From a virus (lineage: Duplodnaviria > Heunggongvirae > Uroviricota > Caudoviricetes): a stretch of 64,000 nucleotides of DNA. This document shows positions 1 through 64,000 of the stretch, in pieces. The translations under genes were made by a program, and so were the position numbers. How positions within the stretch are numbered: position 1 is the first letter of the stretch; each line of letters opens with the position of its first letter. The notes beneath the pieces were generated by a model. The model was not told where the DNA came from, made no database searches, and worked only from the letters and a program-made list of their open reading frames with translations. The DNA lies in the IMG/VR virus record IMGVR_UViG_2925908680_000001; one strand, written 5' to 3'.

Positions 1-1049
1 GCGTAGAAACTAAACAGCATGAAGCTGTTAGCGTTACATTTGATATTGAGAAGGAAACTTTATTTCTGACATTGTTGCTTTCCAGAGAGTTAACAAAAGA
101 AGTCTCTAGCCTGGATGTTTATGTTATTACAGATGGCGTAGAAGAAAAATGGACATATAACCCATTATTTAGAATGTCCAGAGACAAGAGTAAGCACTAT
201 TCATTGGCATATAAACCTACAGAACAACTTGGAGTCAAGTTTGGTGATGGTTCTATGGGTATGATGCCTCCAGCAGGCTGTCAGGTTCGAATCGATGTTA
301 TGGCTAGCCTTGGCGACTATACTTTGGCTGAAGGACAAAAGTTAGAACCGGCTGGAAATATCGCTCAATATGTGGAGTCACTTGAGTTTAAAACTGATTC
401 GATCATTACCGGTGGTAGTGGTATGGAAACTACAGAAGAAACTCGAAATCGTGCTCAGTATTATGTTGCATACGATGAACAAGTGGTATGGGGCGGTGAT
501 TATCGCCAATTCATTCAGAATGTTGTTCATGGAACTTCATGGTTGAACGTTTGGGGCGAAGCGTTACAAGAGAAAATAACTGGGTTTGACGTTCGAAACA
601 TCAACAAAATTTTCTTTTGCGGACATAAGCCGGGTGTAAGCCAGGCTCAGCTAAAATCAGAAATACTGAAAGCTCTAGAGAATGTTCCAAATGAGTTGAA
701 CAAGCGGTTCGAGTATGTAGATACAAATGAACAGCCATTTACTATAAATTTTATAGGTATTGCACGTAAAAATGTTCTGATAGACGATGCTCAAAATGCT
801 ATTAAAGCAGCGTTGGAAGATAATTTTGGCCGTGATTCGTCATCATTCAGTTTATTACTACAGAGTGATGATGATTCCCAGCAATGTTATGCACAGGTAA
901 AAGTTAAAGATATTTGGCGAGTAATAGAGTCTCTGGATATGTTTCTGTCTTACGACATAACAATACAAAATATGAAAGATGCTGTTTACTTTAATGACTT
1001 CATTTATCTTGACGTGAAATCTTCAACGTTCAGCATTTCTTACCCGTAA
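1..1049 (+). CDS. phage structural protein, 5'-truncated at window edge (tail/baseplate module)
   Basis: Reading frame is open from nt 3 through the annotated TTG at 72; sits directly upstream of the tail-fibre operon; no catalytic motif recognised. Confidence 0.4.
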   Translation, partial: VETKQHEAVSVTFDIEKETLFLTLLLSRELTKEVSSLDVYVITDGVEEKWTYNPLFRMSRDKSKHYSLAYKPTEQLGVKFGDGSMGMMPPAGCQVRIDVMASLGDYTLAEGQKLEPAGNIAQYVESLEFKTDSIITGGSGMETTEETRNRAQYYVAYDEQVVWGGDYRQFIQNVVHGTSWLNVWGEALQEKITGFDVRNINKIFFCGHKPGVSQAQLKSEILKALENVPNELNKRFEYVDTNEQPFTINFIGIARKNVLIDDAQNAIKAALEDNFGRDSSSFSLLLQSDDDSQQCYAQVKVKDIWRVIESLDMFLSYDITIQNMKDAVYFNDFIYLDVKSSTFSISYP

Positions 1050-1059
1050 TGAGGTTAGC

Positions 1060-1905
1060 ATGAAAGATAATTGGCTTAAGGAACGATTAACTAAAGTAAA
1101 ACAGGATTCCCATCTCTGGAGTGCCTTTATAGACGCTTTGCAAGATGTCTGGAATGAGGCAGTAGAACCAATATTAACAAGAATAAGTAACAGAAAATCC
1201 TTCTTCACTATGGACAGTGAGGATATGGATGCCCGCATTGCTGAATACGGGCGTTTTTTCGTTATCACTGAAAAAGATAAGACCCGTAGGCCAATGCTGC
1301 TGGCGCAACGATTAGATGAAGTGCACTTTAAAGGCACTATCTTGCCTATTGAGCAGACATTCTGGCGTGAATTCGGTTGTATTCCTGTTAGTTGGGAACC
1401 GCTATATGCACCTGTAAATATAGAAAAACACCCCTATGGTTCATATTTTGCGACAGAAATAGAAATACCTACGGCACAGGCTCAATTCGGTGAGTTCTTC
1501 CTGACATCAAGGGGGCTGGTCGTTGTTGATCAGAACAAGCTATATCGCTCATATGGAGAGCAGGATAAAGAAGCCGCTGTGCAGAAATTGTTATCTGACT
1601 TCGAAACAGTAATAGCCCCTTTGTTGCCATTGCATATTGTTTTTGATGGCGTCTCGTTTCGGCTTAGTGCTGTATTCCCTGAAGTGGCAGAAATACTAAA
1701 TTGCCTGTCTACGGATGTTTCGGTAATTGAAGGTGTTTATGTTACTGAGAGTATGGCTGATATGCTATCCCGTAGTGATACCTCCTGCCAGGTAAACAAT
1801 ATTTCTCTTAACGCCATACCGAACAGAACGGCAGAAAAGCAATTACATCTTGATGTAACCCCACTCGATGCGTGGCCTTTGGATTACCACCTTCAACCTG
1901 TTTAA
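1060..1905 (+). CDS. hypothetical tail/baseplate-associated protein
   Basis: 281-aa ORF tightly packed after previous gene in structural cluster; function by position only. Confidence 0.35.
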   Translation: MKDNWLKERLTKVKQDSHLWSAFIDALQDVWNEAVEPILTRISNRKSFFTMDSEDMDARIAEYGRFFVITEKDKTRRPMLLAQRLDEVHFKGTILPIEQTFWREFGCIPVSWEPLYAPVNIEKHPYGSYFATEIEIPTAQAQFGEFFLTSRGLVVVDQNKLYRSYGEQDKEAAVQKLLSDFETVIAPLLPLHIVFDGVSFRLSAVFPEVAEILNCLSTDVSVIEGVYVTESMADMLSRSDTSCQVNNISLNAIPNRTAEKQLHLDVTPLDAWPLDYHLQPV

Positions 1906-1908
1906 TAA

Positions 1909-1934
1909 TTCTTCCCCCAAATGCGGGGGAAGAA
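1909..1934 (+). other. GC-rich hairpin (ttcttccccc-aaatgc-gggggaagaa), possible terminator without U-tract
   Basis: 10-bp perfect stem seen directly after stop of 1060..1905. Confidence 0.4.
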
Positions 1935-1938
1935 CAAC

Positions 1939-1962
1939 GGAAATCACAAACTGAGCATACTC
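1939..1962 (+). promoter_or_regulatory. late-promoter-like element GGAAATCACAAACTG + -10-like CATACT
   Basis: Shares 15-mer with sites at 9459, 14702, 61335; 38 bp upstream of tail-fibre operon start. Confidence 0.5.
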
Positions 1963-1999
1963 TCCTTTGGTTCATTGCTTATGAAGGGGCTATGTTCGT

Positions 2000-2446
2000 A
2001 TGGCTGAAAATTTAAAGGCAAGAGATGGTAACCGCCTGTATAAGGCGCAATTGCTTTCCTACTATTATTCACGCCGCGCTGAGTCGGCGATCGGCAAAGG
2101 TGCGCGTTTTGTTATCTCTAAGGCGTATTGGTGCAAATCTAGTCTGGTAACTGCTAATGGTGCAGGAGGCTGGAATATAGCGGACATTCCACTCGATTTT
2201 AAATTGAGTAACGCTCAACAGTTTGCTGTGTCCGATCTGATATTGTCCAGTGTGGATGGGATTATCACTATCAATGCAGCCTTCCCTCAAGAAAGAATGC
2301 CGGATAACACGCCTTACGACTTTAACACGCTTGTGCTTGTTGATGCTGAGGAACAGGCTTTTGCTGTGCTTTGCACCCAGCAAGACACCCTCTATAAAGG
2401 TAAACGTTACAGTATTCTCATGACAATCGAGCAAGTTGAGGGATGA
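2000..2446 (+). CDS. first gene of tail-fibre operon (P1 R-like position)
   Basis: 148-aa ORF; stop overlaps ATG of tail-fibre gene (ATGA); synteny with P1 R-S-U. Confidence 0.4.
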   Translation: MAENLKARDGNRLYKAQLLSYYYSRRAESAIGKGARFVISKAYWCKSSLVTANGAGGWNIADIPLDFKLSNAQQFAVSDLILSSVDGIITINAAFPQERMPDNTPYDFNTLVLVDAEEQAFAVLCTQQDTLYKGKRYSILMTIEQVEG

Positions 2447-5400
2447 TTATGGGTGCTGATAAAACGAACAACATAATGACACTATCCTCTGGTGTCTCAC
2501 AGCCGTTGCTTGCTGATGTTCAATATTTCGAACTCTATAGTAGTTCGGCTCTTAACAGAAAACTTAAAAATATTGTTTTGCCGGGCTTTTACTGTGGATT
2601 TGAACCAGTTCCCGGCACAGGGTTGAGCGTCCGTATAACTTCTGAAAACTCAGAAGGTAAAGGGGCTGCTTCAGTAGATGTAAATAATGTTCAGATATCC
2701 GTTCAGCAAATAGAAGATGTGACTGTCTCGGTAAAGGCTGGGGCTACCAACATTATTGTGCTAGAAGCCAATTTTGAACATGGTGTAAAAACGACACAGG
2801 TAGAGAGCGCATCTTCTGTCAGTGCTGCAAGAATTTACGCGCGTACGGACAATACTATTGGGCAGAATCAAATTGAATTATGTCGAGTTATCGTGCCTAA
2901 CGGCGCAACGGCTGTGACGAAAGAAATGATTGTGCTTAAATACCGGGTTAACCGTGCTGTTGGTGTCGAATTCTCTAATGAAATAAGCAGTACAGAAGAA
3001 AGAAAAGCGGCTACACCTCTGGCTGTCAAAACTCTCCATGATTTGGTTGATACAAAAGCTCCGCTCGATAGTCCACATCTGTCAGGTACGCCGACTTCGC
3101 CGACACCTGAACCCGGTACAAACAACACACAGATCGCAAATGCGGCCTTTGTCTATGCTGCTATAAATGCGCTTATCAATGGTGCTCCGGGAACGATGGA
3201 CACGCTGAAAGAAATAGCGGCTGCGATCAATAACGACCCGAATTTCAGCACAACTATCAACAATGCCCTGGCTCTTAAAGCTCCTTTGGCAAGCCCGGCG
3301 TTCACAGGTACGCCGACAGCACCTACGGCCTCACAAGGCACAAATAGCACGCAGATTGCAAATACAGCCTTTGTTAAGGCAGCTATAACGGCACTTATCA
3401 ACGGTGCACCTGGCACATTGGATACGCTGAAAGAAATAGCGGCTGCGATCAATAATGACCCGAATTTCAGCACAACTATCAACAATGCCCTGGCTCTTAA
3501 AGCTCCTTTGGCAAGCCCGGCGTTCACAGGTACGCCGACAGCACCTACGGCCTCACAAGGCACAAATAGCACGCAGATTGCAAATACAGCCTTTGTTAAG
3601 GCAGCTATAACGGCACTTATCAACGGTGCACCTGGCACATTGGATACGCTGAAAGAAATAGCGGCTGCGATCAATAATGACCCGAATTTCAGCACAACTA
3701 TCAACAATGCCCTGGCTCTTAAAGCTCCTTTGGCAAGCCCGGCGTTCACAGGTACGCCGACAGCACCTACGGCCTCACAAGGCACAAATAGCACGCAGAT
3801 TGCAAATACAGCCTTTGTTAAGGCAGCTATAACGGCACTTATCAACGGTGCACCTGGCACATTGGATACGCTGAAAGAAATAGCGGCTGCGATCAATAAT
3901 GACCCGAATTTCAGCACAACTATCAACAATGCCTTGGCTCTCAAAGCGCCTTTGGCAAGCCCTGCATTAACGGGTGTCCCTACTGCGCCGACCGCCGCAC
4001 AGGGCACAAATAATACGCAGATAGCTACGACCGCTTATGTAAGAGCTGCCATATCCGCATTGGTTGGTTCATCACCAGAAGCTCTTGATACCCTGAATGA
4101 GCTTGCCGCAGCACTTGGCAATGACCCGAACTTTGCGACAACAATGACAAATGCGCTGGCAGGCAAACAGCCTCTGGATGCAACTTTAACCGCGTTTGCT
4201 GCCCTTGCGACTGGTGCAAACAAACTGCCTTATTTCACCGGTAAGGATACGGTAGCGCAGACTGATTTAACGTCAGTCGGTCGCGATATTCTGGCTAAAA
4301 CAAGCACACTGGCCGTTATCCAATACCTTGGTTTAAGAGAACTCGGAACAAGCGGTGAAAAGATCCCCCTGTTGAGCACGGCTAACACATGGAGTGCACG
4401 CCAGACTTTCAACGGCGGGATCACCGGGGCGCTGACAGGGAATGCCGACACCGCGACGAAATTGAAAACAGCCATAAACATTAATGGCGTCAGGTTCGAT
4501 GGTTCTACGAACATTTCGATACCAACAATTACGTCTAGAGGACGCGTTACTGCGCTTACCGGTACAACGCAAGGTGCTGCTACTGGATTGCAGATGTATG
4601 AGGCATACAACAATGGCTACCCTTCCCCCTATGGCAATGTGCTTCACCTTAAAGGTGCCACCGCTGCTGGCGAAGGTGAGTTATTCATTGGCTGGAGTGG
4701 CACGAGCGGTGCCCATGCGCCCGTACATATCCGTTCGCGGCGGGATACTGATTCTGCCAACTGGTCTGAATGGGCGCAGGTCTATACGTCAAAAGATTCA
4801 GTTCCCGGCGTCAATGCCAAAGGGGATCAGGATACCTCCGGCAATGCTGCTACGGCGACCAGATTGCAGACGGCGCGCACTATTAACGGTGTCTCGTTTG
4901 ATGGTTCTAAAAACATTGAGCTAACGGCGGAAGATTTAAATCTTGAGCAAACCGTAGAATTAGCCGCTGGATCATTGCAGAAAAACCAGAACGGCGCAGA
5001 TATTCCAAACAAAGATAAATTTACGCAAACAATAGGTGCTTGCCGCTCTTTTCATGGTGCTATTAGCACAGGTGCAGGAAACTGGACGACGGCACAATTG
5101 ATTGAATGGCTGGATTCTCAAGGGGCATTCAATCACCCATACTGGATGTGCAAATGTTCATGGTCATACGGCAATAATAAAATTATTACCGATACTGGCT
5201 GTGGAACTATTCATCTTGCAGGTTGCGTTATTGAGGTTATGGGTAATAAAGGTGCCATGACCATCCGTGTAACCACCCCGAGCACTTCCAGCGGTGGCGG
5301 AACTACTAATGCACAATTTACTTATATAAACCATGGCGCAGATTACGCACCAGGCTGGCGGCGTGACTACAGTACCAAAAATCAGCAGCCTGCATTTGCT

Positions 5401-5889
5401 TTAGGGCAGACAGGAAGCACAGTTGGAAATGACAAAGCTGTTGGATGGAACTCGATTAGCGGGGTTTATAACGCTAATATTGGTGGAGCATCTACGTTGA
5501 TTCTCCATTTTTATATGGGAGCTGGTAGTTGTCCGGCTGTTCAGTTCCGCGTGAATTATAAGAACGGCGGTATTTATTATCGTTCTGCGCGTGACGGTTA
5601 TGGTTTTGAAGCCGACTGGTCGGAATTTTATACTACAACACGTAAACCATCTGCGGGAGATGTTGGGGCATATACCAAAGCAGAATGTAATTCACGATTT
5701 ATTACAGGTATTCGATTAGGTACAAAATCGTCTGTGCAAACATGGAATGGTCCTGGATGGAACGATAAATCTGGTTATGTTGTTACTGCCTCAATCAACT
5801 CAAATAAGGACGAACTTATTGATACAACTCAGGCAAGGCCGGTGCAGTATTGTATCAATGGTACATGGTATAACGCGGGAAGTATTTAA
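2443..5889 (+). CDS. tail fibre protein (constant part 2443-4328 + variable tip in current orientation of invertible segment)
   Basis: 1148 aa; Gly/Ala/Thr-rich 80-aa repeats typical of phage fibres; C-terminal part shared in inverted orientation with 6983..8844; followed by Tfa chaperone. Confidence 0.85.
3061..4020 (+). repeat. 240-bp tandem repeat array inside tail-fibre gene (3 perfect copies 3301-3540/3541-3780/3781-4020 plus diverged flanking copies)
   Basis: Identical 240-nt units read directly; encode repeated 80-aa block ...[74 protein letters not shown]. Confidence 0.9.
4316..4341. other. cix-like crossover site (left): TTATCCAATACC-TT-GGTTTAAGAGAA
   Basis: Matches gix/cix/hix family half-site pattern (AAACC-NN-GGTTT core) at outer edge of inverted repeat. 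Confidence 0.75.
4329..5008. repeat. left ~680-bp inverted repeat of invertible C-segment
   Basis: Reverse complement of 8165-8844 read base by base; diverges at inner end. Confidence 0.9.
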
Positions 5890-5891
5890 TT

Positions 5892-6425
5892 ATGCAGCAT
5901 TTAAAAAACATCAGATCAGGTAATCCAAAAACTGTTGAACAATATGAATTGACGCGACAATTTGGTGTTGTCTGGTTGTATTCTGAAGACGGTAAAAACT
6001 GGTATGAGGAACAAAAGAACTTCCAGGATGACACTATAAAAATTGCTTACACATCAGATGGAATTATTGTGGCTATAAATAAAGACGTATCTACAATAAA
6101 TCCAGAAGGTTTAAGTGTGGTTGAGGTTGCTGACATTACTGCAAATCGCCGTGCTGACATTTCTGGTAAATGGATGTTCAAAGATGGCGTAGTGATAAAG
6201 CGAACTTATACCGAGGAAGAACAGAGGCAACAAGCTGAAAATGAAAAGCAAAGCCTATTGCAACTTGTCAGGGATAAAACCCAACTATGGGACTCACAGC
6301 TACGGCTGGGCATCATTTCCGATGAGAATAAACAGAAATTAACCGCGTGGATGCTATATGCGCAGAAAGTAGAATCTACAGATACCTCCATCCTGCCAGT
6401 AACGTTTCCCGAACAACCAGAATGA
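5892..6425 (+). CDS. tail fibre assembly chaperone (Tfa/U-like)
   Basis: 177 aa; N-terminal [21 protein letters not shown]... and conserved GKWMFKDG motif of Mu/P1/P2 Tfa family. Confidence 0.85.
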
Positions 6426-6426
6426 G

Positions 6427-6456
6427 AAAAGGCCCGTTATCGGGCCTTATTTTTTA
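6427..6456. terminator. bidirectional rho-independent terminator between convergent Tfa genes
   Basis: aaggcccg-ttat-cgggcctt stem flanked by A-run and T-run. Confidence 0.7.
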
Positions 6457-6981
6457 CTCAGGTTTTTGTGGCCATTCTGGCTTTGCCGTATCCACGCGGC
6501 TTACAAGAACGCTGTAGCGTTCCCATGCTTCCAGTCGGCTACGCTCCTCATCTGTTGCCATGTTCAGCCTGACAGCGCGTTCCAGTGGCTGAATAATGCT
6601 TTCTGCTTCGGAAAGTAACGCGGCCTTTTGTGATTCGGCCTGTTGTTGCTGTTCGTCTGCCGTATAAATCCGTTTAACCACAGCTCCGTCCTTAAACATC
6701 CACTTACCGGAATCATCGGCCCGACGATTGGCCGTTATATCGGGAACCTCAACGACGCTAAAACCTTCAGGGTTAAGCGTGGATGCATCTTTGGTGATGG
6801 CGACAATAATATTATTTTCATCGTAAACAATCTTTATTGTGTCTGGCTGAAAGTTTTTCACTTCCTCATACCAGTTTTTTTCGTCCTCAGAGTAAAGCCA
6901 GATGACTCCGTGCTTCTTTGTTAACTCATACTGCTCCACTGTTTTAGCATTACCAGCTTTTATGTTCTTTAAGTGCATCAT
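6454..6981 (-). CDS. tail fibre assembly chaperone (Tfa/U'-like), paralog of 5892..6425
   Basis: 175 aa, about 60% identical to the + strand Tfa by eye. Confidence 0.85.
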
Positions 6982-6982
6982 A

Positions 6983-8844
6983 TTAAACGCTCGCTACATT
7001 ATACCAGGTGCCATTTATATACTTTTGAACGGGTCTGTAATAAACACCAGCAATATTATCGGCGGAGTTGGAACCTGTATCCTGAACATTTATACCAGAC
7101 AATACATGACCTGAAGGACACTGGAAATTCCATGTTTGCCAGTTGTTTACACCATAATATTGCTGTGAGCCAAGCCGAACATCCTTTACATATCGGGAAT
7201 CAATGTTACCCCAGTTGCTTGGTTGTATCTGACCGTTTACAGCAAATGTCACCGAGTTATCTGTATTTCGCTGACTATAGAAATGCCAGCCTGAATCATC
7301 ACCAAGCTCTGCAACAGTTGGTCTTGACGAATTTCCCCACAAGTTAAATGATGCATTACGGGCAGCTGTATTTGAGCTTGAAAGTGTGAATAACTTACTT
7401 TCCCCAGTCTGAATACCCTTTAATGATATTGCTGAACCATTTCTAAAGCGGAATACATGCACACCATTAGCATAAGCATCCAGCACCCCATCACCATTTT
7501 GTTTAAACCCGGTATCGTTATCTCCTAAAACTATTGAATTGCCACCCAGGGCATTAGCCGTTCCAATCCCCAGATTTCCGCTAAAAATGGCATTAATACC
7601 GAATATTGAGTGAGAACAATAAAACCCTCGCCCATTGTTAAAATCAAGAATAGCTTGTGCGTTCGTGCTTTCTGTCGCGGGATTAGTTGCTCCCCACTTA
7701 TATGTTGTTTGACCGACGGTATAATCCTGAGTTGGAACAATAACCGTTAGCCCTTCTTCAGCAGAAACCCGCACAGGAAAAGCCCTGCCTTCAACGTAAA
7801 AAACGCTGCATACATCATCTTCTTTAAGGCTTGTTACAATGGAATGGATTGCGCGCTCATTAGTCTGATACGTCGAAAAATAACCTGCCGCATATGAACC
7901 ACGATCAGTCCAGCCACCAGGCATTACCATTCCATTGAATTCGCAGTTATTCATTTCGTAATTACCACCGGCAGATGTGGTCGTTATAATCACTCTGGAA
8001 GCCAGCTCGCCAGTGCTGCCTGTGGAACGCCGGAAAATAACTGGATACCACTTTCCACCAACTGCATTAGACGGCGCATTAAATGCGTACTGCCGCATTC
8101 CTTTTTTCTTATCCACTTCGCCTTTGCTGTAAACATTAATGTTACTCAGGAAGCGATCTTTATCAGGAATATCCGCGCCGTTCTGGTTTTTTTGCAATGA
8201 TCCAGCGGCTAATTCTACGGTTTGCTCAAGATTTAAATCTTCCGCCGTTAGCTCAATGTTTTTAGAACCATCAAACGAGACACCGTTAATAGTGCGCGCC
8301 GTCTGCAATCTGGTCGCCGTAGCAGCATTGCCGGAGGTATCCTGATCCCCTTTGGCATTGACGCCGGGAATTGAATCTTTTGACGTATAGACCTGCGCCC
8401 ATTCAGACCAGTTGGCAGAATCAGTATCCCGCCGCGAACGGATATGTACGGGCGCATGGGCACCGCTCGTGCCACTCCAGCCAATGAATAACTCACCTTC
8501 GCCAGCAGCGGTGGCACCTTTAAGGTGAAGCACATTGCCATAGGGGGAAGGGTAGCCATTGTTGTATGCCTCATACATCTGCAATCCAGTAGCAGCACCT
8601 TGCGTTGTACCGGTAAGCGCAGTAACGCGTCCTCTAGACGTAATTGTTGGTATCGAAATGTTCGTAGAACCATCGAACCTGACGCCATTAATGTTTATGG
8701 CTGTTTTCAATTTCGTCGCGGTGTCGGCATTCCCTGTCAGCGCCCCGGTGATCCCGCCGTTGAAAGTCTGGCGTGCACTCCATGTGTTAGCCGTGCTCAA
8801 CAGGGGGATCTTTTCACCGCTTGTTCCGAGTTCTCTTAAACCAA
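6983..8844 (-). CDS. alternative tail-fibre C-terminal segment (Sv'-like), promoterless in this orientation
   Basis: N-terminal 220 aa identical to residues of the + strand fibre encoded by the inverted repeat; unique 390-aa tip; ends with same INGTWYN motif. Confidence 0.8.
8165..8844. repeat. right ~680-bp inverted repeat of invertible segment
   Basis: Reverse complement of 4329-5008. Confidence 0.9.
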
Positions 8845-8856
8845 GGTTTAGGATTG
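8831..8856. other. cix-like crossover site (right): TTCTCTTAAACC-AA-GGTTTAGGATTG
   Basis: Inner half-site identical to left site; overlaps stop of invertase gene. Confidence 0.75.
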
Positions 8857-9408
8857 AAATGATGATGCCGGAAACTTCTTATAAAGAGTGGAAACAGCCA
8901 CATCATAGATGATAGCAACCTGCTTACGGGGGATGCCCTTCTCCAGCAATCGCCGCATTTGCTGCCATGTTTCTTTCTGGTATTTAGGCCGACGCCCACC
9001 TATTCGACCTTCTGCGCGAGCTGCATCAAGTCCAGCGCGTGTACGTTCAACAATAAGTTCACGTTCCATTTCTGCCAGCGCCCCCATTACGTGAAAGAAA
9101 AAGCGCCCCATTGGTGTACTGGTGTCGATGGAGTCAGTGAGACTCCGGAAGTTAATGCCTCTGTCACGCAGCTCTTCCACCTGCACAACCAAGTGACGCA
9201 TGCTGCGCCCAAGGCGATCTAACTTCCATACGACCAGGGTGTCACCTCTGGAAAGAATACGCAGAACCTTTTTTAACCCTGGGCGTTCAGCCTTTTTGCC
9301 GCTCGCCTTATCCTCAAAAATTAGCTCACATCCTGCGCTTTCAAGGGCGTTTCGTTGTAAAGCGGTGTTTTGGTCATTAGTTGATACGCGAATGTATCCA
9401 ATAAGCAT
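8848..9408 (-). CDS. cin: serine DNA invertase (Cin/Gin/Hin/Pin family)
   Basis: 186 aa; MLIGYIRVSTNDQ... catalytic Ser motif, resolvase fold, C-terminal HTH; adjacent to invertible segment. Confidence 0.92.
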   Translation of the reverse strand: MLIGYIRVSTNDQNTALQRNALESAGCELIFEDKASGKKAERPGLKKVLRILSRGDTLVVWKLDRLGRSMRHLVVQVEELRDRGINFRSLTDSIDTSTPMGRFFFHVMGALAEMERELIVERTRAGLDAARAEGRIGGRRPKYQKETWQQMRRLLEKGIPRKQVAIIYDVAVSTLYKKFPASSFQS

Positions 9409-9411
9409 ATG

Positions 9412-9436
9412 TCCCCCCTTGTATGTTAAGGGGGGA
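9412..9436. other. hairpin (tcccccctt-gtatgtt-aagggggga) immediately upstream of cin start, overlapping its SD
   Basis: 9-bp perfect stem; the G-run that would act as cin Shine-Dalgarno is inside the stem. Confidence 0.5.
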
Positions 9437-9458
9437 GATTCTAGAAGATGTCCTGTAA

Positions 9459-9481
9459 GGAAATAACAAACTGACTAAGTT
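9459..9481 (+). promoter_or_regulatory. late-promoter-like element GGAAATAACAAACTG + -10-like TAAGTT
   Basis: Same 15-mer family as 1939/14702/61335; upstream of holin/dar operon. Confidence 0.5.
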
Positions 9482-9513
9482 AGTGGCGCATTAGATGTTA
9501 TTTCTGGAGGGGT

Positions 9514-9840
9514 ATGTTTGCAGATTATGAAAATCTGGCTGTAGTAGTCATAACATCCCTACTAAGTGGAACCGGCGTATTCCTTCTCGGAGTTAGAGAC
9601 GGGCGCATTTCTGCGTCCCTGCTCAATCTTGCGAGTGAATTGTTTACTGCGGTAACAGCCGGGCTTGCGGGGTATGGGGTGGCGGTTAGCCAAGAATGGC
9701 CTGAAGGTATCATTTTCTGCGTTGTTCTGATTGCCAGTAACAACGGTAGTGAAATTTTACAGGGCTTGAAGTCCAGAGCTAGTAACGTCTTGAATCTCTT
9801 AAGCGTAATAGCGAATGGGGGAAAAGGTGGAGAGAAATAA
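9514..9840 (+). CDS. holin-like small membrane protein (LydA-like position)
   Basis: 108 aa, hydrophobic segments, first gene after late-promoter-like site. Confidence 0.45.
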   Translation: MFADYENLAVVVITSLLSGTGVFLLGVRDGRISASLLNLASELFTAVTAGLAGYGVAVSQEWPEGIIFCVVLIASNNGSEILQGLKSRASNVLNLLSVIANGGKGGEK

Positions 9841-10286
9841 TGGGTAACTTTGGAAATTATTTCATTTTTATCATGGCATTTGTTGCCATCATTGACCGTT
9901 TCATTTTTCGTCGCAAGAGTGTTGAGATTTTGAGTATTGGTGACGCTGTAGTGAAAGAATCCGCTATAGCATTTCCTGTTTCGCTACGTGTTAAGCGAAG
10001 CTGGGTCAGCAATGCTCAAATCGAATATTGGTTGCAAGACCTGAAAAATCCATCTGTGGTTATTTCAGGGAAAACGCGACCAGTTGACGCCTCAAAACGC
10101 GGTGAGAGAGAAGAGTATTTGCTCATCGATACGAAATATCTTGAGCCAACGAAGTGGGATCTGAAAGTCACATTGACTAACGGTAACTGTCGACTGAATC
10201 CGCTTTATCGCATTTTCCCTATCAATGACTGCATAGAGCGCCAGTTTACGATCGAAAAGCGTGAAGGAGACTGGGATGTCAAATAA
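9840..10286 (+). CDS. membrane-anchored protein (LydB/antiholin-like position)
   Basis: 148 aa, N-terminal TM helix; ATGA overlap with holin gene. Confidence 0.3.
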   Translation: MGNFGNYFIFIMAFVAIIDRFIFRRKSVEILSIGDAVVKESAIAFPVSLRVKRSWVSNAQIEYWLQDLKNPSVVISGKTRPVDASKRGEREEYLLIDTKYLEPTKWDLKVTLTNGNCRLNPLYRIFPINDCIERQFTIEKREGDWDVK

Positions 10287-10896
10287 GAATAATTATGTTC
10301 TTCTTAATTATGATGAGTTAAACGAAAAGGGGCTGGCAAAACTCGTCAAAGAAATCAGCAAAGGTGGTTACAAGATAGCGAGGGTGATCCCTGCAAGTAA
10401 TGGCAGGAAGAAAGATGGGATCATGACGCGCACGTTTACCCTTATTGGTATTGATGAACAGACAATGGAAGTTCAGGTTAACGATACCGGTGATATATCT
10501 GGGATCAAACTGAATGGTAAAACAGTACCATTCAAGCCAGTAAAAACAATGTCGGCTTTGGGGCAATCTCTTGCGGCTTTATTTAATCGCGGAGCAACTT
10601 CTTTCCAGAAGTCATTAGCTCGAAAACTTGCTCGTGCAGCAAAAAATATTGATGACGGAAATAAGAAGCGGCAGGGAGTTAAATCTAACGCTCAGAAATT
10701 AGCTGAAGCGAAAGAATCACGTGATGCACTCCGTGAAGATATCGCTAATGCTAACGACAAACTGTCTAAACTCCAGAGCAAGTCAGACAAAGTAATGCAA
10801 GATACGGGTAACGTTAAAGCTGCCTTGTCTCAGGAAGTAGCTAAGACACGTGCTCTTAAAGAAGAAATCGCGCGCCTGGAGGATGAGCATGATTAA
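10261..10896 (+). CDS. hypothetical coiled-coil protein (Hdf-like position upstream of DarA-like gene)
   Basis: 211 aa, Lys/Ala-rich C-terminus; synteny only. Confidence 0.3.
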   Translation: MKETGMSNKNNYVLLNYDELNEKGLAKLVKEISKGGYKIARVIPASNGRKKDGIMTRTFTLIGIDEQTMEVQVNDTGDISGIKLNGKTVPFKPVKTMSALGQSLAALFNRGATSFQKSLARKLARAAKNIDDGNKKRQGVKSNAQKLAEAKESRDALREDIANANDKLSKLQSKSDKVMQDTGNVKAALSQEVAKTRALKEEIARLEDEHD

Positions 10897-12844
10897 CAAT
10901 CCTTTACGAATTAATATTCAGTCTACTTTTGCTGATACGATCCCCGGCTATATGCCAAGTCGCTGGTCCTCAGAAGAATTAAGCGAAGATGACCTGATTT
11001 TTGAGGCGGCGACCTTAGAAGATATTGAGCTTGCCTATATGGGCAATGAAATTCTGGTTGTGTCTGACGAAGCTATGTTTGAGTCCATAACTACAACCAG
11101 AATTCGGTTAGCTCAAACAATGCGAGCTTTCGTCCGTGCGCTGAATCGTGGCCTGAATGGTACGAATATTATGGCAGGGACTGATGAAGCTGGGACCGAT
11201 GAAAATGGACGTAATTGTATTGGAGGTGCGATTATCGGTCGTGTACGTCGGGTAGCTAATATCCCTGTTTTGACCGCGCAGATACCGCTTACTGACGGGC
11301 AGAGTACAAGCATAATTTTCCACTCTCCAACAGCTGACGGGGCAAAAATAAAGAGTAACGACGAGCTTGTTGCATTTCAGTTTTTACTTAATAAGCGTAA
11401 CGTAACTCACGTTGTCGCCCCGATTGGTGGGAGAGATGTTTCTTTAAGCCAGGTATGCCAGGCGCTATCTAATTTGATTGAGCGTAACAGCGAAAAATTT
11501 AAGAAAGCAAAAGAGCGCCAGGACAAAATGAAGGCAGATATTGAGAGTTATCTCAATGAAGCAGATAAACTGGCAGAAGAACGGTCAATAATGATTGATC
11601 AGGTGGACGTTGCGCAACGTGGGCTGACTGAAAAGCGTGCTGCTCTTACGGAGATGCAAAAAAAACTTGATGCCCAGAAAGCCATCAACGAGGAATTACA
11701 AGAAAAACGCGATAAATTGTTGTCTGCTAAAGGTGAAAAAACGAAGGAACGAGCGTTTAGTGACCAGCTGCGACATGTAAAACATAATCTTGCCATTGAC
11801 GGAAAAACAGTGCTGGATAATGGCGCTGAAGTTAATTATGTCACGTCCGGCAGTGACAATTTCGTTACGATAGTAGCACCTGAAGGTAAATTCAGTATTG
11901 ATGCCAGTGCTGTCAAAGGAGGCAGTTTGGCAGATGCTGCAACCAAATTACTTAAAGCCTACCGAGAGCATAACGCAGATAAATATAAAGTTGATGTGTT
12001 ACCAGGCCAGCAGGAAGACTCCGAACCACCACAGACAGACCCCGAGACGAACCCAGTATCACAACCAGAGAGCCAAGATGTAGGTAAATACCACTATGCA
12101 CTTCAATCTCGCCCGGCTGGTGTTGGTGCTGTGCCGGATGGAAATAAAGCCGTGCTTGATCGTCCTGACCAGGCTGATCAGTATTACGAATATGCTCGTC
12201 ACGGTATCATTACGTATGACCGTAAACTGACAGATGAAGAAGTCAGCCAGTACGAGTTGCTCTATCTTCCTGATGAAGATGAGCTGAAAGATTTTGCAGG
12301 CCAATTGGTTGTGTCCAGCATGTCGAAACATATTGATGGCTATGTAGACCTGTTTGGCAGTGACCTGAAAACATTCAAGGCGCAAGTGAAAATTCTTTTC
12401 CGCAAAGCGTTTCCAAACGTGGCGTATCCACTTAGTGATGGGGAGAACCTTTTCATTATGGACGTGTATAACGCCCTTCAAAATCATTCAAGCGAAGTAA
12501 AAATAGAGCATATGGTTGAGCCAGAATCACAACCACAACCACAACCACAACCACAACCACAACCACAACTACAACCAGCACCAGAACAGGAGCCAGAAGA
12601 AACGGGTGAATCAGCAAGTGAAGCTGATCAGGAGGCAGATAAAGCACTGGAGTACCTGAAATCCGTGCCGGAGCAGTTTACATCCCGCGATCTGACGGTC
12701 ATCAGTGCTGAACTTGATCATGTGCAGGAAGCAGCAAACGCTCTAATCAGTGCAGGTCGATACGACGAGAACGAAGCCACTGTTGGTGAAGCAGTTGACT
12801 ACCTGATCAACATTCTGGCTGAAATTCAGCAGGGAGGTGCTTAA
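10850..12844 (+). CDS. DarA-like internal head/antirestriction protein (putative)
   Basis: 664 aa, coiled-coil centre, (QP)n linker; position after holin genes as in P1 darA operon; not sequence-verified. Confidence 0.35.
   Translation: MLLKKKSRAWRMSMINNPLRINIQSTFADTIPGYMPSRWSSEELSEDDLIFEAATLEDIELAYMGNEILVVSDEAMFESITTTRIRLAQTMRAFVRALNRGLNGTNIMAGTDEAGTDENGRNCIGGAIIGRVRRVANIPVLTAQIPLTDGQSTSIIFHSPTADGAKIKSNDELVAFQFLLNKRNVTHVVAPIGGRDVSLSQVCQALSNLIERNSEKFKKAKERQDKMKADIESYLNEADKLAEERSIMIDQVDVAQRGLTEKRAALTEMQKKLDAQKAINEELQEKRDKLLSAKGEKTKERAFSDQLRHVKHNLAIDGKTVLDNGAEVNYVTSGSDNFVTIVAPEGKFSIDASAVKGGSLADAATKLLKAYREHNADKYKVDVLPGQQEDSEPPQTDPETNPVSQPESQDVGKYHYALQSRPAGVGAVPDGNKAVLDRPDQADQYYEYARHGIITYDRKLTDEEVSQYELLYLPDEDELKDFAGQLVVSSMSKHIDGYVDLFGSDLKTFKAQVKILFRKAFPNVAYPLSDGENLFIMDVYNALQNHSSEVKIEHMVEPESQPQPQPQPQPQPQLQPAPEQEPEETGESASEADQEADKALEYLKSVPEQFTSRDLTVISAELDHVQEAANALISAGRYDENEATVGEAVDYLINILAEIQQGGA
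12527..12589 (+). repeat. hexanucleotide (CAACCA)n microsatellite, about 9 units, in-frame (QP repeat)
   Basis: Read directly; encodes QPQPQPQPQPQPQLQP. Confidence 0.9.
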
Positions 12845-13212
12845 TGACCATCTCTGTTTTAGACCGCCTGAAATTAGGTAAAGAGCTATCAGATCTAATG
12901 CAGGCGCAGAAAACTGCGCCAGTATTGCAACGCGTCACCATTGGTAAGCAGATTGTTGATGTGATGCTGAAATTGGGCCTGGGGACTGCCGCGCAACCGG
13001 CAGCGGAACCGCAACAACAGACTGATCCTGTTGTAGATGAAGTCCCTAAGATAGTGACTGACTTCTTGGGCGGTGTGTTCACAAAGTCCACACAAATGGA
13101 ATTTATTGATGCGCTGCGTGGGATCTCAAACTATGTTGGCGAGTTCCTTACGTTGGAGCAGGCTAAAGAGCAGACCATAAGCTGGGTGAAAGCTAACGGT
13201 TATGCCGGGTAA
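12844..13212 (+). CDS. hypothetical protein
   Basis: 122 aa ORF, ATGA overlap with preceding gene. Confidence 0.35.
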   Translation: MTISVLDRLKLGKELSDLMQAQKTAPVLQRVTIGKQIVDVMLKLGLGTAAQPAAEPQQQTDPVVDEVPKIVTDFLGGVFTKSTQMEFIDALRGISNYVGEFLTLEQAKEQTISWVKANGYAG

Positions 13213-13213
13213 T

Positions 13214-13240
13214 CAAAAGGGGCTGAAATGCCCCTTTCAC
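13214..13240 (+). terminator. hairpin aaaggggc-tgaaat-gcccctttc
   Basis: 8-bp stem directly after stop codon, short T-stretch. Confidence 0.5.
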
Positions 13241-13294
13241 TTATCTGTTCTCACATAAATCACACACTTTTTACACTCACAGCTTTCTCTATAG

Positions 13295-14692
13295 TTGGAG
13301 TGTATTTTGAACAAATCAGTTACTTCTGCGCTTTCCGGGGCCACAGATATTAACAGCGTCATTGCTCTGGTTTCTTCATTAGAGAGGAAAGAAACACGCC
13401 TGGGGCGAAGTAGCTACGTAGTCACCAGCAAAGGTGCAGAGGTAAAGACGGCTTTTAAGGTCGTTGATGCCAGCAGTCTGATCATTTCGAACAACCTTGA
13501 CGGTACGATTAACCCGGCCTTCCCGGAAGAACTCCAACCACGAGATCGTACCCGGCTATCCAGCAAACTCCAGGTTAACCGTATTGCCTCCAATTTACGC
13601 CCGGCACAATTAACGGATTCCGGTATGAGCAGCCACGGAGCGCCGATAGTTGGTCCGGACAACGTTGTTGAATCCGGCAACGGAAGGAGTATGGGTATCT
13701 GGCGTGCCTATGAGCAAGGACAGGCGGATGAGTATCGCCAGTACCTGATCGACCATGCGAAAGAGTTTGGTCTGAATCCTGACGAAATTTCGCAAATGTC
13801 TATGCCCGTACTGGTGCGAGAAAGACTCACAGATGTAGACCGCGCTCAATTTGCCCGCGATTCAAACATTAGCGATCTGCAAGAGATGGCAGCAAGTGAA
13901 AAAGCGTATGCGGATGCGCAATTTCTCACTGAGAGCGTCATGGCGCTATTTAATCCTTCAGATGATGGAAATCTGCTGGCGCGGTCCAATGATGCGTTTA
14001 TTCGTGCGTTTTTGCGCGAAATTGGCGATACAGCGACGGCAGGCTTGCTTACTGCCGATGGGCGTCCCACGAAACAGCTTATCGATCGCATCCAGAATGC
14101 AATTTTTGCCAAAGCGTACAAGGATGAAAGGCTTGTTCGGCTGGTGTCGGAAGAGCCAGATCCGGAAATGCGTAATATCCTGACCGCATTAAATACGGCA
14201 GCCAGCGATTTTGCGCAAATGCAGTCGCTGTCTGGCGACGCTCACCATGACGCAGTAACAGGCTTAGTGGACGGTATAGAGCAGGTTAATGGCCTGGATA
14301 CACAGGCGATAGCAGCACTCCAGGAAGCAATTAATCTTGTACGTGAAGCCAAAGACAACGGTCAGGCCGTTGAAGAAGTGATCGCCCAAAGGGGGTTATT
14401 CGGCGATAGTACACCGGAAGCTGAGGCATTGGCGTTATTCATCGTAGCAAATAATCGCAGTGCGAAGCGTATGGGGGCAGCATTCAAAAAAATGGCGCAA
14501 AAAATCAACGACGAGCTGACTCATAAACAACAGGCATTGGGCGATATGTTCGGCGGTGGCGATGTTGATCTGCGTCGTATTTTGTCTGCTGTATCTGATG
14601 AAATTGAGGGTGAATTTGGCAAAGGGAAAGGTCTGAACTTTGCTATGTTTGAAAATTCTACAGGTCTAAATAATTGCAGTATGGAAAACTAA
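13295..14692 (+). CDS. hypothetical late protein
   Basis: 465 aa ORF in late gene block; no motif recognised. Confidence 0.35.
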   Translation: MECILNKSVTSALSGATDINSVIALVSSLERKETRLGRSSYVVTSKGAEVKTAFKVVDASSLIISNNLDGTINPAFPEELQPRDRTRLSSKLQVNRIASNLRPAQLTDSGMSSHGAPIVGPDNVVESGNGRSMGIWRAYEQGQADEYRQYLIDHAKEFGLNPDEISQMSMPVLVRERLTDVDRAQFARDSNISDLQEMAASEKAYADAQFLTESVMALFNPSDDGNLLARSNDAFIRAFLREIGDTATAGLLTADGRPTKQLIDRIQNAIFAKAYKDERLVRLVSEEPDPEMRNILTALNTAASDFAQMQSLSGDAHHDAVTGLVDGIEQVNGLDTQAIAALQEAINLVREAKDNGQAVEEVIAQRGLFGDSTPEAEALALFIVANNRSAKRMGAAFKKMAQKINDELTHKQQALGDMFGGGDVDLRRILSAVSDEIEGEFGKGKGLNFAMFENSTGLNNCSMEN

Positions 14693-14701
14693 GCCAACCG
14701 C

Positions 14702-14724
14702 TGAAATCACATACTGATTATGCT
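14702..14724 (+). promoter_or_regulatory. late-promoter-like element TGAAATCACATACTG + -10-like GATTAT
   Basis: Same family; 33 bp upstream of 14757 ORF. Confidence 0.5.
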
Positions 14725-14756
14725 GCCGCAAAACTGGAAACAATTTGCGGTGATTC

Positions 14757-16439
14757 ATGGCAACGAAAGACAAAAACAAAGGCTTTCTGTCAGCATTGAA
14801 GAAAGCCTTCAACGGTGGTGATGTTACGCCCGCCGAACCGGTCGTTTTTACGAGCGGGCATAGTGTCGTTGCTCGTTCCGGCCTGTCTGCTTTACGTCCA
14901 GGTATACTGGGGAGCAACAGCGATGGCATGACGAGTGCAGCAGATTCAATTTCTTTATCCGCTGAACTGCCCGGCGAGCGCCTGCAAAAGTACAACATCC
15001 TGGAAACGATGGCTAAAAGCCCGACTATCTCGACGGCTTTAAACATTCACATTGCACATGCGCTTGCGCCTTCAAAAAAAACCGGACAAGCATTCATCCT
15101 TTCGCCAAAGGATGGTTCCGATGCTGAGGCAGTAAGTAGATGTGAAGAGTTAACCGCTGATTTGGGGGCGATGATTAATGACGGACTTCCTTCATGGGCC
15201 ATGATTATGGCTATCTTTGGGGTGTCTTATGTCCGACCTTATGCTGAACAGGGCAGGGGGATAACAGGCATTGAGTCCAGTTATTACACTCTGCCACACT
15301 TCGTCCAGGAGTTTTATCGTGGTAGCCAGCTGGTAGGTTTCAGTGGTGATTACATTCTGGATACGCATAGTTTGCGCAGAGTAATAACCGAACCGTGGAA
15401 TCTGGTTTCCATGAAAAATCCCTATTGGACGCCACAGCATAAAGTTATTCCGGTTAGCTACGGCACAAAAGGGTACTCACTGTTAAGTGATCAGGCTGAT
15501 AAGCCGTTAATGGAGACGCAGAATTACGGAACTTCATTCCTGGAATACAGCTATGAACCTTACCTTAATTTATGTGCTTCGCTCGCCGCGCTGAAATCAA
15601 CGCGAAATAATGCAGCCAAAATTGACCGCCTGATTGCTCTTACGACGAACACACTGGACCCGGTTAATGCGGCGAACTATACGCGTGGCGTCAGCCAGGC
15701 ATTGAAGCGTCATAGTGACCTGGTGGCGCAAAGGTCGATTAATGCCAACGCTATTCCGACTGTGCTTAACCATCTGATACCTGTTATGGGAGACGGGAAG
15801 AACGGCATCACCATTGATACGCAATCCATACCCGCAGATATCAGTGGTATCGAAGACGTTATGTTTCACCTCCGGCAGCTTGCTGCAAGCCTCGGCATTG
15901 ACGCAACAATGCTTGGCTGGGCTGATCAGATGAGCGGAGGGCTTGGAGAAGGCGGCTGGCAGCAAACTGCTATCCAGGCTGCATTGCGTGCGAACTGGAT
16001 CAGACAGGCCGCCCAGCGAACTATTTATCGGCTTCTGGACATTCACCTCGCTTATAAATACGGCAAGGTTTACACCGAAACAAACCGCCCTTATGACGTG
16101 CAATTCAACTCAATGAACACTGCTATCCAGGAAGAGGAAAACCGAGAACTGGATGCACGCGCCAACTTTGTTGCTGTCATCTCCCAAATTATGGACCAGA
16201 TCCAGAACAACCCGAAACTGGCTGGTAGCGACGCGTTTATGCGTTATCTGTTCACTGAGCAGTTGCACATCGACGATGACACTCTCAACACCATGATCAA
16301 AGAGTTTAAGGCGAATGAATCAGAGCAAAACAACGAGCATGGTATGTACGAATCCGCGCCGTTGTCGTCCGGTGACGATCCGGAAAACTGGACGCCAGAA
16401 CAGTTAATAAACTTTGCAAAATTTGTGATGAGCAATTAA
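14757..16439 (+). CDS. putative portal/head morphogenesis protein
   Basis: 560 aa, size and position (before protease/scaffold-like gene) only. Confidence 0.3.
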   Translation: MATKDKNKGFLSALKKAFNGGDVTPAEPVVFTSGHSVVARSGLSALRPGILGSNSDGMTSAADSISLSAELPGERLQKYNILETMAKSPTISTALNIHIAHALAPSKKTGQAFILSPKDGSDAEAVSRCEELTADLGAMINDGLPSWAMIMAIFGVSYVRPYAEQGRGITGIESSYYTLPHFVQEFYRGSQLVGFSGDYILDTHSLRRVITEPWNLVSMKNPYWTPQHKVIPVSYGTKGYSLLSDQADKPLMETQNYGTSFLEYSYEPYLNLCASLAALKSTRNNAAKIDRLIALTTNTLDPVNAANYTRGVSQALKRHSDLVAQRSINANAIPTVLNHLIPVMGDGKNGITIDTQSIPADISGIEDVMFHLRQLAASLGIDATMLGWADQMSGGLGEGGWQQTAIQAALRANWIRQAAQRTIYRLLDIHLAYKYGKVYTETNRPYDVQFNSMNTAIQEEENRELDARANFVAVISQIMDQIQNNPKLAGSDAFMRYLFTEQLHIDDDTLNTMIKEFKANESEQNNEHGMYESAPLSSGDDPENWTPEQLINFAKFVMSN

Positions 16440-16452
16440 CCGGAGGGAAATA

Positions 16453-17463
16453 ATGCAATCACTGAATACTGTTACGGATCGCTTCTCCCTGGTAGAGAAA
16501 ATCCGCAAACACACACCGCAGAACAACCGAAATTACGTCATTCAGTCGGTACGAGACACATTCAACTCGCCAGAAACAAAAGAGCGTATCGCGCTGGGTG
16601 AGATGTATGGTTATTACGGTCATGGTCGCCGGGCGATGCACTATAACAAAACGAAAAGCCTGAACTTGCCGGAAGTCTCTGTTGTGATGGTAGATGGGAA
16701 GCCTGTTGTATTGGAGAACGTGCCGTCAAACAGGACTATCGACATTTCGATTGACGACAACGGCATTGTTACTCATACGCAGGAAATACTGGATACAGAC
16801 ACCGGGCGTATTGTTCAGGGCATGATTAATTCTGGTGCTGGTGGTTGGTCGTGGGCTACATCTGGTCCAGATTCATCGGTATCCCTGGTAAAGTCTTTCC
16901 ACGGCTTTGATTACGTAACTGTGCCTAACTATATCAGCCTCGACAAGAAAAGCCTGATGCTTGAATCAGCAGAAGAGCGCGATGCGGCTATTCATGCAGC
17001 ACTTATCGAACAAGGTTTTACCGATAACGCTGCTACGGATCTGGTTCACCACTTTTCAGCAATGAAAAATCAGCAAGCCATGCTCGAATCTGCACATCGT
17101 GAAGCCCTGGAATCAGAATTGATGCTCCTTGAAGTGGAAAACATACAGCTTCGAGATAAGCTGCGCGCTCAAACAGCGATGATGGAAAGCCAGGGGGAAA
17201 ATGCAAAGCAATGCCGCCGGATTTTGCGTGACGCTATCCAGGAAATGCCTGTTTTTATCAGCGCAGAACAGCGCCGGGCGCTCTGCCGTATGCAGTCTGA
17301 AGATGATGCCCGCATAGTGGCTGCGATGCTTGAATCTCTTGGGGCAAATGCTACTTATGGCTTACCGGTATCAGGCAAGAAAGAACCAGAGTTATCACCG
17401 AAGGAGAACAAAAACACCACCCCGTTACTCTTCGTTTCCAGAAGGGGGCAATCGCCTTGTTAA
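16453..17463 (+). CDS. putative head maturation protease/scaffold
   Basis: 336 aa with C-terminal coiled coil; position only. Confidence 0.25.
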   Translation: MQSLNTVTDRFSLVEKIRKHTPQNNRNYVIQSVRDTFNSPETKERIALGEMYGYYGHGRRAMHYNKTKSLNLPEVSVVMVDGKPVVLENVPSNRTIDISIDDNGIVTHTQEILDTDTGRIVQGMINSGAGGWSWATSGPDSSVSLVKSFHGFDYVTVPNYISLDKKSLMLESAEERDAAIHAALIEQGFTDNAATDLVHHFSAMKNQQAMLESAHREALESELMLLEVENIQLRDKLRAQTAMMESQGENAKQCRRILRDAIQEMPVFISAEQRRALCRMQSEDDARIVAAMLESLGANATYGLPVSGKKEPELSPKENKNTTPLLFVSRRGQSPC

Positions 17464-17469
17464 GTTAAA

Positions 17470-17478
17470 TTTCTAACA
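17470..17478 (-). promoter_or_regulatory. operator-like 9-mer TGTTAGAAA (minus orientation)
   Basis: Member of dispersed motif family (12 sites). Confidence 0.5.
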
Positions 17479-17565
17479 TAGTGTATTTATATACACTGTT
17501 GATCCTGGTGGATGGGATCGAGTAGGATCGCGGTCACTGCTTCGGTAGCGACTGCCAAAAAAAGC

Positions 17566-17590
17566 AAAAGCCGCTGAGAAGCGGCTTTTT
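17566..17590 (+). terminator. rho-independent terminator aaaagccgc-tgagaa-gcggctttt + T-run
   Basis: Classic stem-loop plus U-tract. Confidence 0.85.
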
Positions 17591-17651
17591 GGTGTATAAA
17601 TCCACTGGCATAGATTTATACGGTAGATAGATTTTTTCACGGAGCTATCTG

Positions 17652-18614
17652 GTGAGTATTTTAAATTCAGTTTCAGTAACTTTCAACACTTCTGAGTATA
17701 AAAACAACACTGAATACCACAAAAAAATCAAAGGTCATCAGTTGAGTTTTTTTGCTCGTCATAGCGGTCTTATTTCCCCTTCACATAGCGCCATTATTGC
17801 CGAGTTCGCCAACCTGGCAGGGGCTACCGATGAATACATGATCCGTCGCTCATATGCTGATATGTCCGAGATTACAGGACGCAGTATTTCTACTGTGCGC
17901 CGGGCATTTGCTGAAGCGACGAAGTGCGGAATGCTTGTTAAGCAACATCAGGTAGCGAATAACAATGCCCAGGTGTGTAACGTATATCGGTTTACGACAC
18001 AATTTCTCCACTTCATTCATGTAGCAATGGAGATAGGGGGTAAGCAGGGCATCAAATTTGCCAACGCCACAAAACTGGTTAAGCAGTTGATTTCAAAGGT
18101 TCGTTATTTTTTTGAAACTGGGAACCCCCTGTTCAAATTGAACAAGTCCCCCCATGTTCAAAATGAACAGCCAATAGAAAATAAGAGTCACTCTATAGCC
18201 AAAAGAAGAGAAAGATCATGCGCGGTTCAGCCAAAGGCTTCACCAGCAGATAGTTCTCAAACGGATAACGTGGTACTGGATAAAAAACCAGTAATCAGGG
18301 AAGAACATACCAACCACTGCCTGGCGGCGGCAAAAGCGAGAGCTGCAAAGCGTCGTTCAGACGAGGGGCACGCAAAACGGCAGGCTCTGTATCGTACCGC
18401 TGAAAAGCTGGCAAAAAAATTTGCATGGATACGTAGTGCCGCTACCGCAGTGAATAAGCCTAAACAATCCAATGCCCTGGATTTCTCAATGGATTATTCT
18501 GGCTCCCAGGGGTGTGCAACCATTGGTGAAGCCTTTGACCTGATGAAACAGCGTGGCTATCGGTCTGAATTTGACCGGGAGGATTGGTCAATCCCTGCGG
18601 GATTTAGGGGATGA
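17652..18614 (+). CDS. HTH DNA-binding protein, possible replication initiator (RepL-like?)
   Basis: 320 aa; HTH-like ITGRSISTVRRAFAEATKCGMLV; internal palindromic iteron pair; basic C-terminal half. Confidence 0.3.
   Translation: MSILNSVSVTFNTSEYKNNTEYHKKIKGHQLSFFARHSGLISPSHSAIIAEFANLAGATDEYMIRRSYADMSEITGRSISTVRRAFAEATKCGMLVKQHQVANNNAQVCNVYRFTTQFLHFIHVAMEIGGKQGIKFANATKLVKQLISKVRYFFETGNPLFKLNKSPHVQNEQPIENKSHSIAKRRERSCAVQPKASPADSSQTDNVVLDKKPVIREEHTNHCLAAAKARAAKRRSDEGHAKRQALYRTAEKLAKKFAWIRSAATAVNKPKQSNALDFSMDYSGSQGCATIGEAFDLMKQRGYRSEFDREDWSIPAGFRG
18125..18169. repeat. two tandem palindromes CCCCC-TGTTCAAATTGAACA / CCCCCC-ATGTTCAAAATGAACA inside coding sequence
   Basis: Read directly; 15-bp palindromes 22 bp apart. 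Confidence 0.8.
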
Positions 18615-18668
18615 CCTGTGTGTCTACAAAGCATCCCAATGATCGGAAAATGCCCGCTCGATGATTTA

Positions 18669-18677
18669 TGTTAGAAA
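18669..18677 (+). promoter_or_regulatory. operator-like TGTTAGAAA with inverted partner TTTCTAA at 18690-18696
   Basis: Dispersed motif family; upstream of icd/ant module 1. Confidence 0.55.
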
Positions 18678-18879
18678 ATTAATTTGCTGTTTCTAAATCG
18701 GAATGTATGATCTGCATCATCGACAGAAGTCATCCATTGCTGAAATTTTTAGTTGATCTTCCATGTTTTCAGGCTTATATTCATGCCGTCGTAGCAAATT
18801 CTGCGACCAGGTTTGACAGCCTGAATGTTAGTGCGGACAACCGCAGATTTCCGATATTGCGGTATTTTTGTGTCCGTAA

Positions 18880-19020
18880 ACCGCGTTACGCCCGAATTAT
18901 GGTGGGGCGTGATGGGGAGGCTTCGGCCTGCTGGTTTCACTAACGCCAGTCTGTCAACCCTGTCACGTCCTGCCACCTGTTTGACAGCGGGTAGCAGGTT
19001 GTTAAACCTGTTAGTGAGGC
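18880..19020 (+). ncRNA. candidate C4-type antisense RNA / structured leader upstream of icd-like gene
   Basis: GC-rich hairpins in leader, position equivalent to P1 c4; not verified by covariance model. Confidence 0.3.
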
Positions 19021-19027
19021 CGTAACT

Positions 19028-19252
19028 ATGGTTAATGCCAATCCTTGCTCACGTCCAGAATTCATCTGGCGTTTCCACTCCCTGCAAAAACACTGCGATC
19101 ACTTCGCAATTGCCGCAACCGAAAAAGAAGCCCGTTCTCTGATCCCTGATCAGCATGGTGTTCTTACTGGTCGTTTCTCTACTTCCCCACAACCAAACAC
19201 TAATCCCTGGTATCGCAATATTACCAATCCCGGCATTGCGGAGGCACACTGA
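19028..19252 (+). CDS. Icd-like small protein (cell-division-inhibitor family candidate)
   Basis: 74 aa with EFIWRF motif; paralog at 58655..58870; directly upstream of antirepressor. Confidence 0.45.
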   Translation: MVNANPCSRPEFIWRFHSLQKHCDHFAIAATEKEARSLIPDQHGVLTGRFSTSPQPNTNPWYRNITNPGIAEAH

Positions 19253-19959
19253 TGGATATCTGCATTCTTGAAAAGCCATCAATGACCAGCATTGAGATCG
19301 CGGAGCTGGTGGGAAAACGTCATGACAATGTGAAGCGTACCATTGAAACATTAGCCGAATCCGGCGTTATTGTTCGTCCTCAAATTGAGGATGAACCAAA
19401 AATAGATGTAATGGGGCGTTCTCGATTAATTCAGGTGTTCCGATTTAGCGACGAGCAAGGCAAACGAGACAGCATCATTGTAGTCGCACAGCTTTGTCCT
19501 GAGTTTACTGCCCGGCTGGTGGACCGCTGGCGCGAACTGGAAGAACAAGTACGCCAGCCGTTGACCGAAATAGAGATGATCGCCGCAATGGCTGCAAATG
19601 CAGTTCAGCAGCAAAAGCGGCTTCATGCTGTTGAGTCAAAGGTTAGCCAGGTCGCTGAAACCGTCGAGCAAATCAAGAAGGGCAATATGCCAGATGGCTA
19701 CATTGGCTACCGCCAGCTGGCGGCGAAATGTGGCCTGACTGAAGCCAAATGTCGCAACCTGGTTAACGCTTACCGGATTCCCACCGATACACATGAGTTT
19801 TTAACTCCAGAGGGGGTATTGTCGCGTCGTTCCATCGTGGCCTTATCTCCCTTCATGAATGCTTTTAACCGGATGATGTCGGAGGCTGAACACCGAGGAA
19901 AACGCTGGTATCACCCCAAAATGGGGCAATTCCAGGTGATCGGTTGGGGAGGTGAGTGA
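19252..19959 (+). CDS. antirepressor (Ant/Rha-type N-terminal domain)
   Basis: 235 aa; MTSIEIAELVGKRHDNVKRTIE motif; ATGA coupling to icd-like gene. Confidence 0.6.
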   Translation: MDICILEKPSMTSIEIAELVGKRHDNVKRTIETLAESGVIVRPQIEDEPKIDVMGRSRLIQVFRFSDEQGKRDSIIVVAQLCPEFTARLVDRWRELEEQVRQPLTEIEMIAAMAANAVQQQKRLHAVESKVSQVAETVEQIKKGNMPDGYIGYRQLAAKCGLTEAKCRNLVNAYRIPTDTHEFLTPEGVLSRRSIVALSPFMNAFNRMMSEAEHRGKRWYHPKMGQFQVIGWGGE

Positions 19960-20156
19960 TGGACATCATGCAGGCGGTAAAAAAAATCAGGGAAGGACAG
20001 GCTGAAGTGTGCCGCCGTAAAGCATGGAGTGTTGGTGTATGGGCCTGGCCTGATAATTACTCTACTACCGGATGGTTTTGTATTAATGGACTCCAGATCC
20101 GGGAAGTTGATTTATCGACGGCTGATATAGTCGGTAATGATTGGATCGTGACTTGA
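19959..20156 (+). CDS. DUF2829 (Tad2-like) small protein
   Basis: 65 aa; W...W....DWIV pattern; homologous to C-terminus of second Ant (58870..59811); TGATG coupling. Confidence 0.5.
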   Translation: MDIMQAVKKIREGQAEVCRRKAWSVGVWAWPDNYSTTGWFCINGLQIREVDLSTADIVGNDWIVT

Positions 20157-20164
20157 AGCGTGAT

Positions 20165-20189
20165 GCCCCGGCCTGGCCGGGGCTTTTTT
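20165..20189 (+). terminator. rho-independent terminator gccccggc-ctg-gccggggc + TTTTTT
   Basis: 8-bp GC stem plus U-tract. Confidence 0.85.
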
Positions 20190-20674
20190 CATGCCTCATT
20201 AGTTGAGGTTGCTGCGTCTCCGACTGGTAACAGAGCGGTATTGCGTGGTTCGCCAGCAGGCCAGCGATAGCCAGACACTCTTGATGTTGGGAATGCGCGA
20301 ATATTAACCGCATCCCCCTGGTTCCCACCCAGGACAAGCAGATCGCCATTGGCGCGGCGTCCGACAACGAAGCCTACGTGCCCACCGCCTACACGGGTAA
20401 ATACAACGATACATCCGTATGCCGGTGTATCTAATTTCTCGCCCCAATCCAGATAGGATTTTGCCGACTCAAATCTTGTTGAGCGGATGCCTACACGTTC
20501 CAGCATTGCACCGACAAATGCTGCGCACCACGGCGTTTCATCGTCTTTAATTCCGCCGCGCTTGATGTCGCGCCAGAACTGAACGATTTCAGGGTTGTGT
20601 TTAGCGCCTTTTATTTCAGTCAGGCCAATGTGCTTACGGGCTTCAATTAGCCAGCGAGGTTCAATGTTTGCCAT
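20189..20674 (-). CDS. Cys/His peptidase-like protein (NlpC/P60-CHAP/TIGR02594-like)
   Basis: 161 aa; conserved WCAAFV ... GGHVGFVVG pattern. Confidence 0.5.
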   Translation of the reverse strand: MANIEPRWLIEARKHIGLTEIKGAKHNPEIVQFWRDIKRGGIKDDETPWCAAFVGAMLERVGIRSTRFESAKSYLDWGEKLDTPAYGCIVVFTRVGGGHVGFVVGRRANGDLLVLGGNQGDAVNIRAFPTSRVSGYRWPAGEPRNTALLPVGDAATSTNEA

Positions 20675-20825
20675 ATTTTTCTCCCGGTCATGGGTTAATA
20701 AGTAGGCAAACTATGGGGAGTATGTGATTTTGACGGTAGTATCGCCCCCCTGAAAATAACATTCTCCATACCCTCTCAACCGTACCGCATAGCGGAATTT
20801 TTTACGGTTTAGAGGGGGAAATCCT

Positions 20826-23800
20826 TTGGACAAACTACTTCATTCAATCAGTGAAGCCTCCAGCTTAGGCGAACTGATTGAAATTGTTAGTCGGTTGCAT
20901 AAATTACGTGCTGTTGCGACCTTTGGCGTCAGGAAAGCCGATGGCGTCAGTATTCAGAAAACACGCCGGGCAGCAAACAATGCCGCAGTAAATCTTCTTA
21001 ATTCCCTTCCGCCCGGCTTCGATGGGGCGAAATTAACTGACGAACAACGTCAGATTCTTGCTGGGTATACCGGTGAAGGCGGCCTGACAGATGGTGAGGG
21101 CAGCCAATACGAATACTACACGCCACAGTTTATGGCTGAAGGTATATGGGAGCTGTTTGCTGACTACGGTATTGATGGCGGTCACGTACTGGAACCATCA
21201 GCTGGCACGGGTATTTTCCAGGAGACAAAACGGCAGGGAATGATAATGACCAGCGCCGAGCTGTCTCCGATCTCCGGTCGAATCAACCAGCTGTTGCACC
21301 CGGAAGACGATGTGAACATTGGGGCGTTTGAGGCTCTGGCGGCGAAAGACGCAATGTATGACCACGCTGTTGGTAACGTACCGTTTGGCGAAGGCCGTTC
21401 CGGCGTTGCAGGGCTTGATCCGGCATATGCAAACGAGAAGAACGTTGGCAATTACTTTGTGCTGCGCACGATCGACAAGGTTAAACCTGGTGGGCTTATC
21501 GTATTGGTGGTGCCGAATGGCATGACTGATGGTACGAAATACAAAAAATTGCGCGATAAAGTTAGCCGTAAAGCGGAATTTTTGGGCGCGCATCGTATGC
21601 CTTCCGGTACGTTCAGTGAATCAGGTACAGATACCGTGGTGGACGTATGGGTATTGCGTAAACACCCGGAAGCCTTCCTGGAGATGATCCCCGATACGGA
21701 TGATTCGACGCTCAAATCGGCAAACGTCCTTTGGGATACCTTCCTCAAAGGGAAATGGTTTACAACCGAAGGGAAGCGATTTGTTTACGGCGACATGGAA
21801 CGTACCAGCTTCCGCAATACCCTGGTGGTGAAAAAAGACGGTCGTGTATCCAATGAGTCGATGAAAACCGCGCTATCTCGTCGCTTTGATAGTCGCATCA
21901 ATTGGGATTTGCTCGGCGTAACTACTCAGGCATGGCAGGGCGCGAAAGTGGGCGATAAACGCCTTGTAGGCGGTATCTGGCATGAGTTTGATGGTCTGAA
22001 ATGGGTTAAGGACACGACAACCAAATCCTCCGCGCTTGATGTAAGTCGATATGGTGTTTCGACGTTTGGCGATCTGCAGATCGCGTTCCAGTCAACAAAC
22101 GGGATTCTGGCTTTGTCATGGGACCAGATATCGGCGATCGCGTCCGACTATCCATCGGTTGTCAGTGATGAAGTGGCAGCAATGATTCGCTTTGCTGGCA
22201 AGCAGCGAGAAAAAGACAGGGAGCGCGTTATGCGCGGTGCACTGATAGGTCAGTTGATCAACAAGGCACTTGATTTGCGTAACCTGGGGGTGAACGTTGA
22301 TGACAAACTGGCAGATGCATCCCGCTTGGCGGCAGCAGAAGTTGCGAAGTATGGACCACCGCACGCGATTAAGCTGAATGGGCTTGCTGAAGCTGGCGCT
22401 AAAAACTGGATGACGTTCACTGGCAATGTGAAACAGGATGGTTCCACTTCTGACCTTCTGGCAGGGCGACTTGATGTAACGGATGGTGCTGCCGGTATTG
22501 ACTTTACGCGTCCTGAACAAGTGATAGCACATCTTTTTAGTGATGTAGCCCTTAATCCTATAACGCTGGGCGACTTTCGTGAGGCGTTTGCTGGTGAACT
22601 GCCAGAGGACGACGACGCGGTCCTTGAATACCTGGCGAAATTTGATGATATCGCTATTGATGGGTATGGCTGTCTGCTGCCGATGGACCGCGCCACCAGC
22701 GGCGATGTTGCAACCAAAACAGCACTGCTGGTGGGCTGGCGTGATGCGTCAACAGGTGAGCAGAAAGCGAACTTTGAGCGTCAGTTGGCGAAAATCGAAG
22801 AGAAACGCATTTTCACGCCACTAAATAAAGTCACCGTTAATCTGAATGCCCGCTGGCTGGATCGCCGCTTGATAAAAGAGTTCCTGGCAGAGCAGGGCTA
22901 TGACGAGTTTAAGTACACTGAACCTGATCTGAAGGTCGTCGATGGCATTCTGGTATCTCCGGACGATTACGAAGGTAAGGACGGGGTATTTACCGGCTAT
23001 CAGCTACGAACCGTAAACGGCAAAAACGGGAATGAGTTCAAGAAGGCCAACAATAAAGACGGCTTCCTGAACCAGTTAGAAAACTACCTGAACGGTGTTA
23101 AACCGCGTGGGCAGAACGCTAACGAGTACCTGGATAAAATTGCTCAACTGGAAGTTAGCTTTAACGACTGGTTACGCACCCACCCGCAGGCGGATCAGAT
23201 AGCCCGTGACTATAACGACGCATTCAATGGTTTCATTCCGTTCACACATTCTGACGCACCGCTTGGCCTGGAAGGGATTAGTGGAAAGCGCATTCCTCTG
23301 ACTTATCAGAATGAAGAAGTTCGGCGCTTGTCAGAAGATGGGCGTGGCATCATGGGATTTGGTACCGGGCTGGGTAAAACCACGACCGCGCTTGCGCTTG
23401 AGGCGTATAACTTCGAAACAGGTCGCACTAAACGCACGTGTATTGTTGTTCCGAAGGCGGTTTATCAGAACTGGTATCACGAGGCACAGAGTTTCTACAG
23501 TGCTGATGCCTTCGCCAATATGATGTTTATCGGTTTGGATGAAGTTCGTGATGACAGCGGAAATATTCTGACCGCGCCGGTGCTTGATGAAAATGGCGAA
23601 CCACGCCTCGACAGTAACGGGCAGCCTCTTACCAGAAATGTTGTGAAAGAGTCCTCCAGCGCCGTTATCGTTCAGCGTATGAACATGATCCCGTCGTCAA
23701 ATTGGCGAACGGTCATCATGACAAAAGAACAATTCGCGTCTATCCCGCTACGAGAAAAAACCATCGAGGAGAACTCACAGCAAGCTGTCTTTAATGCTGT

Positions 23801-26800
23801 GGAAATGGGGCGTCTTGACCTGGCGTCCGGTAAACACCGTGATGCGCAGAAGAAGAACAAGATTAAGGATCAGGCCGCGAATACCGGTACAACGAAGAAG
23901 CAGAATATCCCGTACTTTGAGGATATGAACTTCGATAGCGTGATTGCCGACGAGGGGCATAACTACCGCAACTCCTTTAATGCCGGGCGTGAAGCGGGAC
24001 AACTGGCATATTTGCCTAACCCGGCAGTATCCAAGATGGCCCGCGACATGGCTGTAAAAGCTGCGTACATGATGAAACGCAACAACGGGCGTGGTGTAGT
24101 CATGCTGACGGCAACTCCGCTGGTGAACAGTCCGATTGATGCCTTCAACATGCTGTCTACTGTCATTCCGCAGGAAGAGTGGATGCGCATGGGCATCATT
24201 ACGCCTGATGATTTCGTTCGTGTGTTTGGCAAAACAGCCACAGTTCAGGTCCAGAAAATTTCCGGGGAAGTGGAAGAGAAGCAGGGGCTGGTGGGCTTCC
24301 AGAACCTTGACGGCCTGCGTGGTATTTTCCATCGTTGGACCACTCTGAAGACTGCTGCAGATGTCGGAGCGACGGTTAAAATTCCCGACATCATCGAGAA
24401 CACCTTGCAGATCCCGATGACAGGGGAGCAGGAGACTGCTTATGAAGAGCTTCGTAAGCGTGCTCAGGAGTTAAGTCGCAATGATGAGCTGACAGTCGAT
24501 GAAAACGGGCATATCACTAACGACAAACCGGATGATTTCATTTTCTCCATCATCCGTGACATGGACAAGGTTGCTATAGACCCGGATCTGTATGCCAGTG
24601 CGATTACATTCCAGTTCCCCGTTGAGCTTGCAGACCAGGTAAAAGCTATTGCTGATGCCTTGCCAAAAGTAGCTGGCGGTAAAGTGGCAGATGATGTTGA
24701 TGAGGCCGAGGAAGACGGCGCTGGCGGGCTGGTCAGTACGCGTACCAGCAAGGTAGTGAAGACCGCTTTTAGTGAACATCCGACGCATGTTGAAATACGT
24801 GCCAGCATTGAACTGGAAGCTGAAATACTGAAGGCCATTGCGGCTGCCGGCATTGATATGCAGCAGGTATCGCACCCCATCCCGCCGAAGTATGCCGCGC
24901 TGATCGAAAATCTTCGTGAAGGTCTGAAGAACGGTAAGCAGATCGTCTTTATTGATGAAAAAGCCCAGCACCAGAAGCTGCGCCGTATTATCGCCAGTGC
25001 ACTGCAAATGCCGGAGCAGGAGATTGGCATTATCAATGCGACGACAGTTAGCCAGGCTGGTGGCATCAAGCTGAAGAAGGTGAATAAGCCGACCGAACCT
25101 ACTCCAAACAAAAACGGTGAATACAAAGAAGGGGCATGGGAAACCTACTACAGCAAACTTGCCCAATATGAGGATTATCTCTCCGCTAAAAATGATGCTG
25201 GCCTTGAGGGCATGGAAGGTATTGCCGCCGACTATAACGAAGGTCGCACGCGCATCATAATCTGTAACAAGAAGGCTGAAGTAGGTATTAACCTGCACAT
25301 CGGGACAACCGATATCCACCACCTGACACTACCCTGGACACCAGCCAGTATCGACCAACGAAATGGGCGCGGTGCGCGCGTAGGTTCACCGCAAGAAAAG
25401 GTCAATGTTCACTACTATTGTGGCAAAGGCACATTCGACGACTTCCGTCTGGATACGCTGAAACGTAAGAAAGACTGGATCAAGATGGTGATGACCTCCG
25501 ACATGTCAGAGATCGCCAATGGTGATGCGGATGATGCTGATGAACGCGCCATTATGCTGGCGGCAAACCCGGAAGAACGCCGCGCAATCATGGCTCGCCA
25601 GGCGCAAGAGCGTGAAGAACGTCTGAAACTGAAAGCACAGCGCGAGGCCAACAATGCTCTCGATATCTACCTGAAAGCGGCAAACGCCGCCGGAAAAGAT
25701 ATCGGCATGATGGAGACAGAACTGAAAAGCGCGATGGAACAGATAGAGTATTACCAGCGAAATCTTGACGACCTGATAAAAGCGGGTACGAACAGGAATG
25801 GGCAAAAATACGCACTTGAGCAGTTGAGTAGCTACAGAAAACGTGCGCGGGTGCTGCGGTTTGCGATCACCAGGGCAAAAGACGCGGATACCATAATGAA
25901 ACGCTCTCGTGGTGATGTGGAGCGCGCTATTAAGTCTGGTGTGCTGGATATCAGTATCGATGTTATTCAGAACCCACAGGAATATATGCGCACTGACAAG
26001 AATATCCTGTTGCATAAAGGTAGTTATTACCGTGCAGTCATTGATGATCGCGAAACAACAGCGATTGTCCGGGTGGAAAAAATTGACGGTGAAAAAGCAC
26101 AATACCTCTGCCGTATCGCCTGGTTGGATAGAGCAAGTCGTTACGCTCGAGCACCGGGGTCAATCGTTACATTGCCGTTTGACTCTGTGATTGAAGCGGT
26201 AACTTTTGAAGAGGGGGTAGCTGAATCGCGCGCAACGGCTGCGCGTGGTGTTCAGTGCCACCAGCTATCAACAATACTTACTCGCGATCAGTTCTATGAT
26301 GCTATTCGCAATGGGGTAATGAATGTTATTGCTGGTAAACCTGGTAATGCATGGGGCGGTGGGTCAGCGATTAAATACTGGGCATATCGCACAGATGATG
26401 GTCAGATCGCGCTGTCATCGGCCTATGATGGCGTGATAGGCCAAAAAATCGGGCGAGCATCGGATATAGCACCTGAGCGATGGATATATCCTGATGGCAA
26501 CGACGAGGCGCTGAAGCGTGAAGTGGCAAAAATACAAGCCAGTGATAACCCGCTGAATATCGTGGACGGCGAGGGATTCCTCCAGGCATTGTATGGGTAT
26601 GATTACATCCAGGGAATGCAGTCATGGGGCGCACAGGCAACGATGGATGATGTTGCCCAGGAGTTCGAAAACTGGATGGCTGGGCGTGGTCTGTCAGGTC
26701 GTTCGCTTAATAAAGTCACTTCTGAAGATATTCTTAGCTTGTTCCGCAAACCGTCCGGAGAAGGTCTGGAATCATTCTGGAGGACCGTGCTGGCATACCG

Positions 26801-27662
26801 TGTATTCCAGGGCAGGATGAAAGCCTTTAGCAATATCGATGATATTGAACGGATGTTTAATCAGGTCAAGATAGCGAAAATTAAGACGAAGATCGAAAAA
26901 ACACGTTCTGCGCTGGTGGCCTGGCGCGATGCATTGTTTGAGCAATATAAATCACTCAGTGATGCAGATGGATGGGCGGCATTGGAACAGCTGGCGAATA
27001 ATGGGGTAGATGGAGCGAAACTAGCCATTGTTCAGGCTGATAACCCCCTGGAATCACCGGCAGCACAGTGGATTAAGGTGGGGGCTGTCATCAATGCATT
27101 TGATGAAAAATACATTAGTAAGGACGATTTTGCTGATGCTGTTTCTGTTAATCGCCTGGTAGAAATGGCTACCCGTCGCGCCCGTGAGTTGAAAGACGGC
27201 GACTATGTGAATGAGTTGCCGGATGCGCTCAAATCGGCAACGTGGCAGGACTATGTATCGCTGAAAAACGGCGGGGCCACTGAATCAGAGATCGCGGAAA
27301 GGCTTGAGCAGGCTGAAAGCAAAAGAGAAGAGCAGGCGGCAGTGGCTGAAGCCAGAGCTGATGAAGCGGCGAATGATGACTATATCATTGTGGTTAATGA
27401 TAAGCCGATTCGCGCTAAGGCGCGTGTTCGCGGGCGCTGGTGGAGCGTCAGCGAGGACGTTGGCGCGGTTTATCTCATTGCCGACCAACCAGGTTCCTCG
27501 ACAATACGGAACGCCAAAGACGCGATTAAGAAGATTGGCGGGCGTTTCTGGAATTTTGAAGCAAACCCGGTTGCTGATGTGAACTTTGACCGTCCTGCAT
27601 GGATGGTATCTACGCGTTACTCGGTAGATGAACTGCGTAAAATAATCGCCGATGCGGCCTAA
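20826..27662 (+). CDS. darB: DarB-like antirestriction protein: N6-adenine methyltransferase + SF2 helicase fusion
   Basis: 2278 aa; SAM motif EPSAGTGIF, catalytic NVPFG, Walker A GFGTGLGKTT, DEGH box, helicase motif VI QRNGRGARVG; strong SD before TTG start. Confidence 0.75.
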   Translation: MDKLLHSISEASSLGELIEIVSRLHKLRAVATFGVRKADGVSIQKTRRAANNAAVNLLNSLPPGFDGAKLTDEQRQILAGYTGEGGLTDGEGSQYEYYTPQFMAEGIWELFADYGIDGGHVLEPSAGTGIFQETKRQGMIMTSAELSPISGRINQLLHPEDDVNIGAFEALAAKDAMYDHAVGNVPFGEGRSGVAGLDPAYANEKNVGNYFVLRTIDKVKPGGLIVLVVPNGMTDGTKYKKLRDKVSRKAEFLGAHRMPSGTFSESGTDTVVDVWVLRKHPEAFLEMIPDTDDSTLKSANVLWDTFLKGKWFTTEGKRFVYGDMERTSFRNTLVVKKDGRVSNESMKTALSRRFDSRINWDLLGVTTQAWQGAKVGDKRLVGGIWHEFDGLKWVKDTTTKSSALDVSRYGVSTFGDLQIAFQSTNGILALSWDQISAIASDYPSVVSDEVAAMIRFAGKQREKDRERVMRGALIGQLINKALDLRNLGVNVDDKLADASRLAAAEVAKYGPPHAIKLNGLAEAGAKNWMTFTGNVKQDGSTSDLLAGRLDVTDGAAGIDFTRPEQVIAHLFSDVALNPITLGDFREAFAGELPEDDDAVLEYLAKFDDIAIDGYGCLLPMDRATSGDVATKTALLVGWRDASTGEQKANFERQLAKIEEKRIFTPLNKVTVNLNARWLDRRLIKEFLAEQGYDEFKYTEPDLKVVDGILVSPDDYEGKDGVFTGYQLRTVNGKNGNEFKKANNKDGFLNQLENYLNGVKPRGQNANEYLDKIAQLEVSFNDWLRTHPQADQIARDYNDAFNGFIPFTHSDAPLGLEGISGKRIPLTYQNEEVRRLSEDGRGIMGFGTGLGKTTTALALEAYNFETGRTKRTCIVVPKAVYQNWYHEAQSFYSADAFANMMFIGLDEVRDDSGNILTAPVLDENGEPRLDSNGQPLTRNVVKESSSAVIVQRMNMIPSSNWRTVIMTKEQFASIPLREKTIEENSQQAVFNAVEMGRLDLASGKHRDAQKKNKIKDQAANTGTTKKQNIPYFEDMNFDSVIADEGHNYRNSFNAGREAGQLAYLPNPAVSKMARDMAVKAAYMMKRNNGRGVVMLTATPLVNSPIDAFNMLSTVIPQEEWMRMGIITPDDFVRVFGKTATVQVQKISGEVEEKQGLVGFQNLDGLRGIFHRWTTLKTAADVGATVKIPDIIENTLQIPMTGEQETAYEELRKRAQELSRNDELTVDENGHITNDKPDDFIFSIIRDMDKVAIDPDLYASAITFQFPVELADQVKAIADALPKVAGGKVADDVDEAEEDGAGGLVSTRTSKVVKTAFSEHPTHVEIRASIELEAEILKAIAAAGIDMQQVSHPIPPKYAALIENLREGLKNGKQIVFIDEKAQHQKLRRIIASALQMPEQEIGIINATTVSQAGGIKLKKVNKPTEPTPNKNGEYKEGAWETYYSKLAQYEDYLSAKNDAGLEGMEGIAADYNEGRTRIIICNKKAEVGINLHIGTTDIHHLTLPWTPASIDQRNGRGARVGSPQEKVNVHYYCGKGTFDDFRLDTLKRKKDWIKMVMTSDMSEIANGDADDADERAIMLAANPEERRAIMARQAQEREERLKLKAQREANNALDIYLKAANAAGKDIGMMETELKSAMEQIEYYQRNLDDLIKAGTNRNGQKYALEQLSSYRKRARVLRFAITRAKDADTIMKRSRGDVERAIKSGVLDISIDVIQNPQEYMRTDKNILLHKGSYYRAVIDDRETTAIVRVEKIDGEKAQYLCRIAWLDRASRYARAPGSIVTLPFDSVIEAVTFEEGVAESRATAARGVQCHQLSTILTRDQFYDAIRNGVMNVIAGKPGNAWGGGSAIKYWAYRTDDGQIALSSAYDGVIGQKIGRASDIAPERWIYPDGNDEALKREVAKIQASDNPLNIVDGEGFLQALYGYDYIQGMQSWGAQATMDDVAQEFENWMAGRGLSGRSLNKVTSEDILSLFRKPSGEGLESFWRTVLAYRVFQGRMKAFSNIDDIERMFNQVKIAKIKTKIEKTRSALVAWRDALFEQYKSLSDADGWAALEQLANNGVDGAKLAIVQADNPLESPAAQWIKVGAVINAFDEKYISKDDFADAVSVNRLVEMATRRARELKDGDYVNELPDALKSATWQDYVSLKNGGATESEIAERLEQAESKREEQAAVAEARADEAANDDYIIVVNDKPIRAKARVRGRWWSVSEDVGAVYLIADQPGSSTIRNAKDAIKKIGGRFWNFEANPVADVNFDRPAWMVSTRYSVDELRKIIADAA

Positions 27663-27673
27663 CAGATAAGGAG

Positions 27674-27690
27674 CGGCCCCAACCGGGGCC
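27674..27690 (+). other. hairpin cggcccc-aa-ccggggccg after darB
   Basis: 7-bp stem, weak U-tract. Confidence 0.35.
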
Positions 27691-27698
27691 GAATTTGA

Positions 27699-28133
27699 AT
27701 GACGACATTAATTGACACTGTAAAACCGACGGAATCCTACCTTGAGGACATTTTGCCGCAGGCGCTCAATGGCAGGAGTGAAGAGGCGTTTCTGGATGCA
27801 TATCTGAATGGCATGGTGGAAAGGCTGAAACGAGATCCACAGCTTTATCACCTTTATGGGCCGTGGTGGCCTGCGCTTAAAACGTTATTGCTGGAGCGCG
27901 GCGACATATCATTTGGACAAGTTGTAGATAGTGATGTGGCAGAGATCTACAAAATGAGTCGCCCGGCGCTTACGGTTTTGGCTGGGCATCTGTATTCGAG
28001 CGATCGCCTGGGAAATGACGCGGTATACAATCCCGTTCATGCTCTGGAAGTCGCACCTTATGCTGATGATACAGAGCCATACGTGTACATAAGTTACGAC
28101 GAGTCTATAGAGAAATATCGAATCATGGGGTAG
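27699..28133 (+). CDS. hypothetical protein
   Basis: 144 aa ORF immediately after darB. Confidence 0.4.
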   Translation: MTTLIDTVKPTESYLEDILPQALNGRSEEAFLDAYLNGMVERLKRDPQLYHLYGPWWPALKTLLLERGDISFGQVVDSDVAEIYKMSRPALTVLAGHLYSSDRLGNDAVYNPVHALEVAPYADDTEPYVYISYDESIEKYRIMG

Positions 28134-28135
28134 CC

Positions 28136-28396
28136 ATGCGAAAGAATCGTAGGTTTACGGTCGAAGACCTAAAGGAATATTCCATATCGAAGGGGTATAT
28201 CCTTGAGTTCCACCGATACAAGAAGGTTTTTACGCTGCGAAAAGCAGAAAACCCTGCGAACTGGAGCTGGATATACTTTCCTCACACCGATGATAAGTTG
28301 GTAGAACTTGTTGATGATTTAACCTATGAAGGTTGGTTGATCGCAATCGACAAGACAATCAAAGAATTATCCGAACAGGATAAAATAACCCTTTAA
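28136..28396 (+). CDS. hypothetical protein
   Basis: 86 aa ORF, 3-nt spacing from previous. Confidence 0.4.
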   Translation: MRKNRRFTVEDLKEYSISKGYILEFHRYKKVFTLRKAENPANWSWIYFPHTDDKLVELVDDLTYEGWLIAIDKTIKELSEQDKITL

Positions 28397-28408
28397 AAAT
28401 AACAGGTT

Positions 28409-28432
28409 GGGTAAATGCCATGCGATTTACCC
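28409..28432 (+). terminator. hairpin gggtaaat-gccatgcg-atttaccc
   Basis: 8-bp stem after stop. Confidence 0.45.
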
Positions 28433-28532
28433 TCCTTGTTGATTAAGGTCACTCTTTACTCTAAAAGCAAATCCGACCTGTTGCATATAGACCATCCTTG
28501 AGTAGTATCTCTCTTGTTTTACAAATCTAACG

Positions 28533-29027
28533 TTGTTGTTATTATTTCGCATATTTACTATCAATGGGTGTGTTAGAAAAATAGCGCGAAAGAGAAGGCG
28601 TCGCAGTGAATATTCTGAAACATCCCCACATGCCGCAGCTCTTAGAGAACTGGAGAAAAACCCAGATCTAATCAAAAGGAACCATGAGCATTACGAGCAG
28701 GTTCGCGTCCTGGACTGGTTGTATCGCAATATGCGTTATGTGTATGAGCATACTCACGCCACTCCAAACGGTGGCCTGCGAGGCATAAGGACGGCAATAA
28801 AAATGGTGGCAGAGGGCCAAAAGAAGGGATATCCCGATCTTTCTATAGACCTTGCTTGTGGGGGATACCACGGAATGCGCATTGAGATGAAACATGGGAG
28901 AAATCGCCTGACTCCCGAACAACTCGTCTGGATGACCCGCCTCACTGAAGCCGGTTACTACTGCTTTGAGGCGCGCAGTGCCGCTGAAGCCATAAAAGCT
29001 ATCACGGAGTATGTTTGTCTTGATTAA
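28533..29027 (+). CDS. VRR-NUC domain nuclease (start uncertain)
   Basis: C-terminal GYPDLSIDLACGGYHGMRIEMK pattern typical of VRR-NUC; operator-like 9-mer lies inside the annotated 5' end, so true start is probably downstream. Confidence 0.55.
   Translation: MLLLFRIFTINGCVRKIARKRRRRSEYSETSPHAAALRELEKNPDLIKRNHEHYEQVRVLDWLYRNMRYVYEHTHATPNGGLRGIRTAIKMVAEGQKKGYPDLSIDLACGGYHGMRIEMKHGRNRLTPEQLVWMTRLTEAGYYCFEARSAAEAIKAITEYVCLD
28571..28579 (+). promoter_or_regulatory. operator-like TGTTAGAAA
   Basis: Dispersed motif family. Confidence 0.45.
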
Positions 29028-29041
29028 ACGGAGAAATCGTT

Positions 29042-29242
29042 TTGCGTTTACTTAACGTGGCAGAACTTATCCCTGCAGGAACTAATGCTATCGCTCGTCG
29101 TCGCTCATGGCAGCAGGCTCTATGTATTGAGATCTCGAAACGTATCAATGGAAGTTTTGAAGCTCGCAATATTGTTACTGGCGATAAGGTTCACATAACC
29201 CCGGAAAGTGCAAGCGCTGATGATTGGGAGTTTGTACATTGA
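29042..29242 (+). CDS. hypothetical protein
   Basis: 66 aa ORF. Confidence 0.3.
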   Translation: MRLLNVAELIPAGTNAIARRRSWQQALCIEISKRINGSFEARNIVTGDKVHITPESASADDWEFVH

Positions 29243-29538
29243 GCAAAAAATATTATGTGAGTCTGGCGTTCGCTGACGATGCGGGGAGGACGCGGAGTAT
29301 CACGTTGAGCACGCCGGTTAAGGCTGTGACAGCGCCGTTAATCCGTGAAGCTCTCAGAGAGCTGGAATTGGGGGAAAACTCGGCACTGTTGTCGGTTAGT
29401 TGGTTAGGGAAAATGTCAGAGAAGCAATACGTGAATGGAGTTACCCCAATAACAGTAATGAGGCTACTTTCATTGCTGCAATGGGCCATCGTACCTGTAT
29501 TTATCGCGTATCTTATTTATCAGGCTGCAACACAGTAA
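29224..29538 (+). CDS. hypothetical protein with C-terminal TM helix
   Basis: 104 aa ORF followed by strong terminator. Confidence 0.35.
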   Translation: MGVCTLSKKYYVSLAFADDAGRTRSITLSTPVKAVTAPLIREALRELELGENSALLSVSWLGKMSEKQYVNGVTPITVMRLLSLLQWAIVPVFIAYLIYQAATQ

Positions 29539-29545
29539 TTGCATA

Positions 29546-29575
29546 AAAACCCGCCAATTAGCGGGTTTTTTGTTT
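29546..29575 (+). terminator. rho-independent terminator aaaacccgc-caatta-gcgggtttt + T-run
   Basis: Classic. Confidence 0.9.
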
Positions 29576-29613
29576 ATTGCATCTTCCGATACCGCCATCA
29601 AACTAATAAAATA

Positions 29614-29622
29614 TGTTAGAAA
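29614..29622 (+). promoter_or_regulatory. operator-like TGTTAGAAA
   Basis: Dispersed motif family; 30 bp upstream of 29652 ORF. Confidence 0.55.
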
Positions 29623-29651
29623 ACTAATTTAACAAGGTGACGGGAACAGCA

Positions 29652-30860
29652 ATGAGTCAACACACTGATACTTCTAATCTGGAAATTATCTCGACAGCAA
29701 TTGAAACGCTGCGCACACAAATCGCTCTTATACAGAAACGGAATCCGGGTGATGACCTGTCAAAGCGACTGCACGAGAGTGTCATTGCCACTACAGATAA
29801 CCTGGTGGCGGAAATCAACAAGCTGCTTGATGATGGGGCAGTTGATTACAATAAGCTGGTGGATCAGTTTGAGGAATACCAACAAGCCGTTAATGATGGC
29901 TTGATCCGTTTTTCACAAGTCACAGGCGTATCAGCGACAGTTGAAAGCCTGGGTGATGCAGTTAATCAATTTGCCGCGAATATGCGTAATGAGATCGGCA
30001 ATCTGGAAGCGCGTCTTGAACAGGCAAATACACTGCGTAAATCTGCCGAAGCCGATTTGAACCGTTACAAAAAAGACTATCCGCCCAGCCTGACAAAGCG
30101 GCTGGATGTTGCGGAGAAGGATAACCGCACGCTGAAAAGAGAGCGCCGGGAACTAAAAGAGCGTTTAACCAAGCTCAATCAGCAATGCATTGATTATCAA
30201 GGCGAAGGCGTCACACTGCGTAAAAAGTTGGCTACAGCGCAGAGCATTATCGAAACATTAAAGCGAGAGTGCTCACAGCTTGGTCACGATCTGAACCGTG
30301 CTTGTGGCATGGGACAAAGACCAGAGACATTTCCACTTATGTATGATGGAAGGGATGCCATTGCCTACATCCATGAGTATCCGCACGGCCTGGTTGCGGA
30401 AACTGGGCAGCGTGGCGAAGCACTGCTGACGGCTAATTACCATCAACAAATCAGAACCAATCGCCTGTTAACGATGGATGTGATCCCATCGGTATGGGGA
30501 ACGCCGCTTTACTATCGCCTGCCGGGCTTCGAAAAGGACTGGAATACCGACATAGACGAATGTCTCGCAGATAAAATTATGGCGTACCTGGAGACGGATT
30601 TTCCGCGCTTATATCGCCGGATTATGGACTCTAAGGATGCGCCAATCGATGAATTAAAAATGCGTCCGGAGACGCTGGAGGCAATCAAGCAGACGGAGTT
30701 TGATACTGTATTCAGTGTGGCCTGCATTCCAAGCTGTTTCCATGAAAGCATCCCGTTCATGCAAGGAGATCGTCGTCAGGAAATCCTTGACGCTTGCCGG
30801 GTATGGGCGAACGAATGGGATAAGAAGAATGGGGGTGTAGAAGATCTTTATGGGAAATAA
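29652..30860 (+). CDS. coiled-coil protein of unknown function, operator-bracketed
   Basis: ATG at 29652 (ORF track GTG at 29637); N-terminal coiled coil, C-terminal globular domain. Confidence 0.5.
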   Translation: MSQHTDTSNLEIISTAIETLRTQIALIQKRNPGDDLSKRLHESVIATTDNLVAEINKLLDDGAVDYNKLVDQFEEYQQAVNDGLIRFSQVTGVSATVESLGDAVNQFAANMRNEIGNLEARLEQANTLRKSAEADLNRYKKDYPPSLTKRLDVAEKDNRTLKRERRELKERLTKLNQQCIDYQGEGVTLRKKLATAQSIIETLKRECSQLGHDLNRACGMGQRPETFPLMYDGRDAIAYIHEYPHGLVAETGQRGEALLTANYHQQIRTNRLLTMDVIPSVWGTPLYYRLPGFEKDWNTDIDECLADKIMAYLETDFPRLYRRIMDSKDAPIDELKMRPETLEAIKQTEFDTVFSVACIPSCFHESIPFMQGDRRQEILDACRVWANEWDKKNGGVEDLYGK

Positions 30861-30862
30861 TG

Positions 30863-30871
30863 TGTTAGAAA
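30863..30871 (+). promoter_or_regulatory. operator-like TGTTAGAAA
   Basis: Dispersed motif family. Confidence 0.5.
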
Positions 30872-31018
30872 TCTAAAATCACAATCCGAATGTATTGATT
30901 GTGAAGATAACTTAACATAGAATTTTCCTTGCTGGTGGGCGGTACCCACGTTTCGCTTGCTGGGCTTGATAGTCACTTATTGGTTATTGTTCTCCCACCA
31001 GCATTTAACAAATTAAAG

Positions 31019-31027
31019 TGTTAGAAA
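31019..31027 (+). promoter_or_regulatory. operator-like TGTTAGAAA
   Basis: Dispersed motif family. Confidence 0.5.
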
Positions 31028-39834: not shown

Positions 39835-40863
39835 ATGAGTGAATTAATTATCTCTGGCAGTTCCGGTGGTTTTCTGCGCAACATTGGCAAAGAGTACCAG
39901 GAAGCCGCAGAAAACTTTATTCGGTTCATGAATGACCAGGGGGCTTATGCGCCGAATACACTGCGCGACCTCCGGTTAGTGTTTCATTCCTGGGCGCGCT
40001 GGTGTCACGCTCGCCAGCTTGCCTGGTTTCCGATCTCACCAGAAATGGCCCGCGAGTATTTTCTTCAGCTGCATGATGCCGATCTGGCTTCGACCACCAT
40101 TGATAAGCACTACGCCATGCTGAACATGCTGCTTTCGCATTGTGGCCTTCCGCCACTTTCGGATGATAAAAGTGTTTCTCTGGCTATGCGGCGCATCCGG
40201 CGCGAAGCGGCAACTGAAAAAGGCGAACGAACAGGCCAGGCTATTCCTTTGCGGTGGGATGATCTGAAACTGATCGACGTCCTGTTGTCCAGGTCAGAAC
40301 GGCTGGTGGACCTGCGCAACCGGGCTTTTCTCTTTGTTGCATACAATACGCTGATGCGTATGTCGGAAATCTCGCGTATTCGCATAAGAGATCTGGACCA
40401 AACAGGTGACACTGTCACGTTGCATATTTCACACACGAAGACAATAACGACCGCAGCCGGGCTTGATAAGGTGCTTTCCCGTCGCACTACTGCTGTGCTG
40501 AATGACTGGCTGGAGGCTTCCGGGCTTCGTGAACATCCTGACGCGGTGCTGTTCCCGCCGGTACACCGTAGCAATAAGGCCAGGATTACGGCAACGCCCC
40601 TTACTGCGCCTGCAATGGAGAAAATATTCAGCGACGCCTGGGTGTTGCTGAATAAAGGAGATGCTACGCCAAACAAAGGAAGATACCGGACGTGGACCGG
40701 GCATAGTGCACGCGTCGGGGCCGCTATCGATATGGCTGAAAAGCAGGTATCTATGGTGGAGATTATGCAGGAAGGAACCTGGAAGAAACCGGAAACACTT
40801 ATGCGGTATCTGCGCCGTGGCGGCGTGTCTGTGGGGGCTAATAGCCGCCTGATGGATTTGTGA
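39835..40863 (+). CDS. dre: Dre tyrosine site-specific recombinase (Cre family)
   Basis: 342 aa; MSELIISGSSGGFLRNIG... N-terminus; Cre-like catalytic block WTGHSARVGAAIDMA...MRYLR. Confidence 0.9.
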   Translation: MSELIISGSSGGFLRNIGKEYQEAAENFIRFMNDQGAYAPNTLRDLRLVFHSWARWCHARQLAWFPISPEMAREYFLQLHDADLASTTIDKHYAMLNMLLSHCGLPPLSDDKSVSLAMRRIRREAATEKGERTGQAIPLRWDDLKLIDVLLSRSERLVDLRNRAFLFVAYNTLMRMSEISRIRIRDLDQTGDTVTLHISHTKTITTAAGLDKVLSRRTTAVLNDWLEASGLREHPDAVLFPPVHRSNKARITATPLTAPAMEKIFSDAWVLLNKGDATPNKGRYRTWTGHSARVGAAIDMAEKQVSMVEIMQEGTWKKPETLMRYLRRGGVSVGANSRLMDL

Positions 40864-40869
40864 ATTAAA

Positions 40870-40878
40870 TTTCTAACA
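40870..40878 (-). promoter_or_regulatory. operator-like TGTTAGAAA (minus orientation) just after dre
   Basis: Dispersed motif family. Confidence 0.5.
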
Positions 40879-40936
40879 CATCTTTTTAGATTAACATCTT
40901 TGCTGTAAAGTACCCTCGCCTATTTAGGAGGGTGCT

Positions 40937-41281
40937 TTGCAGAGTCAAATCACGGAATCAAGACGCTTCAAGGTGGATGGTTACACCGTAACCTTCGCCG
41001 CTGGTGTTAAGAACAGTCATGCTGTCGTTGTGTTCGGCATCATGACCGGGCTTGAGGCCGTCCCTGTGTTTACCCTCGAAAAAAACTGGCGAAATCTGGA
41101 GGAAGCAGAAAGCTACGTCCGGAAAGTAACCATCATTGCCGCCGAAAAACTCCTGGCCCACTATCAGGAAAATTATCGCACTATGGTCGAGAAGATTAAT
41201 CTCGCTTTCACTCGCCCCACTACCGGCTTTATCGCACCAGATACTAATGCAGGTCGATATCCTGCAAGGGGGCGTCGGTGA
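40937..41281 (+). CDS. hypothetical protein
   Basis: 114 aa ORF. Confidence 0.4.
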   Translation: MQSQITESRRFKVDGYTVTFAAGVKNSHAVVVFGIMTGLEAVPVFTLEKNWRNLEEAESYVRKVTIIAAEKLLAHYQENYRTMVEKINLAFTRPTTGFIAPDTNAGRYPARGRR

Positions 41282-41754
41282 AAACTTATTACCCATCTCT
41301 GAATTGTTACCCGTCTTCCTATCCAGAATTGTCCGGGAAGCTGTTAGCTCTATTAGCTAAAGCACCTACGGAATGGTTTAAGCCAGTCGTTATTAATCCG
41401 CACTTCCAGGATTACGGATCTGTTCGTACTCGTAACGAACTCAAAAACCTACTGGCGCATGGATTCATTCGACACCGTGCCGGGAAAGGCTATCAGTTAG
41501 CGATTGCGCCAGAAGAGGCCGTGCGGCTATTCGCATATCGTGACAGCCAGACAAAAGCTCGGGTAATAGCTCAAATACTTCATAACGGCAGCACCTATGC
41601 CCGCCAGTTTGGCGGCGACACGTCGCAGTTCTTGCGGGCGGTGCGATCGCTGGAGGAGCAAGGAGTTATTGAAAGTTCCTGTCTTCCTGTTCCTACCGTT
41701 CCACATATCAAACGTCGGGTTTACACCTTCACGCAGAGAGCTAAAAAACTATGA
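41278..41754 (+). CDS. hypothetical protein
   Basis: 158 aa ORF, overlaps neighbours by 4 nt. Confidence 0.4.
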   Translation: MKTYYPSLNCYPSSYPELSGKLLALLAKAPTEWFKPVVINPHFQDYGSVRTRNELKNLLAHGFIRHRAGKGYQLAIAPEEAVRLFAYRDSQTKARVIAQILHNGSTYARQFGGDTSQFLRAVRSLEEQGVIESSCLPVPTVPHIKRRVYTFTQRAKKL

Positions 41755-42245
41755 TTTACGTAAAAGTGAAACGCCTACATCCGGCAGCAAAACTTCCAGC
41801 TTATGCCACCTCCGGATCGGCGGCGATGGATTTTGAGGCTGTTGAAATAACACCATGCGTCGATAGCAATGGTGAAATTTCCTCAAGCTGGTGGGTGCAT
41901 ACCGGACTGGCTATGGAGATCCCGCCCGGCTGGTGTCTGAAACTCTATCCGCGCTCCGGGTTGGGTTGCAAAAAACATACCCGCCTGGCTAACTGCGTAG
42001 GAATTATCGACTCCGATTATCGCGGTGAAATCATGGCAAAACTGATTGCTGATCCCGGCGGGGAAGGCGTTTGCCTCAAGCCTGGAATGGCTGTTATGCA
42101 AGGCATTTTTGAGCGTGTTGAACAAGTCTCACTAGTCGAGGTTGAGGAACTCAACGAAACGGAACGTGGTGCTGGTGGCTTTGGTAGCACATCGGAAGGC
42201 CACTTTGAAATTAAGCGTTCACCGCTTCAGTACGAAAAGTTATAA
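41751..42245 (+). CDS. dut: dUTPase
   Basis: 164 aa; PRSGL, GIIDSDYRGE and RGAGGFGSTS motifs. Confidence 0.85.
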   Translation: MIYVKVKRLHPAAKLPAYATSGSAAMDFEAVEITPCVDSNGEISSSWWVHTGLAMEIPPGWCLKLYPRSGLGCKKHTRLANCVGIIDSDYRGEIMAKLIADPGGEGVCLKPGMAVMQGIFERVEQVSLVEVEELNETERGAGGFGSTSEGHFEIKRSPLQYEKL

Positions 42246-42259
42246 GCAGAGAAAAGACT

Positions 42260-42910
42260 ATGAATAACATGGCAACGAAAGAGCTTTTTAAGGTCCTTCC
42301 CAAATACAAAGCTCACAAAAACGTTAGTGCATCGAAAATCAAAAATGTTGTTATTTTCGGAGTAACTGATGACCCACTTTGGGGCTGCATCGAACTCGTT
42401 GAACCCAAAGGGGCAACAGTTTGTGTTGACGCAATTTTTTTACAAAAACACCGACCAAAAACTGGCGGGTATCTGATCGTTTATGAAAACGGTTATCTGT
42501 TCTATGCCCCGGAGAAACCATTTGAGCAATGCTATGGCCTGGTTAACGACGCCTCCGAAAATGGGGTATCGCTCAGCATTGAAGGTCACAATGGGGTGAC
42601 ATTCATTACAGCCAGGGACGTAACTATTGCTGTCGGTGGCATCATTACCACACAAGAAGAAATCGACCTTGAAGCAGCCGACTTTTCTGACGCGCTAATG
42701 TGGCTGAAAGAAGGAAAAAATGTAGCTCGACGCGAGTGGAAAGGCGAAAAGCAATTCTGCTGGTTAGTTCTCGCTGGGAGCGTCAATTTACATGACATTC
42801 AGGTTCCTTATGGTGACCATTTTGTGTTGAAAGATGCACAAAATATAAACAGCGTTTGGTTGCCGTCTGTTGATGATTTACTGGCTTGTGACTGGTTTGT
42901 AGTGGAGTGA
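42260..42910 (+). CDS. two-domain protein with C-terminal DUF2829 (Tad2-like) domain
   Basis: 216 aa; residues ~138-216 FSDALMWLKEGKNVARREWKG...DWFVVE. Confidence 0.5.
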   Translation: MNNMATKELFKVLPKYKAHKNVSASKIKNVVIFGVTDDPLWGCIELVEPKGATVCVDAIFLQKHRPKTGGYLIVYENGYLFYAPEKPFEQCYGLVNDASENGVSLSIEGHNGVTFITARDVTIAVGGIITTQEEIDLEAADFSDALMWLKEGKNVARREWKGEKQFCWLVLAGSVNLHDIQVPYGDHFVLKDAQNINSVWLPSVDDLLACDWFVVE

Positions 42911-42916
42911 TTTGAC

Positions 42917-43693
42917 ATGGAAAGCACCAAAACAATTCAATACCGCTTGCGTAATGGCCTGCTGGTGGCTGTTAACGCCGACATGTCACTGCCGTTTGAC
43001 ACGATTGAACGCACTATCATGACGTATCTCGGCTTTAATGAAGAGCTGAATGAAGAGCATGGCGTAGCTATATGGAGTGATGCAGACAGCGGCGTTCGTC
43101 GTTACATCACCGCCAGGGGCAAAGACTACTCTCTGGAAGAACTGTTTGCCCTTGCGCAGTCTTTCGAATGTGTAGCATTAGACCTGTTTAATGATCCTGC
43201 TATAGCGCAACGACTTATACGCGAGCTTGGGCTATCCGTTACACCAATTATCTTTAAAAATGGCAGCCTAACTGGCACATGGCGCGTAGAACGCATCTCA
43301 AACTACCTTCCATATAACCGACAGTTAAATGGAGTAATCTCCGGCGTTAATCAGCCCGTAGCGTGTGAAAATGTAAACCTGGTTGTCGCTGTTTTGGCAA
43401 CCGCATGTCGTGTTATCGGTTTGGCTAAACAGGCATTTATTCATTTCCCAAATGGTGCAGAAGGTAGCGCAGAGATTATCGCGTGTGATTTCGAATTTAC
43501 CTGGATGCTACGCGAATATCTGGACCAAACAGTATTCCGTGCCGAAGAACTGGATATGTATATCACGTCAACGATTCCAGACGATGTGCGAGCTGAAGCA
43601 ATCGCTACAGCCAGGGCGAAATGCCGTGCGGCGATTGCAGAACGGGCCAAAGAAGAACAGTCCAATGATACAGCGGCAGAAGAGGTGAAATAA
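42917..43693 (+). CDS. hypothetical protein
   Basis: 258 aa ORF. Confidence 0.4.
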   Translation: MESTKTIQYRLRNGLLVAVNADMSLPFDTIERTIMTYLGFNEELNEEHGVAIWSDADSGVRRYITARGKDYSLEELFALAQSFECVALDLFNDPAIAQRLIRELGLSVTPIIFKNGSLTGTWRVERISNYLPYNRQLNGVISGVNQPVACENVNLVVAVLATACRVIGLAKQAFIHFPNGAEGSAEIIACDFEFTWMLREYLDQTVFRAEELDMYITSTIPDDVRAEAIATARAKCRAAIAERAKEEQSNDTAAEEVK

Positions 43694-43695
43694 CA

Positions 43696-43727
43696 AAAAG
43701 CCCGCTTGGTATGGCGGGCTTCTTTTC
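43696..43727. terminator. bidirectional terminator aagcccgc-ttggtatg-gcgggctt
   Basis: 8-bp stem with flanking A and T runs between convergent genes. Confidence 0.8.
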
Positions 43728-43944
43728 AAATACTGGAAGCACTTTGTCTGCTACCAAGCATTCTCTGTTTAAGCACAACCATTTCCTGACGGCATAACAC
43801 AGCAATAGCGGTCCTGGCACCAATTTGCTTACCAATCAGGTATTGCTTTACCTCGCGGCGACTCACGCCATCAAGAAGCATCTTTAACGCTTCACGGGAC
43901 AATTTGTTGTATTTGCGTGCCATTAATCTACTCCGCAGAACCAT
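43726..43944 (-). CDS. hypothetical small basic protein
   Basis: 72 aa ORF downstream of doc. Confidence 0.35.
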   Translation of the reverse strand: MVLRSRLMARKYNKLSREALKMLLDGVSRREVKQYLIGKQIGARTAIAVLCRQEMVVLKQRMLGSRQSASSI

Positions 43945-44203
43945 ACAATCTACGTAGCGTGGTAGCAGTAGATGCAGATATCGCCCTTAAAACCTCCTCC
44001 TTACTTACATCACTGCGGGAGAGGATTTCAGAAGGCGATATTTCCTTTAACGACTTTTGCTTCTCTTTGCAGTTCTCGACCAGTTCCGCAGGAATAACAA
44101 ACCTGCTATCAATCGGCACAAGTTCATCAAGCGTTTGTTTGGGTACGTTAAACGTAGGATTCTTGAACACCGCAGATTCGGTTCTTAAGTTAATTTTCGA
44201 CAT
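43928..44203 (-). CDS. hypothetical protein
   Basis: 91 aa; C-terminal LRRLYGSAE resembles the end of Doc. Confidence 0.35.
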   Translation of the reverse strand: MSKINLRTESAVFKNPTFNVPKQTLDELVPIDSRFVIPAELVENCKEKQKSLKEISPSEILSRSDVSKEEVLRAISASTATTLRRLYGSAE

Positions 44204-44222
44204 TGTTTCGTAACTCCACTAC

Positions 44223-44603
44223 TCAAGTCTTGGAACCATATAGTTCACGTAGCTTTTCTGCGACTGAAGATACGGCGATTTCACCAGTCGCAGCCCCTAC
44301 AGTAAGGTCTGCCAGTTCAGGTGAATCAAATACCTGCACCCCGTTACGGCGTAGAAATAGCAGCGCACTGTTTAGCGCGGTACGCTTATTGGCATCATTG
44401 AATATATGCCCTCTCGCTGTAGCCACCAGGTAGGTGGCGGAGACTTCGAAAAGGTCGGTGATCTCTTCGTAGGCAACTCTGGCCTGAACTCTCCCGATAA
44501 TGGCCTCTGCCCTGCCCGGATCTGACATGCCAGGCAGGCCGCCGTAGCGGCTTATATTCGCATCATGAAGCGCAATAAGTTCTTCCGGTGATATATGCCT
44601 CAT
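44223..44603 (-). CDS. doc: Doc toxin (Fic-family kinase)
   Basis: 126 aa; [22 protein letters not shown]...[10 protein letters not shown] Fic motif; TAATG coupling to phd. Confidence 0.95.
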
Positions 44604-44824
44604 TATCGGTTAACCAGTTCCTTGTTGGTGGAGTCCAGGGTGTCAAACAGGGATGCAAATTCAGCATCCAGCGCCGCTTTTTTGTAGGCTTCGAAAGTAG
44701 ACTTGCTGACAATTACTGCTGGCTCACGGCCTCTGCGGGTGATTTCAACCTCTTCCCCGGCTTCAACATTGTTGAGCACTTCAGAAAGGTTGCCGCGCGC
44801 GGTACGGAAGTTAATGGATTGCAT
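44603..44824 (-). CDS. phd: Phd antitoxin
   Basis: [39 protein letters not shown]; ORF track start 44830 is likely 2 codons too long. Confidence 0.9.
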
Positions 44825-44896
44825 AAACACCTCGTGTACTCGTTATGTGTACACAATTATAAACCTCACAGGCATAAAGCACCAGCCCTTTGCAGC

Positions 44897-45286
44897 TTAA
44901 ATAACCGGACAATCATCAAACTCCCCAATTCGGGCATCATTGATGACATGAGTGATCACACCAAAAACAGCATTACTGCCCGTGCATCCATCGTCATCTA
45001 CTGGTAACGCCTCTTTCTTCCCGGTGCTTAAATCCTCCAGGTGCTGGCGCGGATACTTCCTGTATCTCTTTATGCGATATTCACCCTCCATAGCGCAGAC
45101 AAGTAGCGAACCATCAACCGGAGTAAGTGAGGAATCGACCACCAGCAAAGCACCCTGCAATATTCCCTCACGGTGATGGCTATCAGCTGCCCGCATGAAG
45201 TAGGTTGCTGATGGATGCCTGATTAGTTGCTGATCAAGAGAAATTCGGCTTTCAACATAATCCGCCGCAGGAGAAGGGAAGCCCAT
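44897..45286 (-). CDS. humD: UmuD-like protein HumD (S24 LexA-type peptidase domain)
   Basis: 129 aa; S24 peptidase fold motifs; LexA box in promoter. Confidence 0.85.
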   Translation of the reverse strand: MGFPSPAADYVESRISLDQQLIRHPSATYFMRAADSHHREGILQGALLVVDSSLTPVDGSLLVCAMEGEYRIKRYRKYPRQHLEDLSTGKKEALPVDDDGCTGSNAVFGVITHVINDARIGEFDDCPVI

Positions 45287-45305
45287 AGCGTTTTCACCTC
45301 AACAA

Positions 45306-45325
45306 TACTGTTCATTTATACAGTA
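45306..45325. promoter_or_regulatory. LexA (SOS) box TACTGT-TCATTTAT-ACAGTA
   Basis: Perfect CTGT-N8-ACAG palindrome between divergent humD and 45461 gene. Confidence 0.85.
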
Positions 45326-45460
45326 TACATTAAAGGGACACCTTTGGTGCAAACGCGTTACGTACATCAACCACCGCTGATGATTTTGTGCTCTTTGCTA
45401 CTATTCATCACCAACGGATCAGCGTAACCTCGTTGCCAATCAGTTAATAAGGAATTAGCT

Positions 45461-46042
45461 ATGCCTAATCGCATTCCTCTCGATCCTGTATTGCCCAAGA
45501 ATTTTGACTGCACTCCTAACGAGAAACGCTCTAAAGCTCAGCTGGACGCCTGGTGGGACCATCCCTATGGGGTTACAGAACATGACGGGAAAATTGTTGT
45601 TTATTGTCTGAATGGTGGCGCGTGGGACCGTCCATCCGTGCTTGGTTTGGCAAATAACTATGATGAAGCCTGTGAACTTGCCGAAAGACAGCAGGCTAGA
45701 TGGGTGAATACACGGTCTGAACCGACATTCATGTTTTCAAAAGAACCGCCATTTATACTGGCGAGGATGCCGCAGCGACCGGATCATCAACAAGAAATTG
45801 TTGCTGAATTTTCCTCAAGGGATGAGATGAATCTCTTCTCATTAAAGCAGGAAGAAAGGGATCGCGTCGAAGTGTCTCCAACTCTCGACCACAACCAGAT
45901 GAACCTGGCCCAACTCGCCTGGTACAGCAAAGAATTAGAGATGTCTATTGCCCGACTTGAAAACGAAAAAGCCGCTATCCAAGCCCAGCATGAAGTAGTT
46001 CTGAACCGGATTAGAGAAATGCAAAACGATAATAGAGGCTAA
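45461..46042 (+). CDS. hypothetical protein (Lxr-like position, probably LexA-regulated)
   Basis: 193 aa; divergent from humD across LexA box. Confidence 0.4.
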   Translation: MPNRIPLDPVLPKNFDCTPNEKRSKAQLDAWWDHPYGVTEHDGKIVVYCLNGGAWDRPSVLGLANNYDEACELAERQQARWVNTRSEPTFMFSKEPPFILARMPQRPDHQQEIVAEFSSRDEMNLFSLKQEERDRVEVSPTLDHNQMNLAQLAWYSKELEMSIARLENEKAAIQAQHEVVLNRIREMQNDNRG

Positions 46043-46066
46043 ATCGAGGTAGAAAACACATTGTTT

Positions 46067-46086
46067 AAGGCCACTAATTGTGGCCT
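46067..46086. other. hairpin aaggccac-taatt-gtggcct between convergent genes
   Basis: 7-8 bp stem. Confidence 0.45.
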
Positions 46087-46102
46087 CAAAGGGGAGAGAT
46101 GC

Positions 46103-46654
46103 TTATTGGCTATGGCTAAAAATCAAATGAGACACTTCATGTGGTTGTAGCTCGTCAAGATCCGGGGCCACAAAACCTTTTCCGAAAAACTTCACAAGTA
46201 ATTCACCAGCCGAATCATTGTCACCTATTACACGAAAGTCATACGGCAGCATCGCAAGTTGACGGCGTAATCCTGCGGAGAAAGTCGAACCTAACAGCGC
46301 CCACGAATTGCCGCCCGCGTTGTGTACAGCTGCGCTCTTAAAAATAGACTCAGTTATCCATATTGGGCCATCTTTTAAAGGAAGATAGGTTCCCCAAAGT
46401 AACTGTCTGCCATGTGATCGCGTGAAATACCGGGCCATCTTCGGATTGCTATGCTGCTTAGGAGCACCTGGTCTATATGTCTGATACCCAGCCAACATCC
46501 CATCAAACCTGTATAGAGGGAATGTAACTACTCCTTCACTTTCATCGATCCACTGTCTATATGGGTGTATATCATGGCGGTAGTTACGAGTTAGCAAATG
46601 AGCTTCCAGCTTTCCAAATTTTGTCATATTCCGTTCTTCCTGCATACTGGGCAT
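46103..46654 (-). CDS. TOPRIM-domain protein (stand-alone)
   Basis: 183 aa; conserved Glu (WITESIF) and DxD (VIGDNDSAG) arrangement. Confidence 0.4.
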   Translation of the reverse strand: MPSMQEERNMTKFGKLEAHLLTRNYRHDIHPYRQWIDESEGVVTFPLYRFDGMLAGYQTYRPGAPKQHSNPKMARYFTRSHGRQLLWGTYLPLKDGPIWITESIFKSAAVHNAGGNSWALLGSTFSAGLRRQLAMLPYDFRVIGDNDSAGELLVKFFGKGFVAPDLDELQPHEVSHLIFSHSQ

Positions 46655-46929
46655 GTGTTCTCTGTGAAATATGGGAAACTATTATCCAGCTCATCTACCC
46701 ACTGTTTATGGTCGAAGCAGAAAAATATCTCCCACGGCATTCCATATTCTTCCATCCATAGGCGGATCTGCATTTCTATTGGAATCGGCGGTATTGCAGA
46801 CACCATATCAACAGGATAACAGTTCAGACGACGTTCCAGTTTTTCTACTCTCTTCTGGAGATGAAATATCCGATCCAGATGCACACGCCGCTCCCGTGCC
46901 ATTTTAAAATAAAGCTCGCCGGTCATCAT
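46624..46929 (-). CDS. small Cys-pair protein, paralog of 46929..47294
   Basis: 101 aa; shared W..F.C.DH..W.DELD.SFPYF...CP.CR motif. Confidence 0.45.
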   Translation of the reverse strand: MMTGELYFKMARERRVHLDRIFHLQKRVEKLERRLNCYPVDMVSAIPPIPIEMQIRLWMEEYGMPWEIFFCFDHKQWVDELDNSFPYFTENTCPVCRKNGI

Positions 46930-47294
46930 TAACTCCTACATTCAGGGCAAGAGTTCCCTTCCGCAAAATAGGGGAAACTGCTATCAAGCTCATCACACCA
47001 TCTGCGATGGTCGTAGCACCAAAACGCCTCCCACGGTGCACGGAAATACTTCATCCACCAGGACACTCGATCAGGTATATCTGCTGGTGGCAGCTCTTCT
47101 GGCAATAATTTGCCTGATAATTCCCTTTCCGCCCGCGCCAGCATTCCTTTTAGACTCGCATTCTCTTTTTCAAGAATATCTATGCGCGCCTGTAACTCAG
47201 CTTTCGTTGGCATGGTCCGCCTCATGCTTTTCAGCCACCAGCGGCAATAAAGCCCTGGCCATCTTATGAACCAACAGAGCATCGATAATGCCAA
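46929..47294 (-). CDS. small Cys-pair protein, paralog of 46624..46929
   Basis: 121 aa; same C-terminal motif. Confidence 0.45.
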   Translation of the reverse strand: MALSMLCWFIRWPGLYCRWWLKSMRRTMPTKAELQARIDILEKENASLKGMLARAERELSGKLLPEELPPADIPDRVSWWMKYFRAPWEAFWCYDHRRWCDELDSSFPYFAEGNSCPECRS

Positions 47295-47877
47295 GCGTAT
47301 GCCCCGGCTTAATGTTTAATGCCGCCTCAAGGTGACACCTTTCCAGGTCACTTTTCTCGGCTTGTTTATGATGATCTGGCGTAATAACGTCGCCCAAAAC
47401 ACGGCTAATTCTTTCTCGTAATTGCTGGGTGCCTGCACACTTGATCGCTGTATCGTGGAGACGGTTAACCAGTTCGCGATAAACATGCGGCTTAATGCGG
47501 ATACGTTCACCGGTGACGCCCTTTCCTGGCGCTGGCACCGAACTATCCGGAATATCCGGATAGTTGCCAGCCTCGTAAGCTACCCGCAGCCAGTGCATGA
47601 ATGTTTCAGTGGACACACAACCACAGTCCACATCGATTTTTCCGCGTTGCTGTTCCAGCCACTGCTCAAAATTCAATCTACACGTATTACTTTCATGTTG
47701 CTCTTTTTGTCTCAAGGCCAGCACCTGTTGGGCCAGTTCCAGAACGATACCGGGTGACGCTAACCTCTCAAATTCCAATAAATAGTTTGCGTCAGGATGA
47801 CAAGTAGCCTCGCCTGCAAAAAATACCAATTGCTGTAAGTATGCTGTCGTTAGAGTAGTCATTTCTTTTTGCGCCAT
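47197..47877 (-). CDS. hypothetical protein (C-terminal region related to C-terminus of 56369..56992)
   Basis: 226 aa; LVNRLHDTAIKCAGTQQLRERIS vs LVDALRDVAIECHGTDQLRARLS. Confidence 0.4.
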   Translation of the reverse strand: MAQKEMTTLTTAYLQQLVFFAGEATCHPDANYLLEFERLASPGIVLELAQQVLALRQKEQHESNTCRLNFEQWLEQQRGKIDVDCGCVSTETFMHWLRVAYEAGNYPDIPDSSVPAPGKGVTGERIRIKPHVYRELVNRLHDTAIKCAGTQQLRERISRVLGDVITPDHHKQAEKSDLERCHLEAALNIKPGHTLGIIDALLVHKMARALLPLVAEKHEADHANES

Positions 47878-48233
47878 TTCTTTTCACATTCCTTAGTCCA
47901 TTTTTCAATGTTCATTTTGGCAATATCAGTCATTCCATCACCTAAGAAATACTTTTTCCGGTACGTCTTGCACTTAAACCACACTACAACAGCCACCAGC
48001 CAGAAAATAAAAGGCCATACGGCAATACCAACTCCAGCCGCGATAAAGCCCAATATCCATAAATGAAGCTCTCCAACTTCTGTTTCCGGCAATATTCTTA
48101 AAGAATTAAACAGCAGGCTGAACGAATGGTCGTATGCATTGGCAGTATAAGACATGCAATCCATATAATTAAAGTCATAGCCTGCGGCTGCCGCCCATAA
48201 TGGGCGGTCAAGAAAATGTTTTAGTGTCATCAT
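47859..48233 (-). CDS. membrane protein
   Basis: 124 aa with central TM helices and Lys-rich tail. Confidence 0.4.
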   Translation of the reverse strand: MMTLKHFLDRPLWAAAAGYDFNYMDCMSYTANAYDHSFSLLFNSLRILPETEVGELHLWILGFIAAGVGIAVWPFIFWLVAVVVWFKCKTYRKKYFLGDGMTDIAKMNIEKWTKECEKKWRKKK

Positions 48234-48239
48234 ATTAAT

Positions 48240-48533
48240 TTAAGGTTCAGACCAGTTATCTTCAATAGCAATGCTTAATCTTTGTAGCCATTCTGCTAAT
48301 TTCAGCATTGCTTCTCTTTCGCTTAAACCACACGGAAAATCATCAAGCGATATTGTTGGCTTGAAGTTTCCCAAATTATCCATTTCAACGGTCAGATTTT
48401 GCTCCAGAACGGTATTTCTTACGCGGCTATTGTGCCGAAGCAAATATACTGAACGTGATTTATTGGTTTTGTGGTCGAACGTATATTCGGTAAGTATCAT
48501 CTGACTTCCGCCATGATTATTACCGCGCCACAT
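48240..48533 (-). CDS. hypothetical protein
   Basis: 97 aa ORF. Confidence 0.35.
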   Translation of the reverse strand: MWRGNNHGGSQMILTEYTFDHKTNKSRSVYLLRHNSRVRNTVLEQNLTVEMDNLGNFKPTISLDDFPCGLSEREAMLKLAEWLQRLSIAIEDNWSEP

Positions 48534-48556
48534 AATTACTCCGTGTTAATTGAAAT

Positions 48557-48919
48557 TTAGCTATTAATCTTCACTTTTATCGCGAACACCTTTACCGGTT
48601 TATCACCGAAGTGTGGATGTGTGATTGTTTTTATTTCATATCCGTTATACGGGACGTCTATTCTGCGACTGGAATCGTCGCGCTTCGGATATCCCTTTGT
48701 GATAATCAGGCGGTCATATTCCCGGAACATGATTCGCTTATTCCAGTAGTCATTACACAAGCGATACTCTTCCGTTTTCTCTCCAGACTTCATCTGGTCG
48801 AAATATTCACCGTTAACTGCCAGTTGAAGGTTAGCCACGGTTAACCTCCTGCGGTGGTTCCGGTAGCGGCATCCAGTGAGTTGCCTGCTCAATACCATTA
48901 CCCGGTTTAATCGTTGCAT
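48557..48919 (-). CDS. ASCH/PUA-like domain protein
   Basis: YFDQMKSGEKTEEYRL motif; start may be internal. Confidence 0.45.
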   Translation of the reverse strand: MQRLNRVMVLSRQLTGCRYRNHRRRLTVANLQLAVNGEYFDQMKSGEKTEEYRLCNDYWNKRIMFREYDRLIITKGYPKRDDSSRRIDVPYNGYEIKTITHPHFGDKPVKVFAIKVKINS

Positions 48920-50075
48920 CTCCGCGCCGAAAGGTGCTTCCGGTATAGCGTGCGGAGCATATTAGCGGTTCAACCAGAGAGCTATCGAAATTCACCGAAA
49001 TAAGCACGTTCTGGCCCTTTTCAGGCATTCGCTCACTACAGCTTATCCAACTATCCGAAATTACCGGAGAGTTTACGGCTAACGAGCGACCCAACTCAGC
49101 GCGGGCTTGCCAGGCTAACCAGGCAGCGTTTTTTGCGCCAACACCAGCTATGGGGAGGTTCTCGTCGTTATTCCAGGCATTGAAAGCTGCACGTTCATCA
49201 AGCCCAACAGGTACTACTGCCAACTGACTGGCATATTTGTTAATGGTAACGATAAGCTCTTGCTCAGCCTCATCCAGACAATCACCGATACCTCGCCTGT
49301 CACCGTCAAAATCATCGAAATCGGCACGAATCTTGGCAACCTTCAGGATTGCGGACAACACCTCACTAAGAATTACCGGATAGTTGGTTGACGTTTCCGC
49401 GATTTCCCGAAAATTATTGGTTGATGTTTCCGCGATTTCCCGAAAGTTTCCGGCATGAAGCATAGCCGCGCGGCAGGCGTTCCAGCCACCACGAAACCCA
49501 TTAGCCCATGCATCACTTTTCGGTAATTTCTCCATTAAATCATCAGCAATTTCCCCAGGTACTACCGGCACTGGCTTGGCGGTATAAAGCGGTGTTATAT
49601 CTGCCCGAAAATTACATGCTTTATGCAGCCGCACCCACCGTTCGACTTCTGCTTTGTCAAAATACATACCAGTGAACGTGTTATATTCACGGTCAATTTG
49701 CGTGAATGTTACCTTCCACGCCACCGGCTCTGCTTCCAGCGATGCCAGCGCAATTCGTGCCAGTTCTTCCGCTTCTTCTGCTGGCAGTACAACGTTGCTA
49801 CCCGGTCCGTATGTTTCGCGCCACTGCTTGATTGTCAGCAGTCGCTCTTTGGTTATAGTGGTCATGGGTTTTCCATCCGCCATCTCTTCATCGGTTTCCC
49901 ATAAAACTCGCGCCTGCCCCTCACAGACTTGAATGACTCCGCCACGACCGCAGGAGTTGCACTTAACGGCATCGTCATCCCACAAGGCGGTTTCATTTCC
50001 GCGAGCTGTTTTGACCGTGTGTGATTTATTCCCGCAGCGGCATTTGTTGAGCCAGTCAATAGTGAAAGTTTTCAT
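48831..50075 (-). CDS. phage protein with C-terminal DUF551-like domain and internal 11-aa tandem duplication
   Basis: 414 aa; ends HWMPLPEPP; NFREIAETSTN x2. Confidence 0.45.
   Translation of the reverse strand: MKTFTIDWLNKCRCGNKSHTVKTARGNETALWDDDAVKCNSCGRGGVIQVCEGQARVLWETDEEMADGKPMTTITKERLLTIKQWRETYGPGSNVVLPAEEAEELARIALASLEAEPVAWKVTFTQIDREYNTFTGMYFDKAEVERWVRLHKACNFRADITPLYTAKPVPVVPGEIADDLMEKLPKSDAWANGFRGGWNACRAAMLHAGNFREIAETSTNNFREIAETSTNYPVILSEVLSAILKVAKIRADFDDFDGDRRGIGDCLDEAEQELIVTINKYASQLAVVPVGLDERAAFNAWNNDENLPIAGVGAKNAAWLAWQARAELGRSLAVNSPVISDSWISCSERMPEKGQNVLISVNFDSSLVEPLICSARYTGSTFRRGDATIKPGNGIEQATHWMPLPEPPQEVNRG
49385..49450. repeat. 33-bp direct tandem duplication inside coding sequence
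   Basis: ttggttga(c/t)gtttccgcgatttcccgaaa x2 read directly. Confidence 0.85.
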
Positions 50076-50341
50076 GATGCCTCTCCTTTACCCGCTGCTT
50101 TCGCCTGCTCTTTAGCAAGTCGCTCCGCTTCTCTGAAATCCCAATCCACTCGATGTGCTATATCAATTGCAGAGCGCACGGTTCGCTCAATTAGCGTATC
50201 CAGATTGTCAATTGTCATTGCCATATCTGGATTGCGAGATAAAATCTCCGCCCTCTGAATCTGCCAGTTGTTGCAGGTTTCAAGTAATGAGTTAGCCATA
50301 TCACTCTCCTTTGATGCGAATGCCAGCGGTGCGGGAATCAT
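50072..50341 (-). CDS. hypothetical protein
   Basis: 89 aa ORF. Confidence 0.35.
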   Translation of the reverse strand: MIPAPLAFASKESDMANSLLETCNNWQIQRAEILSRNPDMAMTIDNLDTLIERTVRSAIDIAHRVDWDFREAERLAKEQAKAAGKGEAS

Positions 50342-51053
50342 TCCATCGCTTTACTTCTTCACGAATTACGTCAATGCATTCTTTCGAATCCATTAGGTAA
50401 TCTTCATCAAAAAGACGTTCCTGTTCGTTTTCTATCGCAACAATGATTGCTTCAACTAACTTTTGTGCCTGAGAATCACTTTCTAACTCTGCTATGCGCT
50501 TCTCTGCGGCTTCCAGCTTCTCGCGCATATCGTCAACGTACTCGACCAGAGATCCGCCAGCAGGAATTTCGCACTCCTCGACCAGTTGGAAGTAGATATC
50601 AGCTGCGGCCCGTGTGTTGCTATGCCTTGCGTCGCCCATCTCACCTTCACGAAGAGCATCGCGTTCGGCGGTAAGATTGGCTATTTTGCTGTCTTTGCCT
50701 TCCAGCTCAACGCGCAGCCTCCCAACCGTTAGCGCAATTTCCTCGTTCTCCTGGTCGCGGCGTTTGATGTATTGCTGTTTTCTTTCCAGCTCATCCAGCA
50801 GCGCCAAGACGGTAGCCGGATTGGCTGCGGCGATGAATTCAGCATTGGCCTGCTGTTCCATTTGGAAATCTTCATCGAAACCGCTTTCTGGATGCGCTCC
50901 TTCAATTCTGCAAATTGGAAGATATCCAACAACCTCACGATGAATTAGCGCATCATCACCATCAAATCGGCCATTTCCATATTCGAGCGACCACACACCA
51001 CACGTTGCTTTCTCTGCCTTTTCACGCAGTGCCTGATAGTCAATCTTGTTCAC
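50301..51053 (-). CDS. Ead/Ea22-like protein
   Basis: 250 aa; ANAEFIAAANPATVLALLDE motif and coiled coil. Confidence 0.55.
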   Translation of the reverse strand: MNKIDYQALREKAEKATCGVWSLEYGNGRFDGDDALIHREVVGYLPICRIEGAHPESGFDEDFQMEQQANAEFIAAANPATVLALLDELERKQQYIKRRDQENEEIALTVGRLRVELEGKDSKIANLTAERDALREGEMGDARHSNTRAAADIYFQLVEECEIPAGGSLVEYVDDMREKLEAAEKRIAELESDSQAQKLVEAIIVAIENEQERLFDEDYLMDSKECIDVIREEVKRWNDSRTAGIRIKGE

Positions 51054-51643
51054 TGGTTGCCTCCTTTGCGAAGCTGGGCGGCGAACTCGTTAAGTGATAT
51101 GTAGCAATCTCCAAATGTTAACGAACCGCTCGACCGCATATGCTCCATAGCCATCTCCACGCCCTGCGCCCGTACTTCAGCCAGGAAAGCGTCGGTAGCT
51201 GGCGTTTCGCTGTGGTGCAGGGCATCATTAATAATCATCGCAGCAACTCCGGCCTGCCCTGCATCCGTGACCGACACATGCTCAAGAGTTACGGCCATTG
51301 CGTGTTTCAGCCCAGCGTTCTCTGCCACCAGCGCAGCGAGATTAGTCTCAAGCTCTGAAATTCGGCACGTGGCATCAATATTTGTGTCCTCCAAGCACTT
51401 AATTTCACCAAGCAGCTCCAGTGCAACCTTTGGGTTGAACGCGGCAACATGACGAGCGTTGTTCTCTGCATTTTTCTGTCCATCAAAGCCGGTCCATTTG
51501 ATAACGTCTTCACATCGTTCATCACCGGGCGTGCGCACCGCATAAGTACCAGTATCCGTCGAAATAAATGCGACCCATTCGTCTGGTGTTGCCTTTTCTG
51601 CCGCCTCACGCAGTACCTGATAGTCAATTGTCATTCTCGCCAT
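51050..51643 (-). CDS. Ead/Ea22-like protein
   Basis: 197 aa; HVAAFNPKVALELL motif; C-terminus shared with 55095..55757. Confidence 0.55.
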   Translation of the reverse strand: MARMTIDYQVLREAAEKATPDEWVAFISTDTGTYAVRTPGDERCEDVIKWTGFDGQKNAENNARHVAAFNPKVALELLGEIKCLEDTNIDATCRISELETNLAALVAENAGLKHAMAVTLEHVSVTDAGQAGVAAMIINDALHHSETPATDAFLAEVRAQGVEMAMEHMRSSGSLTFGDCYISLNEFAAQLRKGGNQ

Positions 51644-52275
51644 CCTTCACAGTTGTAATCACTACAGCCTTCAAAATCATATGGGCTGTACTGCCAGGTG
51701 ATTTTTCCGCAATGCGGACAATTCCAGCGCACCTTCCCGCTTCGTGACTTCTTTCTTCTGTTTTGCTTTTTCAACCAGTCAGGCATGATCAAACCTGCGC
51801 CCTGAACCATTGTTCTGCGGTTAAAATTATTGATATTGAACGTCCGCCGCTTTGCTGCATCGGCAATGGAAAATGGCAACCAAACTATTCCTGGTTCGTT
51901 TTTGTTGGCGACGCTAAAGATGGTTGCTTTACTGAAGTCATCGGTTGGCAATCCACCGTGTTGAAGCCAGTAAACATCGTTGCCATTCCAGCAACCTTTT
52001 TTGTAGGCCACATACGCAGTGCAATCTGACTCAATCAGGCTTTCTGTAGGGATGTACTGGCAATCAACGTGCCACACTGCCATTGCATCCACGCTATCAG
52101 CGCAAACAGGCTGATCGATATCTCGACCACAATTCCAGGCTTTTTGGGCTTCTTCCAGCGTGTAAACATGAGCGCGATCGATATCAGAGCTGTAACCATT
52201 GCCGTTATGGCAATGGAATGAGGCGTTATTACCCACAGTTTCACGCAAGCACATCATGTAAAAGCGGTTATTCAC
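51631..52275 (-). CDS. hypothetical Cys-rich protein
   Basis: 214 aa, C-terminal CPHCG...C..YNCEGW. Confidence 0.35.
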   Translation of the reverse strand: MNNRFYMMCLRETVGNNASFHCHNGNGYSSDIDRAHVYTLEEAQKAWNCGRDIDQPVCADSVDAMAVWHVDCQYIPTESLIESDCTAYVAYKKGCWNGNDVYWLQHGGLPTDDFSKATIFSVANKNEPGIVWLPFSIADAAKRRTFNINNFNRRTMVQGAGLIMPDWLKKQNRRKKSRSGKVRWNCPHCGKITWQYSPYDFEGCSDYNCEGWRE

Positions 52276-52561
52276 TGGTTGCCTCCGCTTCCCACGTTTT
52301 CAGACTTTCACCACAGAACGGGCAAAATGAAACTCGAATCGGCGATTTAGAAAATTCACCAGACCGCAGCATGATCAGGTCCTGTGAATGAATTAATTCA
52401 TGGTTATAGATTTTGTATTTCAGCAGACCTTTCCGCGTCGTGTATTCAGCATCCTGCTCCAGGGATTGTGCCAACGCCGCGCACGGTTCTATTTTTTTGT
52501 CATTAATCAAACAAGTGGAGATTCTGCACTTTGCAGCTCCGTCACCATTACCTTGACTCAT
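52268..52561 (-). CDS. small zinc-ribbon-like protein
   Basis: 97 aa; C..C ... CPFCG. Confidence 0.35.
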   Translation of the reverse strand: MSQGNGDGAAKCRISTCLINDKKIEPCAALAQSLEQDAEYTTRKGLLKYKIYNHELIHSQDLIMLRSGEFSKSPIRVSFCPFCGESLKTWEAEATSE

Positions 52562-52574
52562 TGCATTGTTCCCA

Positions 52575-53570
52575 TCAGTTATTGAACGTGATCACTCCGC
52601 GCTCGATGGCGAAGTCGAAAAGCTGGTTGGCGGCTACGTAAAGGCGTATGCCATGTGCTTTTTCCCATGCCCGGACATCGTTTTCTGCGCTTCTGGCGCA
52701 TTCATCGCAAAGAGGAACGGCCCAGCGATCGTGTTCGTTTAACGAGCGGGCGCGGTACATGAACGGGTGGTTAACTTTGCCACCGCATCCGATGCACGGA
52801 CGAGAAACCACAAACCGGAGATAAGCCGGGCTTTTACCGAGGACCGCTTTTGGTCGGCGCATATACAGCAGGCCAGAATCCTCATCTACAGACAGGTTGA
52901 CGATCTGCTCTGCGGTTATGTCCACCAGCTCGCGCGTACTGCGCTCCCAGGTGATATCTGATTCTTTCAGCGTACCGGTAGGGATGTCAGTTTTTGGCTG
53001 ACAAAATGCAATGCGACCAGCTTCATCAGGCAGTTCGTCTTTAAGATTCCGGCGAATGGCCCAAAAGGTGAGTTCAACCATGCTCAGATCGCGATCTGGC
53101 GGAAGTTTTAACTCGCTGGCAGCCCAGTTCATAATCCAGTTGGCGCGATTCAGTGACAGTTGGTCTTCCAGCTTGCCGTATCCCTTCATCATGTATTCCG
53201 CATCATGCTTCCAGCACAGGCGAACGGCAGAACCGTTATAGAAGTGAGTGGTTAGCTGGTGGCTACAATCGCGCTTATCATGCGCCTGGCAATCGTGAAT
53301 GTTGGTGCTAACCCAGTGAACGATAGAATCCTCGCCACCTAACGCATTAAATACGCGCTCACTTTGAAAAAAGGGTGTCAGTGACTGGTTGGCAACCAGG
53401 GAATAATTCAGGTCCACGACGCCATCAGGGGTGTTTTCAGCCTGTTCGCGCGGCAATGGGGAGATAAGAAAACGGCGACCGGCGCCGATGTAATTGCTGG
53501 TGGGCTTATCTACAGGAAAGACAGCCACACCAGTTTCATTTACGACATATGGGGTGATTATTGCACTCAT
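52575..53570 (-). CDS. hypothetical protein (DUF968-like, C-terminal Cys cluster)
   Basis: 331 aa; CIGCGG...CDEC pattern. Confidence 0.4.
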   Translation of the reverse strand: MSAIITPYVVNETGVAVFPVDKPTSNYIGAGRRFLISPLPREQAENTPDGVVDLNYSLVANQSLTPFFQSERVFNALGGEDSIVHWVSTNIHDCQAHDKRDCSHQLTTHFYNGSAVRLCWKHDAEYMMKGYGKLEDQLSLNRANWIMNWAASELKLPPDRDLSMVELTFWAIRRNLKDELPDEAGRIAFCQPKTDIPTGTLKESDITWERSTRELVDITAEQIVNLSVDEDSGLLYMRRPKAVLGKSPAYLRFVVSRPCIGCGGKVNHPFMYRARSLNEHDRWAVPLCDECARSAENDVRAWEKAHGIRLYVAANQLFDFAIERGVITFNN

Positions 53571-53612
53571 AATGCATACCGACTCTGTTTTGTTCCGAGC
53601 GGTAAAATAATA

Positions 53613-53621
53613 TGTTAGAAA
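53613..53621 (+). promoter_or_regulatory. operator-like TGTTAGAAA with inverted partner TCTAACA at 53636-53642
   Basis: Dispersed motif family; inside leftward operon gap. Confidence 0.55.
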
Positions 53622-53674
53622 ATTAAAATCAACAATCTAACACGATTTTGAGCGCGTAAACGATGTAACCCGGC

Positions 53675-54358
53675 TTACGGTTGCCCTCCCTTCACCTGCA
53701 TTAGCGTCAGGTTTCCGCAAAATACAGCACCAGTATCGATATAATGCTGGTTCCAGAATGCTTTTGGGCTTTTAGCCGGGGTGTGTCCGAAGATAAAGCG
53801 ATCTGCACCTGTAATTTCTTCACCGATGCCATCTATCGAATCACTAACACGGTCGCGCGACCAGATGACATTGAAAAGCGGCACAGCCTTACCGAACTGA
53901 TACTCTCTATCCGGATAGTCAGCATGAGCAATGACAATAGTCTCCTGCCCGGTGTTCAGCTCAATGATATGAGGCAATTGCCTTACCAGCTCCACCAGCG
54001 CCCTGGCTAAAACTTCCTTATCACTATCCAGCATAAAGAACCACTGGCCGCCATTCATTAGCCAGTTATTCACGTTTCCAGCTGGGCTTAACGCATCGAT
54101 CATCAACCGCTCATGGTTACCCATGACAGCCCGGAACCAGGGCATCTGCAATAACTCCAGGCATTCGACATTTTCAGTACCGCGATCGATAAGGTCGCCG
54201 ACTGATATCAGTAAATCCTGCGCCGGGTCAAAATCCACACGATGGAGTTCATTCATAAGCAGGGTGTAGCAACCGTGCAAATCACCAACAACCCATATGT
54301 TTCTGTATCCTGAACCATCAATACGGCTATATAACGCCTGGTCGTTAACGGTGATCAT
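53675..54358 (-). CDS. Ser/Thr protein phosphatase (lambda PPase-like metallophosphatase)
   Basis: GDLHG, GDLIDRG, GNHE motifs. Confidence 0.85.
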
Positions 54359-54582
54359 TCTGCAACATCCTCCAAATCAGCAACCGCGTCCATCACATCA
54401 GAACCTCGAATAACTTCAAAAGCGCGGCAGGCCATTTGAAATACCTGTTGTTCTTGCGGGTGCGGAGACTCCCAATATTTGAAGCCTGGGCGATGCGTGT
54501 ACCCCATCATGGAATAAAAATCGCCAGCAAGTTCAATCGCGGCATCAACAAGTTCGCGATTAGTCATTCGCTTTGCTGCCAT
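54355..54582 (-). CDS. hypothetical protein
   Basis: 75 aa, ATGA overlap. Confidence 0.35.
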
Positions 54583-54853
54583 TTGCTTTCTCCTGTCGGA
54601 ACATCACGATCATCAGGTCACCTTTTGTCGCTATCCTGGCTGTTGTGCCAGGCTCAATGCGGCTAAGTTCAAATGCGTCATAGAACGCCTCTAACGCTTT
54701 CTGGCGTATCTCCTGTTTGCGGCGCTTTCCCCACTGCTTTAGAAAAACAGAGGCCGCCCACTTCCCCGCACTGAACATGATGTAAAACCAACCGAGCAGG
54801 GCCAAACCTGTGTTGAGGGCCGTATCGATCGTTATCGTGGTGTCGATATTCAC
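54560..54853 (-). CDS. small membrane protein
   Basis: 97 aa with TM helix. Confidence 0.35.
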   Translation of the reverse strand: MNIDTTITIDTALNTGLALLGWFYIMFSAGKWAASVFLKQWGKRRKQEIRQKALEAFYDAFELSRIEPGTTARIATKGDLMIVMFRQEKANGSKAND

Positions 54854-55098
54854 TGTGGTGGCTCCTGCTTTTCTGCCTTCAATACCATGCGCGAACCATC
54901 ATCCAGCTCCCAATTAATTTCACCGCCTTCTTCCATGACCAGATGCCAGACGAGTTGAGCGGCCTCGTTGGTTACATCACGACCGCGATCATTGCCAACA
55001 CGACGTTTTGTTCCATCCCCTAAGTCACGCATTTTTGCCAACACGATGGTTTTTGATAGCGGTGAAAAACCAAGCTGTAGTCGTGCTGAATTGCTCAC
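54850..55098 (-). CDS. hypothetical protein
   Basis: 82 aa ORF. Confidence 0.35.
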   Translation of the reverse strand: MSNSARLQLGFSPLSKTIVLAKMRDLGDGTKRRVGNDRGRDVTNEAAQLVWHLVMEEGGEINWELDDGSRMVLKAEKQEPPQ

Positions 55099-55757
55099 TG
55101 TTTCCCTCCCTTGCGAAGCTCTGCGGCAAAGTCAGTGGCATGTTCACCGAGTAGCTTCCAGTTATCGCGTATATCAGATGCAAATGACTGTTCAGATTTT
55201 GAGTTACATTTCTGTGCAAACATCTCCAATCCCTGCGCCCGGACTTCAGCCAGGAAAGCGTCGGTGGTTGGAGTCCCTTCAACCTTCAGCCCTATAGGGG
55301 CCAGGTAATACTTCAGCCCCGCATTCTCCGCCGCCAGCGACGCGCAATTACCCTCCAGCTCTGCAATGCGCTGTTTTGCAGCATCAAGTTCAATCGATAA
55401 TTTTTCCAACTGCTCTTTATGCTTCTTGTATTCCTGATATGCGTGCCAGGACTGACCTTTGCGCACACTATCAGTAATATCAGTAATCTGTTCTGGTGTT
55501 AGCGTGGTTAGTGGCTGTGCTGGGAAAATCAGCACTTTCCCGGAATCCCAATCAAAACCAGCGTGAATTGACTGAACCTCAACTGAGGGTGTTGAACCAA
55601 TGCTGCCAGGCGAATGAACAACGATCGTTACATCCATATCGCGACGATGGCTGTGGTTGTTGGACAAAATACGATTCACCAACTCAGAAAATTTGGAAAA
55701 TTTCATGCTGATTCCCTTTGCTCTTCCTGGATAATATTGTTGCAATCTTTCACGCAC
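55095..55757 (-). CDS. Ea22-like coiled-coil protein
   Basis: C-terminal [14 protein letters not shown] shared with 51050..51643. Confidence 0.5.
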
Positions 55758-56065
55758 TCGTTGCAGATGAAAACGTTGTCCCCGGCAATTAACTTTTTAA
55801 CGGTGTGCTGGGATTTGTTGCAGAAGCTGCAATAAAGCGTTGGACTGGCTGATACGGATTGTGCGCCAGATGTCAGCCGCGCGATGTCGTTCTTGCGACG
55901 CAATATCACACGGCTGCACTCGACCAGCATCTCCGGGGATATCTTCTCCTCCGTAGCGAGCGTTTCTAATCGTTCGAGTATGTGGAAGGCTTTTTCCTGG
56001 GTAATCCTGGGTAATTCAGCGTTACGCTCTGCCAGTTGTGCGGGCGTTAAACCTTCAGACTTCAT
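55703..56065 (-). CDS. protein with ClpX-type C4 zinc-binding domain
   Basis: [32 protein letters not shown] closely resembles ClpX N-terminal ZBD. Confidence 0.55.
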
Positions 56066-56372
56066 ACACTCTCCTTTCGAAATAAACGTACTGATTAATC
56101 ATGCCCAGGGGCATTTCGAGTTTTTCCGCGATCTCACGGCGGGGAACACCACACTGATGAAGCTGCCGTGCCAGTTCTATATCGCTCTGCCGGTATTTGG
56201 CTGACGGATGAAAGTCTCCTTTCAGAATCATGCTGATCCCCAGCTCCCGCGCTTTAGTCCTGACGGCATCACCGGTACGACCGATCAGCTTCCCAATACT
56301 CTCTACCGTCATAGTTCCGGCGCACTGGCGGAGTATCATGATTTCTGCCCTTCCCCATCCCCGCCAGCTCAC
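56055..56372 (-). CDS. small HTH-like protein
   Basis: 105 aa; two helix-turn-helix-like segments. Confidence 0.35.
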
Positions 56373-56992
56373 GCCGACATCCTCTGAGACATAAACTCCA
56401 CAAAACGAACTGCATCTTCAGAAACAACGCCGCATGACTTCAGATAATTCATTGCGTCATCAGGTAGCGGATTAGTTGGTTCGGCATTTGCCAGGGATTG
56501 AGATAAACGCGTGATTAATTTGACCATTCTCCGCTGCCGGAGGTTGTATCCTTCAGCTAAAGACAGGTAACTGGAAAGGGTATTGCTTAAGCGGGCGCGA
56601 AGCTGATCCGTGCCGTGACATTCAATAGCAACATCACGTAACGCATCGACCAGTTCACGGTAAAGATGCGCTGCCATTCTGCAATCTGTGTCAGATGGTG
56701 CTTCATAAATTACCGTCAACCCCAGTTTTTCAGCCAGAGCGTGTTCTGCACGTGCTCCTGCGGACACATCCCATCCCTTAAGCAGATAGATCGCATCAGC
56801 AGAACGCACCATTGCCAGGCAAATATCCATGTATTCACTCTGACAAAGGCCACCAGGTAACACAGCTGGATTCAGAACGATATGCCCTTCAGCCATCAGC
56901 TCGCTCGCTTTCGCATTAAACGCCGCACGGTTGTAATCTGGATAACCAGTCATCGGCCCCGCGATGTAAATTTTCAAAACACGTTTCACCAT
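56369..56992 (-). CDS. DUF4406 / nucleoside 2-deoxyribosyltransferase-like domain protein
   Basis: IYIAGPMTG...W..S.GA..E N-terminal pattern; start at M10 coupled (TGATG) to upstream small ORF. Confidence 0.45.
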   Translation of the reverse strand: MVKRVLKIYIAGPMTGYPDYNRAAFNAKASELMAEGHIVLNPAVLPGGLCQSEYMDICLAMVRSADAIYLLKGWDVSAGARAEHALAEKLGLTVIYEAPSDTDCRMAAHLYRELVDALRDVAIECHGTDQLRARLSNTLSSYLSLAEGYNLRQRRMVKLITRLSQSLANAEPTNPLPDDAMNYLKSCGVVSEDAVRFVEFMSQRMSA

Positions 56993-57148
56993 CAAAATTT
57001 CCCCAAAATCGTGACGCAAAACATAAGCACTGCGAAAAGCTCAATACCAAGCTCAAGTAGCGCCAACGCCCCGAAAAACAACACATAGAACAGGCCAATC
57101 TCATTCACAGATGGCTGGTGGATCGCACTTAAAGCTATAAGCATCATG
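56992..57148 (-). CDS. 51-aa hydrophobic peptide, first gene of leftward operon
   Basis: GGAGGA SD before ATGATG; MMLIALSAIHQPSVNEIGLFYVLFFGALALLELGIELFAVLMFCVTILGKF; below ORF-track size cutoff. Confidence 0.4.
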
Positions 57149-57186
57149 TCCTCCAAACAGTTATCAGGAATGATATTAATGTTTTG

Positions 57187-57195
57187 TGTTAGAAA
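57187..57195 (+). promoter_or_regulatory. operator-like TGTTAGAAA in divergent promoter region
   Basis: Between leftward operon start and ref-like gene. Confidence 0.55.
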
Positions 57196-57264
57196 ATCAA
57201 TTTTGAATATCTAATCATTTTGATCAATCATAGAAAAATCGCTGAAAAGTAAGAGGCAGCCATC

Positions 57265-57843
57265 ATGCAGAAACAGAGCTATTGGGAGAAACAGAGACAA
57301 AAAGCCATGCAAAAATTGGCTGACCCAGCCTGGCGAGAGGAACAAAGGGCAAAGCGCCTTCAACAAGCTCAACGCCAGCAGCAGCGAGCGAGAGAAAAAG
57401 CCGCATCGCCTGAATATCGGCAAAAGAAAATTGAAAAAGCAAAGCAATATGAACAGCGGAGAAAAGATAAAGCTGTATCCGCTCCGTCCAAAAAAACACG
57501 CACGTCACGCGGCCTGAAAGGCAGATCACTCACAGCCGATGAACGCCGGATACAGACCGCTATCGGTGCTCTCCCCTGCATTGCCTGCCATATTCACGGG
57601 CAACATAGCCCAGTGGTATCCCTGCACCATATCTTCGGGAGAACGGCAGAGAACGCACATAGATATGTCCTCCCTTTGTGTAAATGGCACCACCAGTACG
57701 CAGCGCCAGCCGAGGTCCGAGAACAATATCCCTGGCTGGTCCCTGTTCATGCTGACGGAAAAATAGGCGGAAAAGCAGATTTCATGCGGCACAATGCCGA
57801 TGAAATGACGTTGTATCAGATGGCGATTGAATTGATAAATTAG
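57265..57843 (+). CDS. Ref-like HNH endonuclease (recombination enhancement function family)
   Basis: 192 aa; Lys/Arg/Gln-rich N-terminal 90 aa then CIACHIHGQH...HHIFG...LCKWHH HNH core. Confidence 0.6.
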   Translation: MQKQSYWEKQRQKAMQKLADPAWREEQRAKRLQQAQRQQQRAREKAASPEYRQKKIEKAKQYEQRRKDKAVSAPSKKTRTSRGLKGRSLTADERRIQTAIGALPCIACHIHGQHSPVVSLHHIFGRTAENAHRYVLPLCKWHHQYAAPAEVREQYPWLVPVHADGKIGGKADFMRHNADEMTLYQMAIELIN

Positions 57844-57845
57844 TT

Positions 57846-57854
57846 TTCTAACAT
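57846..57854 (-). promoter_or_regulatory. operator-like TGTTAGAAA (minus orientation)
   Basis: Dispersed motif family. Confidence 0.5.
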
Positions 57855-58173
57855 TTTAAGTTGAATTGTAAATTTCTCCGATGTACATTCACTACCGATT
57901 GGCACACCGGTCAACTTTTTGAGACAAACTGTTTAGTTTTTCGTATTATTGCCGCCGCTATACCTATGGCGGTGCAATATAGGTGGCTGAAAAGCCCCCG
58001 TTGACTCACGGTGTTCCAGCCTTTATTGCGCCGCCACCAGACCGTGGAACAGTCGATGGCGGCTCCGAAAGCAAGGAGTCACCACACTATGAACAGCTAC
58101 TGTCTTTTCCCATCACTCGTTGTCCGCCACTCACGCGATAATCTGCATTCTTTACTCGCGCTGGGGGTGTCAA

Positions 58174-58341
58174 AATGACCGTTCGCTACCTCAACTTTCA
58201 AATCCAGAACATCACTGGCGGTTGCTATGACTGGTTTGTCACTCTCGGAAAAGAAGTGATCACCGGGAAGCTGGATGAAGTGAAAGCTAAAGCAATGGCC
58301 TACGCCTGCAAGCAAGCCCGGAAGAAATCCGCCAAAGCATA
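58174..58341 (+). CDS. 55-aa small ORF
   Basis: SD-like GGGGGTG before ATG; ends before terminator; below size cutoff. Confidence 0.25.
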
Positions 58342-58446
58342 AAATACTGACTGTTGCGCCCTGGCATTATCGTGGGGTATATTTCTACGGCACCTTAGAA
58401 AAACGGGTGCCGGGATTGGAACCCCGGATAATGCAAAAGGCGACAC

Positions 58447-58470
58447 AGACGCCGAAAGCGTCTTTTTTTG
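58447..58470 (+). terminator. rho-independent terminator agacgc-cgaaa-gcgtct + TTTTTTT
   Basis: Classic. Confidence 0.85.
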
Positions 58471-58499
58471 TGTCATGCCATCGCACAGCCATACGTAGC

Positions 58500-58640
58500 G
58501 TTTAGCTCAGAGATCAATGGTAGTGCTGGCTGGGCTGCCGAAAGGCAGGCCGGTTCCCTTTTGCGCCGGTAGTTCCAACCCAGTCAGTGCTACCGCCATT
58601 GAGATTGGAACCTCACGCGGTAGCTCCTTAAATTAGCAAA
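58500..58640 (+). ncRNA. candidate C4-type antisense RNA / structured leader upstream of second icd-like gene
   Basis: Multiple GC hairpins in 140-nt leader; position as P1 c4. Confidence 0.3.
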
Positions 58641-58654
58641 AGGAGGCTGCCAAT

Positions 58655-58870
58655 ATGGCTACTATCCCTACCCCAACTCATTCTGAATTTATCTGGCGTT
58701 TCTATTCCTGCCAAAAACACCTGTATATCTGCGTCATGGCTGCTACCGAAGCAGAAGCTCGTTCATACCTTCCTGAAGAACCCTGCATTTTTGCCGCACG
58801 CTTCACTCTTGATGCGATGGAGATCCTAAATTACTGGAATCTGCCAATGAACTGCGTGGAGGTGCACTGA
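58655..58870 (+). CDS. Icd-like small protein, paralog of 19028..19252
   Basis: 71 aa; SEFIWRFYSCQKH motif. Confidence 0.45.
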   Translation: MATIPTPTHSEFIWRFYSCQKHLYICVMAATEAEARSYLPEEPCIFAARFTLDAMEILNYWNLPMNCVEVH

Positions 58871-59811
58871 TGAATCTGTCCATCTCTCAAAAAGCGACAA
58901 TGACCAGTATTGAGATCGCGGAACTGGTAGGTAAGCGTCATGATAATGTGAAGCGTACCATTGAAGTATTAACTAAAGGTGGTGTCATTCAATTTCCTCA
59001 AATTGAGGAAATTGAAAATAAACAATCAGTTGGCCCTCGTCGATTTTCCAAGGCTTACATATTTGAAGGCGAACAAGGAAAACGAGACAGCATCATTGTC
59101 GTCGCGCAGCTCTCTCCGGAATTCACCGCCCGGCTGGTGGACCGCTGGCGCGAACTGGAGAATGCCCGGGTACAGTTAAAATCAAAAGCCGAAATTCTGG
59201 CTGAAATGGCGCAAATGCATCTTGAGCATGAACGCCGGATCAACGCCGTAAATGCCCAGGTAGCCGAGGTATCAGCACAAGTATCGATGGTCGCTGAAAC
59301 ACTCGAGCAAATCAAGAAAGGCAATATTCCGGAAGGCTACATTGGCTACCGCCAGCTGGCGGCGAAATGTGGCCTGACTGAAGCCAAATGTCGCAACCTG
59401 GTTAACGCTTTCCGGATTCCCACCGATACGCATGAGTTTTTAACTCCAGATGGTTTGCTTGCGCGACGCTCCATTGTGGCCCTGGTCCCCTTCCGGAAAG
59501 CCTTTAAGCAGGTGATGTCGGAGGCAGAACCACGCAATAAACGCTGGTATCATCCAAAGATGGGGATGTTTCAGGCAATCCACCATCCTGTGCCTGAAAG
59601 CCCAAAGGATAATCTGTCACTACATACCGTCAGAGAGAAGATCAGGACTGGATACGCAACAGTGTGTCGTCGTTCTTCCTGGCCTGAAGGTATATGGGTG
59701 TGGCCCGAAGGTGGATCACGAAAGCACTGGCGCACCATCCGTGACGGGAAAATCCATGCTATTGATTTAGCTCCAGAGGATGTTATTGCTATGGACTGGA
59801 TTGTTAGTTAA
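58870..59811 (+). CDS. antirepressor (Ant/Rha-type) fused to C-terminal DUF2829 (Tad2-like) domain
   Basis: 313 aa; N-terminus MTSIEIAELVGKRHDNVKRTIE; C-terminal 70 aa homologous to separate ORF 19959..20156. Confidence 0.6.
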   Translation: MNLSISQKATMTSIEIAELVGKRHDNVKRTIEVLTKGGVIQFPQIEEIENKQSVGPRRFSKAYIFEGEQGKRDSIIVVAQLSPEFTARLVDRWRELENARVQLKSKAEILAEMAQMHLEHERRINAVNAQVAEVSAQVSMVAETLEQIKKGNIPEGYIGYRQLAAKCGLTEAKCRNLVNAFRIPTDTHEFLTPDGLLARRSIVALVPFRKAFKQVMSEAEPRNKRWYHPKMGMFQAIHHPVPESPKDNLSLHTVREKIRTGYATVCRRSSWPEGIWVWPEGGSRKHWRTIRDGKIHAIDLAPEDVIAMDWIVS

Positions 59812-59818
59812 ATGCTGC

Positions 59819-59839
59819 ATCCCCGGCGACGCCGGGGAT
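59819..59839 (+). terminator. hairpin atccccggc-gac-gccggggat
   Basis: 9-bp GC stem after ant stop; weak U-tract. Confidence 0.55.
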
Positions 59840-59870
59840 TTAACTGCCAAATAATCGGATTATCCGCACG

Positions 59871-60182
59871 ATGAAAAAAATAGATTTCACTTATTCTGCC
59901 GCCACACTTGAGCGGCGCTTCACCCTCATTAGAGAGTTGGAACTGTCAAAAGTCTGGTATCAAATCCTACTGGATGAAGAGTTTTCACTGATGGTTATAG
60001 CAGAAAAATTGGCTATGCCTAATGATCGGCACAAGGTCATAGCCAGCCTCGATCTGGTGACAAACAGATACTGGGAAACAGAGGAACTACATGAGGCGGG
60101 AGTAATTCGTGACCTGATGGAGAATTCCGTTCCCCGCCGCTATCGTGCAGGGAACGGCATCTCCGTGGTTAAAGGTGTTTAA
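59871..60182 (+). CDS. hypothetical protein
   Basis: 103 aa ORF. Confidence 0.35.
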   Translation: MKKIDFTYSAATLERRFTLIRELELSKVWYQILLDEEFSLMVIAEKLAMPNDRHKVIASLDLVTNRYWETEELHEAGVIRDLMENSVPRRYRAGNGISVVKGV

Positions 60183-60571
60183 AGCTCACCTGCGCGCTGT
60201 TTTTCAAGCACAGATTTAACATTTGGCGCTTTCCCTTTAAAAGAATGGAAAGTGCCACATTTTTCTGTTTTAACCTCGCGCAGAGCTTCGCCATCGGCGT
60301 TCTGCCATTGATGGGATAATGTCATATCACCGCGAGAAGGAACATCCAGCGAGTACAGCGTGTAAGTTCCCCCCATCTCCGCATACTCCTGGAACACATA
60401 GCTCATTACGTCAGATTCAGTTTTTCGGTGTGCGTTATCAACCTTATTCCCATTCAGAAATATGGCATCTGGATAGATTTTTATATCAAACCTACCGCAC
60501 TTAACTTGTAAATTTCCGGCGCTCGCGATCAAAGGGAAAGACGCCAGTAAAGCAATAGCCAATCTTTTCAA
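60179..60571 (-). CDS. secreted protein (signal peptide)
   Basis: 130 aa; MKRLAIALLASFPLIASA leader. Confidence 0.45.
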   Translation of the reverse strand: MKRLAIALLASFPLIASAGNLQVKCGRFDIKIYPDAIFLNGNKVDNAHRKTESDVMSYVFQEYAEMGGTYTLYSLDVPSRGDMTLSHQWQNADGEALREVKTEKCGTFHSFKGKAPNVKSVLEKQRAGEL

Positions 60572-60591
60572 TTCTGCCTCCGCTGCGTAAC

Positions 60592-61215
60592 TTATTGCCC
60601 GTATTTTTTACACCATTGCTCTGCCATTTGTTTGGCTAAAGGCCCGGCTACTGCACTGTATTCTGCTGTTTTACTTTGCACACATGAAGCAGATGGTTTT
60701 TTATTTCGCTGCTCGGTTAGTTTGCGCTCATAAGCCATCATGCTATCGAACCCGGCAATATCACTTTGGCGAAGCATTCCCTTTTTAACCAAAAATTGCT
60801 GCCCCTCGGGCACCAGCGCAAGCATAAAAAGTGGTTGTAATAACTCACCTAATCCTTGCTGGCGATACACTTCGAATTGCTGCCATCCCTGACTTAATCT
60901 GGAAAGAGTATCTTTGGTTGAATAACCTGTTTTTGTTATAGCTTTGTCCGTCAGATATGCTGTATATGCAAAAACGCAAAAGTCAGTTTTACCAATAAAC
61001 TGAGTTCCAACAGGCCGTAATGGAATGCCCTCTCTCTTGCAAAAGTCCATAATTGCCGCTTGTGAATGATCCCCACCAGCGTTATTCATAACCTGCTGCC
61101 CTGCCCTGTATTGTGCAGGTAACGCAGTTGCATTGGCTGTATTAACAGATACGCATCCCAACATAGCCGCGAGCGCGGTCCCTAAAACCCTTAACTTCAC
61201 TACACCGTCCTTCAT
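60592..61215 (-). CDS. secreted/periplasmic protein (signal peptide)
   Basis: 207 aa; hydrophobic leader ...AAMLGCVSVNTANA. Confidence 0.45.
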   Translation of the reverse strand: MKDGVVKLRVLGTALAAMLGCVSVNTANATALPAQYRAGQQVMNNAGGDHSQAAIMDFCKREGIPLRPVGTQFIGKTDFCVFAYTAYLTDKAITKTGYSTKDTLSRLSQGWQQFEVYRQQGLGELLQPLFMLALVPEGQQFLVKKGMLRQSDIAGFDSMMAYERKLTEQRNKKPSASCVQSKTAEYSAVAGPLAKQMAEQWCKKYGQ

Positions 61216-61334
61216 GTAAACAAAATGAAGTTTTATGTTACAAAAACAATCAACTACATCAACATGATTTAGGCCAAATTTCGGTCAAAAAATAAAATCC
61301 ACAAAAAGTGGTTGACACTATTTTGGAAATCACA

Positions 61335-61357
61335 AACTGCACATAATCCATCGCGCT
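61335..61357 (+). promoter_or_regulatory. late-promoter-like element GGAAATCACAAACTG + -10 CATAAT
   Basis: Best match of the four-member family. Confidence 0.55.
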
Positions 61358-61431
61358 AACGGCTCCCGTTGAAGGTTCTTTTGACGATTAACTTTCAGCC
61401 GAAGCGCGGTAGGGAGTCATAACGCCAAAGC

Positions 61432-61457
61432 AGGCCGCCATGTGCGGCCTTTTTTTG
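61432..61457 (+). terminator. rho-independent terminator aggccgc-catgt-gcggcct + TTTTTTT located in leader between late promoter and next gene
   Basis: Classic stem plus U-tract. Confidence 0.85.
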
Positions 61458-61483
61458 TATCCGTCATCCGTGGAGGAAGGACA

Positions 61484-62137
61484 ATGGAAAAGATCGCAAT
61501 ATTCAGCCTGACCACCAGCAAGCCTCAAATGCTCACTGCAATACTGAAAGACGGTGCTCTCATTATTAACGAAGTAAAACCCCTTCCCGCGTCAGCATTG
61601 GAGCAAAAGCAAAAAATTCCTCCAGCCATAGCAGCCCTGCGGAAAAGCAAATTTAAGGTACTGGTAGACGAAATTACGCCAACGATCTCCGCTGGCACCG
61701 GAGCAAGCCAGGTGACTCTCAAGACCCGTCATGCCGATGGCAGAGCAGCAATCATCGTCGGGATGGAAAGATACAGAGAGTTAAAACTCCAGAAGCTATT
61801 ATCCCTGCCGCAAAATAACAAAGGTGCTTTCGAAATCCCCGACTCTATCGTTGATACCGAATACAACGGTAACGGAGAAGAAGTCTACAGGGTGAACTGG
61901 CAGGATATCAGGCCGGAGCATATTCTGATGATCCTGTGTTGCTACGCGACCGTATACCACAACGTTGCCAGTGCGGATTACGTAGAGCAGATGACCGGTA
62001 CAGTCGAGAAAGAGCAAAAAACAGGCATACTCGCTTCGTTCCTTTCCATTATTGGGCATGAAAAAGTTAAAGCAGGCACCTCCCAGCCAAAGTCACTGGC
62101 TGGGAAAGAAGTTGATGAAGATACCGTGATACTTTGA
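61484..62137 (+). CDS. hypothetical late protein
   Basis: ATG at 61484 with GGAGGAAGG SD (ORF track start 61442). Confidence 0.45.
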   Translation: MEKIAIFSLTTSKPQMLTAILKDGALIINEVKPLPASALEQKQKIPPAIAALRKSKFKVLVDEITPTISAGTGASQVTLKTRHADGRAAIIVGMERYRELKLQKLLSLPQNNKGAFEIPDSIVDTEYNGNGEEVYRVNWQDIRPEHILMILCCYATVYHNVASADYVEQMTGTVEKEQKTGILASFLSIIGHEKVKAGTSQPKSLAGKEVDEDTVIL

Positions 62138-62272
62138 TCACATTAGTAGCTTTGTTAACTCCCTCAACACCAGGTAGAAGAGTAACAAAAATATTGACGC
62201 GAGTATTTGAGTGGTCAATGAGGCGTTCATAAACAGATCAATTAGCTTTAATATTTCGAAGATAACATCCAT
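62138..62272 (-). CDS. 44-aa hydrophobic peptide (small membrane protein / type-I-toxin-like)
   Basis: GGAG SD 5 nt before ATG; MDVIFEILKLIDLFMNASLTTQILASIFLLLFYLVLRELTKLLM; convergent with 61484..62137. Confidence 0.35.
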   Translation of the reverse strand: MDVIFEILKLIDLFMNASLTTQILASIFLLLFYLVLRELTKLLM

Positions 62273-62445
62273 GTCATTCACTCCGTTTAATTTTTAATCT
62301 AATGCCAGCAAATGAAGCTGGCCCCCGCATAAAGATTAATGAAAGTCACTTGTCACCAGTGAGGGGATTTATGGTGGCCTGTCTGTTTCTCGCATTTCAC
62401 ACCCTGCATACAGTTTCCCCCAGGTTATGACTGAGAGGCTTTGTT

Positions 62446-62775
62446 ATGGGCTATAGCAGACTCGACGATAGGTACATTGAAGACGATATTTTTCGTGCGC
62501 TGTTTCACCAGGAAATGATTAAGCGGGTATCGGAGTATCACTCTGATAATTTCCAGTACACGATAAAGATTGATGAAGTATATCGTTCAGACCTTGCAGC
62601 CTACCGGGCGTATGGCAATGCAGATTTGCGCTGGGTATTCCGGGTGCTGGTGGGCCATGAGTCAGAAATGGAAGAAATGCCCGCCGGGACCACGTTAACT
62701 CTTCCTGATGTGGCATGGCTGAGGAATAAGATCCGTGATTACGCGAGCGCGGAACCGGAGATAGAAAATGCCTGA
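62446..62775 (+). CDS. hypothetical protein
   Basis: 109 aa ORF. Confidence 0.4.
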   Translation: MGYSRLDDRYIEDDIFRALFHQEMIKRVSEYHSDNFQYTIKIDEVYRSDLAAYRAYGNADLRWVFRVLVGHESEMEEMPAGTTLTLPDVAWLRNKIRDYASAEPEIENA

Positions 62776-63964
62776 TTTCCTGAAAAACCAGGACGGGCGC
62801 TATATCACTGACGGCCTGTCCTCTAAGGACTTCACGCGTTTATTCGACCTTATCAGGAAAGAACAAACCCGTAAGCGCCGGCAAGCTCACCGGACGCTGA
62901 CGCCAGGTAGACTGAGGAACAAATCCGCCGAAGATATTCTCAAGTTAGGGAAGAAAAAAGGCGGCACGTTCTTCACGCGAGACGACCTGAAAGGTTTCGA
63001 AAAGCTACGGAGTAAAACGCGCGAAAAATATGACAGCAAGACGGCTGGCATCACATACGCCCAGCTGGTGGCATCCAGCCAGGCAATCGATATTAAGCGT
63101 GCAAATAACGCCGTGGATGACGGATCCGGTATCAAAAGAGCTACCCCCGTATCTCTTCGCCACAATGTGATTAATATCCGCGTAGAAGCATCGGATATAT
63201 CCGTCCACCAGCACCATATCGTCCGGATACGCTTTGAAGAATGGGATCAGATGGTTGATGACATCGCAGAAGACGATAAATCAGCTCTCAAAATCACTAA
63301 ATCACTGTGCGCCGGGCGAGTGTCTTTCGATTGTGACTGTGGTCGTCATCAATACTGGTATCGTTACATCGCCACTGCGGGTAACTTTGCCCTGGCACCG
63401 CCAAAAGAATACGCCTATCCAAAAGTTCGCAACCCGAAGCTGCAAGGCGTCGCCTGTAAACACGTGATCCACTCAATGACGCGGTTACAGTCCGCCAGTT
63501 GGCAAATGAGTATTGCTCGTGCGCTACAAAAGGCTGCAACGCAAATTGCATTTGGTGACGATCGCCGCCGTACAACTAAACACTTCTCAAAAGAAGACGA
63601 GAAGGAGTTTAATCGCAATCGTAGCAGTAAAACGAACGTTGAAGCCGCCAAACGCGAATGGAGGCTCTATCAGAAGCGCCAGGCAGCTTTAAGTACAAAA
63701 CTGGCAAAGGACAACGGCAAGATCGACAAGCTACGTGACCAATTGACCAGGGCCAGAAAGTTGTCAGACGCACAGAAAAAACGGGCGGCTGCAAAAGAAG
63801 CGGCCTTGCAACGTGAGAAACAGAAAAATAAGGAACTTCAGCAACGCCTTGCCGATCAGTTCGCACTGAAGAAGCAGGCGTTCATTGATGCACTGGTCAT
63901 GGCAGGAACGTCACCTGAGCAAGCTGAAAAAATGTTTATGGAGTACGTGAAGAAAGGTTCTTGA
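62768..63964 (+). CDS. SWIM-type zinc-finger protein with basic coiled-coil C-terminus
   Basis: 398 aa; CDCGRHQYWY...CKHVIH (CxC-Xn-CxH). Confidence 0.45.
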   Translation: MPDFLKNQDGRYITDGLSSKDFTRLFDLIRKEQTRKRRQAHRTLTPGRLRNKSAEDILKLGKKKGGTFFTRDDLKGFEKLRSKTREKYDSKTAGITYAQLVASSQAIDIKRANNAVDDGSGIKRATPVSLRHNVINIRVEASDISVHQHHIVRIRFEEWDQMVDDIAEDDKSALKITKSLCAGRVSFDCDCGRHQYWYRYIATAGNFALAPPKEYAYPKVRNPKLQGVACKHVIHSMTRLQSASWQMSIARALQKAATQIAFGDDRRRTTKHFSKEDEKEFNRNRSSKTNVEAAKREWRLYQKRQAALSTKLAKDNGKIDKLRDQLTRARKLSDAQKKRAAAKEAALQREKQKNKELQQRLADQFALKKQAFIDALVMAGTSPEQAEKMFMEYVKKGS

Positions 63965-64000
63965 TTGACAACAAAGGCGGTCATACAGACCGCCAAACTC

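Follow-up and report, generated by a model that had tools for sequence, protein, structure and literature searches.

The 15-bp motif repeated across the window (the whole 64,000-nucleotide stretch of DNA analysed here) is real and marks late-gene promoters of a D6-like plasmid prophage. As judged from sequence, the sites are very probably promoters that lack a -35 element and are activated by Lpa, in a D6-type P1-like phage-plasmid. They appear to be an element of the expected kind, namely the counterpart of the Lpa-activated late promoters of P1, with a recognition box that differs from that of P1. Full-text literature searches covering sources other than the original D6 (Gilcrease and Casjens 2018) and P1 genome papers retrieved no D6 late-promoter consensus. 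The window shares 95.6% identity with D6, and its mat promoter region was present in 121 PLSDB plasmids. D6-type elements were frequent among E. coli, Salmonella and Shigella.

A motif search of the window recovered exact copies of GGAAATCACAAACTG at 1939-1953 and 61325-61339, a copy with one mismatch at 9459 and a copy with two mismatches (TG for GG, and T for A) at 14702. The first-pass annotation had listed the same four copies, three of them correctly placed; the fourth had been given as 61335 and starts 10 nucleotides earlier. When up to two mismatches were allowed, these four matches compared with 0.26 expected, a count reached by none of 100 shuffles of the window, whilst at up to three mismatches six matches were found against 2.36 expected, both added sites (38393, minus strand; 52803, plus strand) being at chance level. 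A hexamer begins a fixed 2 nt past each 15-mer copy (CATACT, TAAGTT, TATGCT and CATAAT for sites 1939, 9459, 14702 and 61325, respectively), where a gap of 3-5 bp had originally been described. The leading GG, formerly regarded as a shared part of the motif, varies among sites, and the conserved core of the box is AAAT(C/A)ACAnnCT. This core ends 3 nt before the hexamer and is placed at approximately -27 to -16, with its centre near -21.5, just where P1 late promoters have their '-22 box'.

The relaxed pattern AAATMACA-N7-YANNNT produced seven matches in the window where 0.27 were expected, and 0/100 shuffles reached this number. All seven were confined to the non-coding fraction of the window (~9%), were co-oriented with the next gene and carried YAnnnT at a constant distance, with 18-52 nt separating the hexamer from the start codon, or 136 nt in the case of mat. 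This search over the sequence, which had been proposed as a check, found the motif to be non-random and intergenic rather than frequent inside genes, and the motif with a correctly spaced hexamer did not recur within genes of the window. No -35-like hexamer was seen at 1939, 9459 or 14702, the sites inspected for it, as had been stated for all copies; the 61325 site, however, has a conserved TTGACA 24 bp 5' of the hexamer, which is too distant for it to serve as a -35 element. Several of the hexamers are poor -10 elements (CATACT, TACCCT).

The four or five sites described initially were genuine, though the window contains at least seven, a divergent pair (20732-20710, minus strand; 20752-20774, plus strand) having been missed. 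The predicted late promoter equivalent to P1 LPs, at 1939-1961 (plus strand; GGAAATCACAAACTG-ag-CATACT, hexamer at 1956-1961), lies before the tail-fibre genes R-S-U, with the ATG of R at 2000. The putative LPdar equivalent (9459-9481, plus strand; GGAAATAACAAACTG-ac-TAAGTT) precedes lydA-lydB-hdf-darA-ddrA, the lydA ATG being at 9514. A weaker late promoter before a ddrB homologue (ORF start at 13295) was assigned to 13255-13277 (plus strand; ATAAATCACACACTT-tt-TACACT) and is shared with D6, where it is found at 27747; this weaker relative had already been recognised at 13252 and does have the same geometry, though ATAAATCACACACT starts at 13255. The portal gene (prt, ATG at 14757) and pro are preceded by a predicted LPpro equivalent at 14702-14724 (plus strand; TGAAATCACATACTG-at-TATGCT), where the upstream flank in D6 is different DNA and similarity to D6 begins exactly at AAATCACA. 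Of the divergent pair, the site at 20710-20732 (minus strand; CAAAATCACATACTC-cc-CATAGT) would serve a peptidoglycan hydrolase gene (20674..20189) as a functional analogue of P1 LPlyz, and that at 20752-20774 (plus strand; GAAAATAACATTCTC-ca-TACCCT) would serve darB (20826..27662). The putative LPmat equivalent at 61325-61347 (plus strand; GGAAATCACAAACTG-ca-CATAAT), with a predicted start at ~61354, precedes mat-26-25 (mat ATG at 61484) and is conserved in relatives with lineage-specific boxes. The sites stand before late-type operons, as originally claimed, these being R-S-U, lydA-lydB-hdf-darA-ddrA, prt-pro and mat-26-25, and in P1 the orthologous operons are preceded by the annotated LPs, LPdar, LPpro, LPmat, LP23 and LPsit.

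Two further weak candidates were identified. One, of low confidence, is situated before lpa-pacA-pacB at 35061-35083 (plus strand; TTTTAACA-ttctcat-TATCAT). The other, of low to moderate confidence, is located before genes 26-25 at 62392-62414 (plus strand; ATTTCACA-ccctgca-TACAGT), as an equivalent of P1 LP26, and its hexamer ends 31 nt from the gene 26 ATG (62446); the ATTTCACA variant also serves as the box at the mat promoter of the E. hormaechei lineage, and in P1 mat-26-25 is driven from the annotated LPmat/LP26. The whole D6 genome harboured nine strict and two relaxed matches, every one upstream of late operons, their targets being R/S, lydA-dar, ddrB, prt, the lysis enzyme, darB, mat, pmgB-sit, the major capsid gene 23, upfC and gene 7. 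The AAATCACA occurrence at 30876 was rejected as a promoter, being the flank of one TTTCTAACA-type operator-like repeat without a -10 hexamer.

The presumed promoter activator gene, lpa (35114..35506, plus strand), has a stop codon that overlaps the pacA start at 35503. Its earlier designation as Lpa-like was borne out, in that its product belongs, over its full length, to the Lpa family (PF25716, E=5e-57; phrog_1704, E=3e-60) and is 100% identical to the product of D6 gene 4, annotated as a late gene activator. It shares 31% identity with P1 Lpa, and a search among solved structures retrieved none related to Lpa. The P1 protein binds DNA sequence-specifically and acts as an activator together with E. 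coli SspA (PMC1891329). The notion of activator-dependent late promoters under the Lpa-like gene agreed with all computational tests, and we infer Lpa dependence itself, together with Lpa binding, transcription start points, late timing and SspA involvement. Under the proposed mechanism, Lpa would probably be expressed from a repressor-controlled early promoter, and, once bound to the box, would bring in host sigma-70 RNA polymerase, the box replacing the -35 element and host SspA possibly acting as co-activator by analogy with P1; late in infection, the lysis, head, tail, tail-fibre and Dar operons would be switched on.

Boxes were found to differ by lineage, being AAATCACA in the D6 type, AAA(T/G)TACA in the Pantoea type, AAAGTACA, AAATACA or AATACACA in the Citrobacter type and AAGTnACTT in P1. 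The Pantoea and Citrobacter relatives, whose Lpa proteins are 43% and 37% identical, respectively, kept the 8+7+6 geometry at their late operons, each with its own box. The D6 box had nine matches in D6 and none in the Pantoea plasmid, whilst the Pantoea box had nine in Pantoea and none in D6. The co-variation of Lpa with the box extends over three or four lineages and is correlative only; an Lpa just 31% identical to that of P1 fits a box unlike the AAGTnACTT of P1. The Lpa system appears to represent a family of activator/box pairs with lineage-specific DNA codes, which are possible orthogonal, late-timed expression parts. For D6-type phage-plasmids, the sites supply a late-promoter consensus that can be put to use and outline the late transcription units.

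There is a small chance that these are late promoters whose box is recognised not by Lpa but by another factor, either from the phage (Mat, for instance) or from the host, with Lpa acting indirectly or on RNA polymerase only. Such a reader would be compatible with the asymmetry of the box, unlike the inverted repeat of P1, with a Mat protein that has no recognisable domain and with a review-type source's description of Lpa as a factor that binds RNA polymerase (PMC8198154). However, an activator role with sequence-specific DNA binding has been described for P1 Lpa (PMC1891329), no late activator besides Lpa is recognisable here, and the box shifts in step with Lpa divergence among lineages. 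It is very unlikely that the boxes are instead loading sites of a Q-like antiterminator, comparable to the Q-binding element between the -35 and -10 of lambda PR', given the presence of not one but at least 11 sites per genome and of an Lpa homologue, a variable distance (24-27 bp) between TTGACA and hexamer, and the lack of both a -35 and a canonical T-run terminator before the start codon at 1939, 9459 and 14702. The 61325 site, preceded by a conserved TTGACA and followed after ~100 nt by an intrinsic terminator, nonetheless resembles PR'-qut-tR', and P1 is suspected to encode antiterminators (PMC10695390).

An intergenic repeated motif that overlaps promoters might equally be an operator, whether of the prophage repressor or of some other immunity protein, but we regard this as highly improbable. 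A separate and commoner motif, TTTCTAACA, present in ~13 intergenic copies mostly beside early and immunity genes, adjoins c1, cre, the lpa region, the c4/ant immunity regions and several early genes, and by this placement accounts for the repressor operators; P1-type C1 operators were not found in the window. The AAATCACA sites, by contrast, occur solely before structural, lysis and Dar operons, with the strict orientation and fixed -10 distance that are promoter traits. Hardly more credible is a functionless similarity left by shared ancestry or by recombination junctions between gene modules. The sites do lie at module boundaries and in D6 the prt site is preceded by unrelated DNA, yet box, spacing and hexamer are retained between unrelated flanks, the same architecture recurs with other box letters in Pantoea and Citrobacter elements, and the copies exceed expectation (4 versus 0.26 for the 15-mer; 7 versus 0.27, all intergenic, for the relaxed pattern). 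Host recognition sequences were also rejected. On inspection, the box includes TCACA but the TGTGA half-site of a CRP site is missing 6 bp upstream; a sigma-54 (-24/-12) promoter is contradicted by the unconserved leading GG and a missing GC at the proper distance; and a sigma-32-like CCCCAT, confined to a single site in D6 and to some of those in Pantoea, is not general.

The putative Lpa-activated promoter before mat is followed by a feature that an ordinary promoter-to-gene layout does not need, and which counts against a plain promoter reading at this site. A conserved structured leader RNA of ~105 nt (61353..61457, plus strand), comprising an outer stem, two hairpins and the invariant blocks UUUUGAC and GCGCGGUnGGGA, was predicted, its 5' end coinciding with the predicted transcription start of the mat promoter. 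The leader ends in an intrinsic terminator (stem at 61432-61450, then T7), 27 nt ahead of the mat ribosome-binding site (GGAGG). One such leader per genome was identified in D6-, Enterobacter-, Pantoea- and Citrobacter-type P1-like phage-plasmids, whilst it was absent from P1. Comparison with Rfam gave no match at gathering score, the best sub-threshold scores being 15-18 bits against thresholds of 50-70, and no Pfam domains were detected in Mat, gp26 or the divergent upstream ORF. An alternative antiterminator fold was considered and rejected, as constrained folds gave an independent 5' domain and terminator with no competing helix favoured.

The P1 pattern AAGTnACTT was absent from the late-promoter sites of the window, whose only P1-type match (62351-62333, minus strand) belongs to a good late promoter of that type at 62356-62333 (minus strand), upstream of a 44-aa hydrophobic ORF. 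A blastn search of the mat-26 gap against phages matched D6 alone, which suggests that this P1-type promoter is not recently imported P1 DNA. A tentative joint reading, which we hold to be somewhat less probable than its converse, is that the mat leader is a new cis attenuator or antitermination target gating mat-26-25, or a late small RNA, and that 62356-62333 is a genuine P1-type promoter retained by D6-type elements, through which they could sense the Lpa of a co-infecting P1. These two features may be more novel than the late promoters themselves, and point to added layers of late control and possible cross-talk of co-resident P1-like elements.

The closest known system is P1, for which 11 late promoters have been described (PMC10695390). 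In both elements a -10 hexamer without a -35 is accompanied by a box centred near -22 at fixed spacing, approximately 11 copies per genome precede orthologous late operons, and an activator of the same family is encoded beside pacA. The box itself differs. The P1 consensus, derived from annotated P1 promoters, is a 9-bp inverted repeat, AAGTnACTT, separated by 4 bp from the hexamer, whereas the D6-type box is an asymmetric 12-15-mer, AAAT(C/A)ACAnnCT(G), without dyad symmetry and 2-3 bp from the hexamer; at most six of nine positions are alike, when AAGTCACTT, the reverse form, is compared, and P1 is essentially devoid of the D6 pattern. Whether the two boxes are homologous is uncertain because that of the D6 type is non-dyad and is placed 2 bp differently. 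P1 also has LPpac, whereas the D6 type has no separate LPpac between lpa and pacA, since these two genes overlap.

Positive control of late genes is shared with the Q/PR' system of lambda, and at the mat site alone so is the succession of a promoter and a short terminated transcript. Lambda, however, has a single late promoter with a normal -35/-10 and a pause signal, in contrast to the many promoters without a -35, and with Lpa, seen here (PMC10695390). Nor do the sites have the layout of a lambda-like Q module, in that there are many of them and that, among those inspected, a usable -35 is present at none and a downstream terminator at mat only. The Mor/C-dependent late promoters of Mu and the Ogr/Delta-dependent ones of P2/P4 are likewise sigma-70 promoters whose -35 is poor or missing; they need a small phage activator, which binds so as to overlap the -35 region or lie just upstream of it. 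These activators nevertheless belong to unrelated families and recognise dyad sites farther upstream (~-43 in Mu, ~-55 in P2), whereas the D6-type box abuts the -10 region.

Comparison of the first 20 kb of the window with Escherichia phage D6 (MF356679) revealed 95.6% identity with 84% of that length aligned, and of the same 20 kb only the tail-fibre and cin segment aligned to P1, P7 and RCS47. A position x in the window corresponds roughly to position 40075 minus x of D6, on the opposite strand, and the gene map was taken from the D6 annotation; the window therefore covers approximately 70% of a D6-type plasmid prophage. Its modules include R-S-U, cin, lydA-darA-ddrA-ddrB, prt-pro, repL, darB, pmgS, tRNAs, lpa-pacA-pacB, c1, cre, an early-gene block and mat-26-25. 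Also present were two C4 antisense-RNA immunity loci (RF01695; 18895-18980 and 58513-58600), a c4-a1b1 target (18775-18827), an isrK-like RNA (58390-58468) and four tRNA genes (within 32097-33580).

The first-pass annotation, made from the sequence alone, had described a 15-mer repeated upstream of -10-like hexamers as a candidate late-promoter element. This 15-mer, GGAAATCACAAACTG, was found in exact copies at 1939 and 61325, with one mismatch at 9459 and with two mismatches at 14702. With up to two mismatches allowed, these four matches compare with 0.26 expected, none of 100 shuffles reached four, and the spacing to the hexamer was fixed, confirming that the repeat is real. Three of the four proposed positions (1939, 9459 and 14702) were borne out, whereas the site placed at 61335 in fact starts at 61325, 10 nt away; a weaker relative was likewise present, but starts at 13255 rather than 13252. 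The gap between 15-mer and hexamer, put at 3-5 bp, was instead exactly 2 nt at every site, the hexamers being CATACT, TAAGTT, TATGCT and CATAAT, plus TACACT at 13255.

A weight-matrix scan added a divergent pair at 20732-20710 (-) and 20752-20774 (+), upstream of the lysis-enzyme gene and darB, respectively. The pattern AAATMACA-N7-YANNNT was matched seven times in the window (0.27 expected; 0 of 100 shuffles reached seven), and all seven matches lay wholly inside non-coding DNA, which by a greedy ORF cover makes up 9.1% of the window. The bare 8-mer at the core of the pattern occurred 17 times; the copies inside genes lacked a hexamer, so frequent gene-internal occurrence of the motif together with its hexamer, which would speak against a promoter element, was not observed. 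The hexamer was followed at 18-52 nt by the start of a co-oriented ORF at every site except that of mat, where 136 nt separate the hexamer end from the annotated ATG (61484) and 95 nt from a GTG-initiated ORF at 61442.

Across the full D6 sequence, nine matches to the strict pattern were found and 11 to a slightly relaxed one, the additional matches being located upstream of pmgB-sit, the major capsid gene 23, upfC and gene 7. Because a leading GG was found in only three of the nine strict D6 sites, and because at the prt site the upstream DNA of D6 and the window is wholly divergent, with similarity starting exactly at AAATCACA, the predicted functional unit starts at AAAT, without the GG, and consists of AAAT(C/A)ACAnnCT (hereafter the D6 box), 3 nt and YAnnnT.

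The sites lie upstream of orthologues of P1 late operons, namely those of LPs (R-S-U; 1939), LPdar (lydA...darA; 9459), LPpro (prt-pro; 14702) and LPmat/LP26 (mat, 26, 25; 61325), which supports the late-promoter reading, and the lysis-enzyme site is the functional counterpart of P1 LPlyz. These sites are very probably late promoters of a D6-type phage. Lpa, the late-promoter activator of P1, is a sequence-specific activator and a partner of host SspA (PMC1891329). Its homologue in the window, ORF 35114..35506, matched Pfam PF25716 (BPP1_LPA) from end to end (E=5e-57) as well as phrog_1704, and shared 100% identity with D6 gene 4 and 31% with P1 Lpa. The D6-type late promoters are most likely activated by the phage's own Lpa. 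The stop codon of lpa overlaps the start of pacA, so a separate LPpac would not fit between the two genes. A candidate weak site upstream of lpa-pacAB at 35061-35083 (+; box at 35063, TTTTAACA-N7-TATCAT) might serve as a promoter by which lpa/pac is self-activated, and another upstream of gene 26 at 62392-62414 (+; ATTTCACA-N7-TACAGT) could be the LP26 equivalent.

Other functions for the box were weighed against this reading. De novo 8-mer counts in the non-coding segments of the window recovered two families, one being AAATCACA and the other, which was more frequent, having TTTCTAACA as its core. The second motif, (A/T)TTAnnTTTCTAACA(T/C), has approximately 13 copies in the window, mostly intergenic (17470, 18677(-), 28579(-), 29622(-), 30871(-), 31027(-), 39460, 40870, 53621(-), 57195(-), 57845 and others), neighbouring c1, cre, repL/c4, pmgS, ref/ant and other early or immunity genes; a partial match (TTTTCTAA) also occurs upstream of lpa. 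The P1-type operator (ATTGCTCTAATAAATTT) was not found in the window. The TTTCTAACA-core copies are probably operators of the D6 C1 repressor, judging by their position, and with this separate family likely forming the operator set, the AAATCACA box is very unlikely to be the operator. A Q-type antitermination site would fit only the mat site, where a conserved TTGACA is present; even there the fit is poor, since the distance between the TTGACA and the hexamer is 24-27 bp and varies. Readings of the box as a CRP, sigma-54 or sigma-32 site failed on inspection.

Intermediate relatives located on plasmids were retrieved by tblastn with the window Lpa, and each carried its own box upstream of late operons. 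In D6 and the window (Lpa identity 100%) this is AAAT(C/A)ACA; in a Pantoea agglomerans plasmid (43%) it is AAA(T/G)TACA-N7-TAnnnT, found upstream of pacA, pro, the lysis-enzyme gene, lydA, the capsid gene, mat and others; and in a Citrobacter freundii plasmid (37%) it is AAAGTACA, AAATACA or AATACACA in the same geometry, upstream of lydA, ddrB, the lysis-enzyme gene, the portal gene, darB, pacA, mat and gene 7. The Pantoea-type Lpa is represented by WP_122889967. The D6 box was matched nine times in D6 and never in the Pantoea plasmid, whilst the Pantoea box was matched nine times in that plasmid and never in D6. The orthologous mat promoter showed the same lineage-specific change across 17 elements. 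Such a correlation between sequences is what would be expected were the box read by a diverging Lpa.

With ten annotated P1 late promoters as the input for a weight matrix, the best-scoring position in the window was 62356-62333 (-), where GTGAC AAGTGACTT tcat TAATCT is near-consensus. Its 21.8 bits are within what genuine P1 promoters score on the same matrix (14-25 bits, leave-one-out), compared with 13.1 for the second-best hit in the window, and were reached by two of 300 shuffles. This promoter faces a 44-aa hydrophobic ORF, 62272..62138 (-), equivalent to D6 orf77 and assigned to phrog_38362 (function unknown). Its sequence was kept in place in the 26 D6-type loci reaching that far, including D6 and Escherichia sp. 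E1V33, and no Pantoea-, Citrobacter- or Enterobacter-type locus compared was found to carry it; a blastn search with the segment returned D6 only. Cross-talk, in which P1 Lpa may activate this promoter, is an attractive idea.

Transcription from the mat site is predicted to start at approximately 61354 and to produce a leader of approximately 105 nt (61353-61457, +), ending in a canonical intrinsic terminator, in which a 7-bp stem (6 GC) at 61432-61450 precedes T7; 27 nt downstream of the terminator is the mat ribosome-binding site (GGAGG). The predicted folding energy of the leader is -38.8 kcal/mol (z = -2.2), and its sequence is kept even in the Pantoea and Citrobacter elements, with the UUUUGAC and GCGCGGUnGGGA blocks invariant. 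A covariance model trained on five D6-type sequences detected the leader once, and only once, in every one of 66 loci, and not at all in P1; the leader is present as a single copy in D6-, Enterobacter-, Pantoea- and Citrobacter-type phage-plasmids. Among 16 distinct sequences, in an alignment fitted to the model itself, 93% of cells pair, compared with 35-55% in controls with the partners shifted by 1-3 columns, and eight pairs show compensatory changes versus 0-3 in these controls; covariation supports five helices. No Rfam family matched the leader, and no competing antiterminator helix was evident within it. The leader may act as a factor-dependent attenuator or, alternatively, as a late small RNA. 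Upstream of the mat promoter, TTGA(C/T)A (61312-61317, +) was invariant in 17 of 17 lineage representatives, with 24-27 bp separating it from the -10 hexamer; loss of 6 bp in the E. hormaechei lineage places it at the canonical 17-18 bp. Most worth an experiment are this structured, terminated leader and the resident P1-type promoter.

No published description of the D6 box variant was found in a search covering literature other than the D6 genome paper. In the P1 record, annotated late promoters comprise a 9-bp '-22 region', 4 bp and a -10 hexamer, and those extracted gave the consensus (A/G)AC-AAGTGACTT-N4-TAnnnT; P1-type boxes were not found at the D6-type late-promoter sites of the window. 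P1 (AF234172) contained one match to the D6 pattern, about chance level (0.15 expected). This match, AAATCACAAAGTACATACCGT at 31571-31591 (-), lies 39 nt upstream of lydC and may be due to chance. In P1, 20 nt separate LPmat from the mat ATG, and there is no leader of the kind described here. The D6 box lacks dyad symmetry and is unlike the P1 box in sequence, agreeing with the reverse form of the latter (AAGTCACTT) at six of nine positions only when shifted by 2 bp. With the hexamer assumed to occupy -12 to -7, positions -27 to -16 are taken up by the D6 box and -25 to -17 by the P1 box, and the two share a common centre. The kind of element is well known from P1, and the sequence, asymmetry and spacing of the D6 box are a lineage-specific variant of it.

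Follow-up and report, generated by a model that had tools for sequence, protein, structure and literature searches.

A Cin-type invertible tail-fibre segment of the P1/D6 class on a D6-like plasmid prophage of Escherichia coli, with a hairpin over the cin Shine-Dalgarno sequence

The closest described relative of the locus presented here is the C segment of phage P1 with its Cin invertase and cix crossover sites (NC_005856, annotated by Lobocka et al.), which has the same layout, Sc-cix-[Sv U U' Sv']-cix-cin, and in which the cin stop codon lies inside cixL. The Mu G segment with Gin, the Salmonella Hin system and Pin of e14 (the Din family) have in common with it the chemistry of a serine invertase, 26-bp sites whose core is 2 bp long and an enhancer that depends on Fis, and Mu also switches alternative S/U and S'/U' fibre genes, but in these systems the recombinase gene differs in position and orientation relative to the segment. 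Hin controls a promoter rather than the 3' end of a gene, and pin-type genes have a conserved leader of another kind, in which a TGGCA motif is invariant. In the Min multiple-inversion system of the P1-related plasmid p15B, and in shufflons, an invertase likewise swaps tail-fibre-like 3' gene ends. Phage D6 (NC_050154) has the same backbone order as the locus here, bplA-16-R-S...cin-lydA-lydB-hdf-darA, and the inversion region has been described as varying more than any other part of D6-like prophages (PMC6799933). The 64-kb window (the whole stretch of DNA that was analysed) is 100% identical to the E. coli plasmid CP031767.1, and the region discussed below is very probably an ordinary, working P1/D6 C-segment host-range switch on a D6-like plasmid prophage of E. 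coli. The system itself is already known, being the classical Cin/C-segment switch set in a backbone like that of D6; as a textbook P1-type host-range switch whose sequence is in GenBank, it opens no new biology and matters mostly as a negative.

The segment is 4.5 kb long and is flanked by two 26-bp sites in inverted orientation, both with the central dinucleotide TT. The site at 4316-4341 (plus strand; TTATCCAATACC TT GGTTTAAGAGAA, core TT at 4328-4329) is letter-for-letter the annotated P1 cixR and places the crossover inside codon 629 of the fibre gene S, while that at 8831-8856 (minus strand; CAATCCTAAACC TT GGTTTAAGAGAA, core TT at 8844-8843) is letter-for-letter P1 cixL and, as in P1, overlaps the cin stop codon (8850-8848). 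The cix-like sites that the earlier note had placed at 4316 and 8831 are thus identical to those of P1; the other features it named are likewise found where it put them, subject to minor corrections. No third good cix-like core was found in the 64 kb, where loose matches numbered seven, two of them the real sites, against a chance expectation of 6.2; with two crossover sites alone, the locus is a simple two-state switch with no multi-site shuffling, unlike p15B Min and the shufflons. Repeat comparison defines inverted-repeat arms at 4318-5016 (plus strand), coding for the fibre part common to S and S', and at 8156-8854 (minus strand). The arms, previously put at ~680 bp, measure 699 nt and are 99% complementary, with eight mismatches, of which two fall within the outer cix half-site and all others at 4801-5010; positions 4325-4800 are perfect. 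Shared homology in P1 is shorter, ~620-630 nt as against ~680-699 nt here.

Upstream of S in the tail-fibre operon is R (2000-2446, plus strand), an open reading frame in the position of gene R in P1 and D6, whose identical counterpart on CP031767.1 bears Pfam PF26881 Phage_P1_tail_fiber_R. As now assembled, S (2443-5889, plus strand; Phage_fiber_2 and gp37_C) encodes 1148 aa made up of Sc, the shared repeat and the Sv tip, and matches the S genes of P1, P7, D6 and RCS47. Within Sc, repeat comparison identifies a 222-nt (74-aa) shaft repeat in at least four tandem copies (3055-4020, plus strand); the P1 Sc also carries 222-nt repeats ('repeated element b1/b2'), but only two. The tip expressed in the present orientation, Sv (5017-5889, plus strand; 290 aa, gp37_C domain), is a homologue of P1 Sv', with 84% nucleotide identity to that cin-proximal P1 region, and is followed by its assembly chaperone U (5892-6425, plus strand; Pfam Caudo_TAP, E = 1e-35). 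On the minus strand are a second chaperone, U' (6454-6981; Caudo_TAP, E = 7e-37), and the promoterless alternative tip Sv' (6983-8155; 390 aa), which resembles P2 gpH, shares 57% identity with tail-fibre tips of Peduovirus and, in comparisons with P1 and D6, has no homologue in either. Tips of Mu, D108 and SfMu show 80-83% nucleotide identity to part of the segment. The two oppositely oriented, promoterless fibre 3' ends, each with a Caudo_TAP gene, are in frame with the constant 5' part outside the segment, and when the inversion is carried out in silico, S' comes out as an intact frame of 1248 aa with U' behind it. The S and S' products are identical up to residue 786 and near-identical to ~858, so that ~229 codons past the crossover are common to both forms and 290 or 390 residues switch. 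The earlier proposal of a Cin-type invertible segment encoding two chaperones as well as an alternative tip, of which only the last ~290/390 residues switch, is therefore fully supported; its further statement that the first ~220 codons after the crossover are identical holds for the existence of a shared stretch, but full identity reaches only to residue 786. The pairing of a P1-Sv'-like tip with a P2-gpH-like tip predicts a host range unlike those of both P1 and D6.

The resemblance to D6 is closest around cin, as the cin leader is identical there, lydA is identical at the nucleotide level and Cin is 98% identical. The fibre genes are another matter: S encodes 939 aa in D6 rather than 1148, and the D6 tip joined to Sc is homologous to neither tip here. 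The cin-proximal D6 tip is 79% identical to the tip expressed in the window, so that the two records differ in both orientation and content. Relative to P1, the cin leader is unrelated in sequence and there is no lydC, lydA (9514-9840, plus strand), the holin gene, diverging directly from cin and bounding its leader.

The invertase gene cin (8848-9408, minus strand) is intact and encodes 186 aa (Pfam Resolvase, E = 5e-50; HTH_7, E = 3e-18) with 97% identity to P1 Cin. Inside cin nt 19-90 lies a predicted recombinational enhancer, sis (9319-9390, minus strand), which matches the P1-annotated enhancer at 68/72 nt and has one strict Fis-like 15-mer in common with it. Given the sites, repeats, genes and reading frames observed here, and the two orientations described below, switching would proceed much as has been worked out for P1, Mu and Hin: Cin would bind the two inverted cix sites, one within S and the other overlapping its own stop codon, and make staggered cuts at the central TT to invert the segment, probably aided by the Fis-dependent enhancer at the 5' end of cin. 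With transcription confined to Sc, from the late promoter upstream of R, inversion would put either Sv and U or Sv' and U' behind the constant part, and the virions released by a lysogen population would then bear either of two tips for receptor binding.

The segment occurs in nature in either orientation. CP031767.1 and its sister plasmid CP031764.1 share a rare Cin allele, but their segments, 99.76% identical, point in opposite directions; the flanks of the two plasmids differ by 0.5-0.75%, so they are not clones. The inverted copy carries seven small indels, which may be assembly errors. In two further plasmids of 97,648 bp (L178 and L179), whose segment is 94% similar to that in the window, the sole difference is that the 4506 bp between the cix cores are exactly inverted, without a single mismatch, and the IMG/VR relatives L170 and L171 also hold opposite orientations. 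Refutation in the terms of the earlier note, a lone orientation throughout and a cin disabled by mutation, therefore fails, as the sister plasmid has the element inverted and cin in the window is intact. The opposed sister plasmids together with the exact inversion in the 97,648-bp pair indicate that the switch flips in nature, and, with both orientations present among public sister assemblies, orientation is unfit as a strain marker or as a sign of assembly error.

A second element proposed in the earlier note, a 9-bp hairpin at 9412-9436 that buries the cin Shine-Dalgarno sequence, is real and stable. Read on the minus strand from 9436 to 9412 it is UCCCCCCUU-AACAUAC-AAGGGGGGA, with six G-C and three A-U pairs around a 7-nt loop; its 3' arm is the Shine-Dalgarno sequence itself, it ends 3 nt ahead of the cin AUG, and it is identical in D6. 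Its folding energy is -16.4 kcal/mol (z = -3.8; none of 200 shuffles folds as well), and the energy needed to open the cin initiation region, 16.8 kcal/mol, is the third highest of 117 D6 genes. No Rfam family matched it. Perfect hairpins of at least 9 bp are ~10 times commoner in the window than expected (20 entries, ~11 distinct, versus 1.7 in shuffles). A second C/G-run hairpin sits on the Shine-Dalgarno sequence of lpa, the late activator gene.

How much of the stem would be transcribed depends on the promoter. The only good -10 hexamer is TAGAAT (9438-9443, minus strand), a candidate that corresponds in relative position to the predicted P1cin -10 (TAAAAT) and ends 2 nt before the stem; no good -35 element accompanies it, and a consensus scan made no call there. 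Its position predicts a start at ~9431, inside the 5' arm, so that most of that arm would be lost and at most 4 bp would be left, while a transcript from a promoter-like site further upstream (9551-9524) would include the stem. On the other strand, a putative P1 late-promoter-like element for the divergent lydA operon (9477-9496, plus strand) consists of a AAGTTAGTG box and a -10; we infer its identity from comparison with P1 LPdar and with the LPs box AAGTTACTT.

It is tempting to suppose, as the earlier note did, that the hairpin holds Cin translation and flip rate low. The structural part of that proposal stands, as the stem is stable, covers the Shine-Dalgarno sequence and ranks third of 117 genes, but the regulatory part is weakened by how the leader varies. 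Predicted stability varies between -6.3 and -16.8 kcal/mol across 12 D6-type leader variants, which show no compensatory substitutions; changes in the 3' arm (A>T, G>A, G>A in a second allele, and one G lost) all break pairs, and G-runs of 5, 6 and 7 are all present. One common D6-type allele has no hairpin, its 5' arm being wholly replaced by CGTATCCTTAGCATACAAGGGAGA; the hairpin is absent also from the L104, L174 and P7-type leaders, the last of these lacking structure (opening energy 4.6 kcal/mol), and it is confined to part of the D6 lineage. Among 39 pin-type leaders only five pairs are nearly invariant. The spread of the D6-type variants, the replaced 5' arm, the unstructured P7-type leaders and a start inside the stem favour a rival reading, in which the hairpin would be an incidental or neutral palindrome, formed where two C6/G6 runs prone to mutation flank a G-rich Shine-Dalgarno sequence, with no maintained regulatory role; the stem would then not be fully transcribed, or its effect would not be under selection, and a low level of Cin would come from a weak promoter alone. 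We consider this to have a little short of an even chance of being correct. It has to accommodate the fact that a perfect 9-bp stem coincides exactly with the Shine-Dalgarno sequence, a strong outlier by both the gene ranking and the shuffles, that the 5' arm substitutions are C>T in 4/4 cases and keep G·U pairing, and that the P1 leader, despite its unrelated sequence and only modest hairpin (9.9 kcal/mol), likewise forms a 9-bp stem whose 3' arm holds the annotated Shine-Dalgarno sequence. For transcripts that carry the full 5' arm, it is possible, if somewhat doubtful, that the hairpin lowers Cin translation. Taken together, the lineage restriction, the lack of compensation with several stemless alleles, and a -10 that places the start in the stem leave translational throttling of cin plausible but unproven; an effect on flip rate we only infer, and nothing in the analysis shows that the hairpin is maintained by selection.

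Cin levels aside, it could be that the protein is at fault, the switch in this plasmid being crippled by a substitution, L76Q, that inactivates or weakens Cin. Residue 76 is Q here and in no other invertase among 80 distinct homologues fetched (L in 78, M in 2), which suggests that the activity of Cin with Q76 could be impaired, and the exact Q76 protein is recorded on two contigs alone. By hand alignment the position presumably corresponds to the buried L79 in helix D of gamma-delta resolvase. Cin, Gin, Pin and Hin cross-complement one another, and the inversion in the sister plasmid could then be either an older event or the work in trans of a host prophage invertase such as Pin. We regard a crippled switch as improbable: the reading frame is intact, as are the catalytic Ser9 motif (YIRVS(9)T), the HTH domain and the enhancer, and the two Q76 contigs are precisely those that differ in segment orientation, which implies at least one inversion after Q76 arose unless the allele was moved by recombination. 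A working switch remains the preferred reading of the locus.

As for the palindrome itself, it is very unlikely that it acts as a DNA operator for a cin repressor or as a 5'-terminal mRNA-stabilising stem-loop instead of masking the ribosome-binding site: it does lie directly downstream of the candidate -10, the usual place for an operator, would be exactly 5'-terminal if transcription started at 9436, and has counterparts of similar size in the window that are mostly functional-looking elements, but the C>T substitutions, compatible with G·U pairing, would break a DNA palindrome, there is no known candidate binding protein, and the lpa hairpin suggests an RNA-level theme.

Returning to translational throttling, the leader hairpin offers a cheap and testable handle on invertase dosage versus switching rate, which could be of use in tuning P1/D6-based transduction vectors. 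An unlikely extension is that the hairpin is a genuine Cin translational throttle and its mutable C6/G6 runs a natural rheostat, in which case D6-lineage alleles, whose predicted stabilities run from -6 to -17 kcal/mol, would differ heritably in how fast they invert the fibre segment, and the lpa hairpin would suggest a shared strategy in which dangerous or switch-like regulators are kept translationally quiet in plasmid prophages.

The region is an added member of the known P1/D6 Cin-cix tail-fibre switch, and the earlier note, which read it as an invertible segment, described a known system correctly. Its dominant inverted repeat, found by a repeat scan, has arms of 699 nt (4318-5016 and 8156-8854) that are 99% complementary and, by script comparison, perfect over 4325-4800; the eight mismatches lie near the inner end and in the outer half-site, where the crossover sites cixL and cixR differ. 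A cix site stands at each outer end of the repeat, at 4316-4341 (TTATCCAATACC-TT-GGTTTAAGAGAA) and, on the minus strand, at 8856-8831 (CAATCCTAAACC-TT-GGTTTAAGAGAA), and both match letter for letter the annotated cixR and cixL of phages P1 and D6. As in P1, the site at 8856-8831 overlaps the cin stop codon. A loose core search of the whole 64 kb found no third convincing cix site; with two cores only, this is therefore a two-state switch, which rules out a multi-site system resembling Min or a shufflon. It differs from the P1/D6 switch in its somewhat longer repeat, its extra shaft repeats and its P2-like alternative tip.

The fibre gene S (2443-5889, plus strand; 1148 aa as opposed to 987 aa in P1 and 939 aa in D6; Pfam phage fibre repeat and gp37_C tip) is followed by a chaperone ORF (5892-6425, plus strand, 177 aa), and the minus strand carries a second chaperone (6454-6981, 175 aa), an alternative-fibre ORF with no proper start (6983-8800, 605 aa) and cin (8848-9408, 186 aa; Pfam Resolvase and HTH_7); both chaperones belong to the Pfam Caudo_TAP tail-fibre assembly proteins. 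The crossover falls at codon 629 of S, and inverting 4330-8842 in silico gives an unbroken 1248-aa S', the fibre of the other orientation, with the second chaperone behind it. S and S' agree at every residue up to 786 and nearly so to about residue 858, beyond which 290 or 390 residues differ, so that this simulated inversion bears out the numbers of switching residues originally proposed. The tip currently joined to the constant part, Sc, is a homologue of P1 Sv' (84% at the nucleotide level); for the silent one neither P1 nor D6 offers a counterpart, and its identity to P2-like gpH tips is 57%. Such mosaicism is expected, since D6-like prophages vary most in their inversion region (PMC6799933). 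At 3055-4020, Sc has a tandem array of at least four 222-nt (74-aa) repeats, as against two annotated b repeats in P1; judged from sequence, the extra repeats and the resulting length of S imply a longer fibre shaft.

The window is a D6-like plasmid prophage, as follows from its D6 gene order (bplA-16-R-S...cin-lydA-lydB-hdf-darA), a lydA gene and cin leader identical to those of D6, and its RNA genes. Rfam places C4 antisense RNA immunity loci at 18775-18980 and 58390-58600, one with an a1/b1 target and one adjoining an isrK-like RNA, and a cluster of four tRNA genes at 32097-33580, all of which fits a D6-like plasmid prophage that has two ant/icd regions. Among phages and plasmids, the window matches best P1, P7, RCS47, D6 and many E. 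coli P1-like plasmids.

Several related genomes bear on whether the segment flips. The window is 100% identical to the E. coli plasmid CP031767.1, and in the sister plasmid CP031764.1, which has the same Cin allele and flanks that are 99.3-99.5% identical, a 4.5-kb segment 99.76% identical to that of the window lies in the opposite orientation. Two 97,648-bp E. coli plasmids (L178 and L179), with a segment 94% similar to the window's, differ solely in that the 4506 bp between the cix cores are exactly inverted, and relatives in IMG/VR are found in both orientations. Taken together, these genomes indicate that inversion at the cix sites is ongoing in nature. The inverted copy in CP031764.1 carries seven 1-2-nt indels (deletions), mostly in short runs, and four substitutions; the changes map to window positions 5691-6069 and 8102 and cluster in the 3' end of the tip Sv and the 5' end of the chaperone gene U, with a further one in a T-run of Sv'. 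They split S' and shorten U in the gene calls, and may reflect real decay or else errors of long-read assembly.

The window's Cin is full length, shows 97% identity to Cin of P1 and 98% to that of D6, has the YIRVS catalytic motif, and retains 68 of the 72 positions of the enhancer annotated inside P1 cin. It also carries an odd substitution, L76Q (codon at 9181-9183): of the 80 distinct homologous invertases fetched, 78 have L at this position and 2 have M. The exact Q76 protein (WP_119743302.1) is on record for two contigs only, whose segments are oppositely oriented; this decides the refuting condition of the earlier note (a single orientation only, together with inactivating mutations in cin) in favour of the switch. 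For this allele, inversion may have been supplied in trans by a host invertase.

Just ahead of cin, at 9436-9412 on the cin strand, the leader reads UCCCCCCUU-AACAUAC-AAGGGGGGA and then CAU-AUG. It folds into a 9-bp stem (six G-C and three A-U pairs) of -16.4 kcal/mol (z = -3.8; none of 200 shuffles is as stable), and the G-rich 3' arm is the sole Shine-Dalgarno candidate of cin. Against a background of curated D6 gene starts (the D6 cin leader being identical), opening the initiation region from -18 to +5 costs 16.8 kcal/mol, as compared with a median of 8.0, the third-highest rank among 117 genes, and the window has about ten times as many perfect stems of at least 9 bp as shuffles do; the hairpin is therefore real and no chance palindrome. 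Neither strand has a T-run, which rules out an intrinsic terminator, and Rfam returned no match worth noting at E <= 10. The literature searched has nothing on the structure of cin leaders, on cin promoters or on cixPp.

The variation among leaders is less favorable to a conserved structure. Flanking-sequence anchors recovered twelve D6-type variants from IMG/VR and metagenomes, with predicted stabilities from -6.3 to -16.8 kcal/mol. In the 5' arm only C>U changes occur, which keep G·U pairs, but C>U is the commonest mutation in any case; those in the 3' arm (A>U, two different G>A, loss or gain of a G) all break a pair and are uncompensated. In one frequent allele the 5' arm is replaced and there is no Shine-Dalgarno hairpin, and the hairpin is missing from two more distant D6-like leaders (L104 and L174). 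Like the window, P1 places the annotated Shine-Dalgarno of a sequence-unrelated cin leader in the 3' arm of a 9-bp stem, but this stem is modest (opening energy 9.9 kcal/mol, z = -1.0), and P7-type leaders are open (4.6 kcal/mol). Across 74 distinct invertase-gene leaders from 160 loci the median opening energy is 10.8 kcal/mol as opposed to 8.0 for D6 genes; for the 39 pin-type leaders RNAalifold gives only a 5-bp GGCAU/AUGCU pairing (-1.8 kcal/mol), nearly invariant and with essentially no covariation, and a family-wide ribosome-binding-site hairpin is rejected. Given the uncompensated 3' arm changes, the alleles that have no stem and the mixed picture in other lineages, covariation across D6-type, P1, P7 and pin-type leaders does not support a conserved leader structure.

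Whether the stem is transcribed is a separate matter. The only good -10 hexamer for cin, TAGAAT at 9443-9438 (TAAAAT in some alleles), ends 2 nt before the stem and sits where the predicted P1cin -10 sits in P1. When shortened transcripts are folded, the hairpin is complete with a start at 9436, is reduced to 6 bp with one at 9433 and to 4 bp with one at 9431, and is lost with one at 9430 or downstream; a transcript from a promoter-like site inside lydA (9551-9524) would contain the stem. The throttle on cin translation proposed in the earlier note is physically reasonable for the window allele, and the hairpin is an outlier among the phage's genes, but the idea finds no evolutionary support. 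Occlusion of the ribosome-binding site hinges on the transcription start, and we consider it possible but on balance doubtful.

Other leaders and palindromes have features of their own. The pin-type loci of Enterobacterales (L003-L162) share, in 39 distinct leaders, an invariant TGGCA with a T-run after it, at a fixed distance of about 33 nt ahead of the start codon. This TGGCA may form 5 bp with AUGCU at the start codon, a pairing that shows almost no covariation, or it may instead be a sigma-54 -24 box, which it resembles and of which L060 has a perfect example, TGGCAC-N5-TTGC; a sigma-54 promoter, a reading that concerns pin-type leaders and is inapplicable to the window, is doubtful, as only ~70% of them have the -12 GC and the predicted start would lie inside the Shine-Dalgarno. 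Within the window, a C-run/G-run hairpin, ATCCCCTCGG...CCCGGGGGAT, lies ahead of the start of an lpa-like late-activator gene (~35075-35116, plus strand) and buries its GGGGGA Shine-Dalgarno, and in D6 this gene ranks second of 117 in opening energy, directly ahead of cin. A perfect 10-bp C/G-run palindrome, TTCTTCCCCC-AAATGC-GGGGGAAGAA, with no T-run, lies at 1909-1934 between the gene-16 homologue and R. Finally, at 9477-9496 (plus strand) a box, AAGTTAGTG, with a -10-like hexamer downstream of it is similar to the -22 box AAGTTACTT of the P1 late promoters LPdar and LPs; this element probably drives lydA, divergently from cin and from the same 105-bp intergenic region.

Follow-up and report, generated by a model that had tools for sequence, protein, structure and literature searches.

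The tandem array in the tail-fibre gene S of the window, by which we mean the whole 64,000-nucleotide stretch of viral DNA analysed here (IMG/VR record IMGVR_UViG_2925908680_000001), is an expanded allele of the known 222-bp 'b' repeated element in Sc of P1-family gene S, and the genome that hosts it is a P1/D6-like plasmid prophage. It is a recent and rare allele of a known element, real but ordinary, and it reveals no new mechanism. Taking the evidence as a whole, we are highly confident that this expanded P1-type allele was gained by recent unequal recombination or slippage from a three-unit array, A-M*-Z. The gene, its repeat units and its neighbours are located as follows.

2000-2446, plus strand: homologue of gene R (PHROG 2032; annotation in the D6 and P1 relatives).
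2443-5889, plus strand: tail-fibre gene S in the present orientation of the C segment, an open reading frame of 1148 aa from the ATG at 2443.
2443-4326, plus strand: Sc, the N-terminal, constant portion of S that precedes the cixR crossover; assigned from its position relative to the inverted-repeat arm starting at 4318 and from its homology with Sc as annotated in P1 and P7; holds the entire array.
3061-3282, plus strand: unit 1 (type A), 79% nucleotide and 82% amino acid identity to unit 2.
3235-3933, plus strand: perfectly periodic tract, period 222, 699 bp, 3.15 units (offset test).
3283-3504, plus strand: unit 2 (type M), perfect copy, 74 aa.
3505-3726, plus strand: unit 3 (type M), nucleotides 100% identical to unit 2.
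3727-3948, plus strand: unit 4 (type M*), same protein as units 2 and 3.
3949-4170, plus strand: unit 5 (type Z), the conserved last unit, 65% nucleotide identity to unit 2.
~4316-4341, no strand given: cixR-like Cin recombination site TTATCCAATACCTTGGTTTAAGAGAA, where Sc meets the invertible C segment.
4318-8854, no strand given: invertible C segment, with 699-nt inverted-repeat arms at 4318-5016 and 8156-8854 that are 99% complementary.
Contents of the C segment: Sv; U at 5892-6425, plus strand; U' at 6454-6981, minus strand; Sv' at 6983-8800, minus strand.
8848-9408, minus strand: cin-type serine DNA invertase (Pfam Resolvase and HTH_7), outside the repeat.

The period of the array is 222 bp. 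Tandem Repeats Finder reported 4.1 copies of this period at 3118-4022, and in a direct offset test s[i] equalled s[i+222] at every i from 3235 to 3711, giving 477 consecutive matches at a single offset, which is not attainable by chance; a perfect run of this kind was absent at offsets 216, 219, 225 and 240. The earlier note had described three perfect 240-bp repeats starting at 3301, 3541 and 3781 within an array at 3061-4020. A long perfect tandem repeat does lie there, but units at 240-bp spacing are not identical, and the longest match run of 6 nt at offset 240 rules this period out. With the unit register set by the protein pattern PL.SP..., the whole array comprises five in-register, in-frame units covering 3061-4170 (1110 bp), so that unit 1 does begin at 3061, and the array ends at 4170. 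Units 2, 3 and 4 all encode one and the same 74 aa, and unit 4 differs from units 2 and 3 by three synonymous substitutions near its 3′ end (unit positions 208, 216 and 222). The outer units are diverged copies, as had been proposed, and from unit position 175 onward (window 3235-3282, its 3′ 48 nt) unit 1 is identical to the middle units. An antisense open reading frame of 284 aa across the array (3153-4007) was taken as a by-product of periodic, stop-free DNA.

The S protein matched Phage_fiber_2 and gp37_C in Pfam as well as PHROG tail-fibre families, and megablast matched the gene to gene S of D6, P1, P7 and RCS47; relatives annotate a start equivalent to 2449. The P1 records M81956 and NC_005856 annotate in Sc, directly upstream of cixR, two 222-bp copies of a 'repeated element', b1 and b2 (in M81956 at 1783-2004 and 2005-2226, 222 bp each). 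The window array is likewise an in-frame 222-bp tandem unit located in Sc upstream of cixR and homologous to b1 and b2: P1 b1 is 87-89% identical to the middle units (2-4), in a blastn register one codon (3 nt) off the annotated b1 start, and unit 5 is 91% identical to P1 b2 and 95% to D6 unit 2, while unit 1 is 99% identical to D6 unit 1. The distance from the array end to cixR is ~150 bp, and from the end of P1 b2 to the annotated crossover site within cixR 161 bp. The P1 records also carry repeated elements a0 and a1 beside b1 and b2 in Sc. The identity of the repeat with the annotated P1 element had been missed in the earlier note. The tail-fibre work on p15B and P1 is reportedly that of Sandmeier, Iida and Arber, and a related article by Sandmeier (Mol Microbiol 1994, 12:343) is listed among the references of PMC8986868; the literature searched yielded nothing specific on copy-number variation of the repeat or on P1 fibre structure.

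The origin of the extra units could be traced by comparison with the three-unit relative pGMI14-002_2. After removal of 444 bp, the window differs from its Sc by 15 mismatches in 2057 bp, none of them from window 3103 onward and none downstream of unit 1, and unit 4 is 100% identical to its sole middle unit. At the homologous place this relative has a 33-nt run of period 222, and the window run of 477 equals 33 + 2 x 222; likewise, adding 3 x 222 bp to the 33 nt that are identical in the three-unit ancestor gives the length of the perfect tract at 3235-3933. The window is thus the three-unit relative plus exactly two units. The plasmids CP157128.1, CP088573.1 and CP058021.1 have just three units on backbones ~99% identical over 20 kb, and therefore the expansion is recent, one of the two readings offered in the earlier note. 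C174 is present in unit 1 and absent from units 2 and 3, and T208, C216 and G222 are present in unit 4 and absent from units 2 and 3, a SNP pattern that fits a crossover between unit positions 175 and 207. The new units are hybrids whose junction falls inside the 33-nt tract already common to units 1 and 2, a pattern expected of recent unequal homologous recombination and not of conversion between older units.

Based on these comparisons, we propose that the ancestor had three units, A-M*-Z, the commonest D6-like arrangement, and that two units were gained via unequal homologous recombination or replication slippage, with misaligned units on sister or concatemeric copies of the phage-plasmid. 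The first event may have passed through the 33-nt tract (unit positions 175-207) common to A and M*, producing a hybrid unit with an M* body and an A tail, and perfect identity of at least 222 bp, once present, would ease further gain. With each gain or loss, every chain of a presumably trimeric shaft would become longer or shorter by one module of 74 residues, at a place proximal to the receptor-binding part that Cin inverts, and that part would stay untouched; since 222 = 3 x 74, every such change is in frame. Judged by the nucleotides alone, unequal crossover and replication slippage would fit equally, as would one two-unit gain and two single-unit gains. An A-M-M*-Z intermediate with the exact SNP pattern of the window was not found among the four-unit alleles, which have slightly different junctions.

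Copy number varies among related phages, a comparison that the earlier note had suggested. Relatives have 2, 3, 4 or 5 units, five being the maximum among the counted D6/P1-like relatives, and all alleles observed keep the reading frame. Searches of complete E. coli genomes and of PLSDB found roughly 420 P1/D6-like replicons. Among the E. coli replicons whose match took in 80% or more of Sc (n=51), with the unit number read from the match span, 2, 3, 4 and 5 units occurred in 22, 23, 6 and 0; the best 60 PLSDB plasmids gave 12, 38, 7 and 0, the other three being cut by the record end. Among the best 120 protein clusters of 7,998 matches, 114 had three units, five had four and one had five. An exact-pattern scan found at least two middle units in one of three viral (IMG/VR) and none of three JGI metagenome D6-like contigs, too few contigs to inform. 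Junctions also vary among the relatives. L012 is A-M-M-Z with a periodic run of 254 nt and a crossover upstream of position 174, L005 and L006 have a 344-nt run, the third unit of L013 is a Z(5′)/M(3′) hybrid, and P0005 and P0006 have another hybrid; the two-unit allele L004 has an A(5′ 22 nt)/M hybrid, the expected deletion product. Because these junctions differ, the alleles represent independent events, and the relatives together record five or more separate duplication junctions as well as one hybrid left by a deletion. Therefore, inter-unit recombination does alter the encoded shaft stepwise, as had been predicted, with a step of 74 aa (222 bp) rather than 80 aa.

The DNA downstream of the array is a Cin/Gin/Hin-type invertible tail-fibre segment, having a serine invertase, inverted cix sites and two alternative Sv/U gene sets. 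The annotated cixR of P1, P7 and D6 lies at the equivalent position, the partner of the cixR-like site lies on the reverse strand at ~8831-8856, two Caudo_TAP chaperones (Pfam) are encoded on opposite strands within the segment, and the segment is inverted in the near-identical relative CP031764.1 relative to the window. The array, ending at 4170, lies outside the invertible DNA (4318-8854), upstream of cixR and of the inverted-repeat arms. Its placement in the constant part of the fibre, already proposed in the earlier note, thus stands, and the idea that the array is linked to Cin inversion was dropped. The array is a separate, homology-driven source of variation, apart from Cin inversion.

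A more far-reaching reading takes unit number as a selected, fast-switching determinant of fibre reach that complements the Cin tip switch and tunes the distance between baseplate and receptor, for instance across a layer of O-antigen or capsule. In its favour are the repeated, independent gains and losses (five or more junctions from duplication and one from deletion), the in-frame nature of every change and the position of the array just proximal to the host-range switch. However, expanded alleles are rare, with five units in none and four units in six of the 51 complete E. coli replicons, the locus has neither dedicated machinery nor a short hypermutable unit, and the few expanded alleles differ in protein length and Pfam tips, no association with any one distal tip type being seen in an informal comparison. 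The unit of 222 bp, a multiple of 3, also sets the array apart from simple-sequence contingency loci, wherein units of 1-10 bp switch frame or promoter on and off. We therefore regard an adaptive contingency locus as unlikely. The same low probability applies to the bolder proposal that recombination in the Sc array provides a second means of variation acting in series with the Cin switch, such that lysogen and lysate populations would continually make fibres of 2-5 or more units from which surface-layer thickness (O-antigen or capsule) picks the length. If this were true, host range would be set jointly by fibre length and tip type, and the process would have left the independent gains and losses seen repeatedly among the relatives.

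An assembly or polishing artefact, with the real unit number lower or higher than assembled, or with mis-mapped reads having homogenised units that differ slightly, seems very unlikely. The 699-bp perfectly periodic tract exceeds typical short reads, which makes copy number hard to resolve unless long reads or spanning pairs are used, and the exact S protein of the window was not found in a 15-billion-protein collection. Nevertheless, the five-unit array recurs in the separately deposited complete plasmid CP031764.1, base for base over 3103-4800, with 34 flanking differences and the opposite C-segment orientation; four-unit alleles are found in many complete and draft assemblies; unit 4 retains three private SNPs, which argues against blanket homogenisation; and repeats are usually collapsed, not expanded, by assemblers. 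The least probable reading, which we likewise consider very unlikely, is concerted evolution, namely that the three identical units are old copies held identical by continuing gene conversion within the array: neighbouring units do share mosaic sequence, since the last 48 nt of unit 1 match the middle units and, in relatives, units 1 and 2 are identical over tracts of 33-122 nt, which shows that inter-unit exchange has happened before, but units 1 and 5 have stayed at their diverged levels both here and in every relative, so that the ongoing conversion suggested in the earlier note has not homogenised them, a whole number of units added to the ancestral 33 nt gives the perfect tract exactly, close relatives with ~99% identical backbones are simply without the extra units, and diverged arrays elsewhere are unhomogenised, for example that of P0121 with 9.5 units at ~60-80% identity. 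Recent unequal recombination or slippage from A-M*-Z remains our preferred explanation.

The 74-aa module matched 26,691 representative clusters at E<=1e-3 and many PHROG tail-fibre families; on these matches it is a generic building block of fibres. PF03406 (Phage_fiber_2) scored 30.2 bits against a gathering cut-off of 22 over the whole S protein, its single reported stretch being aa 176-207, just upstream of the array, and no further match within aa 207-576 reached the threshold. By eye, the first 36 aa of each unit (PLxSPxFTGxPTAPTAxxGTNxTQIAxTAFV) resemble the PF03406 motif, and they occur alone in other fibres. Pfam matches to Acyl-CoA_ox_N, MtrD and Kre9_KNH over the repeats were rejected as spurious, having zero significant stretches and repeat-inflated scores. 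AlphaFold2 monomer models of the units were of low confidence, both from a single sequence (pLDDT 37.8) and from a 27-row alignment of two-unit segments (pLDDT 47.3), and sequence and profile searches of the PDB gave only short, partial unit matches (9d93 gp4 collar fibre, 9k09, 9cuy and 6v8i gp68); the Bas63 paper, considered as a possible source of 9d93, contained neither '9D93' nor 'collar fiber' in its text. The long tail fibres of T4 measure about 0.055 nm per residue. By rough scaling from these fibres, a longer array would make a physically longer fibre, by ~4 nm per unit. Unit number may in turn affect host range, and the longer array is probably tolerated, being neutral or mildly adaptive.

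When a host-range gene contains an in-frame repeat that is perfect over 699 bp, the repeat may be collapsed or mis-sized, a plausible hazard already raised in the earlier note, and S-gene lengths of P1/D6-like phage-plasmids should therefore be read with care. Among the relatives, arrays of 2, 3, 4 and 5 units form a natural series whose crossover junctions are mapped, which suggests that modular length changes of the encoded fibre shaft are tolerated in the P1 family, used for transduction and as delivery vectors. For engineering, the series is a ready handle for fibre length variants and adsorption questions.

Compared with known systems, the array is closest to b1 and b2 of P1, with which it shares unit length, frame, Sc position, homologous sequence and a plasmid prophage with a Cin-invertible C segment. 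However, P1 has two diverged b units with 62% mutual identity, whereas the window has five, three of them with identical protein, and upstream of the array the window is D6-type, not P1-type, the P1 match starting only at ~3040. Sc alleles with three or four units in D6-like phage-plasmids from E. coli and Salmonella (for example pGMI14-002_2, NZ_CP028198.1; pRHB16-C11_5, CP057742.1; QESO01000019.1) share the gene and the first and last units, with the middle unit 99-100% and the backbone 95-99% identical, but have one or two middle units fewer; the differing crossover junctions of the four-unit alleles make them parallel events, not direct intermediates. Other tail-fibre-like proteins, such as P0121 (1039 aa, 9.5 units), P0138 and P0267 (4 units each), have the same 74-residue period with the module at 55-70% identity, the array having an N-terminal anchor on one side and a C-terminal distal domain on the other, whereas their units are diverged from each other, so that these arrays are old, and their N- and C-terminal domains are unrelated. 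In the adenovirus fibre shaft, the number of ~15-residue pseudo-repeats differs by serotype and sets shaft length. By analogy, the S fibre may resemble it as a trimeric attachment fibre whose length is given by the number of tandem modules while the receptor-binding knob is unchanged, although the adenovirus shaft has an unrelated fold and sequence, a much shorter unit and ancient, diverged copies. In trimeric autotransporter adhesins, such as Bartonella BadA and Yersinia YadA, stalk and neck repeats recombine to give length variants among strains. These adhesins could likewise be regarded as analogues, in that long in-frame DNA repeats encode trimeric fibre modules, but they are bacterial surface proteins and have no sequence relationship to phage S.

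The window opens with a tail-fibre operon, which fills its first 9.4 kb and belongs to a plasmid prophage of the P1/D6-like kind. Elsewhere, 20 kb of the window match E. coli phage-plasmids of ~92 kb at 98-99% identity. The operon is laid out as follows.

2000-2446, plus strand: gene R
2443-5889, plus strand: tail-fibre gene S (1148 aa)
5892-6425, plus strand: chaperone U
6454-6981, minus strand: chaperone U'
6983-8800, minus strand: alternative fibre end Sv'
8848-9408, minus strand: serine invertase (cin)
4318-5016 and 8156-8854: C-segment inverted repeats (699 nt, 99% complementary) bounding the invertible C segment

The outer ends of the inverted repeats carry cix-like sites. By megablast, the N-terminal part of gene S is closest to phage D6, and the gene from ~3040 onward to P1, P7 and RCS47. 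The first ATG of the S ORF (2443) overlaps the end of R and differs from the corresponding site in two close relatives, pGMI14-002_2 (NZ_CP028198.1) and CP031764.1; in relatives the start is annotated two codons downstream, and the true start is probably 2449.

Within the constant N-terminal part of S (Sc), Tandem Repeats Finder identified one array at 3118-4022, with a period of 222 and 4.1 copies, and a direct offset test found s[i]=s[i+222] for every i in 3235-3711, so that the tract 3235-3933 (699 bp) is perfectly periodic. The earlier note had read a 240-bp period, hence 80-aa steps, with units starting at 3301, 3541 and 3781, but at offset 240 the longest match run in the same test is 6 nt, and the protein register instead gives five 74-residue units.

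3061-3282: unit 1, 79% nt and 82% aa identical to unit 2
3283-3504: unit 2, the reference
3505-3726: unit 3, identical to unit 2
3727-3948: unit 4, three synonymous changes from unit 2 at its 3' end, with the same protein
3949-4170: unit 5, 65% nt and 69% aa identical to unit 2

The array, which lies entirely within Sc, ~150 bp upstream of the Cin recombination site cixR, is real and far beyond chance, and the earlier note was right that diverged copies flank three tandem copies of identical nucleotide sequence. A 284-aa antisense ORF spanning the array (3153-4007, minus strand) is most likely a by-product of stop-free periodic sequence. The C-segment arms and the periodic tract are both exactly 699 nt; their sequences are unrelated, and the shared length is taken as coincidence.

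Three unit types can be traced among relatives: A, the first unit, with 99% identity to D6 unit 1; M, the middle unit, or M* with three synonymous differences; and Z, the conserved last unit. They are arranged as follows.

A-Z: D6
M-like-Z: P1, P7
A-M*-Z: pGMI14-002_2 and most D6-like plasmids
Four units: pRHB16-C11_5, pCREC455-3, QESO01000019.1, ABDARA010000019.1
A-M-M-M*-Z: the window, CP031764.1

The window array minus 444 bp is the Sc of pGMI14-002_2, with zero mismatches downstream of unit 1, from 3103 onward. In that three-unit allele, units 1 and 2 are identical at period 222 over only one run, of 33 nt; the 32 nt ahead of it match with one exception, and the period-222 run of the window is 477 = 33 + 2 x 222. 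Among the junction SNPs, C at unit position 174 occurs in unit 1 and T208, C216 and G222 in unit 4, with none of the four in units 2 and 3; therefore, the new unit is M* from position 1 to x joined to A from x to 222, x lying between 175 and 207. An unequal crossover, or slipped realignment, inside the short shared tract would be expected to generate such an M*/A hybrid unit, and the longer identity then present would have made a second gain easier. Judged from these junctions, the expansion appears to be the product of ordinary unequal homologous recombination. The earlier note had left recent expansion and ongoing conversion side by side; the expansion is recent, because relatives with ~99% identical backbones keep three units, whereas continuing gene conversion keeping the units alike is argued against by the old units, which are not homogenised.

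Other alleles carry other junctions. In L012 the periodic run is 254 nt long and the crossover lies upstream of position 174, the third unit of L013 is a hybrid with Z at the 5' end and M at the 3' end, in L005 and L006 the run is 344 nt and the first unit is a hybrid, and the protein clusters P0005 and P0006 show yet another hybrid. In the two-unit L004, the first unit is an A(5')/M hybrid, as expected of the reciprocal deletion product. Since the junctions differ, gains and losses are recurrent and independent; relatives range from 2 to 5 units, and their junctions record at least five independent duplications and one deletion, so that copy-number polymorphism is now documented here. The unit counts are as follows.

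51 complete E. coli replicons covering >=80% of Sc, from match spans: 22 with two units, 23 with three, 6 with four, 0 with five
Best 60 PLSDB plasmids, of which 3 are truncated by the end of the record: 12 with two, 38 with three, 7 with four, 0 with five
Best 120 protein clusters of 7,998 hits (5.8-billion-protein search): 114 with three, 5 with four, 1 with five

Bit score grows with the number of units, and an allele exceeding five close units should thus have headed the 5.8-billion-protein search; no such allele stood there. In NZ_CP121358.1 (hits H47, H104), an IS3-family IS1203 element lies inside the Sc match (span 2826 bp vs 1513) and probably interrupts the tail-fibre gene there.

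The sole five-unit protein among the best 120 clusters, P0004, is encoded on the 93,255-bp plasmid CP031764.1, whose array equals that of the window base for base, with 34 differing sites in the flanking 5 kb and the C segment in opposite orientation. This second deposit of the allele speaks against an artefact confined to a single assembly. Within the C segment, CP031764.1 7870-12399 aligns to window 8854-4318 with 7 gap openings, which break the expressed fibre up into two ORFs (910 aa and 371 aa) and cut one chaperone short; they are either sequencing errors of that assembly or real frameshifts. Many database copies of the fibre protein are 'partial' at 520-940 aa (P0008-P0020, P0039, P0069 etc.), some from short draft contigs, and we suspect that the tail-fibre/C-segment region and its surroundings are a common place for assemblies to break; in that case, the tandem array may be less of an assembly hazard than the inverted repeats. 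In Aeromonas phage AP1 (MT713136.1), 233 bp at 252732-252964 (L010 3001-3233), within a 'hypothetical protein' in the last ~5 kb of the 254-kb jumbo-phage record, are 99.6% identical to unit 1 of the pRHB16-C11_5-type D6-like E. coli allele, and a second match (L010 259-382 to window 32996-33116) covers 124 bp at 83%; these matches suggest a chimeric assembly or contamination, or otherwise a horizontal transfer of very small size.

Changes in unit number are always in frame and spare the N-terminal part near the baseplate as well as the distal part that inverts, and each unit would lengthen a presumed trimeric shaft. T4 long-tail-fibre proteins span ~0.055 nm per residue; scaled roughly from this figure, a unit might add ~4 nm, so that a fibre with five units would perhaps exceed the common three-unit form by ~8 nm. 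Monomer AlphaFold2 gave low-confidence models of the repeat units (pLDDT 37.8 and 47.3), and PDB sequence searches returned partial matches only, to collar-/tail-fibre chains 9d93, 9k09, 9cuy and 6v8i. That expanded alleles are rare is easier to reconcile with transient variants, neutral or slightly deleterious, than with a switch under selection, and a length-tuning contingency device in series with the Cin switch seems unlikely. In practice, the array may be an assembly hazard, and its alleles offer a natural series for fibre-length engineering.

The one-unit query matched 26,691 clusters at E<=1e-3 and 877 at E<=1e-30 among 1.84 billion representative proteins, many of the 26,691 with several matching stretches. 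Complete 74-residue units occur in tandem, the longest run being the nine and a half diverged copies of P0121; a half unit, the N-terminal 36 residues (PLxSPxLTGxPTAPTAxxGTNxTQIATTAFV), is also found alone, and the unit matches many PHROG tail-fibre families. The 74-residue unit is a generic, widely shuffled fibre building block, which fits the classical view of tail-fibre mosaicism reportedly given by Sandmeier in 1994.

In P1, 222-bp 'repeated element b1' and 'b2' are annotated in Sc directly upstream of cixR (GenBank M81956; P1 genome NC_005856), together with the shorter elements a0 and a1. The window units are the same element as b1/b2 in a register offset by one codon, b1 being 87-89% identical to the window middle units and b2 91% identical to the last unit. 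The array is an expanded allele of a repeat long annotated in P1.

Follow-up and report, generated by a model that had tools for sequence, protein, structure and literature searches.

The 64,000-nucleotide stretch of viral DNA analysed here (IMGVR_UViG_2925908680_000001; hereafter the window) carries a 9-mer, TGTTAGAAA, that recurs at scattered positions, nearly all of them between genes. This arrangement raises the question of which protein, if any, reads the copies, and to what effect.

A dispersed, asymmetric motif

Eleven exact copies of TGTTAGAAA are present, seven on the plus strand (18669, 28571, 29614, 30863, 31019, 53613 and 57187) and four on the minus strand (17470, 39460, 40870 and 57845). 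Dinucleotide-preserving shuffles yield 0.49 +/- 0.67 copies, with a maximum of 3. This count had been set beforehand as the test of the initial annotation, which proposed a network of 12 repressor operators, and it favors that proposal; the positions given there are correct except for one, placed at 57846, which lies at 57845. The excess also holds against a stricter null drawn only from non-coding sequence of Escherichia phage D6, a P1-like plasmid prophage to which the window is ~98% identical over the region compared (11 copies versus 0.13–0.30 expected, P <= 4e-14). Furthermore, an unbiased 9-mer enrichment recovers TGTTAGAAA in the window, and, applied to P1, picks out the C1 operator already known there.

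The sites share an asymmetric consensus of 16–17 nt, rTGTTAGAAAwnTAAtt, with nine invariant positions. An AT-rich 3' extension had been described at the outset and is evident, with T, A and A at +3 to +5 past the core in 10/11, 11/11 and 9/11 sites, respectively. Information content falls to background within ~8–10 nt either side of the core, and no sequence common to the copies is found beyond it, similarity ending within ~20 nt. A REP/MITE-like dispersed element was considered and rejected, as the copies share nothing over tens of bases.

A position weight matrix (PWM) 25 nt wide assigns scores of 19.7–34.7 to 12 sites, and the next best score in the window is 10.7, leaving a clean gap. Matches to TGTTAGAAA with at most one mismatch number 22 versus 15.3 +/- 3.4 in simulations, so that this class as a whole is at chance level; one-mismatch matches were accepted as sites only where their context supports them. 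The variant proposed at 35027 is one such match, and all 12 sites of the initial annotation are retained, to which a weaker thirteenth is added near c1 on the strength of its conservation (Table 1). The window thus has ~13 sites in all. D6 has 15 genome-wide, and 14 of them are non-coding although non-coding sequence makes up 10% of its genome (p 1.8e-13). The claim that every site occupies a gap does not extend to the site at 28571, which falls inside the annotated pmgM open reading frame (ORF).

Table 1. Candidate operator sites in the window, in order of position, with named P1 counterparts where assigned.
Feature	Position	Strand	Basis	Context and P1 counterpart
Upstream of repL (lytic replication)	17462..17478	-	Exact core	In spacer of candidate promoter TTGTTA-16-TAGTGT; P1 OrepL
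Bivalent, before immI module 1 (c4-a1b1, C4 RNA, icd, ant)	18669..18698	+	Exact core	Partner half-site TTTCTAAAT at offset 22-30; 106 nt upstream of a1b1 element (P1 Oc4, 115 nt upstream of a1)
At pmgM (VRR-NUC protein) 5' end	28571..28587	+	Exact core, conserved in relatives	Weakest 3' extension; within codons 13-16 of annotated TTG-start ORF
Directly upstream of pmgS	29614..29630	+	Highest PWM score, 34.7	P1 OpmgRa/b, annotated as controlling pmgR and pmgS expression
3 nt past pmgS stop, heading tRNA/tci region	30863..30879	+	Exact core	Sigma-70-like promoter 30895-30923 just downstream; tRNA cluster 32097-33583 downstream
Second site ahead of tRNA/tci region	31019..31035	+	Exact core	Overlaps candidate promoter TTAACA-19-TATAGT
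Bivalent, upstream of lpa	35006..35035	-	Core TATTAGAAA at 35027-35035 (one mismatch) and in-register partner CGTTAG	79 nt upstream of lpa; P1 Olpa
c1-proximal, candidate autoregulatory	39452..39468	-	Exact core; 11 nt upstream of c1 start region	Spans +10..+26 of best predicted c1 promoter; P1 Oc1
Second, weaker c1 site	39542..39558	+	Core TTTTAGAAA at 39542-39550, one mismatch; conservation	Inverted, 82 bp upstream of c1-proximal site
Between recombinase (dre) stop and orf117-dut-isaA operon	40862..40878	-	Exact core	Kept in all relatives (Leclercia, Pantoea and Acinetobacter have the variant motif)
Bivalent, between ppp and pdcB	53613..53642	+	Exact core and in-register partner AATCTAACA	Coincides with -32..-13 of candidate pdcB promoters; also a pair in D6 and relatives
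Bivalent, divergent gap of ref and leftward early operon	57187..57216	+	Exact core and in-register CTAA partner	P1 Oref
At end of ref (stop codon), ahead of orf86/85-isrK-C4-icd-ant module 2	57837..57853	-	Exact core
Doubtful, possibly degenerate site TGTTACAAA before mat	61236..61252	+	PWM score only 10.7	Full site in orthologous gap of an Enterobacter relative

Two sites had been credited with an inverted partner, a figure that rises to four of the 13. In each of these bivalent sites a CTAA partner stands in register at offset 25, giving a fixed span of 30 bp (p 3.8e-7) in which two inverted sites meet with their AT-rich parts at the center; the pair geometry recurs in relatives. Relative to the downstream gene, seven sites are parallel and six antiparallel (both c1 sites counted), a mixture that operators would show but promoter elements would not. 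A strict scan places a sigma-70 promoter near only three sites, and lenient scoring, which admits weak consensus matches, finds a plausible overlapping promoter at most of them.

The C1 homologue and its surroundings

The minus-strand ORF at 38403..39440 encodes a 345-residue protein that is 100% identical to the D6 'prophage repressor' and has 21% identity over 240 aa to P1 C1 (BLASTP, E 2e-8). The gene order pacB-c1-rox-recombinase is common to the window and D6 on one side and P1 on the other, and an exhaustive search returns one small C1 family of 59 representatives, with P1 C1 matching 48 of the 67 collected members. By sequence comparison, this ORF is a distant homologue of P1 C1. It has no match in the local copy of Pfam, and no recognizable DNA-binding domain is seen in the fold predicted by a structure model; we know of no solved structure for the family. 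D6-type C1 proteins are ~60–100 aa longer than P1 C1 and carry an extra C-terminal helical region.

Other components of P1-type immunity were also sought. Rfam identifies C4 RNAs at 18895-18980 and 58513-58600 and a c4-a1b1 element at 18775-18827, and the sites at 18669 and 57845 lie upstream of the two C4 RNA/icd/ant modules (immI). At the sequence level, no Coi homologue is detected, the gap between c1 and dre holding no ORF longer than 55 aa, and no Lxc/Bof homologue is detected, the ORF in the lxc position giving no alignment to P1 Lxc. The control of C1 activity may therefore differ from that in P1.

The motif follows the C1 allele among relatives. First, TGTTAGAAA accompanies C1 proteins of 90-68% identity, YGTTAGAAAAT appears at 42% and CCTTAGAATCTA at 30%, and C1 proteins of 28-29% identity are found with variants containing TTAGAA. 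Second, the motif in relatives is always at orthologous gaps and always contains TTAGA. Third, it forms an invariant island within the diverged upstream regions of c1 and lpa: the c1-proximal site is such an island in an alignment of six C1-allele classes, and at the second c1 site the TTTTCTAA block is kept in all alleles and becomes a full-consensus site in the 42% allele. Other phage proteins diverging in parallel would look alike, and covariation with the C1 allele cannot separate them from C1.

A putative repressor network and its alternatives

Very probably, the sites serve as operators for D6-type C1, the prophage repressor encoded by the ORF at 38403-39440, and form a heteroimmune, P1-like network. 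We infer, from genome comparison, both that C1 binds these sites and that its binding represses transcription. In the plasmid-prophage state, C1 would occupy the ~13 dispersed sites, which would each lie on or close beside a sigma-70 promoter that serves an early or regulatory unit. It would thereby shut off repL, both c4-icd-ant antirepressor modules and the late-gene activator lpa, would also silence ref, the leftward early operon, pmgM/pmgS and the tRNA/tci region, and would autoregulate c1. Once C1 is inactivated, probably by way of the two Ant modules, all units would be released together, and Lpa would then activate the late operons, which are marked by a different promoter box.

It is improbable that the motif is instead bound by another phage regulator, such as a Rha/Roi/KilA-type antirepressor or some small, unannotated DNA-binding protein, or by a nucleoid protein of the host. 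C1 is linked to the sites only indirectly, its model lacks a recognizable DNA-binding fold, and the sites are AT-rich like targets of H-NS and IHF; H-NS binding to the regulatory region of P1 ref has been described (PMC4713147). However, a host factor would leave unexplained why P1 and D6, both phages of E. coli, use different words at orthologous positions, and why the word changes along the phage lineage. That two phages sharing a host are each without the other's site type indicates that the specificity is phage-encoded. The positions coincide with those that C1 binds in P1, the c1 promoter region itself lies between two sites, as is typical of autoregulation, and the nine invariant positions give the motif a specificity well beyond that of H-NS or IHF targets.

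Still less likely is a role as late promoters or as targets of the late activator Lpa. Late operons of P1 have a box conserved at -22 along with a -10 hexamer, and the window encodes an Lpa homologue (PF25716, E 5e-57). Some sites do precede the 'morphogenetic' genes pmgM and pmgS, but in P1 it is C1 operators that flank pmgR/pmgS and pmgM; TGnTAGAAA superficially resembles an extended -10 element, but the would-be hexamer TAGAAA is without the conserved final T. No site stands before the tail-fiber, baseplate, lysis/dar, portal, darB or pac operons. Instead, the late operon gaps share another box, AAATCACAAACTG, with a -10-like hexamer after it (9 matches versus 2.6 expected), and the P1-type late box is found once, before gene 26. 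The two orientations of the sites relative to the downstream gene also speak against this reading. Finally, although the sites are AT-rich and intergenic and their one-mismatch variants occur at chance frequency, there is hardly any prospect that they have no regulatory role and are left over from a short repeated or mobile element or arose by chance from base composition, given the lack of a longer shared element, the enrichment over non-coding sequence, the conservation of the islands while their flanks diverge and the fixed register of the partner sites.

An extension of the repressor-operator reading is speculative and rather unlikely: D6-type C1 may be more than P1 C1 with an altered recognition part, and may self-associate and bind cooperatively or loop DNA, with the TTAGA core and lineage-specific flanks making up an 'operator code'. 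Self-association or looping would fit the extra C-terminal helical region of ~100 residues, absent from the P1-size class, together with the failure to detect a Coi or Lxc partner, and the strict 30-bp inverted pairs together with the inverted sites that bracket the c1 promoter 82 bp apart. If such a code exists, it would predict the immunity groups of phage-plasmids in general, and resistance genes are present on many of these.

Plasmid prophages of the D6 kind occur commonly in E. coli and Salmonella; this type of repressor is encoded by 149 plasmids in PLSDB, and some of these elements are mosaics with resistance plasmids. The putative operator word would allow the early regulon to be mapped from sequence alone and elements to be sorted into immunity groups, with at least three motif variants tracking C1 alleles. 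It can also guide the design of operator-titration or reporter experiments, and it opens a comparative route to the way in which C1 proteins, a poorly understood family, read DNA.

Comparison with D6, P1 and lambda

Each of the 12 window sites has an orthologue in D6 (MF356679 / NC_050154; immC fragment AY753669), where the repL site has one mismatch (TGTTAGCAA) and the window copy is perfect. The annotation in the D6 GenBank records, as distinct from the text of the 2018 paper, labels c1 'prophage repressor' and holds no operator or protein-binding features.

In P1, 22 dispersed C1 operators with an asymmetric 17-bp consensus have been described (PMC8546580), and the genes under C1 control include ref, which is repressed, ban, ssb, dmt and kilA (PMC4713147). 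Site by site, the window matches experimentally established P1 operators, entered as protein_bind features of the P1 record (AF234172), at c1, lpa, repL, c4, upstream of ref and at the ref stop, with further correspondences at pmgR/S, pmgM and the tRNA/tci/ban operon and, in D6, at hrdC-dam (P1 hrdC-dmt). The genes before which the initial annotation placed sites (the C1-like, Ref-like and Lpa-like genes, the icd/ant modules and the leftward early operon) thus agree with P1 operator annotations, and its coiled-coil gene with sites on both sides is the pmgS homologue. The dispersed, P1-like operator logic that it suggested is supported, the phage being a D6-type plasmid prophage with a P1 C1 homologue and candidate operators at corresponding positions.

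The P1 operators were formerly named Op2, Op21, Op51, Op53, Op68, Op72, Op82, Op83, Op86, Op88, Op94 and Op99. P1 has O26 and Oppp flanking pmgL-pmgM, where the window has one site at the pmgM 5' end; Obanab precedes the P1 tRNA-tci-ban operon, where the window has the sites at 30863 and 31019 ahead of tRNA/tci, and it spans 28 bp versus 30 bp for the bivalent sites here. Omat overlaps the ref stop codon, as does the site at 57837..57853, and together with LPmat precedes mat in P1, whereas the window gap holds only the doubtful site at 61236..61252. There are two immI modules in the window versus one in P1.

The recognition sequences themselves differ, rTGTTAGAAAwnTAAtt in the D6 type versus ATTGCTCTAATAAATTT in P1, with no cross-matching sites in either genome. 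A P1-operator PWM reaches at best 13.1 on the window and D6, versus at least 17 for real P1 sites, and the D6 PWM reaches at best 12.5 on P1, inside res, so that P1 has no D6-type site. The two operator types could be aligned either directly, sharing TG.T..AA.A, or in reverse, sharing TTAGA. The mismatch with the P1 consensus had been suspected from the start, and it supports a different immunity specificity, by which D6-type phages would form a separate immunity group. A P1-like system with a different recognition sequence is expected rather than surprising, and the picture of P1-type immunity is unchanged.

Common to the C1 systems of P1/P7 and the D6 type are a single repressor gene adjoining pacB and a lox/recombinase locus; numerous scattered operators of ~17 bp, asymmetric in that a specific core is joined to an AT-rich tail; and sites in either orientation at the same target units, occasionally bivalent. 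Operators of the lambda CI/Cro type are clustered, palindromic and dimer-bound, at two or three control regions. As in lambda, a prophage repressor would shut early lytic promoters and autoregulate its own gene; unlike in lambda, the D6-type sites are mostly single and asymmetric, and are scattered across more than 40 kb at a dozen putative promoters.

Frequency, consensus and placement of the motif

The 9-mer TGTTAGAAA occurs 11 times on both strands of the 64-kb window, against 0.49 ± 0.67 copies (maximum 3) in dinucleotide-preserving shuffles. This is well above chance, and the 11 positions reported in the initial annotation all agree except that 57846 becomes 57845. An unbiased enrichment scan of all 9-mers in the window ranks the motif second, behind Chi; run on phage P1, the same scan recovers Chi and the C1 operator already known there, a result that validates the approach. 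Aligned in one orientation, the sites carry a purine 5' of the core and w-n-T-A-A-w-t 3' of it, and the AT-rich 3' extension already noticed is borne out by the T-A-A at 10, 11 and 9 of the 11 sites, respectively. A 25-nt weight matrix (PWM) trained on the 11 exact sites finds 12 sites in the window scoring 19.7–34.7, with the next best at 10.7, and the twelfth is the one-mismatch variant proposed earlier (TATTAGAAA, 35027–35035, minus strand). Accepting every one-mismatch 9-mer was abandoned because the class is about as frequent as chance predicts (22 with at most one mismatch versus 15.3 ± 3.4 simulated); thus, only variants backed by context were retained.

In Escherichia phage D6, a plasmid prophage of the P1-like kind, coding sequence makes up 89.8% of the genome by the curated CDS table, yet 14 of its 15 sites fall outside coding sequence (binomial p = 1.8e-13). 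A Markov null built from D6 non-coding DNA alone predicts 0.13–0.30 copies where 11 are seen (P ≤ 4e-14), so AT-rich intergenic composition does not explain the enrichment. The earlier statement that all sites lie in promoter-proximal gaps fails for the sole coding exception, site 28571, which falls within codons 13–16 of pmgM, an ORF with a TTG start. Similarity to P1 PmgM starts at residue 29, and no in-frame alternative start that would leave the site outside the ORF was found. Relative to the downstream gene, seven sites point in the same direction and six in the opposite one (both c1 sites counted), which fits operators and is unlike promoter elements. Origin from a repeated element is ruled out, because the copies cease to resemble one another no more than about 10 nt from the core.

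An inverted partner with CTAA stands at an exact offset of 25 at four of 13 sites (18669, 35027, 53613 and 57187; p = 3.8e-7), forming a 30-bp unit, TGTTAG-N18-CTAAYA. Partner half-sites do exist, as first claimed, although they number four rather than two. The geometry recurs in relatives, for example at 6 of 11 sites in the plasmid with the 80% C1 allele, and resembles P1 Obanab, a bivalent operator of 28 bp formed by two inverted operators whose AT-rich tails overlap. Sites 17470 and 29614 alone also show a different, 21-bp symmetry (TGTTA-N11-TAACA) with a common TTAACAAGG tail; it is not kept in relatives with the 90% and 80% alleles and is possibly due to chance. Directly past tRNA-Met, at 33649–33668, the near-palindrome TGTTAGTAAGGTACCTAACA (TGTTAG-N8-CTAACA) contains the operator half-words at a far closer spacing than in the 30-bp pairs. 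Adjoining the repL operator (17462–17478) is a perfect 7-bp inverted repeat, AGTGTAT-TTAT-ATACACT (17480–17497), which could be the site of another regulator or part of lytic origin control.

Correspondence with P1 operators and the C1 allele

P1 C1 reportedly binds 22 dispersed operators with an asymmetric 17-bp consensus, and operator titration from a multicopy plasmid is also reported for P1 (PMC8546580); ref, ban, ssb, dmt and kilA are under its control, being induced on C1 inactivation (PMC4713147). Operators and late promoters of P1 were extracted as annotated features of AF234172, which give the operator consensus ATTGCTCTAATAAATTT; D6 database records annotate no operators. Between 28 and 42 kb, the window is about 98% identical to D6 and also to about 90 E. 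coli and Salmonella plasmids, and its gene map was taken from the D6 annotation. The genetic positions of the window sites are those of the annotated P1 operators, a site-by-site match that upholds the suggested likeness to the dispersed C1 network, and the regulatory logic is that of textbook P1.

Genes, RNA elements, candidate operators (start coordinates) and late boxes in the window
Feature	Coordinates	Strand	Remark
pro	16453–17463		
repL operator	17470		P1 OrepL
repL	17652–18614		
c4 operator	18669		106 nt 5' of a1b1 element; P1 Oc4, 115 nt
c4-a1b1 target element	18775–18827		Rfam
C4 antisense RNAs	18895–18980, 58513–58600		Rfam
icd/ant, first pair	19028–19959		
darB	20826–27662		
86-aa ORF	28136–28396		exact position of P1 lxc, past darB-ulx
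pmgM	28533–29027		TTG start
pmgM operator	28571		P1 O26 and Oppp, either side of pmgL-pmgM
pmgR	29224–29538		
pmgS operator	29614		P1 OpmgRa/b, annotated controllers of pmgR and pmgS
pmgS	29637–30860		
tRNA/tci-region operators	30863, 31019		P1 Obanab, head of tRNA-tci-ban operon
tRNA genes (five)	32097–33583		
lpa operator	35027		P1 Olpa
lpa	35114–35506		
pacA/pacB	35503–38375		
c1	38403–39440	-	
c1 operators	39460, 39542		P1 Oc1
dre, Cre-like recombinase	39835–40863		
pdcB	52575–53570	-	
ref upstream operator	57187		P1 Oref
ref	57265–57843		
ref stop codon operator	57845		P1 Omat, also overlapping ref stop
icd/ant, second pair	58655–59811		
hrdC-dcm-dam operator			D6 only, beyond window; 35 nt upstream; P1 Odmt
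AAATCACAAACTG copies	1941–1953, 9461–9473, 13257–13269, 14704–14716, 61327–61339	+	
AAATCACAAACTG copy	20718–20730	-	
AAATCACAAACTG copy, two mismatches	30876–30888	+	overlaps 3' tail of operator 30863

As first suspected, the motif does not match the P1 consensus, and neither phage type carries the other's sites by PWM: the D6-type maximum in P1 is 12.5, within res, and the best P1-type score in the window or D6 is 13.1, versus at least 17 for true P1 sites. P1 and D6 share E. coli as a host, so different words at orthologous positions cannot be put down to a host protein. Binding by some phage protein other than C1 is disfavoured, given the positional match with P1's C1 operators and the presence of two sites at c1.

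The C1 alleles of PLSDB plasmids fall into discrete classes, with identities of about 100, 90, 80, 70, 68, 42 and 30%, and one plasmid per class was sampled within ±20 kb of c1. Alleles from 90% to 68% retain TGTTAGAAA in orthologous gaps, and the 42% allele (Enterobacter) retains the core YGTTAGAAAAT with an altered 3' extension. The D6 word is absent from the fetched region of the 30% allele plasmid (Leclercia), where CCTTAGAATCTA-type sites lie past the recombinase gene, 5' of c1, past pmgS and ahead of pmgM. In Pantoea and Acinetobacter (C1 28–29%), TTAGAA-containing sites occur at c1, at lpa, on both sides of pmgS and past the recombinase gene; these were visible solely on targeted inspection of orthologous gaps, and their motif definitions are tentative because whole-sequence k-mer enrichment in these plasmids gave no clear or significant word. 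When the regions 5' of c1 and lpa are aligned across alleles, the motif stays invariant while its flanks diverge, and the second, inverted c1 site and the inverted partner at lpa come to light. The conjugative IncFIB plasmid pK91 of Salmonella Typhi (NZ_CP029871), which carries the resistance genes qnrS1, blaTEM-1, sul2 and tetA, holds only a D6-like fragment (a 68%-allele c1 together with recombinase, dut, phd/doc, hot and humD) and keeps both operators flanking the recombinase-c1 gap.

The reading as a dispersed repressor operator network is thus supported by the positional match with P1 and by covariation with the C1 allele, and the sites very likely serve the D6-type C1 repressor as operators, in a network that would be heteroimmune to its P1 counterpart. 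Full-text literature searches for the motif with C1 or D6 returned nothing relevant, the 2018 D6 genome paper being outside their scope; the operator word, bivalent geometry and C1-allele variants appear in no accessible record or paper, and an earlier description is possible.

Promoters and neighbouring features

A strict sigma-70 consensus scan gives promoter-like matches near three sites: about 20 nt upstream in the case of 28571, and directly downstream in the case of 30863 and 35027. Since these are few, the claim of promoter overlap depends on a lenient log-odds scorer, by which a plausible promoter toward the downstream gene overlaps most operators: the operator would lie at +10..+26 for c1, -5..+11 for pmgS, -32..-16 for pdcB, -29..-13 for repL and -37..-21 for the leftward operon. 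Such predicted overlap fits repression by occlusion or roadblock.

A role of the motif as late promoter is ruled out: none of the tail-fibre, lysis/dar, ddrB, portal, peptidoglycan-hydrolase and mat units has it at its head, and these units carry a different box. Here AAATCACAAACTG, followed by a -10-like hexamer (nine matches with at most two mismatches versus 2.6 expected), heads the tail-fibre R, lydA, ddrB, portal, peptidoglycan hydrolase and mat units, and probably serves as the D6-type late promoter box that depends on Lpa. It is unlike the P1 late box, AAGTNACTT. The sole P1-type copy in the window, AAGTCACTT (62343–62351, within 62333–62355), precedes gene 26/25 by about 100 nt, and its PWM score of 24.5 falls among those of genuine P1 late promoters; thus, two kinds of late box seem to coexist in this phage.

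The pmgS homolog, flanked on both sides by operators, is named a prohead scaffold in D6, and its homologs in Leclercia (24350–25645) and Pantoea (29629–30918) are named 'RNA polymerase alpha C-terminal domain-containing protein' by the NCBI pipeline. If its product is early, C1-controlled and alpha-CTD-like, it might be a transcription factor instead of taking part in morphogenesis. The tail-fibre gene contains a 222-bp tandem repeat (3118–4022; 4.1 copies, 94% matches), similar to the repeated elements of the P1 S gene, and dar-region coding sequence contains a CACAAC array (12528–12577; 8.3 copies). Chi (GCTGGTGG) is present 39 times (25 plus, 14 minus) against about 2 expected, an over-representation common to P1, D6 and all fetched relatives.

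Comparison with the P1 immunity system

The window contains two immI modules, confirmed by Rfam C4 RNAs, whereas P1 has one; both RNA modules are complete (c4-a1b1 and C4 at 18775–18980, isrK and C4 at 58390–58600), and each sits ahead of an icd/antirepressor pair. No Coi-size ORF is present upstream of the window c1, and the 86-aa ORF in the lxc position lacks detectable similarity to P1 Lxc; this ORF may be unrelated, or may encode a co-repressor that is not homologous to Lxc. D6-type C1 (345 aa) has an additional C-terminal helical region relative to P1 C1, and its operator word is unlike that of P1. Aligned in the same orientation, D6 and P1 operators have TG.T..AA.A in common, which suits the bivalent geometry; with one of the two reversed, the common part is TTAGA, which suits the TTAGA(A/G) conserved across the family.

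What the first reader, a model, noticed from the sequence alone, without database searches (positions are those of the whole stretch)
18669..20156. Duplicated immunity-type module (operator, structured leader, icd-like, ant): copy 1
P1-like phages normally carry one immI region. Here two paralogous modules exist (second at 58500..59811) with diverged Icd-like proteins and Ant proteins sharing the same N-terminal domain. In copy 1 the DUF2829 domain is a separate, translationally coupled ORF; in copy 2 it is fused to Ant. Either a recent duplication with domain shuffling or two independently acquired antirepressor systems.
Basis: partly seen in the sequence, partly recalled or inferred. Interest (0 to 1): 0.6.

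Follow-up and report, generated by a model that had tools for sequence, protein, structure and literature searches.

The report
Two orthogonal C4 antisense immunity modules
This D6-like phage-plasmid carries two separate copies of the P1-type "immI" switch, in which a small antisense RNA blocks translation of an icd-like gene and a coupled antirepressor-like gene; the two copies are real and should not cross-talk, but they are a standard, already annotated feature of this phage family.

Summary
The window is a D6-like E. coli phage-plasmid (92–96% identical to phage D6, 99.9% to plasmid NZ_CP066033.1). It carries two complete C4-type modules. Each has a promoter, upstream decoy boxes a1/b1, a C4 RNA above the Rfam cutoff, and boxes a2/b2 over the icd ribosome-binding site. 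Each then encodes an Icd-like ORF, a translationally coupled Rha/Roi-type "Ant", and a short DUF2829-like segment, which is split in module 1 and fused in module 2.

A model-free search of 164 related leaders found matched box triplets in every one. They occur in many allele combinations, which is strong covariation support for the antisense mechanism. The two modules are predicted not to cross-react, and module 1 carries the P1 specificity allele, not D6's.

This is not a recent duplication. The leaders are about 45% identical and belong to different lineages: P1 immI type and IsrK/Gifsy-1 type.

"Ant" is not homologous to P1 Ant1/2, so its antirepressor role is inferred. The DUF2829/Tad2 assignment is weak. 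The "operator" is real but is a D6-type motif, not a P1 one.

Two modules are the rule in D6-like elements and common in P1-like ones, and the literature already notes them. Interest is low to moderate.

The parts
18668..18682 (-). D6-type operator-like motif (TTAATTTTCTAACAT on the minus strand). It abuts a weak upstream promoter candidate (TTGCTG 18684-18689, 16 nt spacer, TATGAT 18706-18711).
   Evidence: 9 copies against 0.2 expected by chance. All are intergenic and lie in front of repL, module 1, the c1 homologue and other genes. Binding by the C1 homologue is inferred. The promoter candidate is my reading of the sequence.
18753..18781 (+). Sigma-70 promoter of module 1 (TTGATC, 17 nt spacer, TATATT), positional equivalent of P1 P51b (P1c4).
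   Evidence: Promoter scan. Aligns with the annotated P1 promoter.
18775..18834 (+). Upstream target element a1/b1 of module 1: a1 TTGACAG 18813-18819, b1 GTTAGTG 18827-18833.
   Evidence: Rfam RF03163, 54.4 bits, cutoff 46.7. Exact complementarity to the C4 loops. Same spacing as the P1 a1/b1 annotation.
18895..18980 (+). C4 antisense RNA 1. The mature 77 nt is about 18901-18977 by alignment to P1. b' is UCACUAAC(G) at 18937-18945 in the hairpin-2 loop; a' is CUGUCAA at 18951-18957 in the junction. Both are identical to the P1 allele.
   Evidence: Rfam RF01695, 68.8 bits. Fold z-score -4.66. Alignment to P1, P7 and D6.
18981..19019 (+). Downstream targets of module 1: a2 TTGACAG 18981-18987; b2 GTTAGTGA 19010-19017, overlapping the Shine-Dalgarno GAGG at 19016-19019.
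   Evidence: Cognate duplex energy -29.2 kcal/mol.
19028..19252 (+). icd-like ORF 1 (74 aa). Its stop overlaps the ant start (TGATG).
   Evidence: NCBIfam NF033153, 40.3 bits, cutoff 25. PHROG 1426. 61% identical to P1 Icd.
19252..19959 (+). Rha/Roi-family 'Ant' 1 (235 aa).
   Evidence: Pfam PF09669, 37.2 bits, cutoff 29.9. PHROG 63. 65% identical to Ant2. No match to P1 Ant1 or KilA.
19959..20156 (+). Small coupled ORF (65 aa from ATG 19959, or 66 aa from GTG 19956). It is a DUF2829-like segment. Its start overlaps the ant stop (TGATG).
   Evidence: 43% identical to Ant2 residues 256-313. PHROG 7385. Pfam Tad2-like only 15.1 bits. Weak transitive links to the Tad2 family.
20165..20190 (+). 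Intrinsic terminator closing module 1. It is shared with the convergent CHAP-domain hydrolase gene at 20189-20674 on the minus strand.
   Evidence: Terminator scan. Pfam CHAP.
57840..57854 (+). Distal D6-type operator-like motif (exact TTAGTTTTCTAACAT), about 500 nt upstream of module 2 and ahead of small ORFs.
   Evidence: Its link to module 2 is inferred.
58354..58383 (+). Putative promoter of module 2 (TTGCGC, 18 nt spacer, TATATT). The transcript would start near 58390, which is position 1 of the isrK model.
   Evidence: Read from the sequence. Position relative to the Rfam isrK hit. It scores 8 of 12 and was not called by the promoter scan.
58390..58470 (+). IsrK-type a1/b1 element with its own intrinsic terminator: a1 TTGGAAC 58416-58422 in a hairpin loop, b1 GCAAAAGG 58433-58440, terminator 58447-58463 followed by a U-run.
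   Evidence: Rfam RF01394, 62.5 bits, cutoff 50. Overlapping sub-threshold c4-a1b1 match, 22.4 bits. Terminator scan. Complementarity.
58513..58600 (+). C4 antisense RNA 2: b' CCUUUUGC 58557-58564 in the hairpin-2 loop, a' GUUCCAA 58572-58578 in the junction.
   Evidence: Rfam RF01695, 76.7 bits. Fold z-score -5.46.
58605..58646 (+). Downstream targets of module 2: a2 TTGGAAC 58605-58611; b2 GCAAAAGG 58636-58643, overlapping the Shine-Dalgarno AAGGAGG at 58640-58646.
   Evidence: Cognate duplex energy -28.2 kcal/mol.
58655..58870 (+). icd-like ORF 2 (71 aa). Its stop overlaps the ant start (TGATG).
   Evidence: NCBIfam NF033153, 49.4 bits. PHROG 1426. 63% identical to P1 Icd.
58870..59811 (+). 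Rha/Roi-family 'Ant' 2 (313 aa) with a fused DUF2829-like C-terminus (about residues 249-313, nt 59614-59808). It is followed by a GC-rich hairpin at 59820-59838.
   Evidence: Pfam PF09669, 37.3 bits. PHROG 63 over the full length and PHROG 7385 on residues 254-312..
19691..19812 (+). Recombination or gene-conversion tract shared with 59330-59451. It is about 98% identical, while its flanks are 45-80% identical.
   Evidence: No significant RNA structure.

Best explanation
The window carries two independent, non-cross-reacting C4-type antisense-RNA switches (P1 immI-type modules).

How each module is thought to work:
1. A promoter transcribes a leader that contains, in order, decoy boxes a1/b1, the C4 RNA, and boxes a2/b2. 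The b2 box overlaps the Shine-Dalgarno sequence of an icd-like ORF.
2. C4 is cut out of its own transcript.
3. C4 pairs through its hairpin-2 loop (b') and junction (a') with a2/b2. This blocks icd translation.
4. The downstream genes start on the icd stop codon (TGATG). Blocking icd therefore also silences the Rha/Roi-type 'Ant' and the short DUF2829-like segment.
5. When C4 is absent (just after infection) or titrated by the a1/b1 RNA, the operon is translated.

Differences between the modules:
- Module 1 is a P1 immI RNA cassette carrying the exact P1 specificity allele.
- Module 2 is the IsrK/Gifsy-1 variant. Its a1/b1 element ends in its own terminator, so it can be released as a free anti-antisense sRNA.

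Shown here: the RNA motifs, the complementarity, family-wide covariation, orthogonality by sequence and energy, the coupling geometry, and conservation of both modules.

Inferred from P1 and Gifsy-1 biology: C4 processing, Rho polarity, control of the upstream promoters by the D6-type C1 homologue, and the idea that the Rha-type proteins inactivate that repressor.
For: - Rfam finds C4 twice above cutoff, plus c4-a1b1 and isrK.
- Both C4 RNAs fold canonically, with z-scores of -4.7 and -5.5, and b' and a' are unpaired.
- Exact 7-9 nt complementarity of b'/a' to boxes both upstream and downstream, with b2 on the Shine-Dalgarno sequence.
- P1's annotated a1, b1, a2 and b2 align with module 1 at identical spacing.
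- A model-free triple-box search of 164 icd leaders from IMG/VR, P1, P7 and D6 found b' with matching targets on both sides in 164 of 164, and a' in 163. There are at least 9 b' and 7 a' alleles, always compensated at all three sites.
- Duplex energies: cognate -28 to -33 kcal/mol; module 1 against module 2 -10.8 and -15.9. That is weaker than P1 against P7 (-21.8 and -25.5), a pair that is heteroimmune in experiments.
- Both modules are intact on 10 of 10 D6-like contigs, and their alleles reassort independently.
- In Gifsy-1, Rfam places isrK, an overlapping c4-a1b1 match (48.1 bits) and C4 (69 bits) in front of anrP. Experiments there show IsrK activating translation of the coupled downstream gene about 140-fold, and a processed RNA of about 80 nt (PMC4825925).
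- The operator-like motif occurs 9 times against 0.2 expected, in front of repL, c1 and both modules.
Against: - No expression or processing data exist for this element.
- The 'Ant' proteins have no detectable homology to P1 Ant1/2 or KilA or to Gifsy-1 AnrP. Their N-terminal half resembles the DNA-binding protein Roi. Antirepressor activity therefore rests on position and database labels only.
- The C1 homologue is only 21% identical to P1 C1 (NCBIfam 25 bits against a cutoff of 500).
- The operator copy near module 2 lies about 500 nt upstream of the isrK-type promoter, so its control of module 2 is uncertain.
- The module 2 promoter is a weak consensus match that the promoter scan did not call.
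Confidence: 0.75

Rival explanations
1. The RNA switches are as described, but the Rha/Roi-type proteins are not antirepressors. They would be DNA-binding early regulators or host-directed factors (like Roi or Rha) that the phage needs only briefly after infection or induction. The modules would then be 'early-gene timers', not immunity (antirepressor) loci.
For: - Pfam Phage_pRha above cutoff, plus a winged-helix HTH signal.
- The N-terminal half is 52-58% identical to the Roi DNA-binding proteins of H-19B and Stx phages.
- No homology to P1 Ant1/2.
- C4 cassettes sit in front of proteins with several different architectures: Rha, ORF6N, ORF6N+ANT and ANT.
Against: - The best PHROG match is family 63, 'anti-repressor Ant', though that is only an annotation label.
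- In P1 and Gifsy-1, the gene in the same position behind C4 and its coupled leader ORF (icd in P1, orf45 in Gifsy-1) is an antirepressor, or it induces the prophage (PMC4825925).
- Rha, ORF6N, KilA-N and Bro-N domains are known to be shuffled among antirepressor-like phage proteins (general knowledge, not tested here).
Confidence: 0.25
2. The two modules arose by a recent duplication within this plasmid lineage, followed by domain shuffling.
For: - The ant genes are 65% identical at protein level over their whole length.
- They share a tract of about 120 nt that is 98% identical.
- The gene order is the same in both modules.
Against: - The leaders are about 45% identical, which is unalignable, and they match different Rfam upstream elements (c4-a1b1 and isrK).
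- Each RNA cassette has much closer relatives elsewhere: module 1 is 93% identical to P1 immI, and module 2 is 89-91% identical to RCS47 and JL22.
- Both modules are present in D6 and in all 10 full D6-like contigs.
- Variants in the near-identical tract form a patchwork across paralogues and genomes, as expected for gene conversion.
Confidence: 0.05
3. One of the two modules is a decaying, non-functional remnant, and only one is the working immI.
For: - Module 1 has the DUF2829-like part as a separate ORF, which could be read as a disrupted fusion.
- A few relatives have shortened ant ORFs in module 2 (212 + 98 aa in 4 loci).
Against: - Both modules keep intact promoters, C4 folds, all four target boxes, icd, ant and the stop/start overlaps.
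- Specificity alleles change in both modules, always with compensation at three sites. This requires selection on pairing.
- The split form (235 + 65 aa) is the conserved state in about 21 of 23 module 1 loci, and its junction is a TGATG overlap preceded by GGAGG, not a frameshift scar.
Confidence: 0.07

Closest known systems
Phage P1 / P7 immI region (Op51-P51a/b, a1/b1, c4, a2/b2, icd, ant1/ant2)
   Same: - Same Rfam RNA families, box layout and spacing.
- Module 1's RNA cassette is 93% identical to P1 and has identical a' and b' loops.
- An Icd-like ORF whose stop is coupled to the next gene.
- Specificity is set by a few loop nucleotides, as in P1 versus P7.
   Different: - The downstream gene is Rha/Roi-type, not the KilAC/ANT-domain Ant1/2.
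- There is an extra DUF2829-like ORF or domain.
- There is no P1 C1 operator. A different 15-nt motif takes its place.
- repL lies upstream of the module instead of downstream.
Phage D6 (NC_050154) orf17-19 and orf82-83, and the D6-like plasmid pYU39_89
   Same: The same two modules in the same genomic contexts, at 92-96% DNA identity. [quoted passage not shown]
   Different: The specificity alleles differ in both modules.
- Module 1 b': window CACTAAC (the P1 allele), D6 CGTAAGT.
- Module 2 a': window GTTCCAA, D6 GTCTCAA.
Each difference is compensated in both targets.
Gifsy-1 isrK-orf45(STnc1160)-anrP locus (Salmonella)
   Same: - Module 2 has an isrK-family element with its own terminator, then a C4 RNA, then a coupled antirepressor-like gene.
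- In Gifsy-1, Rfam finds isrK overlapping c4-a1b1, followed by C4.
- Experiments show activation in trans by the short RNA and translational coupling (PMC4825925).
   Different: - Gifsy-1 has no separate icd-like gene. 'orf45' overlaps the C4 region.
- AnrP is an ORF6N-domain protein unrelated to the Ant proteins here.
- The Gifsy-1 locus lies next to the late-gene antiterminator Q.
Second ant module of P1-like plasmids (RCS47, JL22, pTZ20_1P; between pacB and c1)
   Same: The leader is 89-91% identical to module 2 (isrK-like element, C4 and the 5' half of icd). This shows that carrying several C4 modules is common (PMC6906374).
   Different: - It controls an ORF6N+ANT protein 55% identical to P1 Ant1.
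- It is preceded by a P1-type C1 operator remnant.
- It has its own alleles: b' CCTTGGAC and a' AGGCCAA.
Satellite phage P4 CI RNA with seqA/seqB/seqC
   Same: CI belongs to the same RNA family as C4, and P4 uses the same logic of upstream and downstream complementary boxes. The IsrK authors themselves note the analogy.
   Different: In P4 the outcome is premature transcription termination of replication genes, with no icd or ant. None of this was tested here.
Tad2 / AcrIIA7 (Pfam PF11195, DUF2829) anti-defence proteins
   Same: - The small ORF and the Ant2 C-terminus share the N-terminal 'RRxxW..G.W' and C-terminal 'D(I/L)xAxDW(I/V)' motifs.
- 7 of the 8 weak PDB sequence hits are Tad2 or AcrIIA7.
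- One distant relative (P0009) is a true PF11195 member.
   Different: - The score is below the Pfam cutoff (15.1 against 25).
- The domain is about 25 residues shorter than Tad2.
- The structure model is poor and its fold search is empty.
- No evidence of nucleotide binding.

Membership tests
P1-type immI module (c4-icd-ant) | C4 antisense RNA (Rfam RF01695) with an exposed hairpin loop (b') and junction (a') | tested here: met
   68.8 and 76.7 bits against a cutoff of 45. Fold z-scores of -4.66 and -5.46, with the loops unpaired.
P1-type immI module (c4-icd-ant) | Downstream targets a2/b2 complementary to a'/b', with b2 covering the icd ribosome-binding site | tested here: met
   Module 1: 18981-18987 and 19010-19017, Shine-Dalgarno at 19016-19019. 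Module 2: 58605-58611 and 58636-58643, Shine-Dalgarno at 58640-58646. Covariation in 164 of 164 leaders.
P1-type immI module (c4-icd-ant) | Upstream a1/b1 copies of the targets in the same transcript | tested here: met
   Module 1: RF03163, 54.4 bits, above cutoff. Module 2: exact complementary boxes inside the isrK hit, while RF03163 scores only 22.4 bits.
P1-type immI module (c4-icd-ant) | Icd-like leader ORF translationally coupled to the next gene | tested here: met
   NF033153 at 40.3 and 49.4 bits, cutoff 25. TGATG stop/start overlaps at 19250-19254 and 58868-58872. Coupling itself is inferred from this geometry.
P1-type immI module (c4-icd-ant) | Antirepressor homologous to P1 Ant1/Ant2 (KilAC/ANT domain, PF03374) | tested here: not met
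   tblastn of P1 Ant1 and KilA finds nothing in the window. Pfam gives Phage_pRha and no ANT domain, whereas P1 Ant1 gives ANT.
P1-type immI module (c4-icd-ant) | P1 C1 operator (ATTGCTCTAATAAATTT) overlapping the upstream promoter | tested here: not met
   0 matches at up to 3 mismatches in 64 kb. A different repeated motif sits at the equivalent place.
P1-type immI module (c4-icd-ant) | C4 excised from the precursor (RNase P) and Rho-dependent polarity on ant | not testable with these tools
   Needs RNA and genetic experiments. The mature ends are proposed only by alignment to P1.
IsrK-type leader (Gifsy-1) | isrK RNA (RF01394) ending in an intrinsic terminator, upstream of a C4-like RNA | tested here: met
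   Met for module 2 only: 62.5 bits against a cutoff of 50, with a terminator at 58447-58463. Module 1 has no isrK hit and no terminator called between a1/b1 and C4.
IsrK-type leader (Gifsy-1) | Downstream effector homologous to AnrP (ORF6N) | tested here: not met
   AnrP (STM2616) is ORF6N, 72 bits. No similarity to Ant1.
Rha family (Pfam PF09669) | N-terminal Phage_pRha domain above the gathering score | tested here: met
   37.2 and 37.3 bits against a cutoff of 29.9, residues 11-98.
Tad2-like / DUF2829 (Pfam PF11195) | Domain match above the gathering score, or a Tad2 fold | tested here: inconclusive
   - 15.1 bits, E 0.034, against a cutoff of 25 for the small ORF; no hit for the Ant2 C-terminus.
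- Transitive links through P0005 (23.9 bits) and P0009 (37.4 bits).
- PDB profile hits to Tad2 and AcrIIA7 at E 0.16-1.4.
- AF2 model pLDDT 70; Foldseek found nothing.
Tad2-like / DUF2829 (Pfam PF11195) | Binding and sequestration of a defence signalling nucleotide | not testable with these tools
   A biochemical assay is needed.

The most novel reading that the evidence does not exclude
The two C4 cassettes may be orthogonal, independently reassorting specificity loci. Together they would give each D6-like plasmid a two-part 'immunity barcode'. This window combines the P1 allele in module 1 with a module 2 allele that differs from D6's.

The operons they gate may also be self-silencing early cassettes that deliver an anti-defence function. 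On this reading, the DUF2829-like segment (split or fused to Ant) acts like Tad2 or AcrIIA7. It would be made only in the brief C4-free period after DNA entry or on induction.

A corollary is that IsrK-type sRNAs are generally anti-antisense sponges for C4-family RNAs.
Probability: 0.12. Interest if true: 0.6.

Novelty: already known. Interest (0 to 1): 0.3.

Why it matters
This is mainly a well-supported clarification, not a discovery.

- **Two modules are the family norm.** D6-like phage-plasmids, and many P1-like ones, routinely carry two or three C4-type switches of different specificity classes.
- **The RNA cassette is portable.** The boxes, C4 and the 5' half of icd recombine as a unit in front of unrelated antirepressor-like genes (Rha, ORF6N, ANT).
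- **IsrK/STnc1160 belongs to the same system.** The Salmonella locus is one of these cassettes.
- **Use for annotation.** The RNA genes, which are missing from most records, can now be placed. "Anti-repressor Ant" should be treated as a positional label here.
- **Use for biology.** The allele tables predict which phage-plasmids are homo- or hetero-immune at the immI level. For example, this element's C4-1 should repress the icd/ant operon of phage P1.

Tried and rejected
- **D6 genome paper.** Gilcrease & Casjens 2018 (PMC5800970; DOI 10.1016/j.virol.2017.12.019) is not held. What it says about the two regions could not be checked. I relied on the GenBank annotation and on PMC6799933.
- **P1 C1 operator consensus.** It has no hit in the window, so I dropped the idea that the 'operator' is P1-type. 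De novo motif search then found the D6-type motif.
- **Exact 7-mer triple-box search.** It missed 25 RCS47-type leaders because their boxes include G·U pairs. Allowing G·U pairs fixed this.
- **Homologues of the small ORF.** The word-indexed search returned only 3 near-identical proteins. The exhaustive profile search found only 8 representatives.
- **Structure of the small ORF.** The AF2 model has pLDDT 70.5 from a 3-sequence alignment. Foldseek against PDB returned nothing below E = 0.9, which is uninformative.
- **Ant2 against PDB sequences.** Nothing found.
- **The 120-nt tract as an RNA or DNA structural element.** Rejected: z-scores are about -1 on both strands, and the tract varies across the family.
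- **Recent duplication and pseudogene explanations.** Both rejected; see the rival explanations.
Full report
**What the window is.**
- The region 17600-20700 is 96.4% identical to Escherichia phage D6, and 57800-60094 is 92.5% identical.
- Module 2 is 99.9% identical to E. coli plasmid NZ_CP066033.1. About 90 PLSDB plasmids carry module 2 at full length, almost all with a second matching place.
- The window is therefore a D6-like phage-plasmid.
- D6's GenBank record annotates both icd/'anti-repressor' pairs: orf19/18/17 and orf83/82.
- The D6 genome paper itself is not held.

**Checking the observation.**
- Rfam finds two C4 antisense RNAs above the gathering score: 18895-18980 at 68.8 bits and 58513-58600 at 76.7 bits.
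- It also finds the c4-a1b1 target motif at 18775-18827 (54.4 bits) and an isrK RNA at 58390-58468 (62.5 bits).
- ORFs:

| | icd-like | Ant | DUF2829-like part |
|---|---|---|---|
| Module 1 | 19028-19252 | 19252-19959 | separate ORF, 19959-20156 |
| Module 2 | 58655-58870 | 58870-59811 (313 aa) | fused, about residues 249-313 |

- Icd1 and Icd2 are 45% identical to each other. Each is about 61-63% identical to P1 Icd, and both pass the NCBIfam Icd-like cutoff.
- Ant1 and Ant2 are 65% identical over the whole 235 residues.
- The small ORF matches Ant2 residues 256-313 at 43% identity, E 9e-18.
- All three gene junctions are TGATG stop/start overlaps.
Copy 2 actually begins near 58354, not 58500.

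**The antisense mechanism.**
- Alignment with the fully annotated P1 immI region transfers every landmark to module 1 at identical spacing: P51b, a1, b1, c4, a2, b2 and icd.
- In both modules the hairpin-2 loop (b') and the 3' junction (a') of C4 are exactly complementary to one box pair upstream and one downstream. The downstream b box overlaps the icd Shine-Dalgarno sequence.
- Both C4 RNAs fold into the canonical shape with those elements unpaired; z-scores are -4.7 and -5.5.
- I collected 160 icd-linked loci from IMG/VR. In each leader I looked, with no model, for any 7-mer whose reverse complement occurs both upstream and downstream.
  - With G·U pairs allowed, 164 of 164 analysable leaders return b' and 163 return a'.
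  - Almost nothing else is returned.
- Alleles found:

| Class | b' alleles | a' alleles |
|---|---|---|
| P1 / module 1 | CACTAAC, CACAATC, CGTAAGT, CATTCGT, CACAAGT | CTGTCAA, CTGCTAA |
| IsrK / module 2 | CCTTTTGC, CCTTTGAC, CCTTGGAC, CTTGAGTGA | GTTCCAA, GTCTCAA, AGGCCAA, AGACCAA, ACGCCAA |

- Every change is compensated in both targets. This three-way covariation is the strongest evidence that the pairing is functional.

**Specificity.**
- The window's module 1 carries exactly the P1 alleles. D6 has b' CGTAAGT there.
- The window's module 2 has a' GTTCCAA, where D6 has GTCTCAA.
- Duplex energies are -28 to -33 kcal/mol for cognate pairs. Between the window's two modules they are only -10.8 and -15.9.
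- That is weaker than P1 against P7 (-21.8 and -25.5), and P1 and P7 are heteroimmune in experiments.
- The two switches should therefore be orthogonal.
- This plasmid's C4-1 should act on the immI of phage P1.

**Not a recent duplication.**
- Sliding identity between the modules is about 45% across the leaders, 60-70% in icd, 70-86% in the ant 5' part, and 45-50% in the middle.
- Module 1's RNA cassette (18768-19139) is 93% identical to P1.
- Module 2's cassette (58389-58791) is 88-95% identical to a second module in the P1-like phages RCS47 and JL22, and about 68% identical to Stx phages that carry annotated isrK plus C4.
- In both cases the similarity breaks off inside icd. The RNA cassette plus the 5' half of icd therefore moves as a unit.
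- That unit is joined to different effector genes:
  - Rha-type here and in Stx phage F039.
  - ANT/KilAC in P1.
  - ORF6N+ANT in RCS47.
  - ORF6N in Gifsy-1.
- One block of about 120 nt (19691-19812 and 59330-59451) is about 98% identical between the two ant genes, and also in D6.
  - It has no significant structure.
  - Across the family it varies, with variants shared in a patchwork between paralogues and genomes.
  - This points to gene conversion.

**Module 2 is the IsrK type.**
- The isrK hit contains a1 in a hairpin loop, then b1, and ends in an intrinsic terminator at 58447-58463. It overlaps a sub-threshold c4-a1b1 match.
- In Gifsy-1, Rfam finds isrK overlapping c4-a1b1 (48.1 bits, above its cutoff). 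A C4 RNA (69 bits) follows, where the literature places 'orf45/STnc1160', and anrP comes next.
- Published experiments show three things there (PMC4825925):
  - read-through of the IsrK terminator;
  - a processed RNA of about 80 nt;
  - about 140-fold activation of the coupled downstream gene when IsrK is supplied in trans.
- The authors themselves note the analogy with P4 seqA/CI.
- The a1/b1 element of module 2 can therefore plausibly be released as a free decoy for C4-2.
- No terminator was called between a1/b1 and C4 in module 1.

**Operator.**
- The P1 C1 operator consensus is absent from the whole window. The only C1 homologue (38403-39440, minus strand) is 21% identical to P1 C1.
- A different asymmetric motif, TTAGTTTTCTAACAT, occurs 9 times against 0.2 expected by chance.
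- It is always intergenic.
- This parallels the P1 C1 regulon. Binding by the C1 homologue is inferred.

**The proteins.**
- 'Ant' has a Pfam Phage_pRha N-terminal domain above cutoff, and its N-terminal half is about 54% identical to Roi.
- It is unrelated to P1 Ant1/2, P1 KilA or Gifsy-1 AnrP. Its antirepressor role rests on position and on the PHROG 63 label.
- The DUF2829 call is weak:
  - PF11195 scores 15.1 bits against a cutoff of 25.
  - The family has only 8 representatives among 1.8 billion proteins.
  - One distant member is a true Tad2-like protein and another is borderline.
  - 7 of 8 weak PDB profile hits are Tad2 or AcrIIA7.
  - The structure model and its fold search are uninformative.

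**Distribution.**
- All 10 D6-like contigs long enough to hold both modules have both, and the alleles reassort freely.
- Eight P1-like contigs have two modules, and one has three.
- Split 235 + 65 aa is the rule for module 1. Fused 308-313 aa is the rule for module 2. A few exceptions and one recombinant exist.
- PMC6906374 already reports extra ant and icd copies in P1-like plasmids.

**Verdict.**
- This is a real, correctly delineated pair of C4-type modules that are very likely functional.
- It is a standard and already noted feature of D6-like phage-plasmids, not a peculiarity of this window.
- I could not find the following stated in the papers available to me: the predicted orthogonality, the allele tables, the cassette-level mosaicism, and the equation of Gifsy-1 orf45/STnc1160 with C4. 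They are refinements of known biology.

Noticed in passing
window 17465, 18668, 29613, 30862, 35022, 39455, 39541, 53612, 57840 (15-nt sites): The asymmetric motif TTAGTTTTCTAACAT occurs 9 times against 0.2 expected by chance. It is always intergenic and close to gene starts (repL, module 1, the c1 homologue twice, and others). It is probably the operator of the D6-type C1 repressor. It shares a TCTAA core with the P1 operator.
   Followed up: partly
window 38403-39440 (-): The only C1-repressor homologue is very distant from P1 C1: 21% identity, and NCBIfam phage_rep_C1 scores 25 bits against a cutoff of 500. This fits the different operator.
   Followed up: partly
window 19691-19812 and 59330-59451: A tract of about 120 nt inside both ant genes is about 98% identical, while its flanks are 45-80% identical. 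It is also shared by both D6 copies. It has no RNA structure. Across the family its variants form a patchwork between paralogues, which suggests gene conversion.
   Followed up: yes
L168 (Gifsy-1 NC_010392) 34131-34329 (-): Rfam places a C4 RNA (69 bits) where the literature describes 'orf45/STnc1160'. It also places a c4-a1b1 match above cutoff that overlaps isrK. The IsrK system is therefore a C4-type module whose effector AnrP is an ORF6N protein.
   Followed up: partly
L006 (RCS47) 2501-4143; L119-L167 loci; IMG/VR contig 2703718869_000013 (L068, L086, L124): Many P1-like phage-plasmids carry a second full module between pacB and c1. It consists of a P1-type operator remnant, an isrK-like element, C4, icd, and an ORF6N+ANT paralogue of Ant1. 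One 97-kb contig carries three icd-linked modules, two of which differ only in b'.
   Followed up: partly
window 20189-20674 (-): A CHAP-domain peptidoglycan hydrolase gene converges on module 1 and shares the bidirectional terminator at 20165-20183.
   Followed up: no
window 32097-33583: A cluster of five tRNA genes: Arg-tct, Tyr-gta, Thr-tgt, Ser-tga and Met-cat. One operator-like site (30862) lies upstream of it.
   Followed up: no
window 3118-4022: A tandem array of 4.1 copies of a 222-bp unit (74 codons) with 94% matches. It is probably a repeated protein domain inside a large structural gene.
   Followed up: no
window 17652-18614: The repL-like lytic replication gene lies directly upstream of module 1, with its own operator-like site at 17465. 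In P1, repL lies downstream of immI instead.
   Followed up: no
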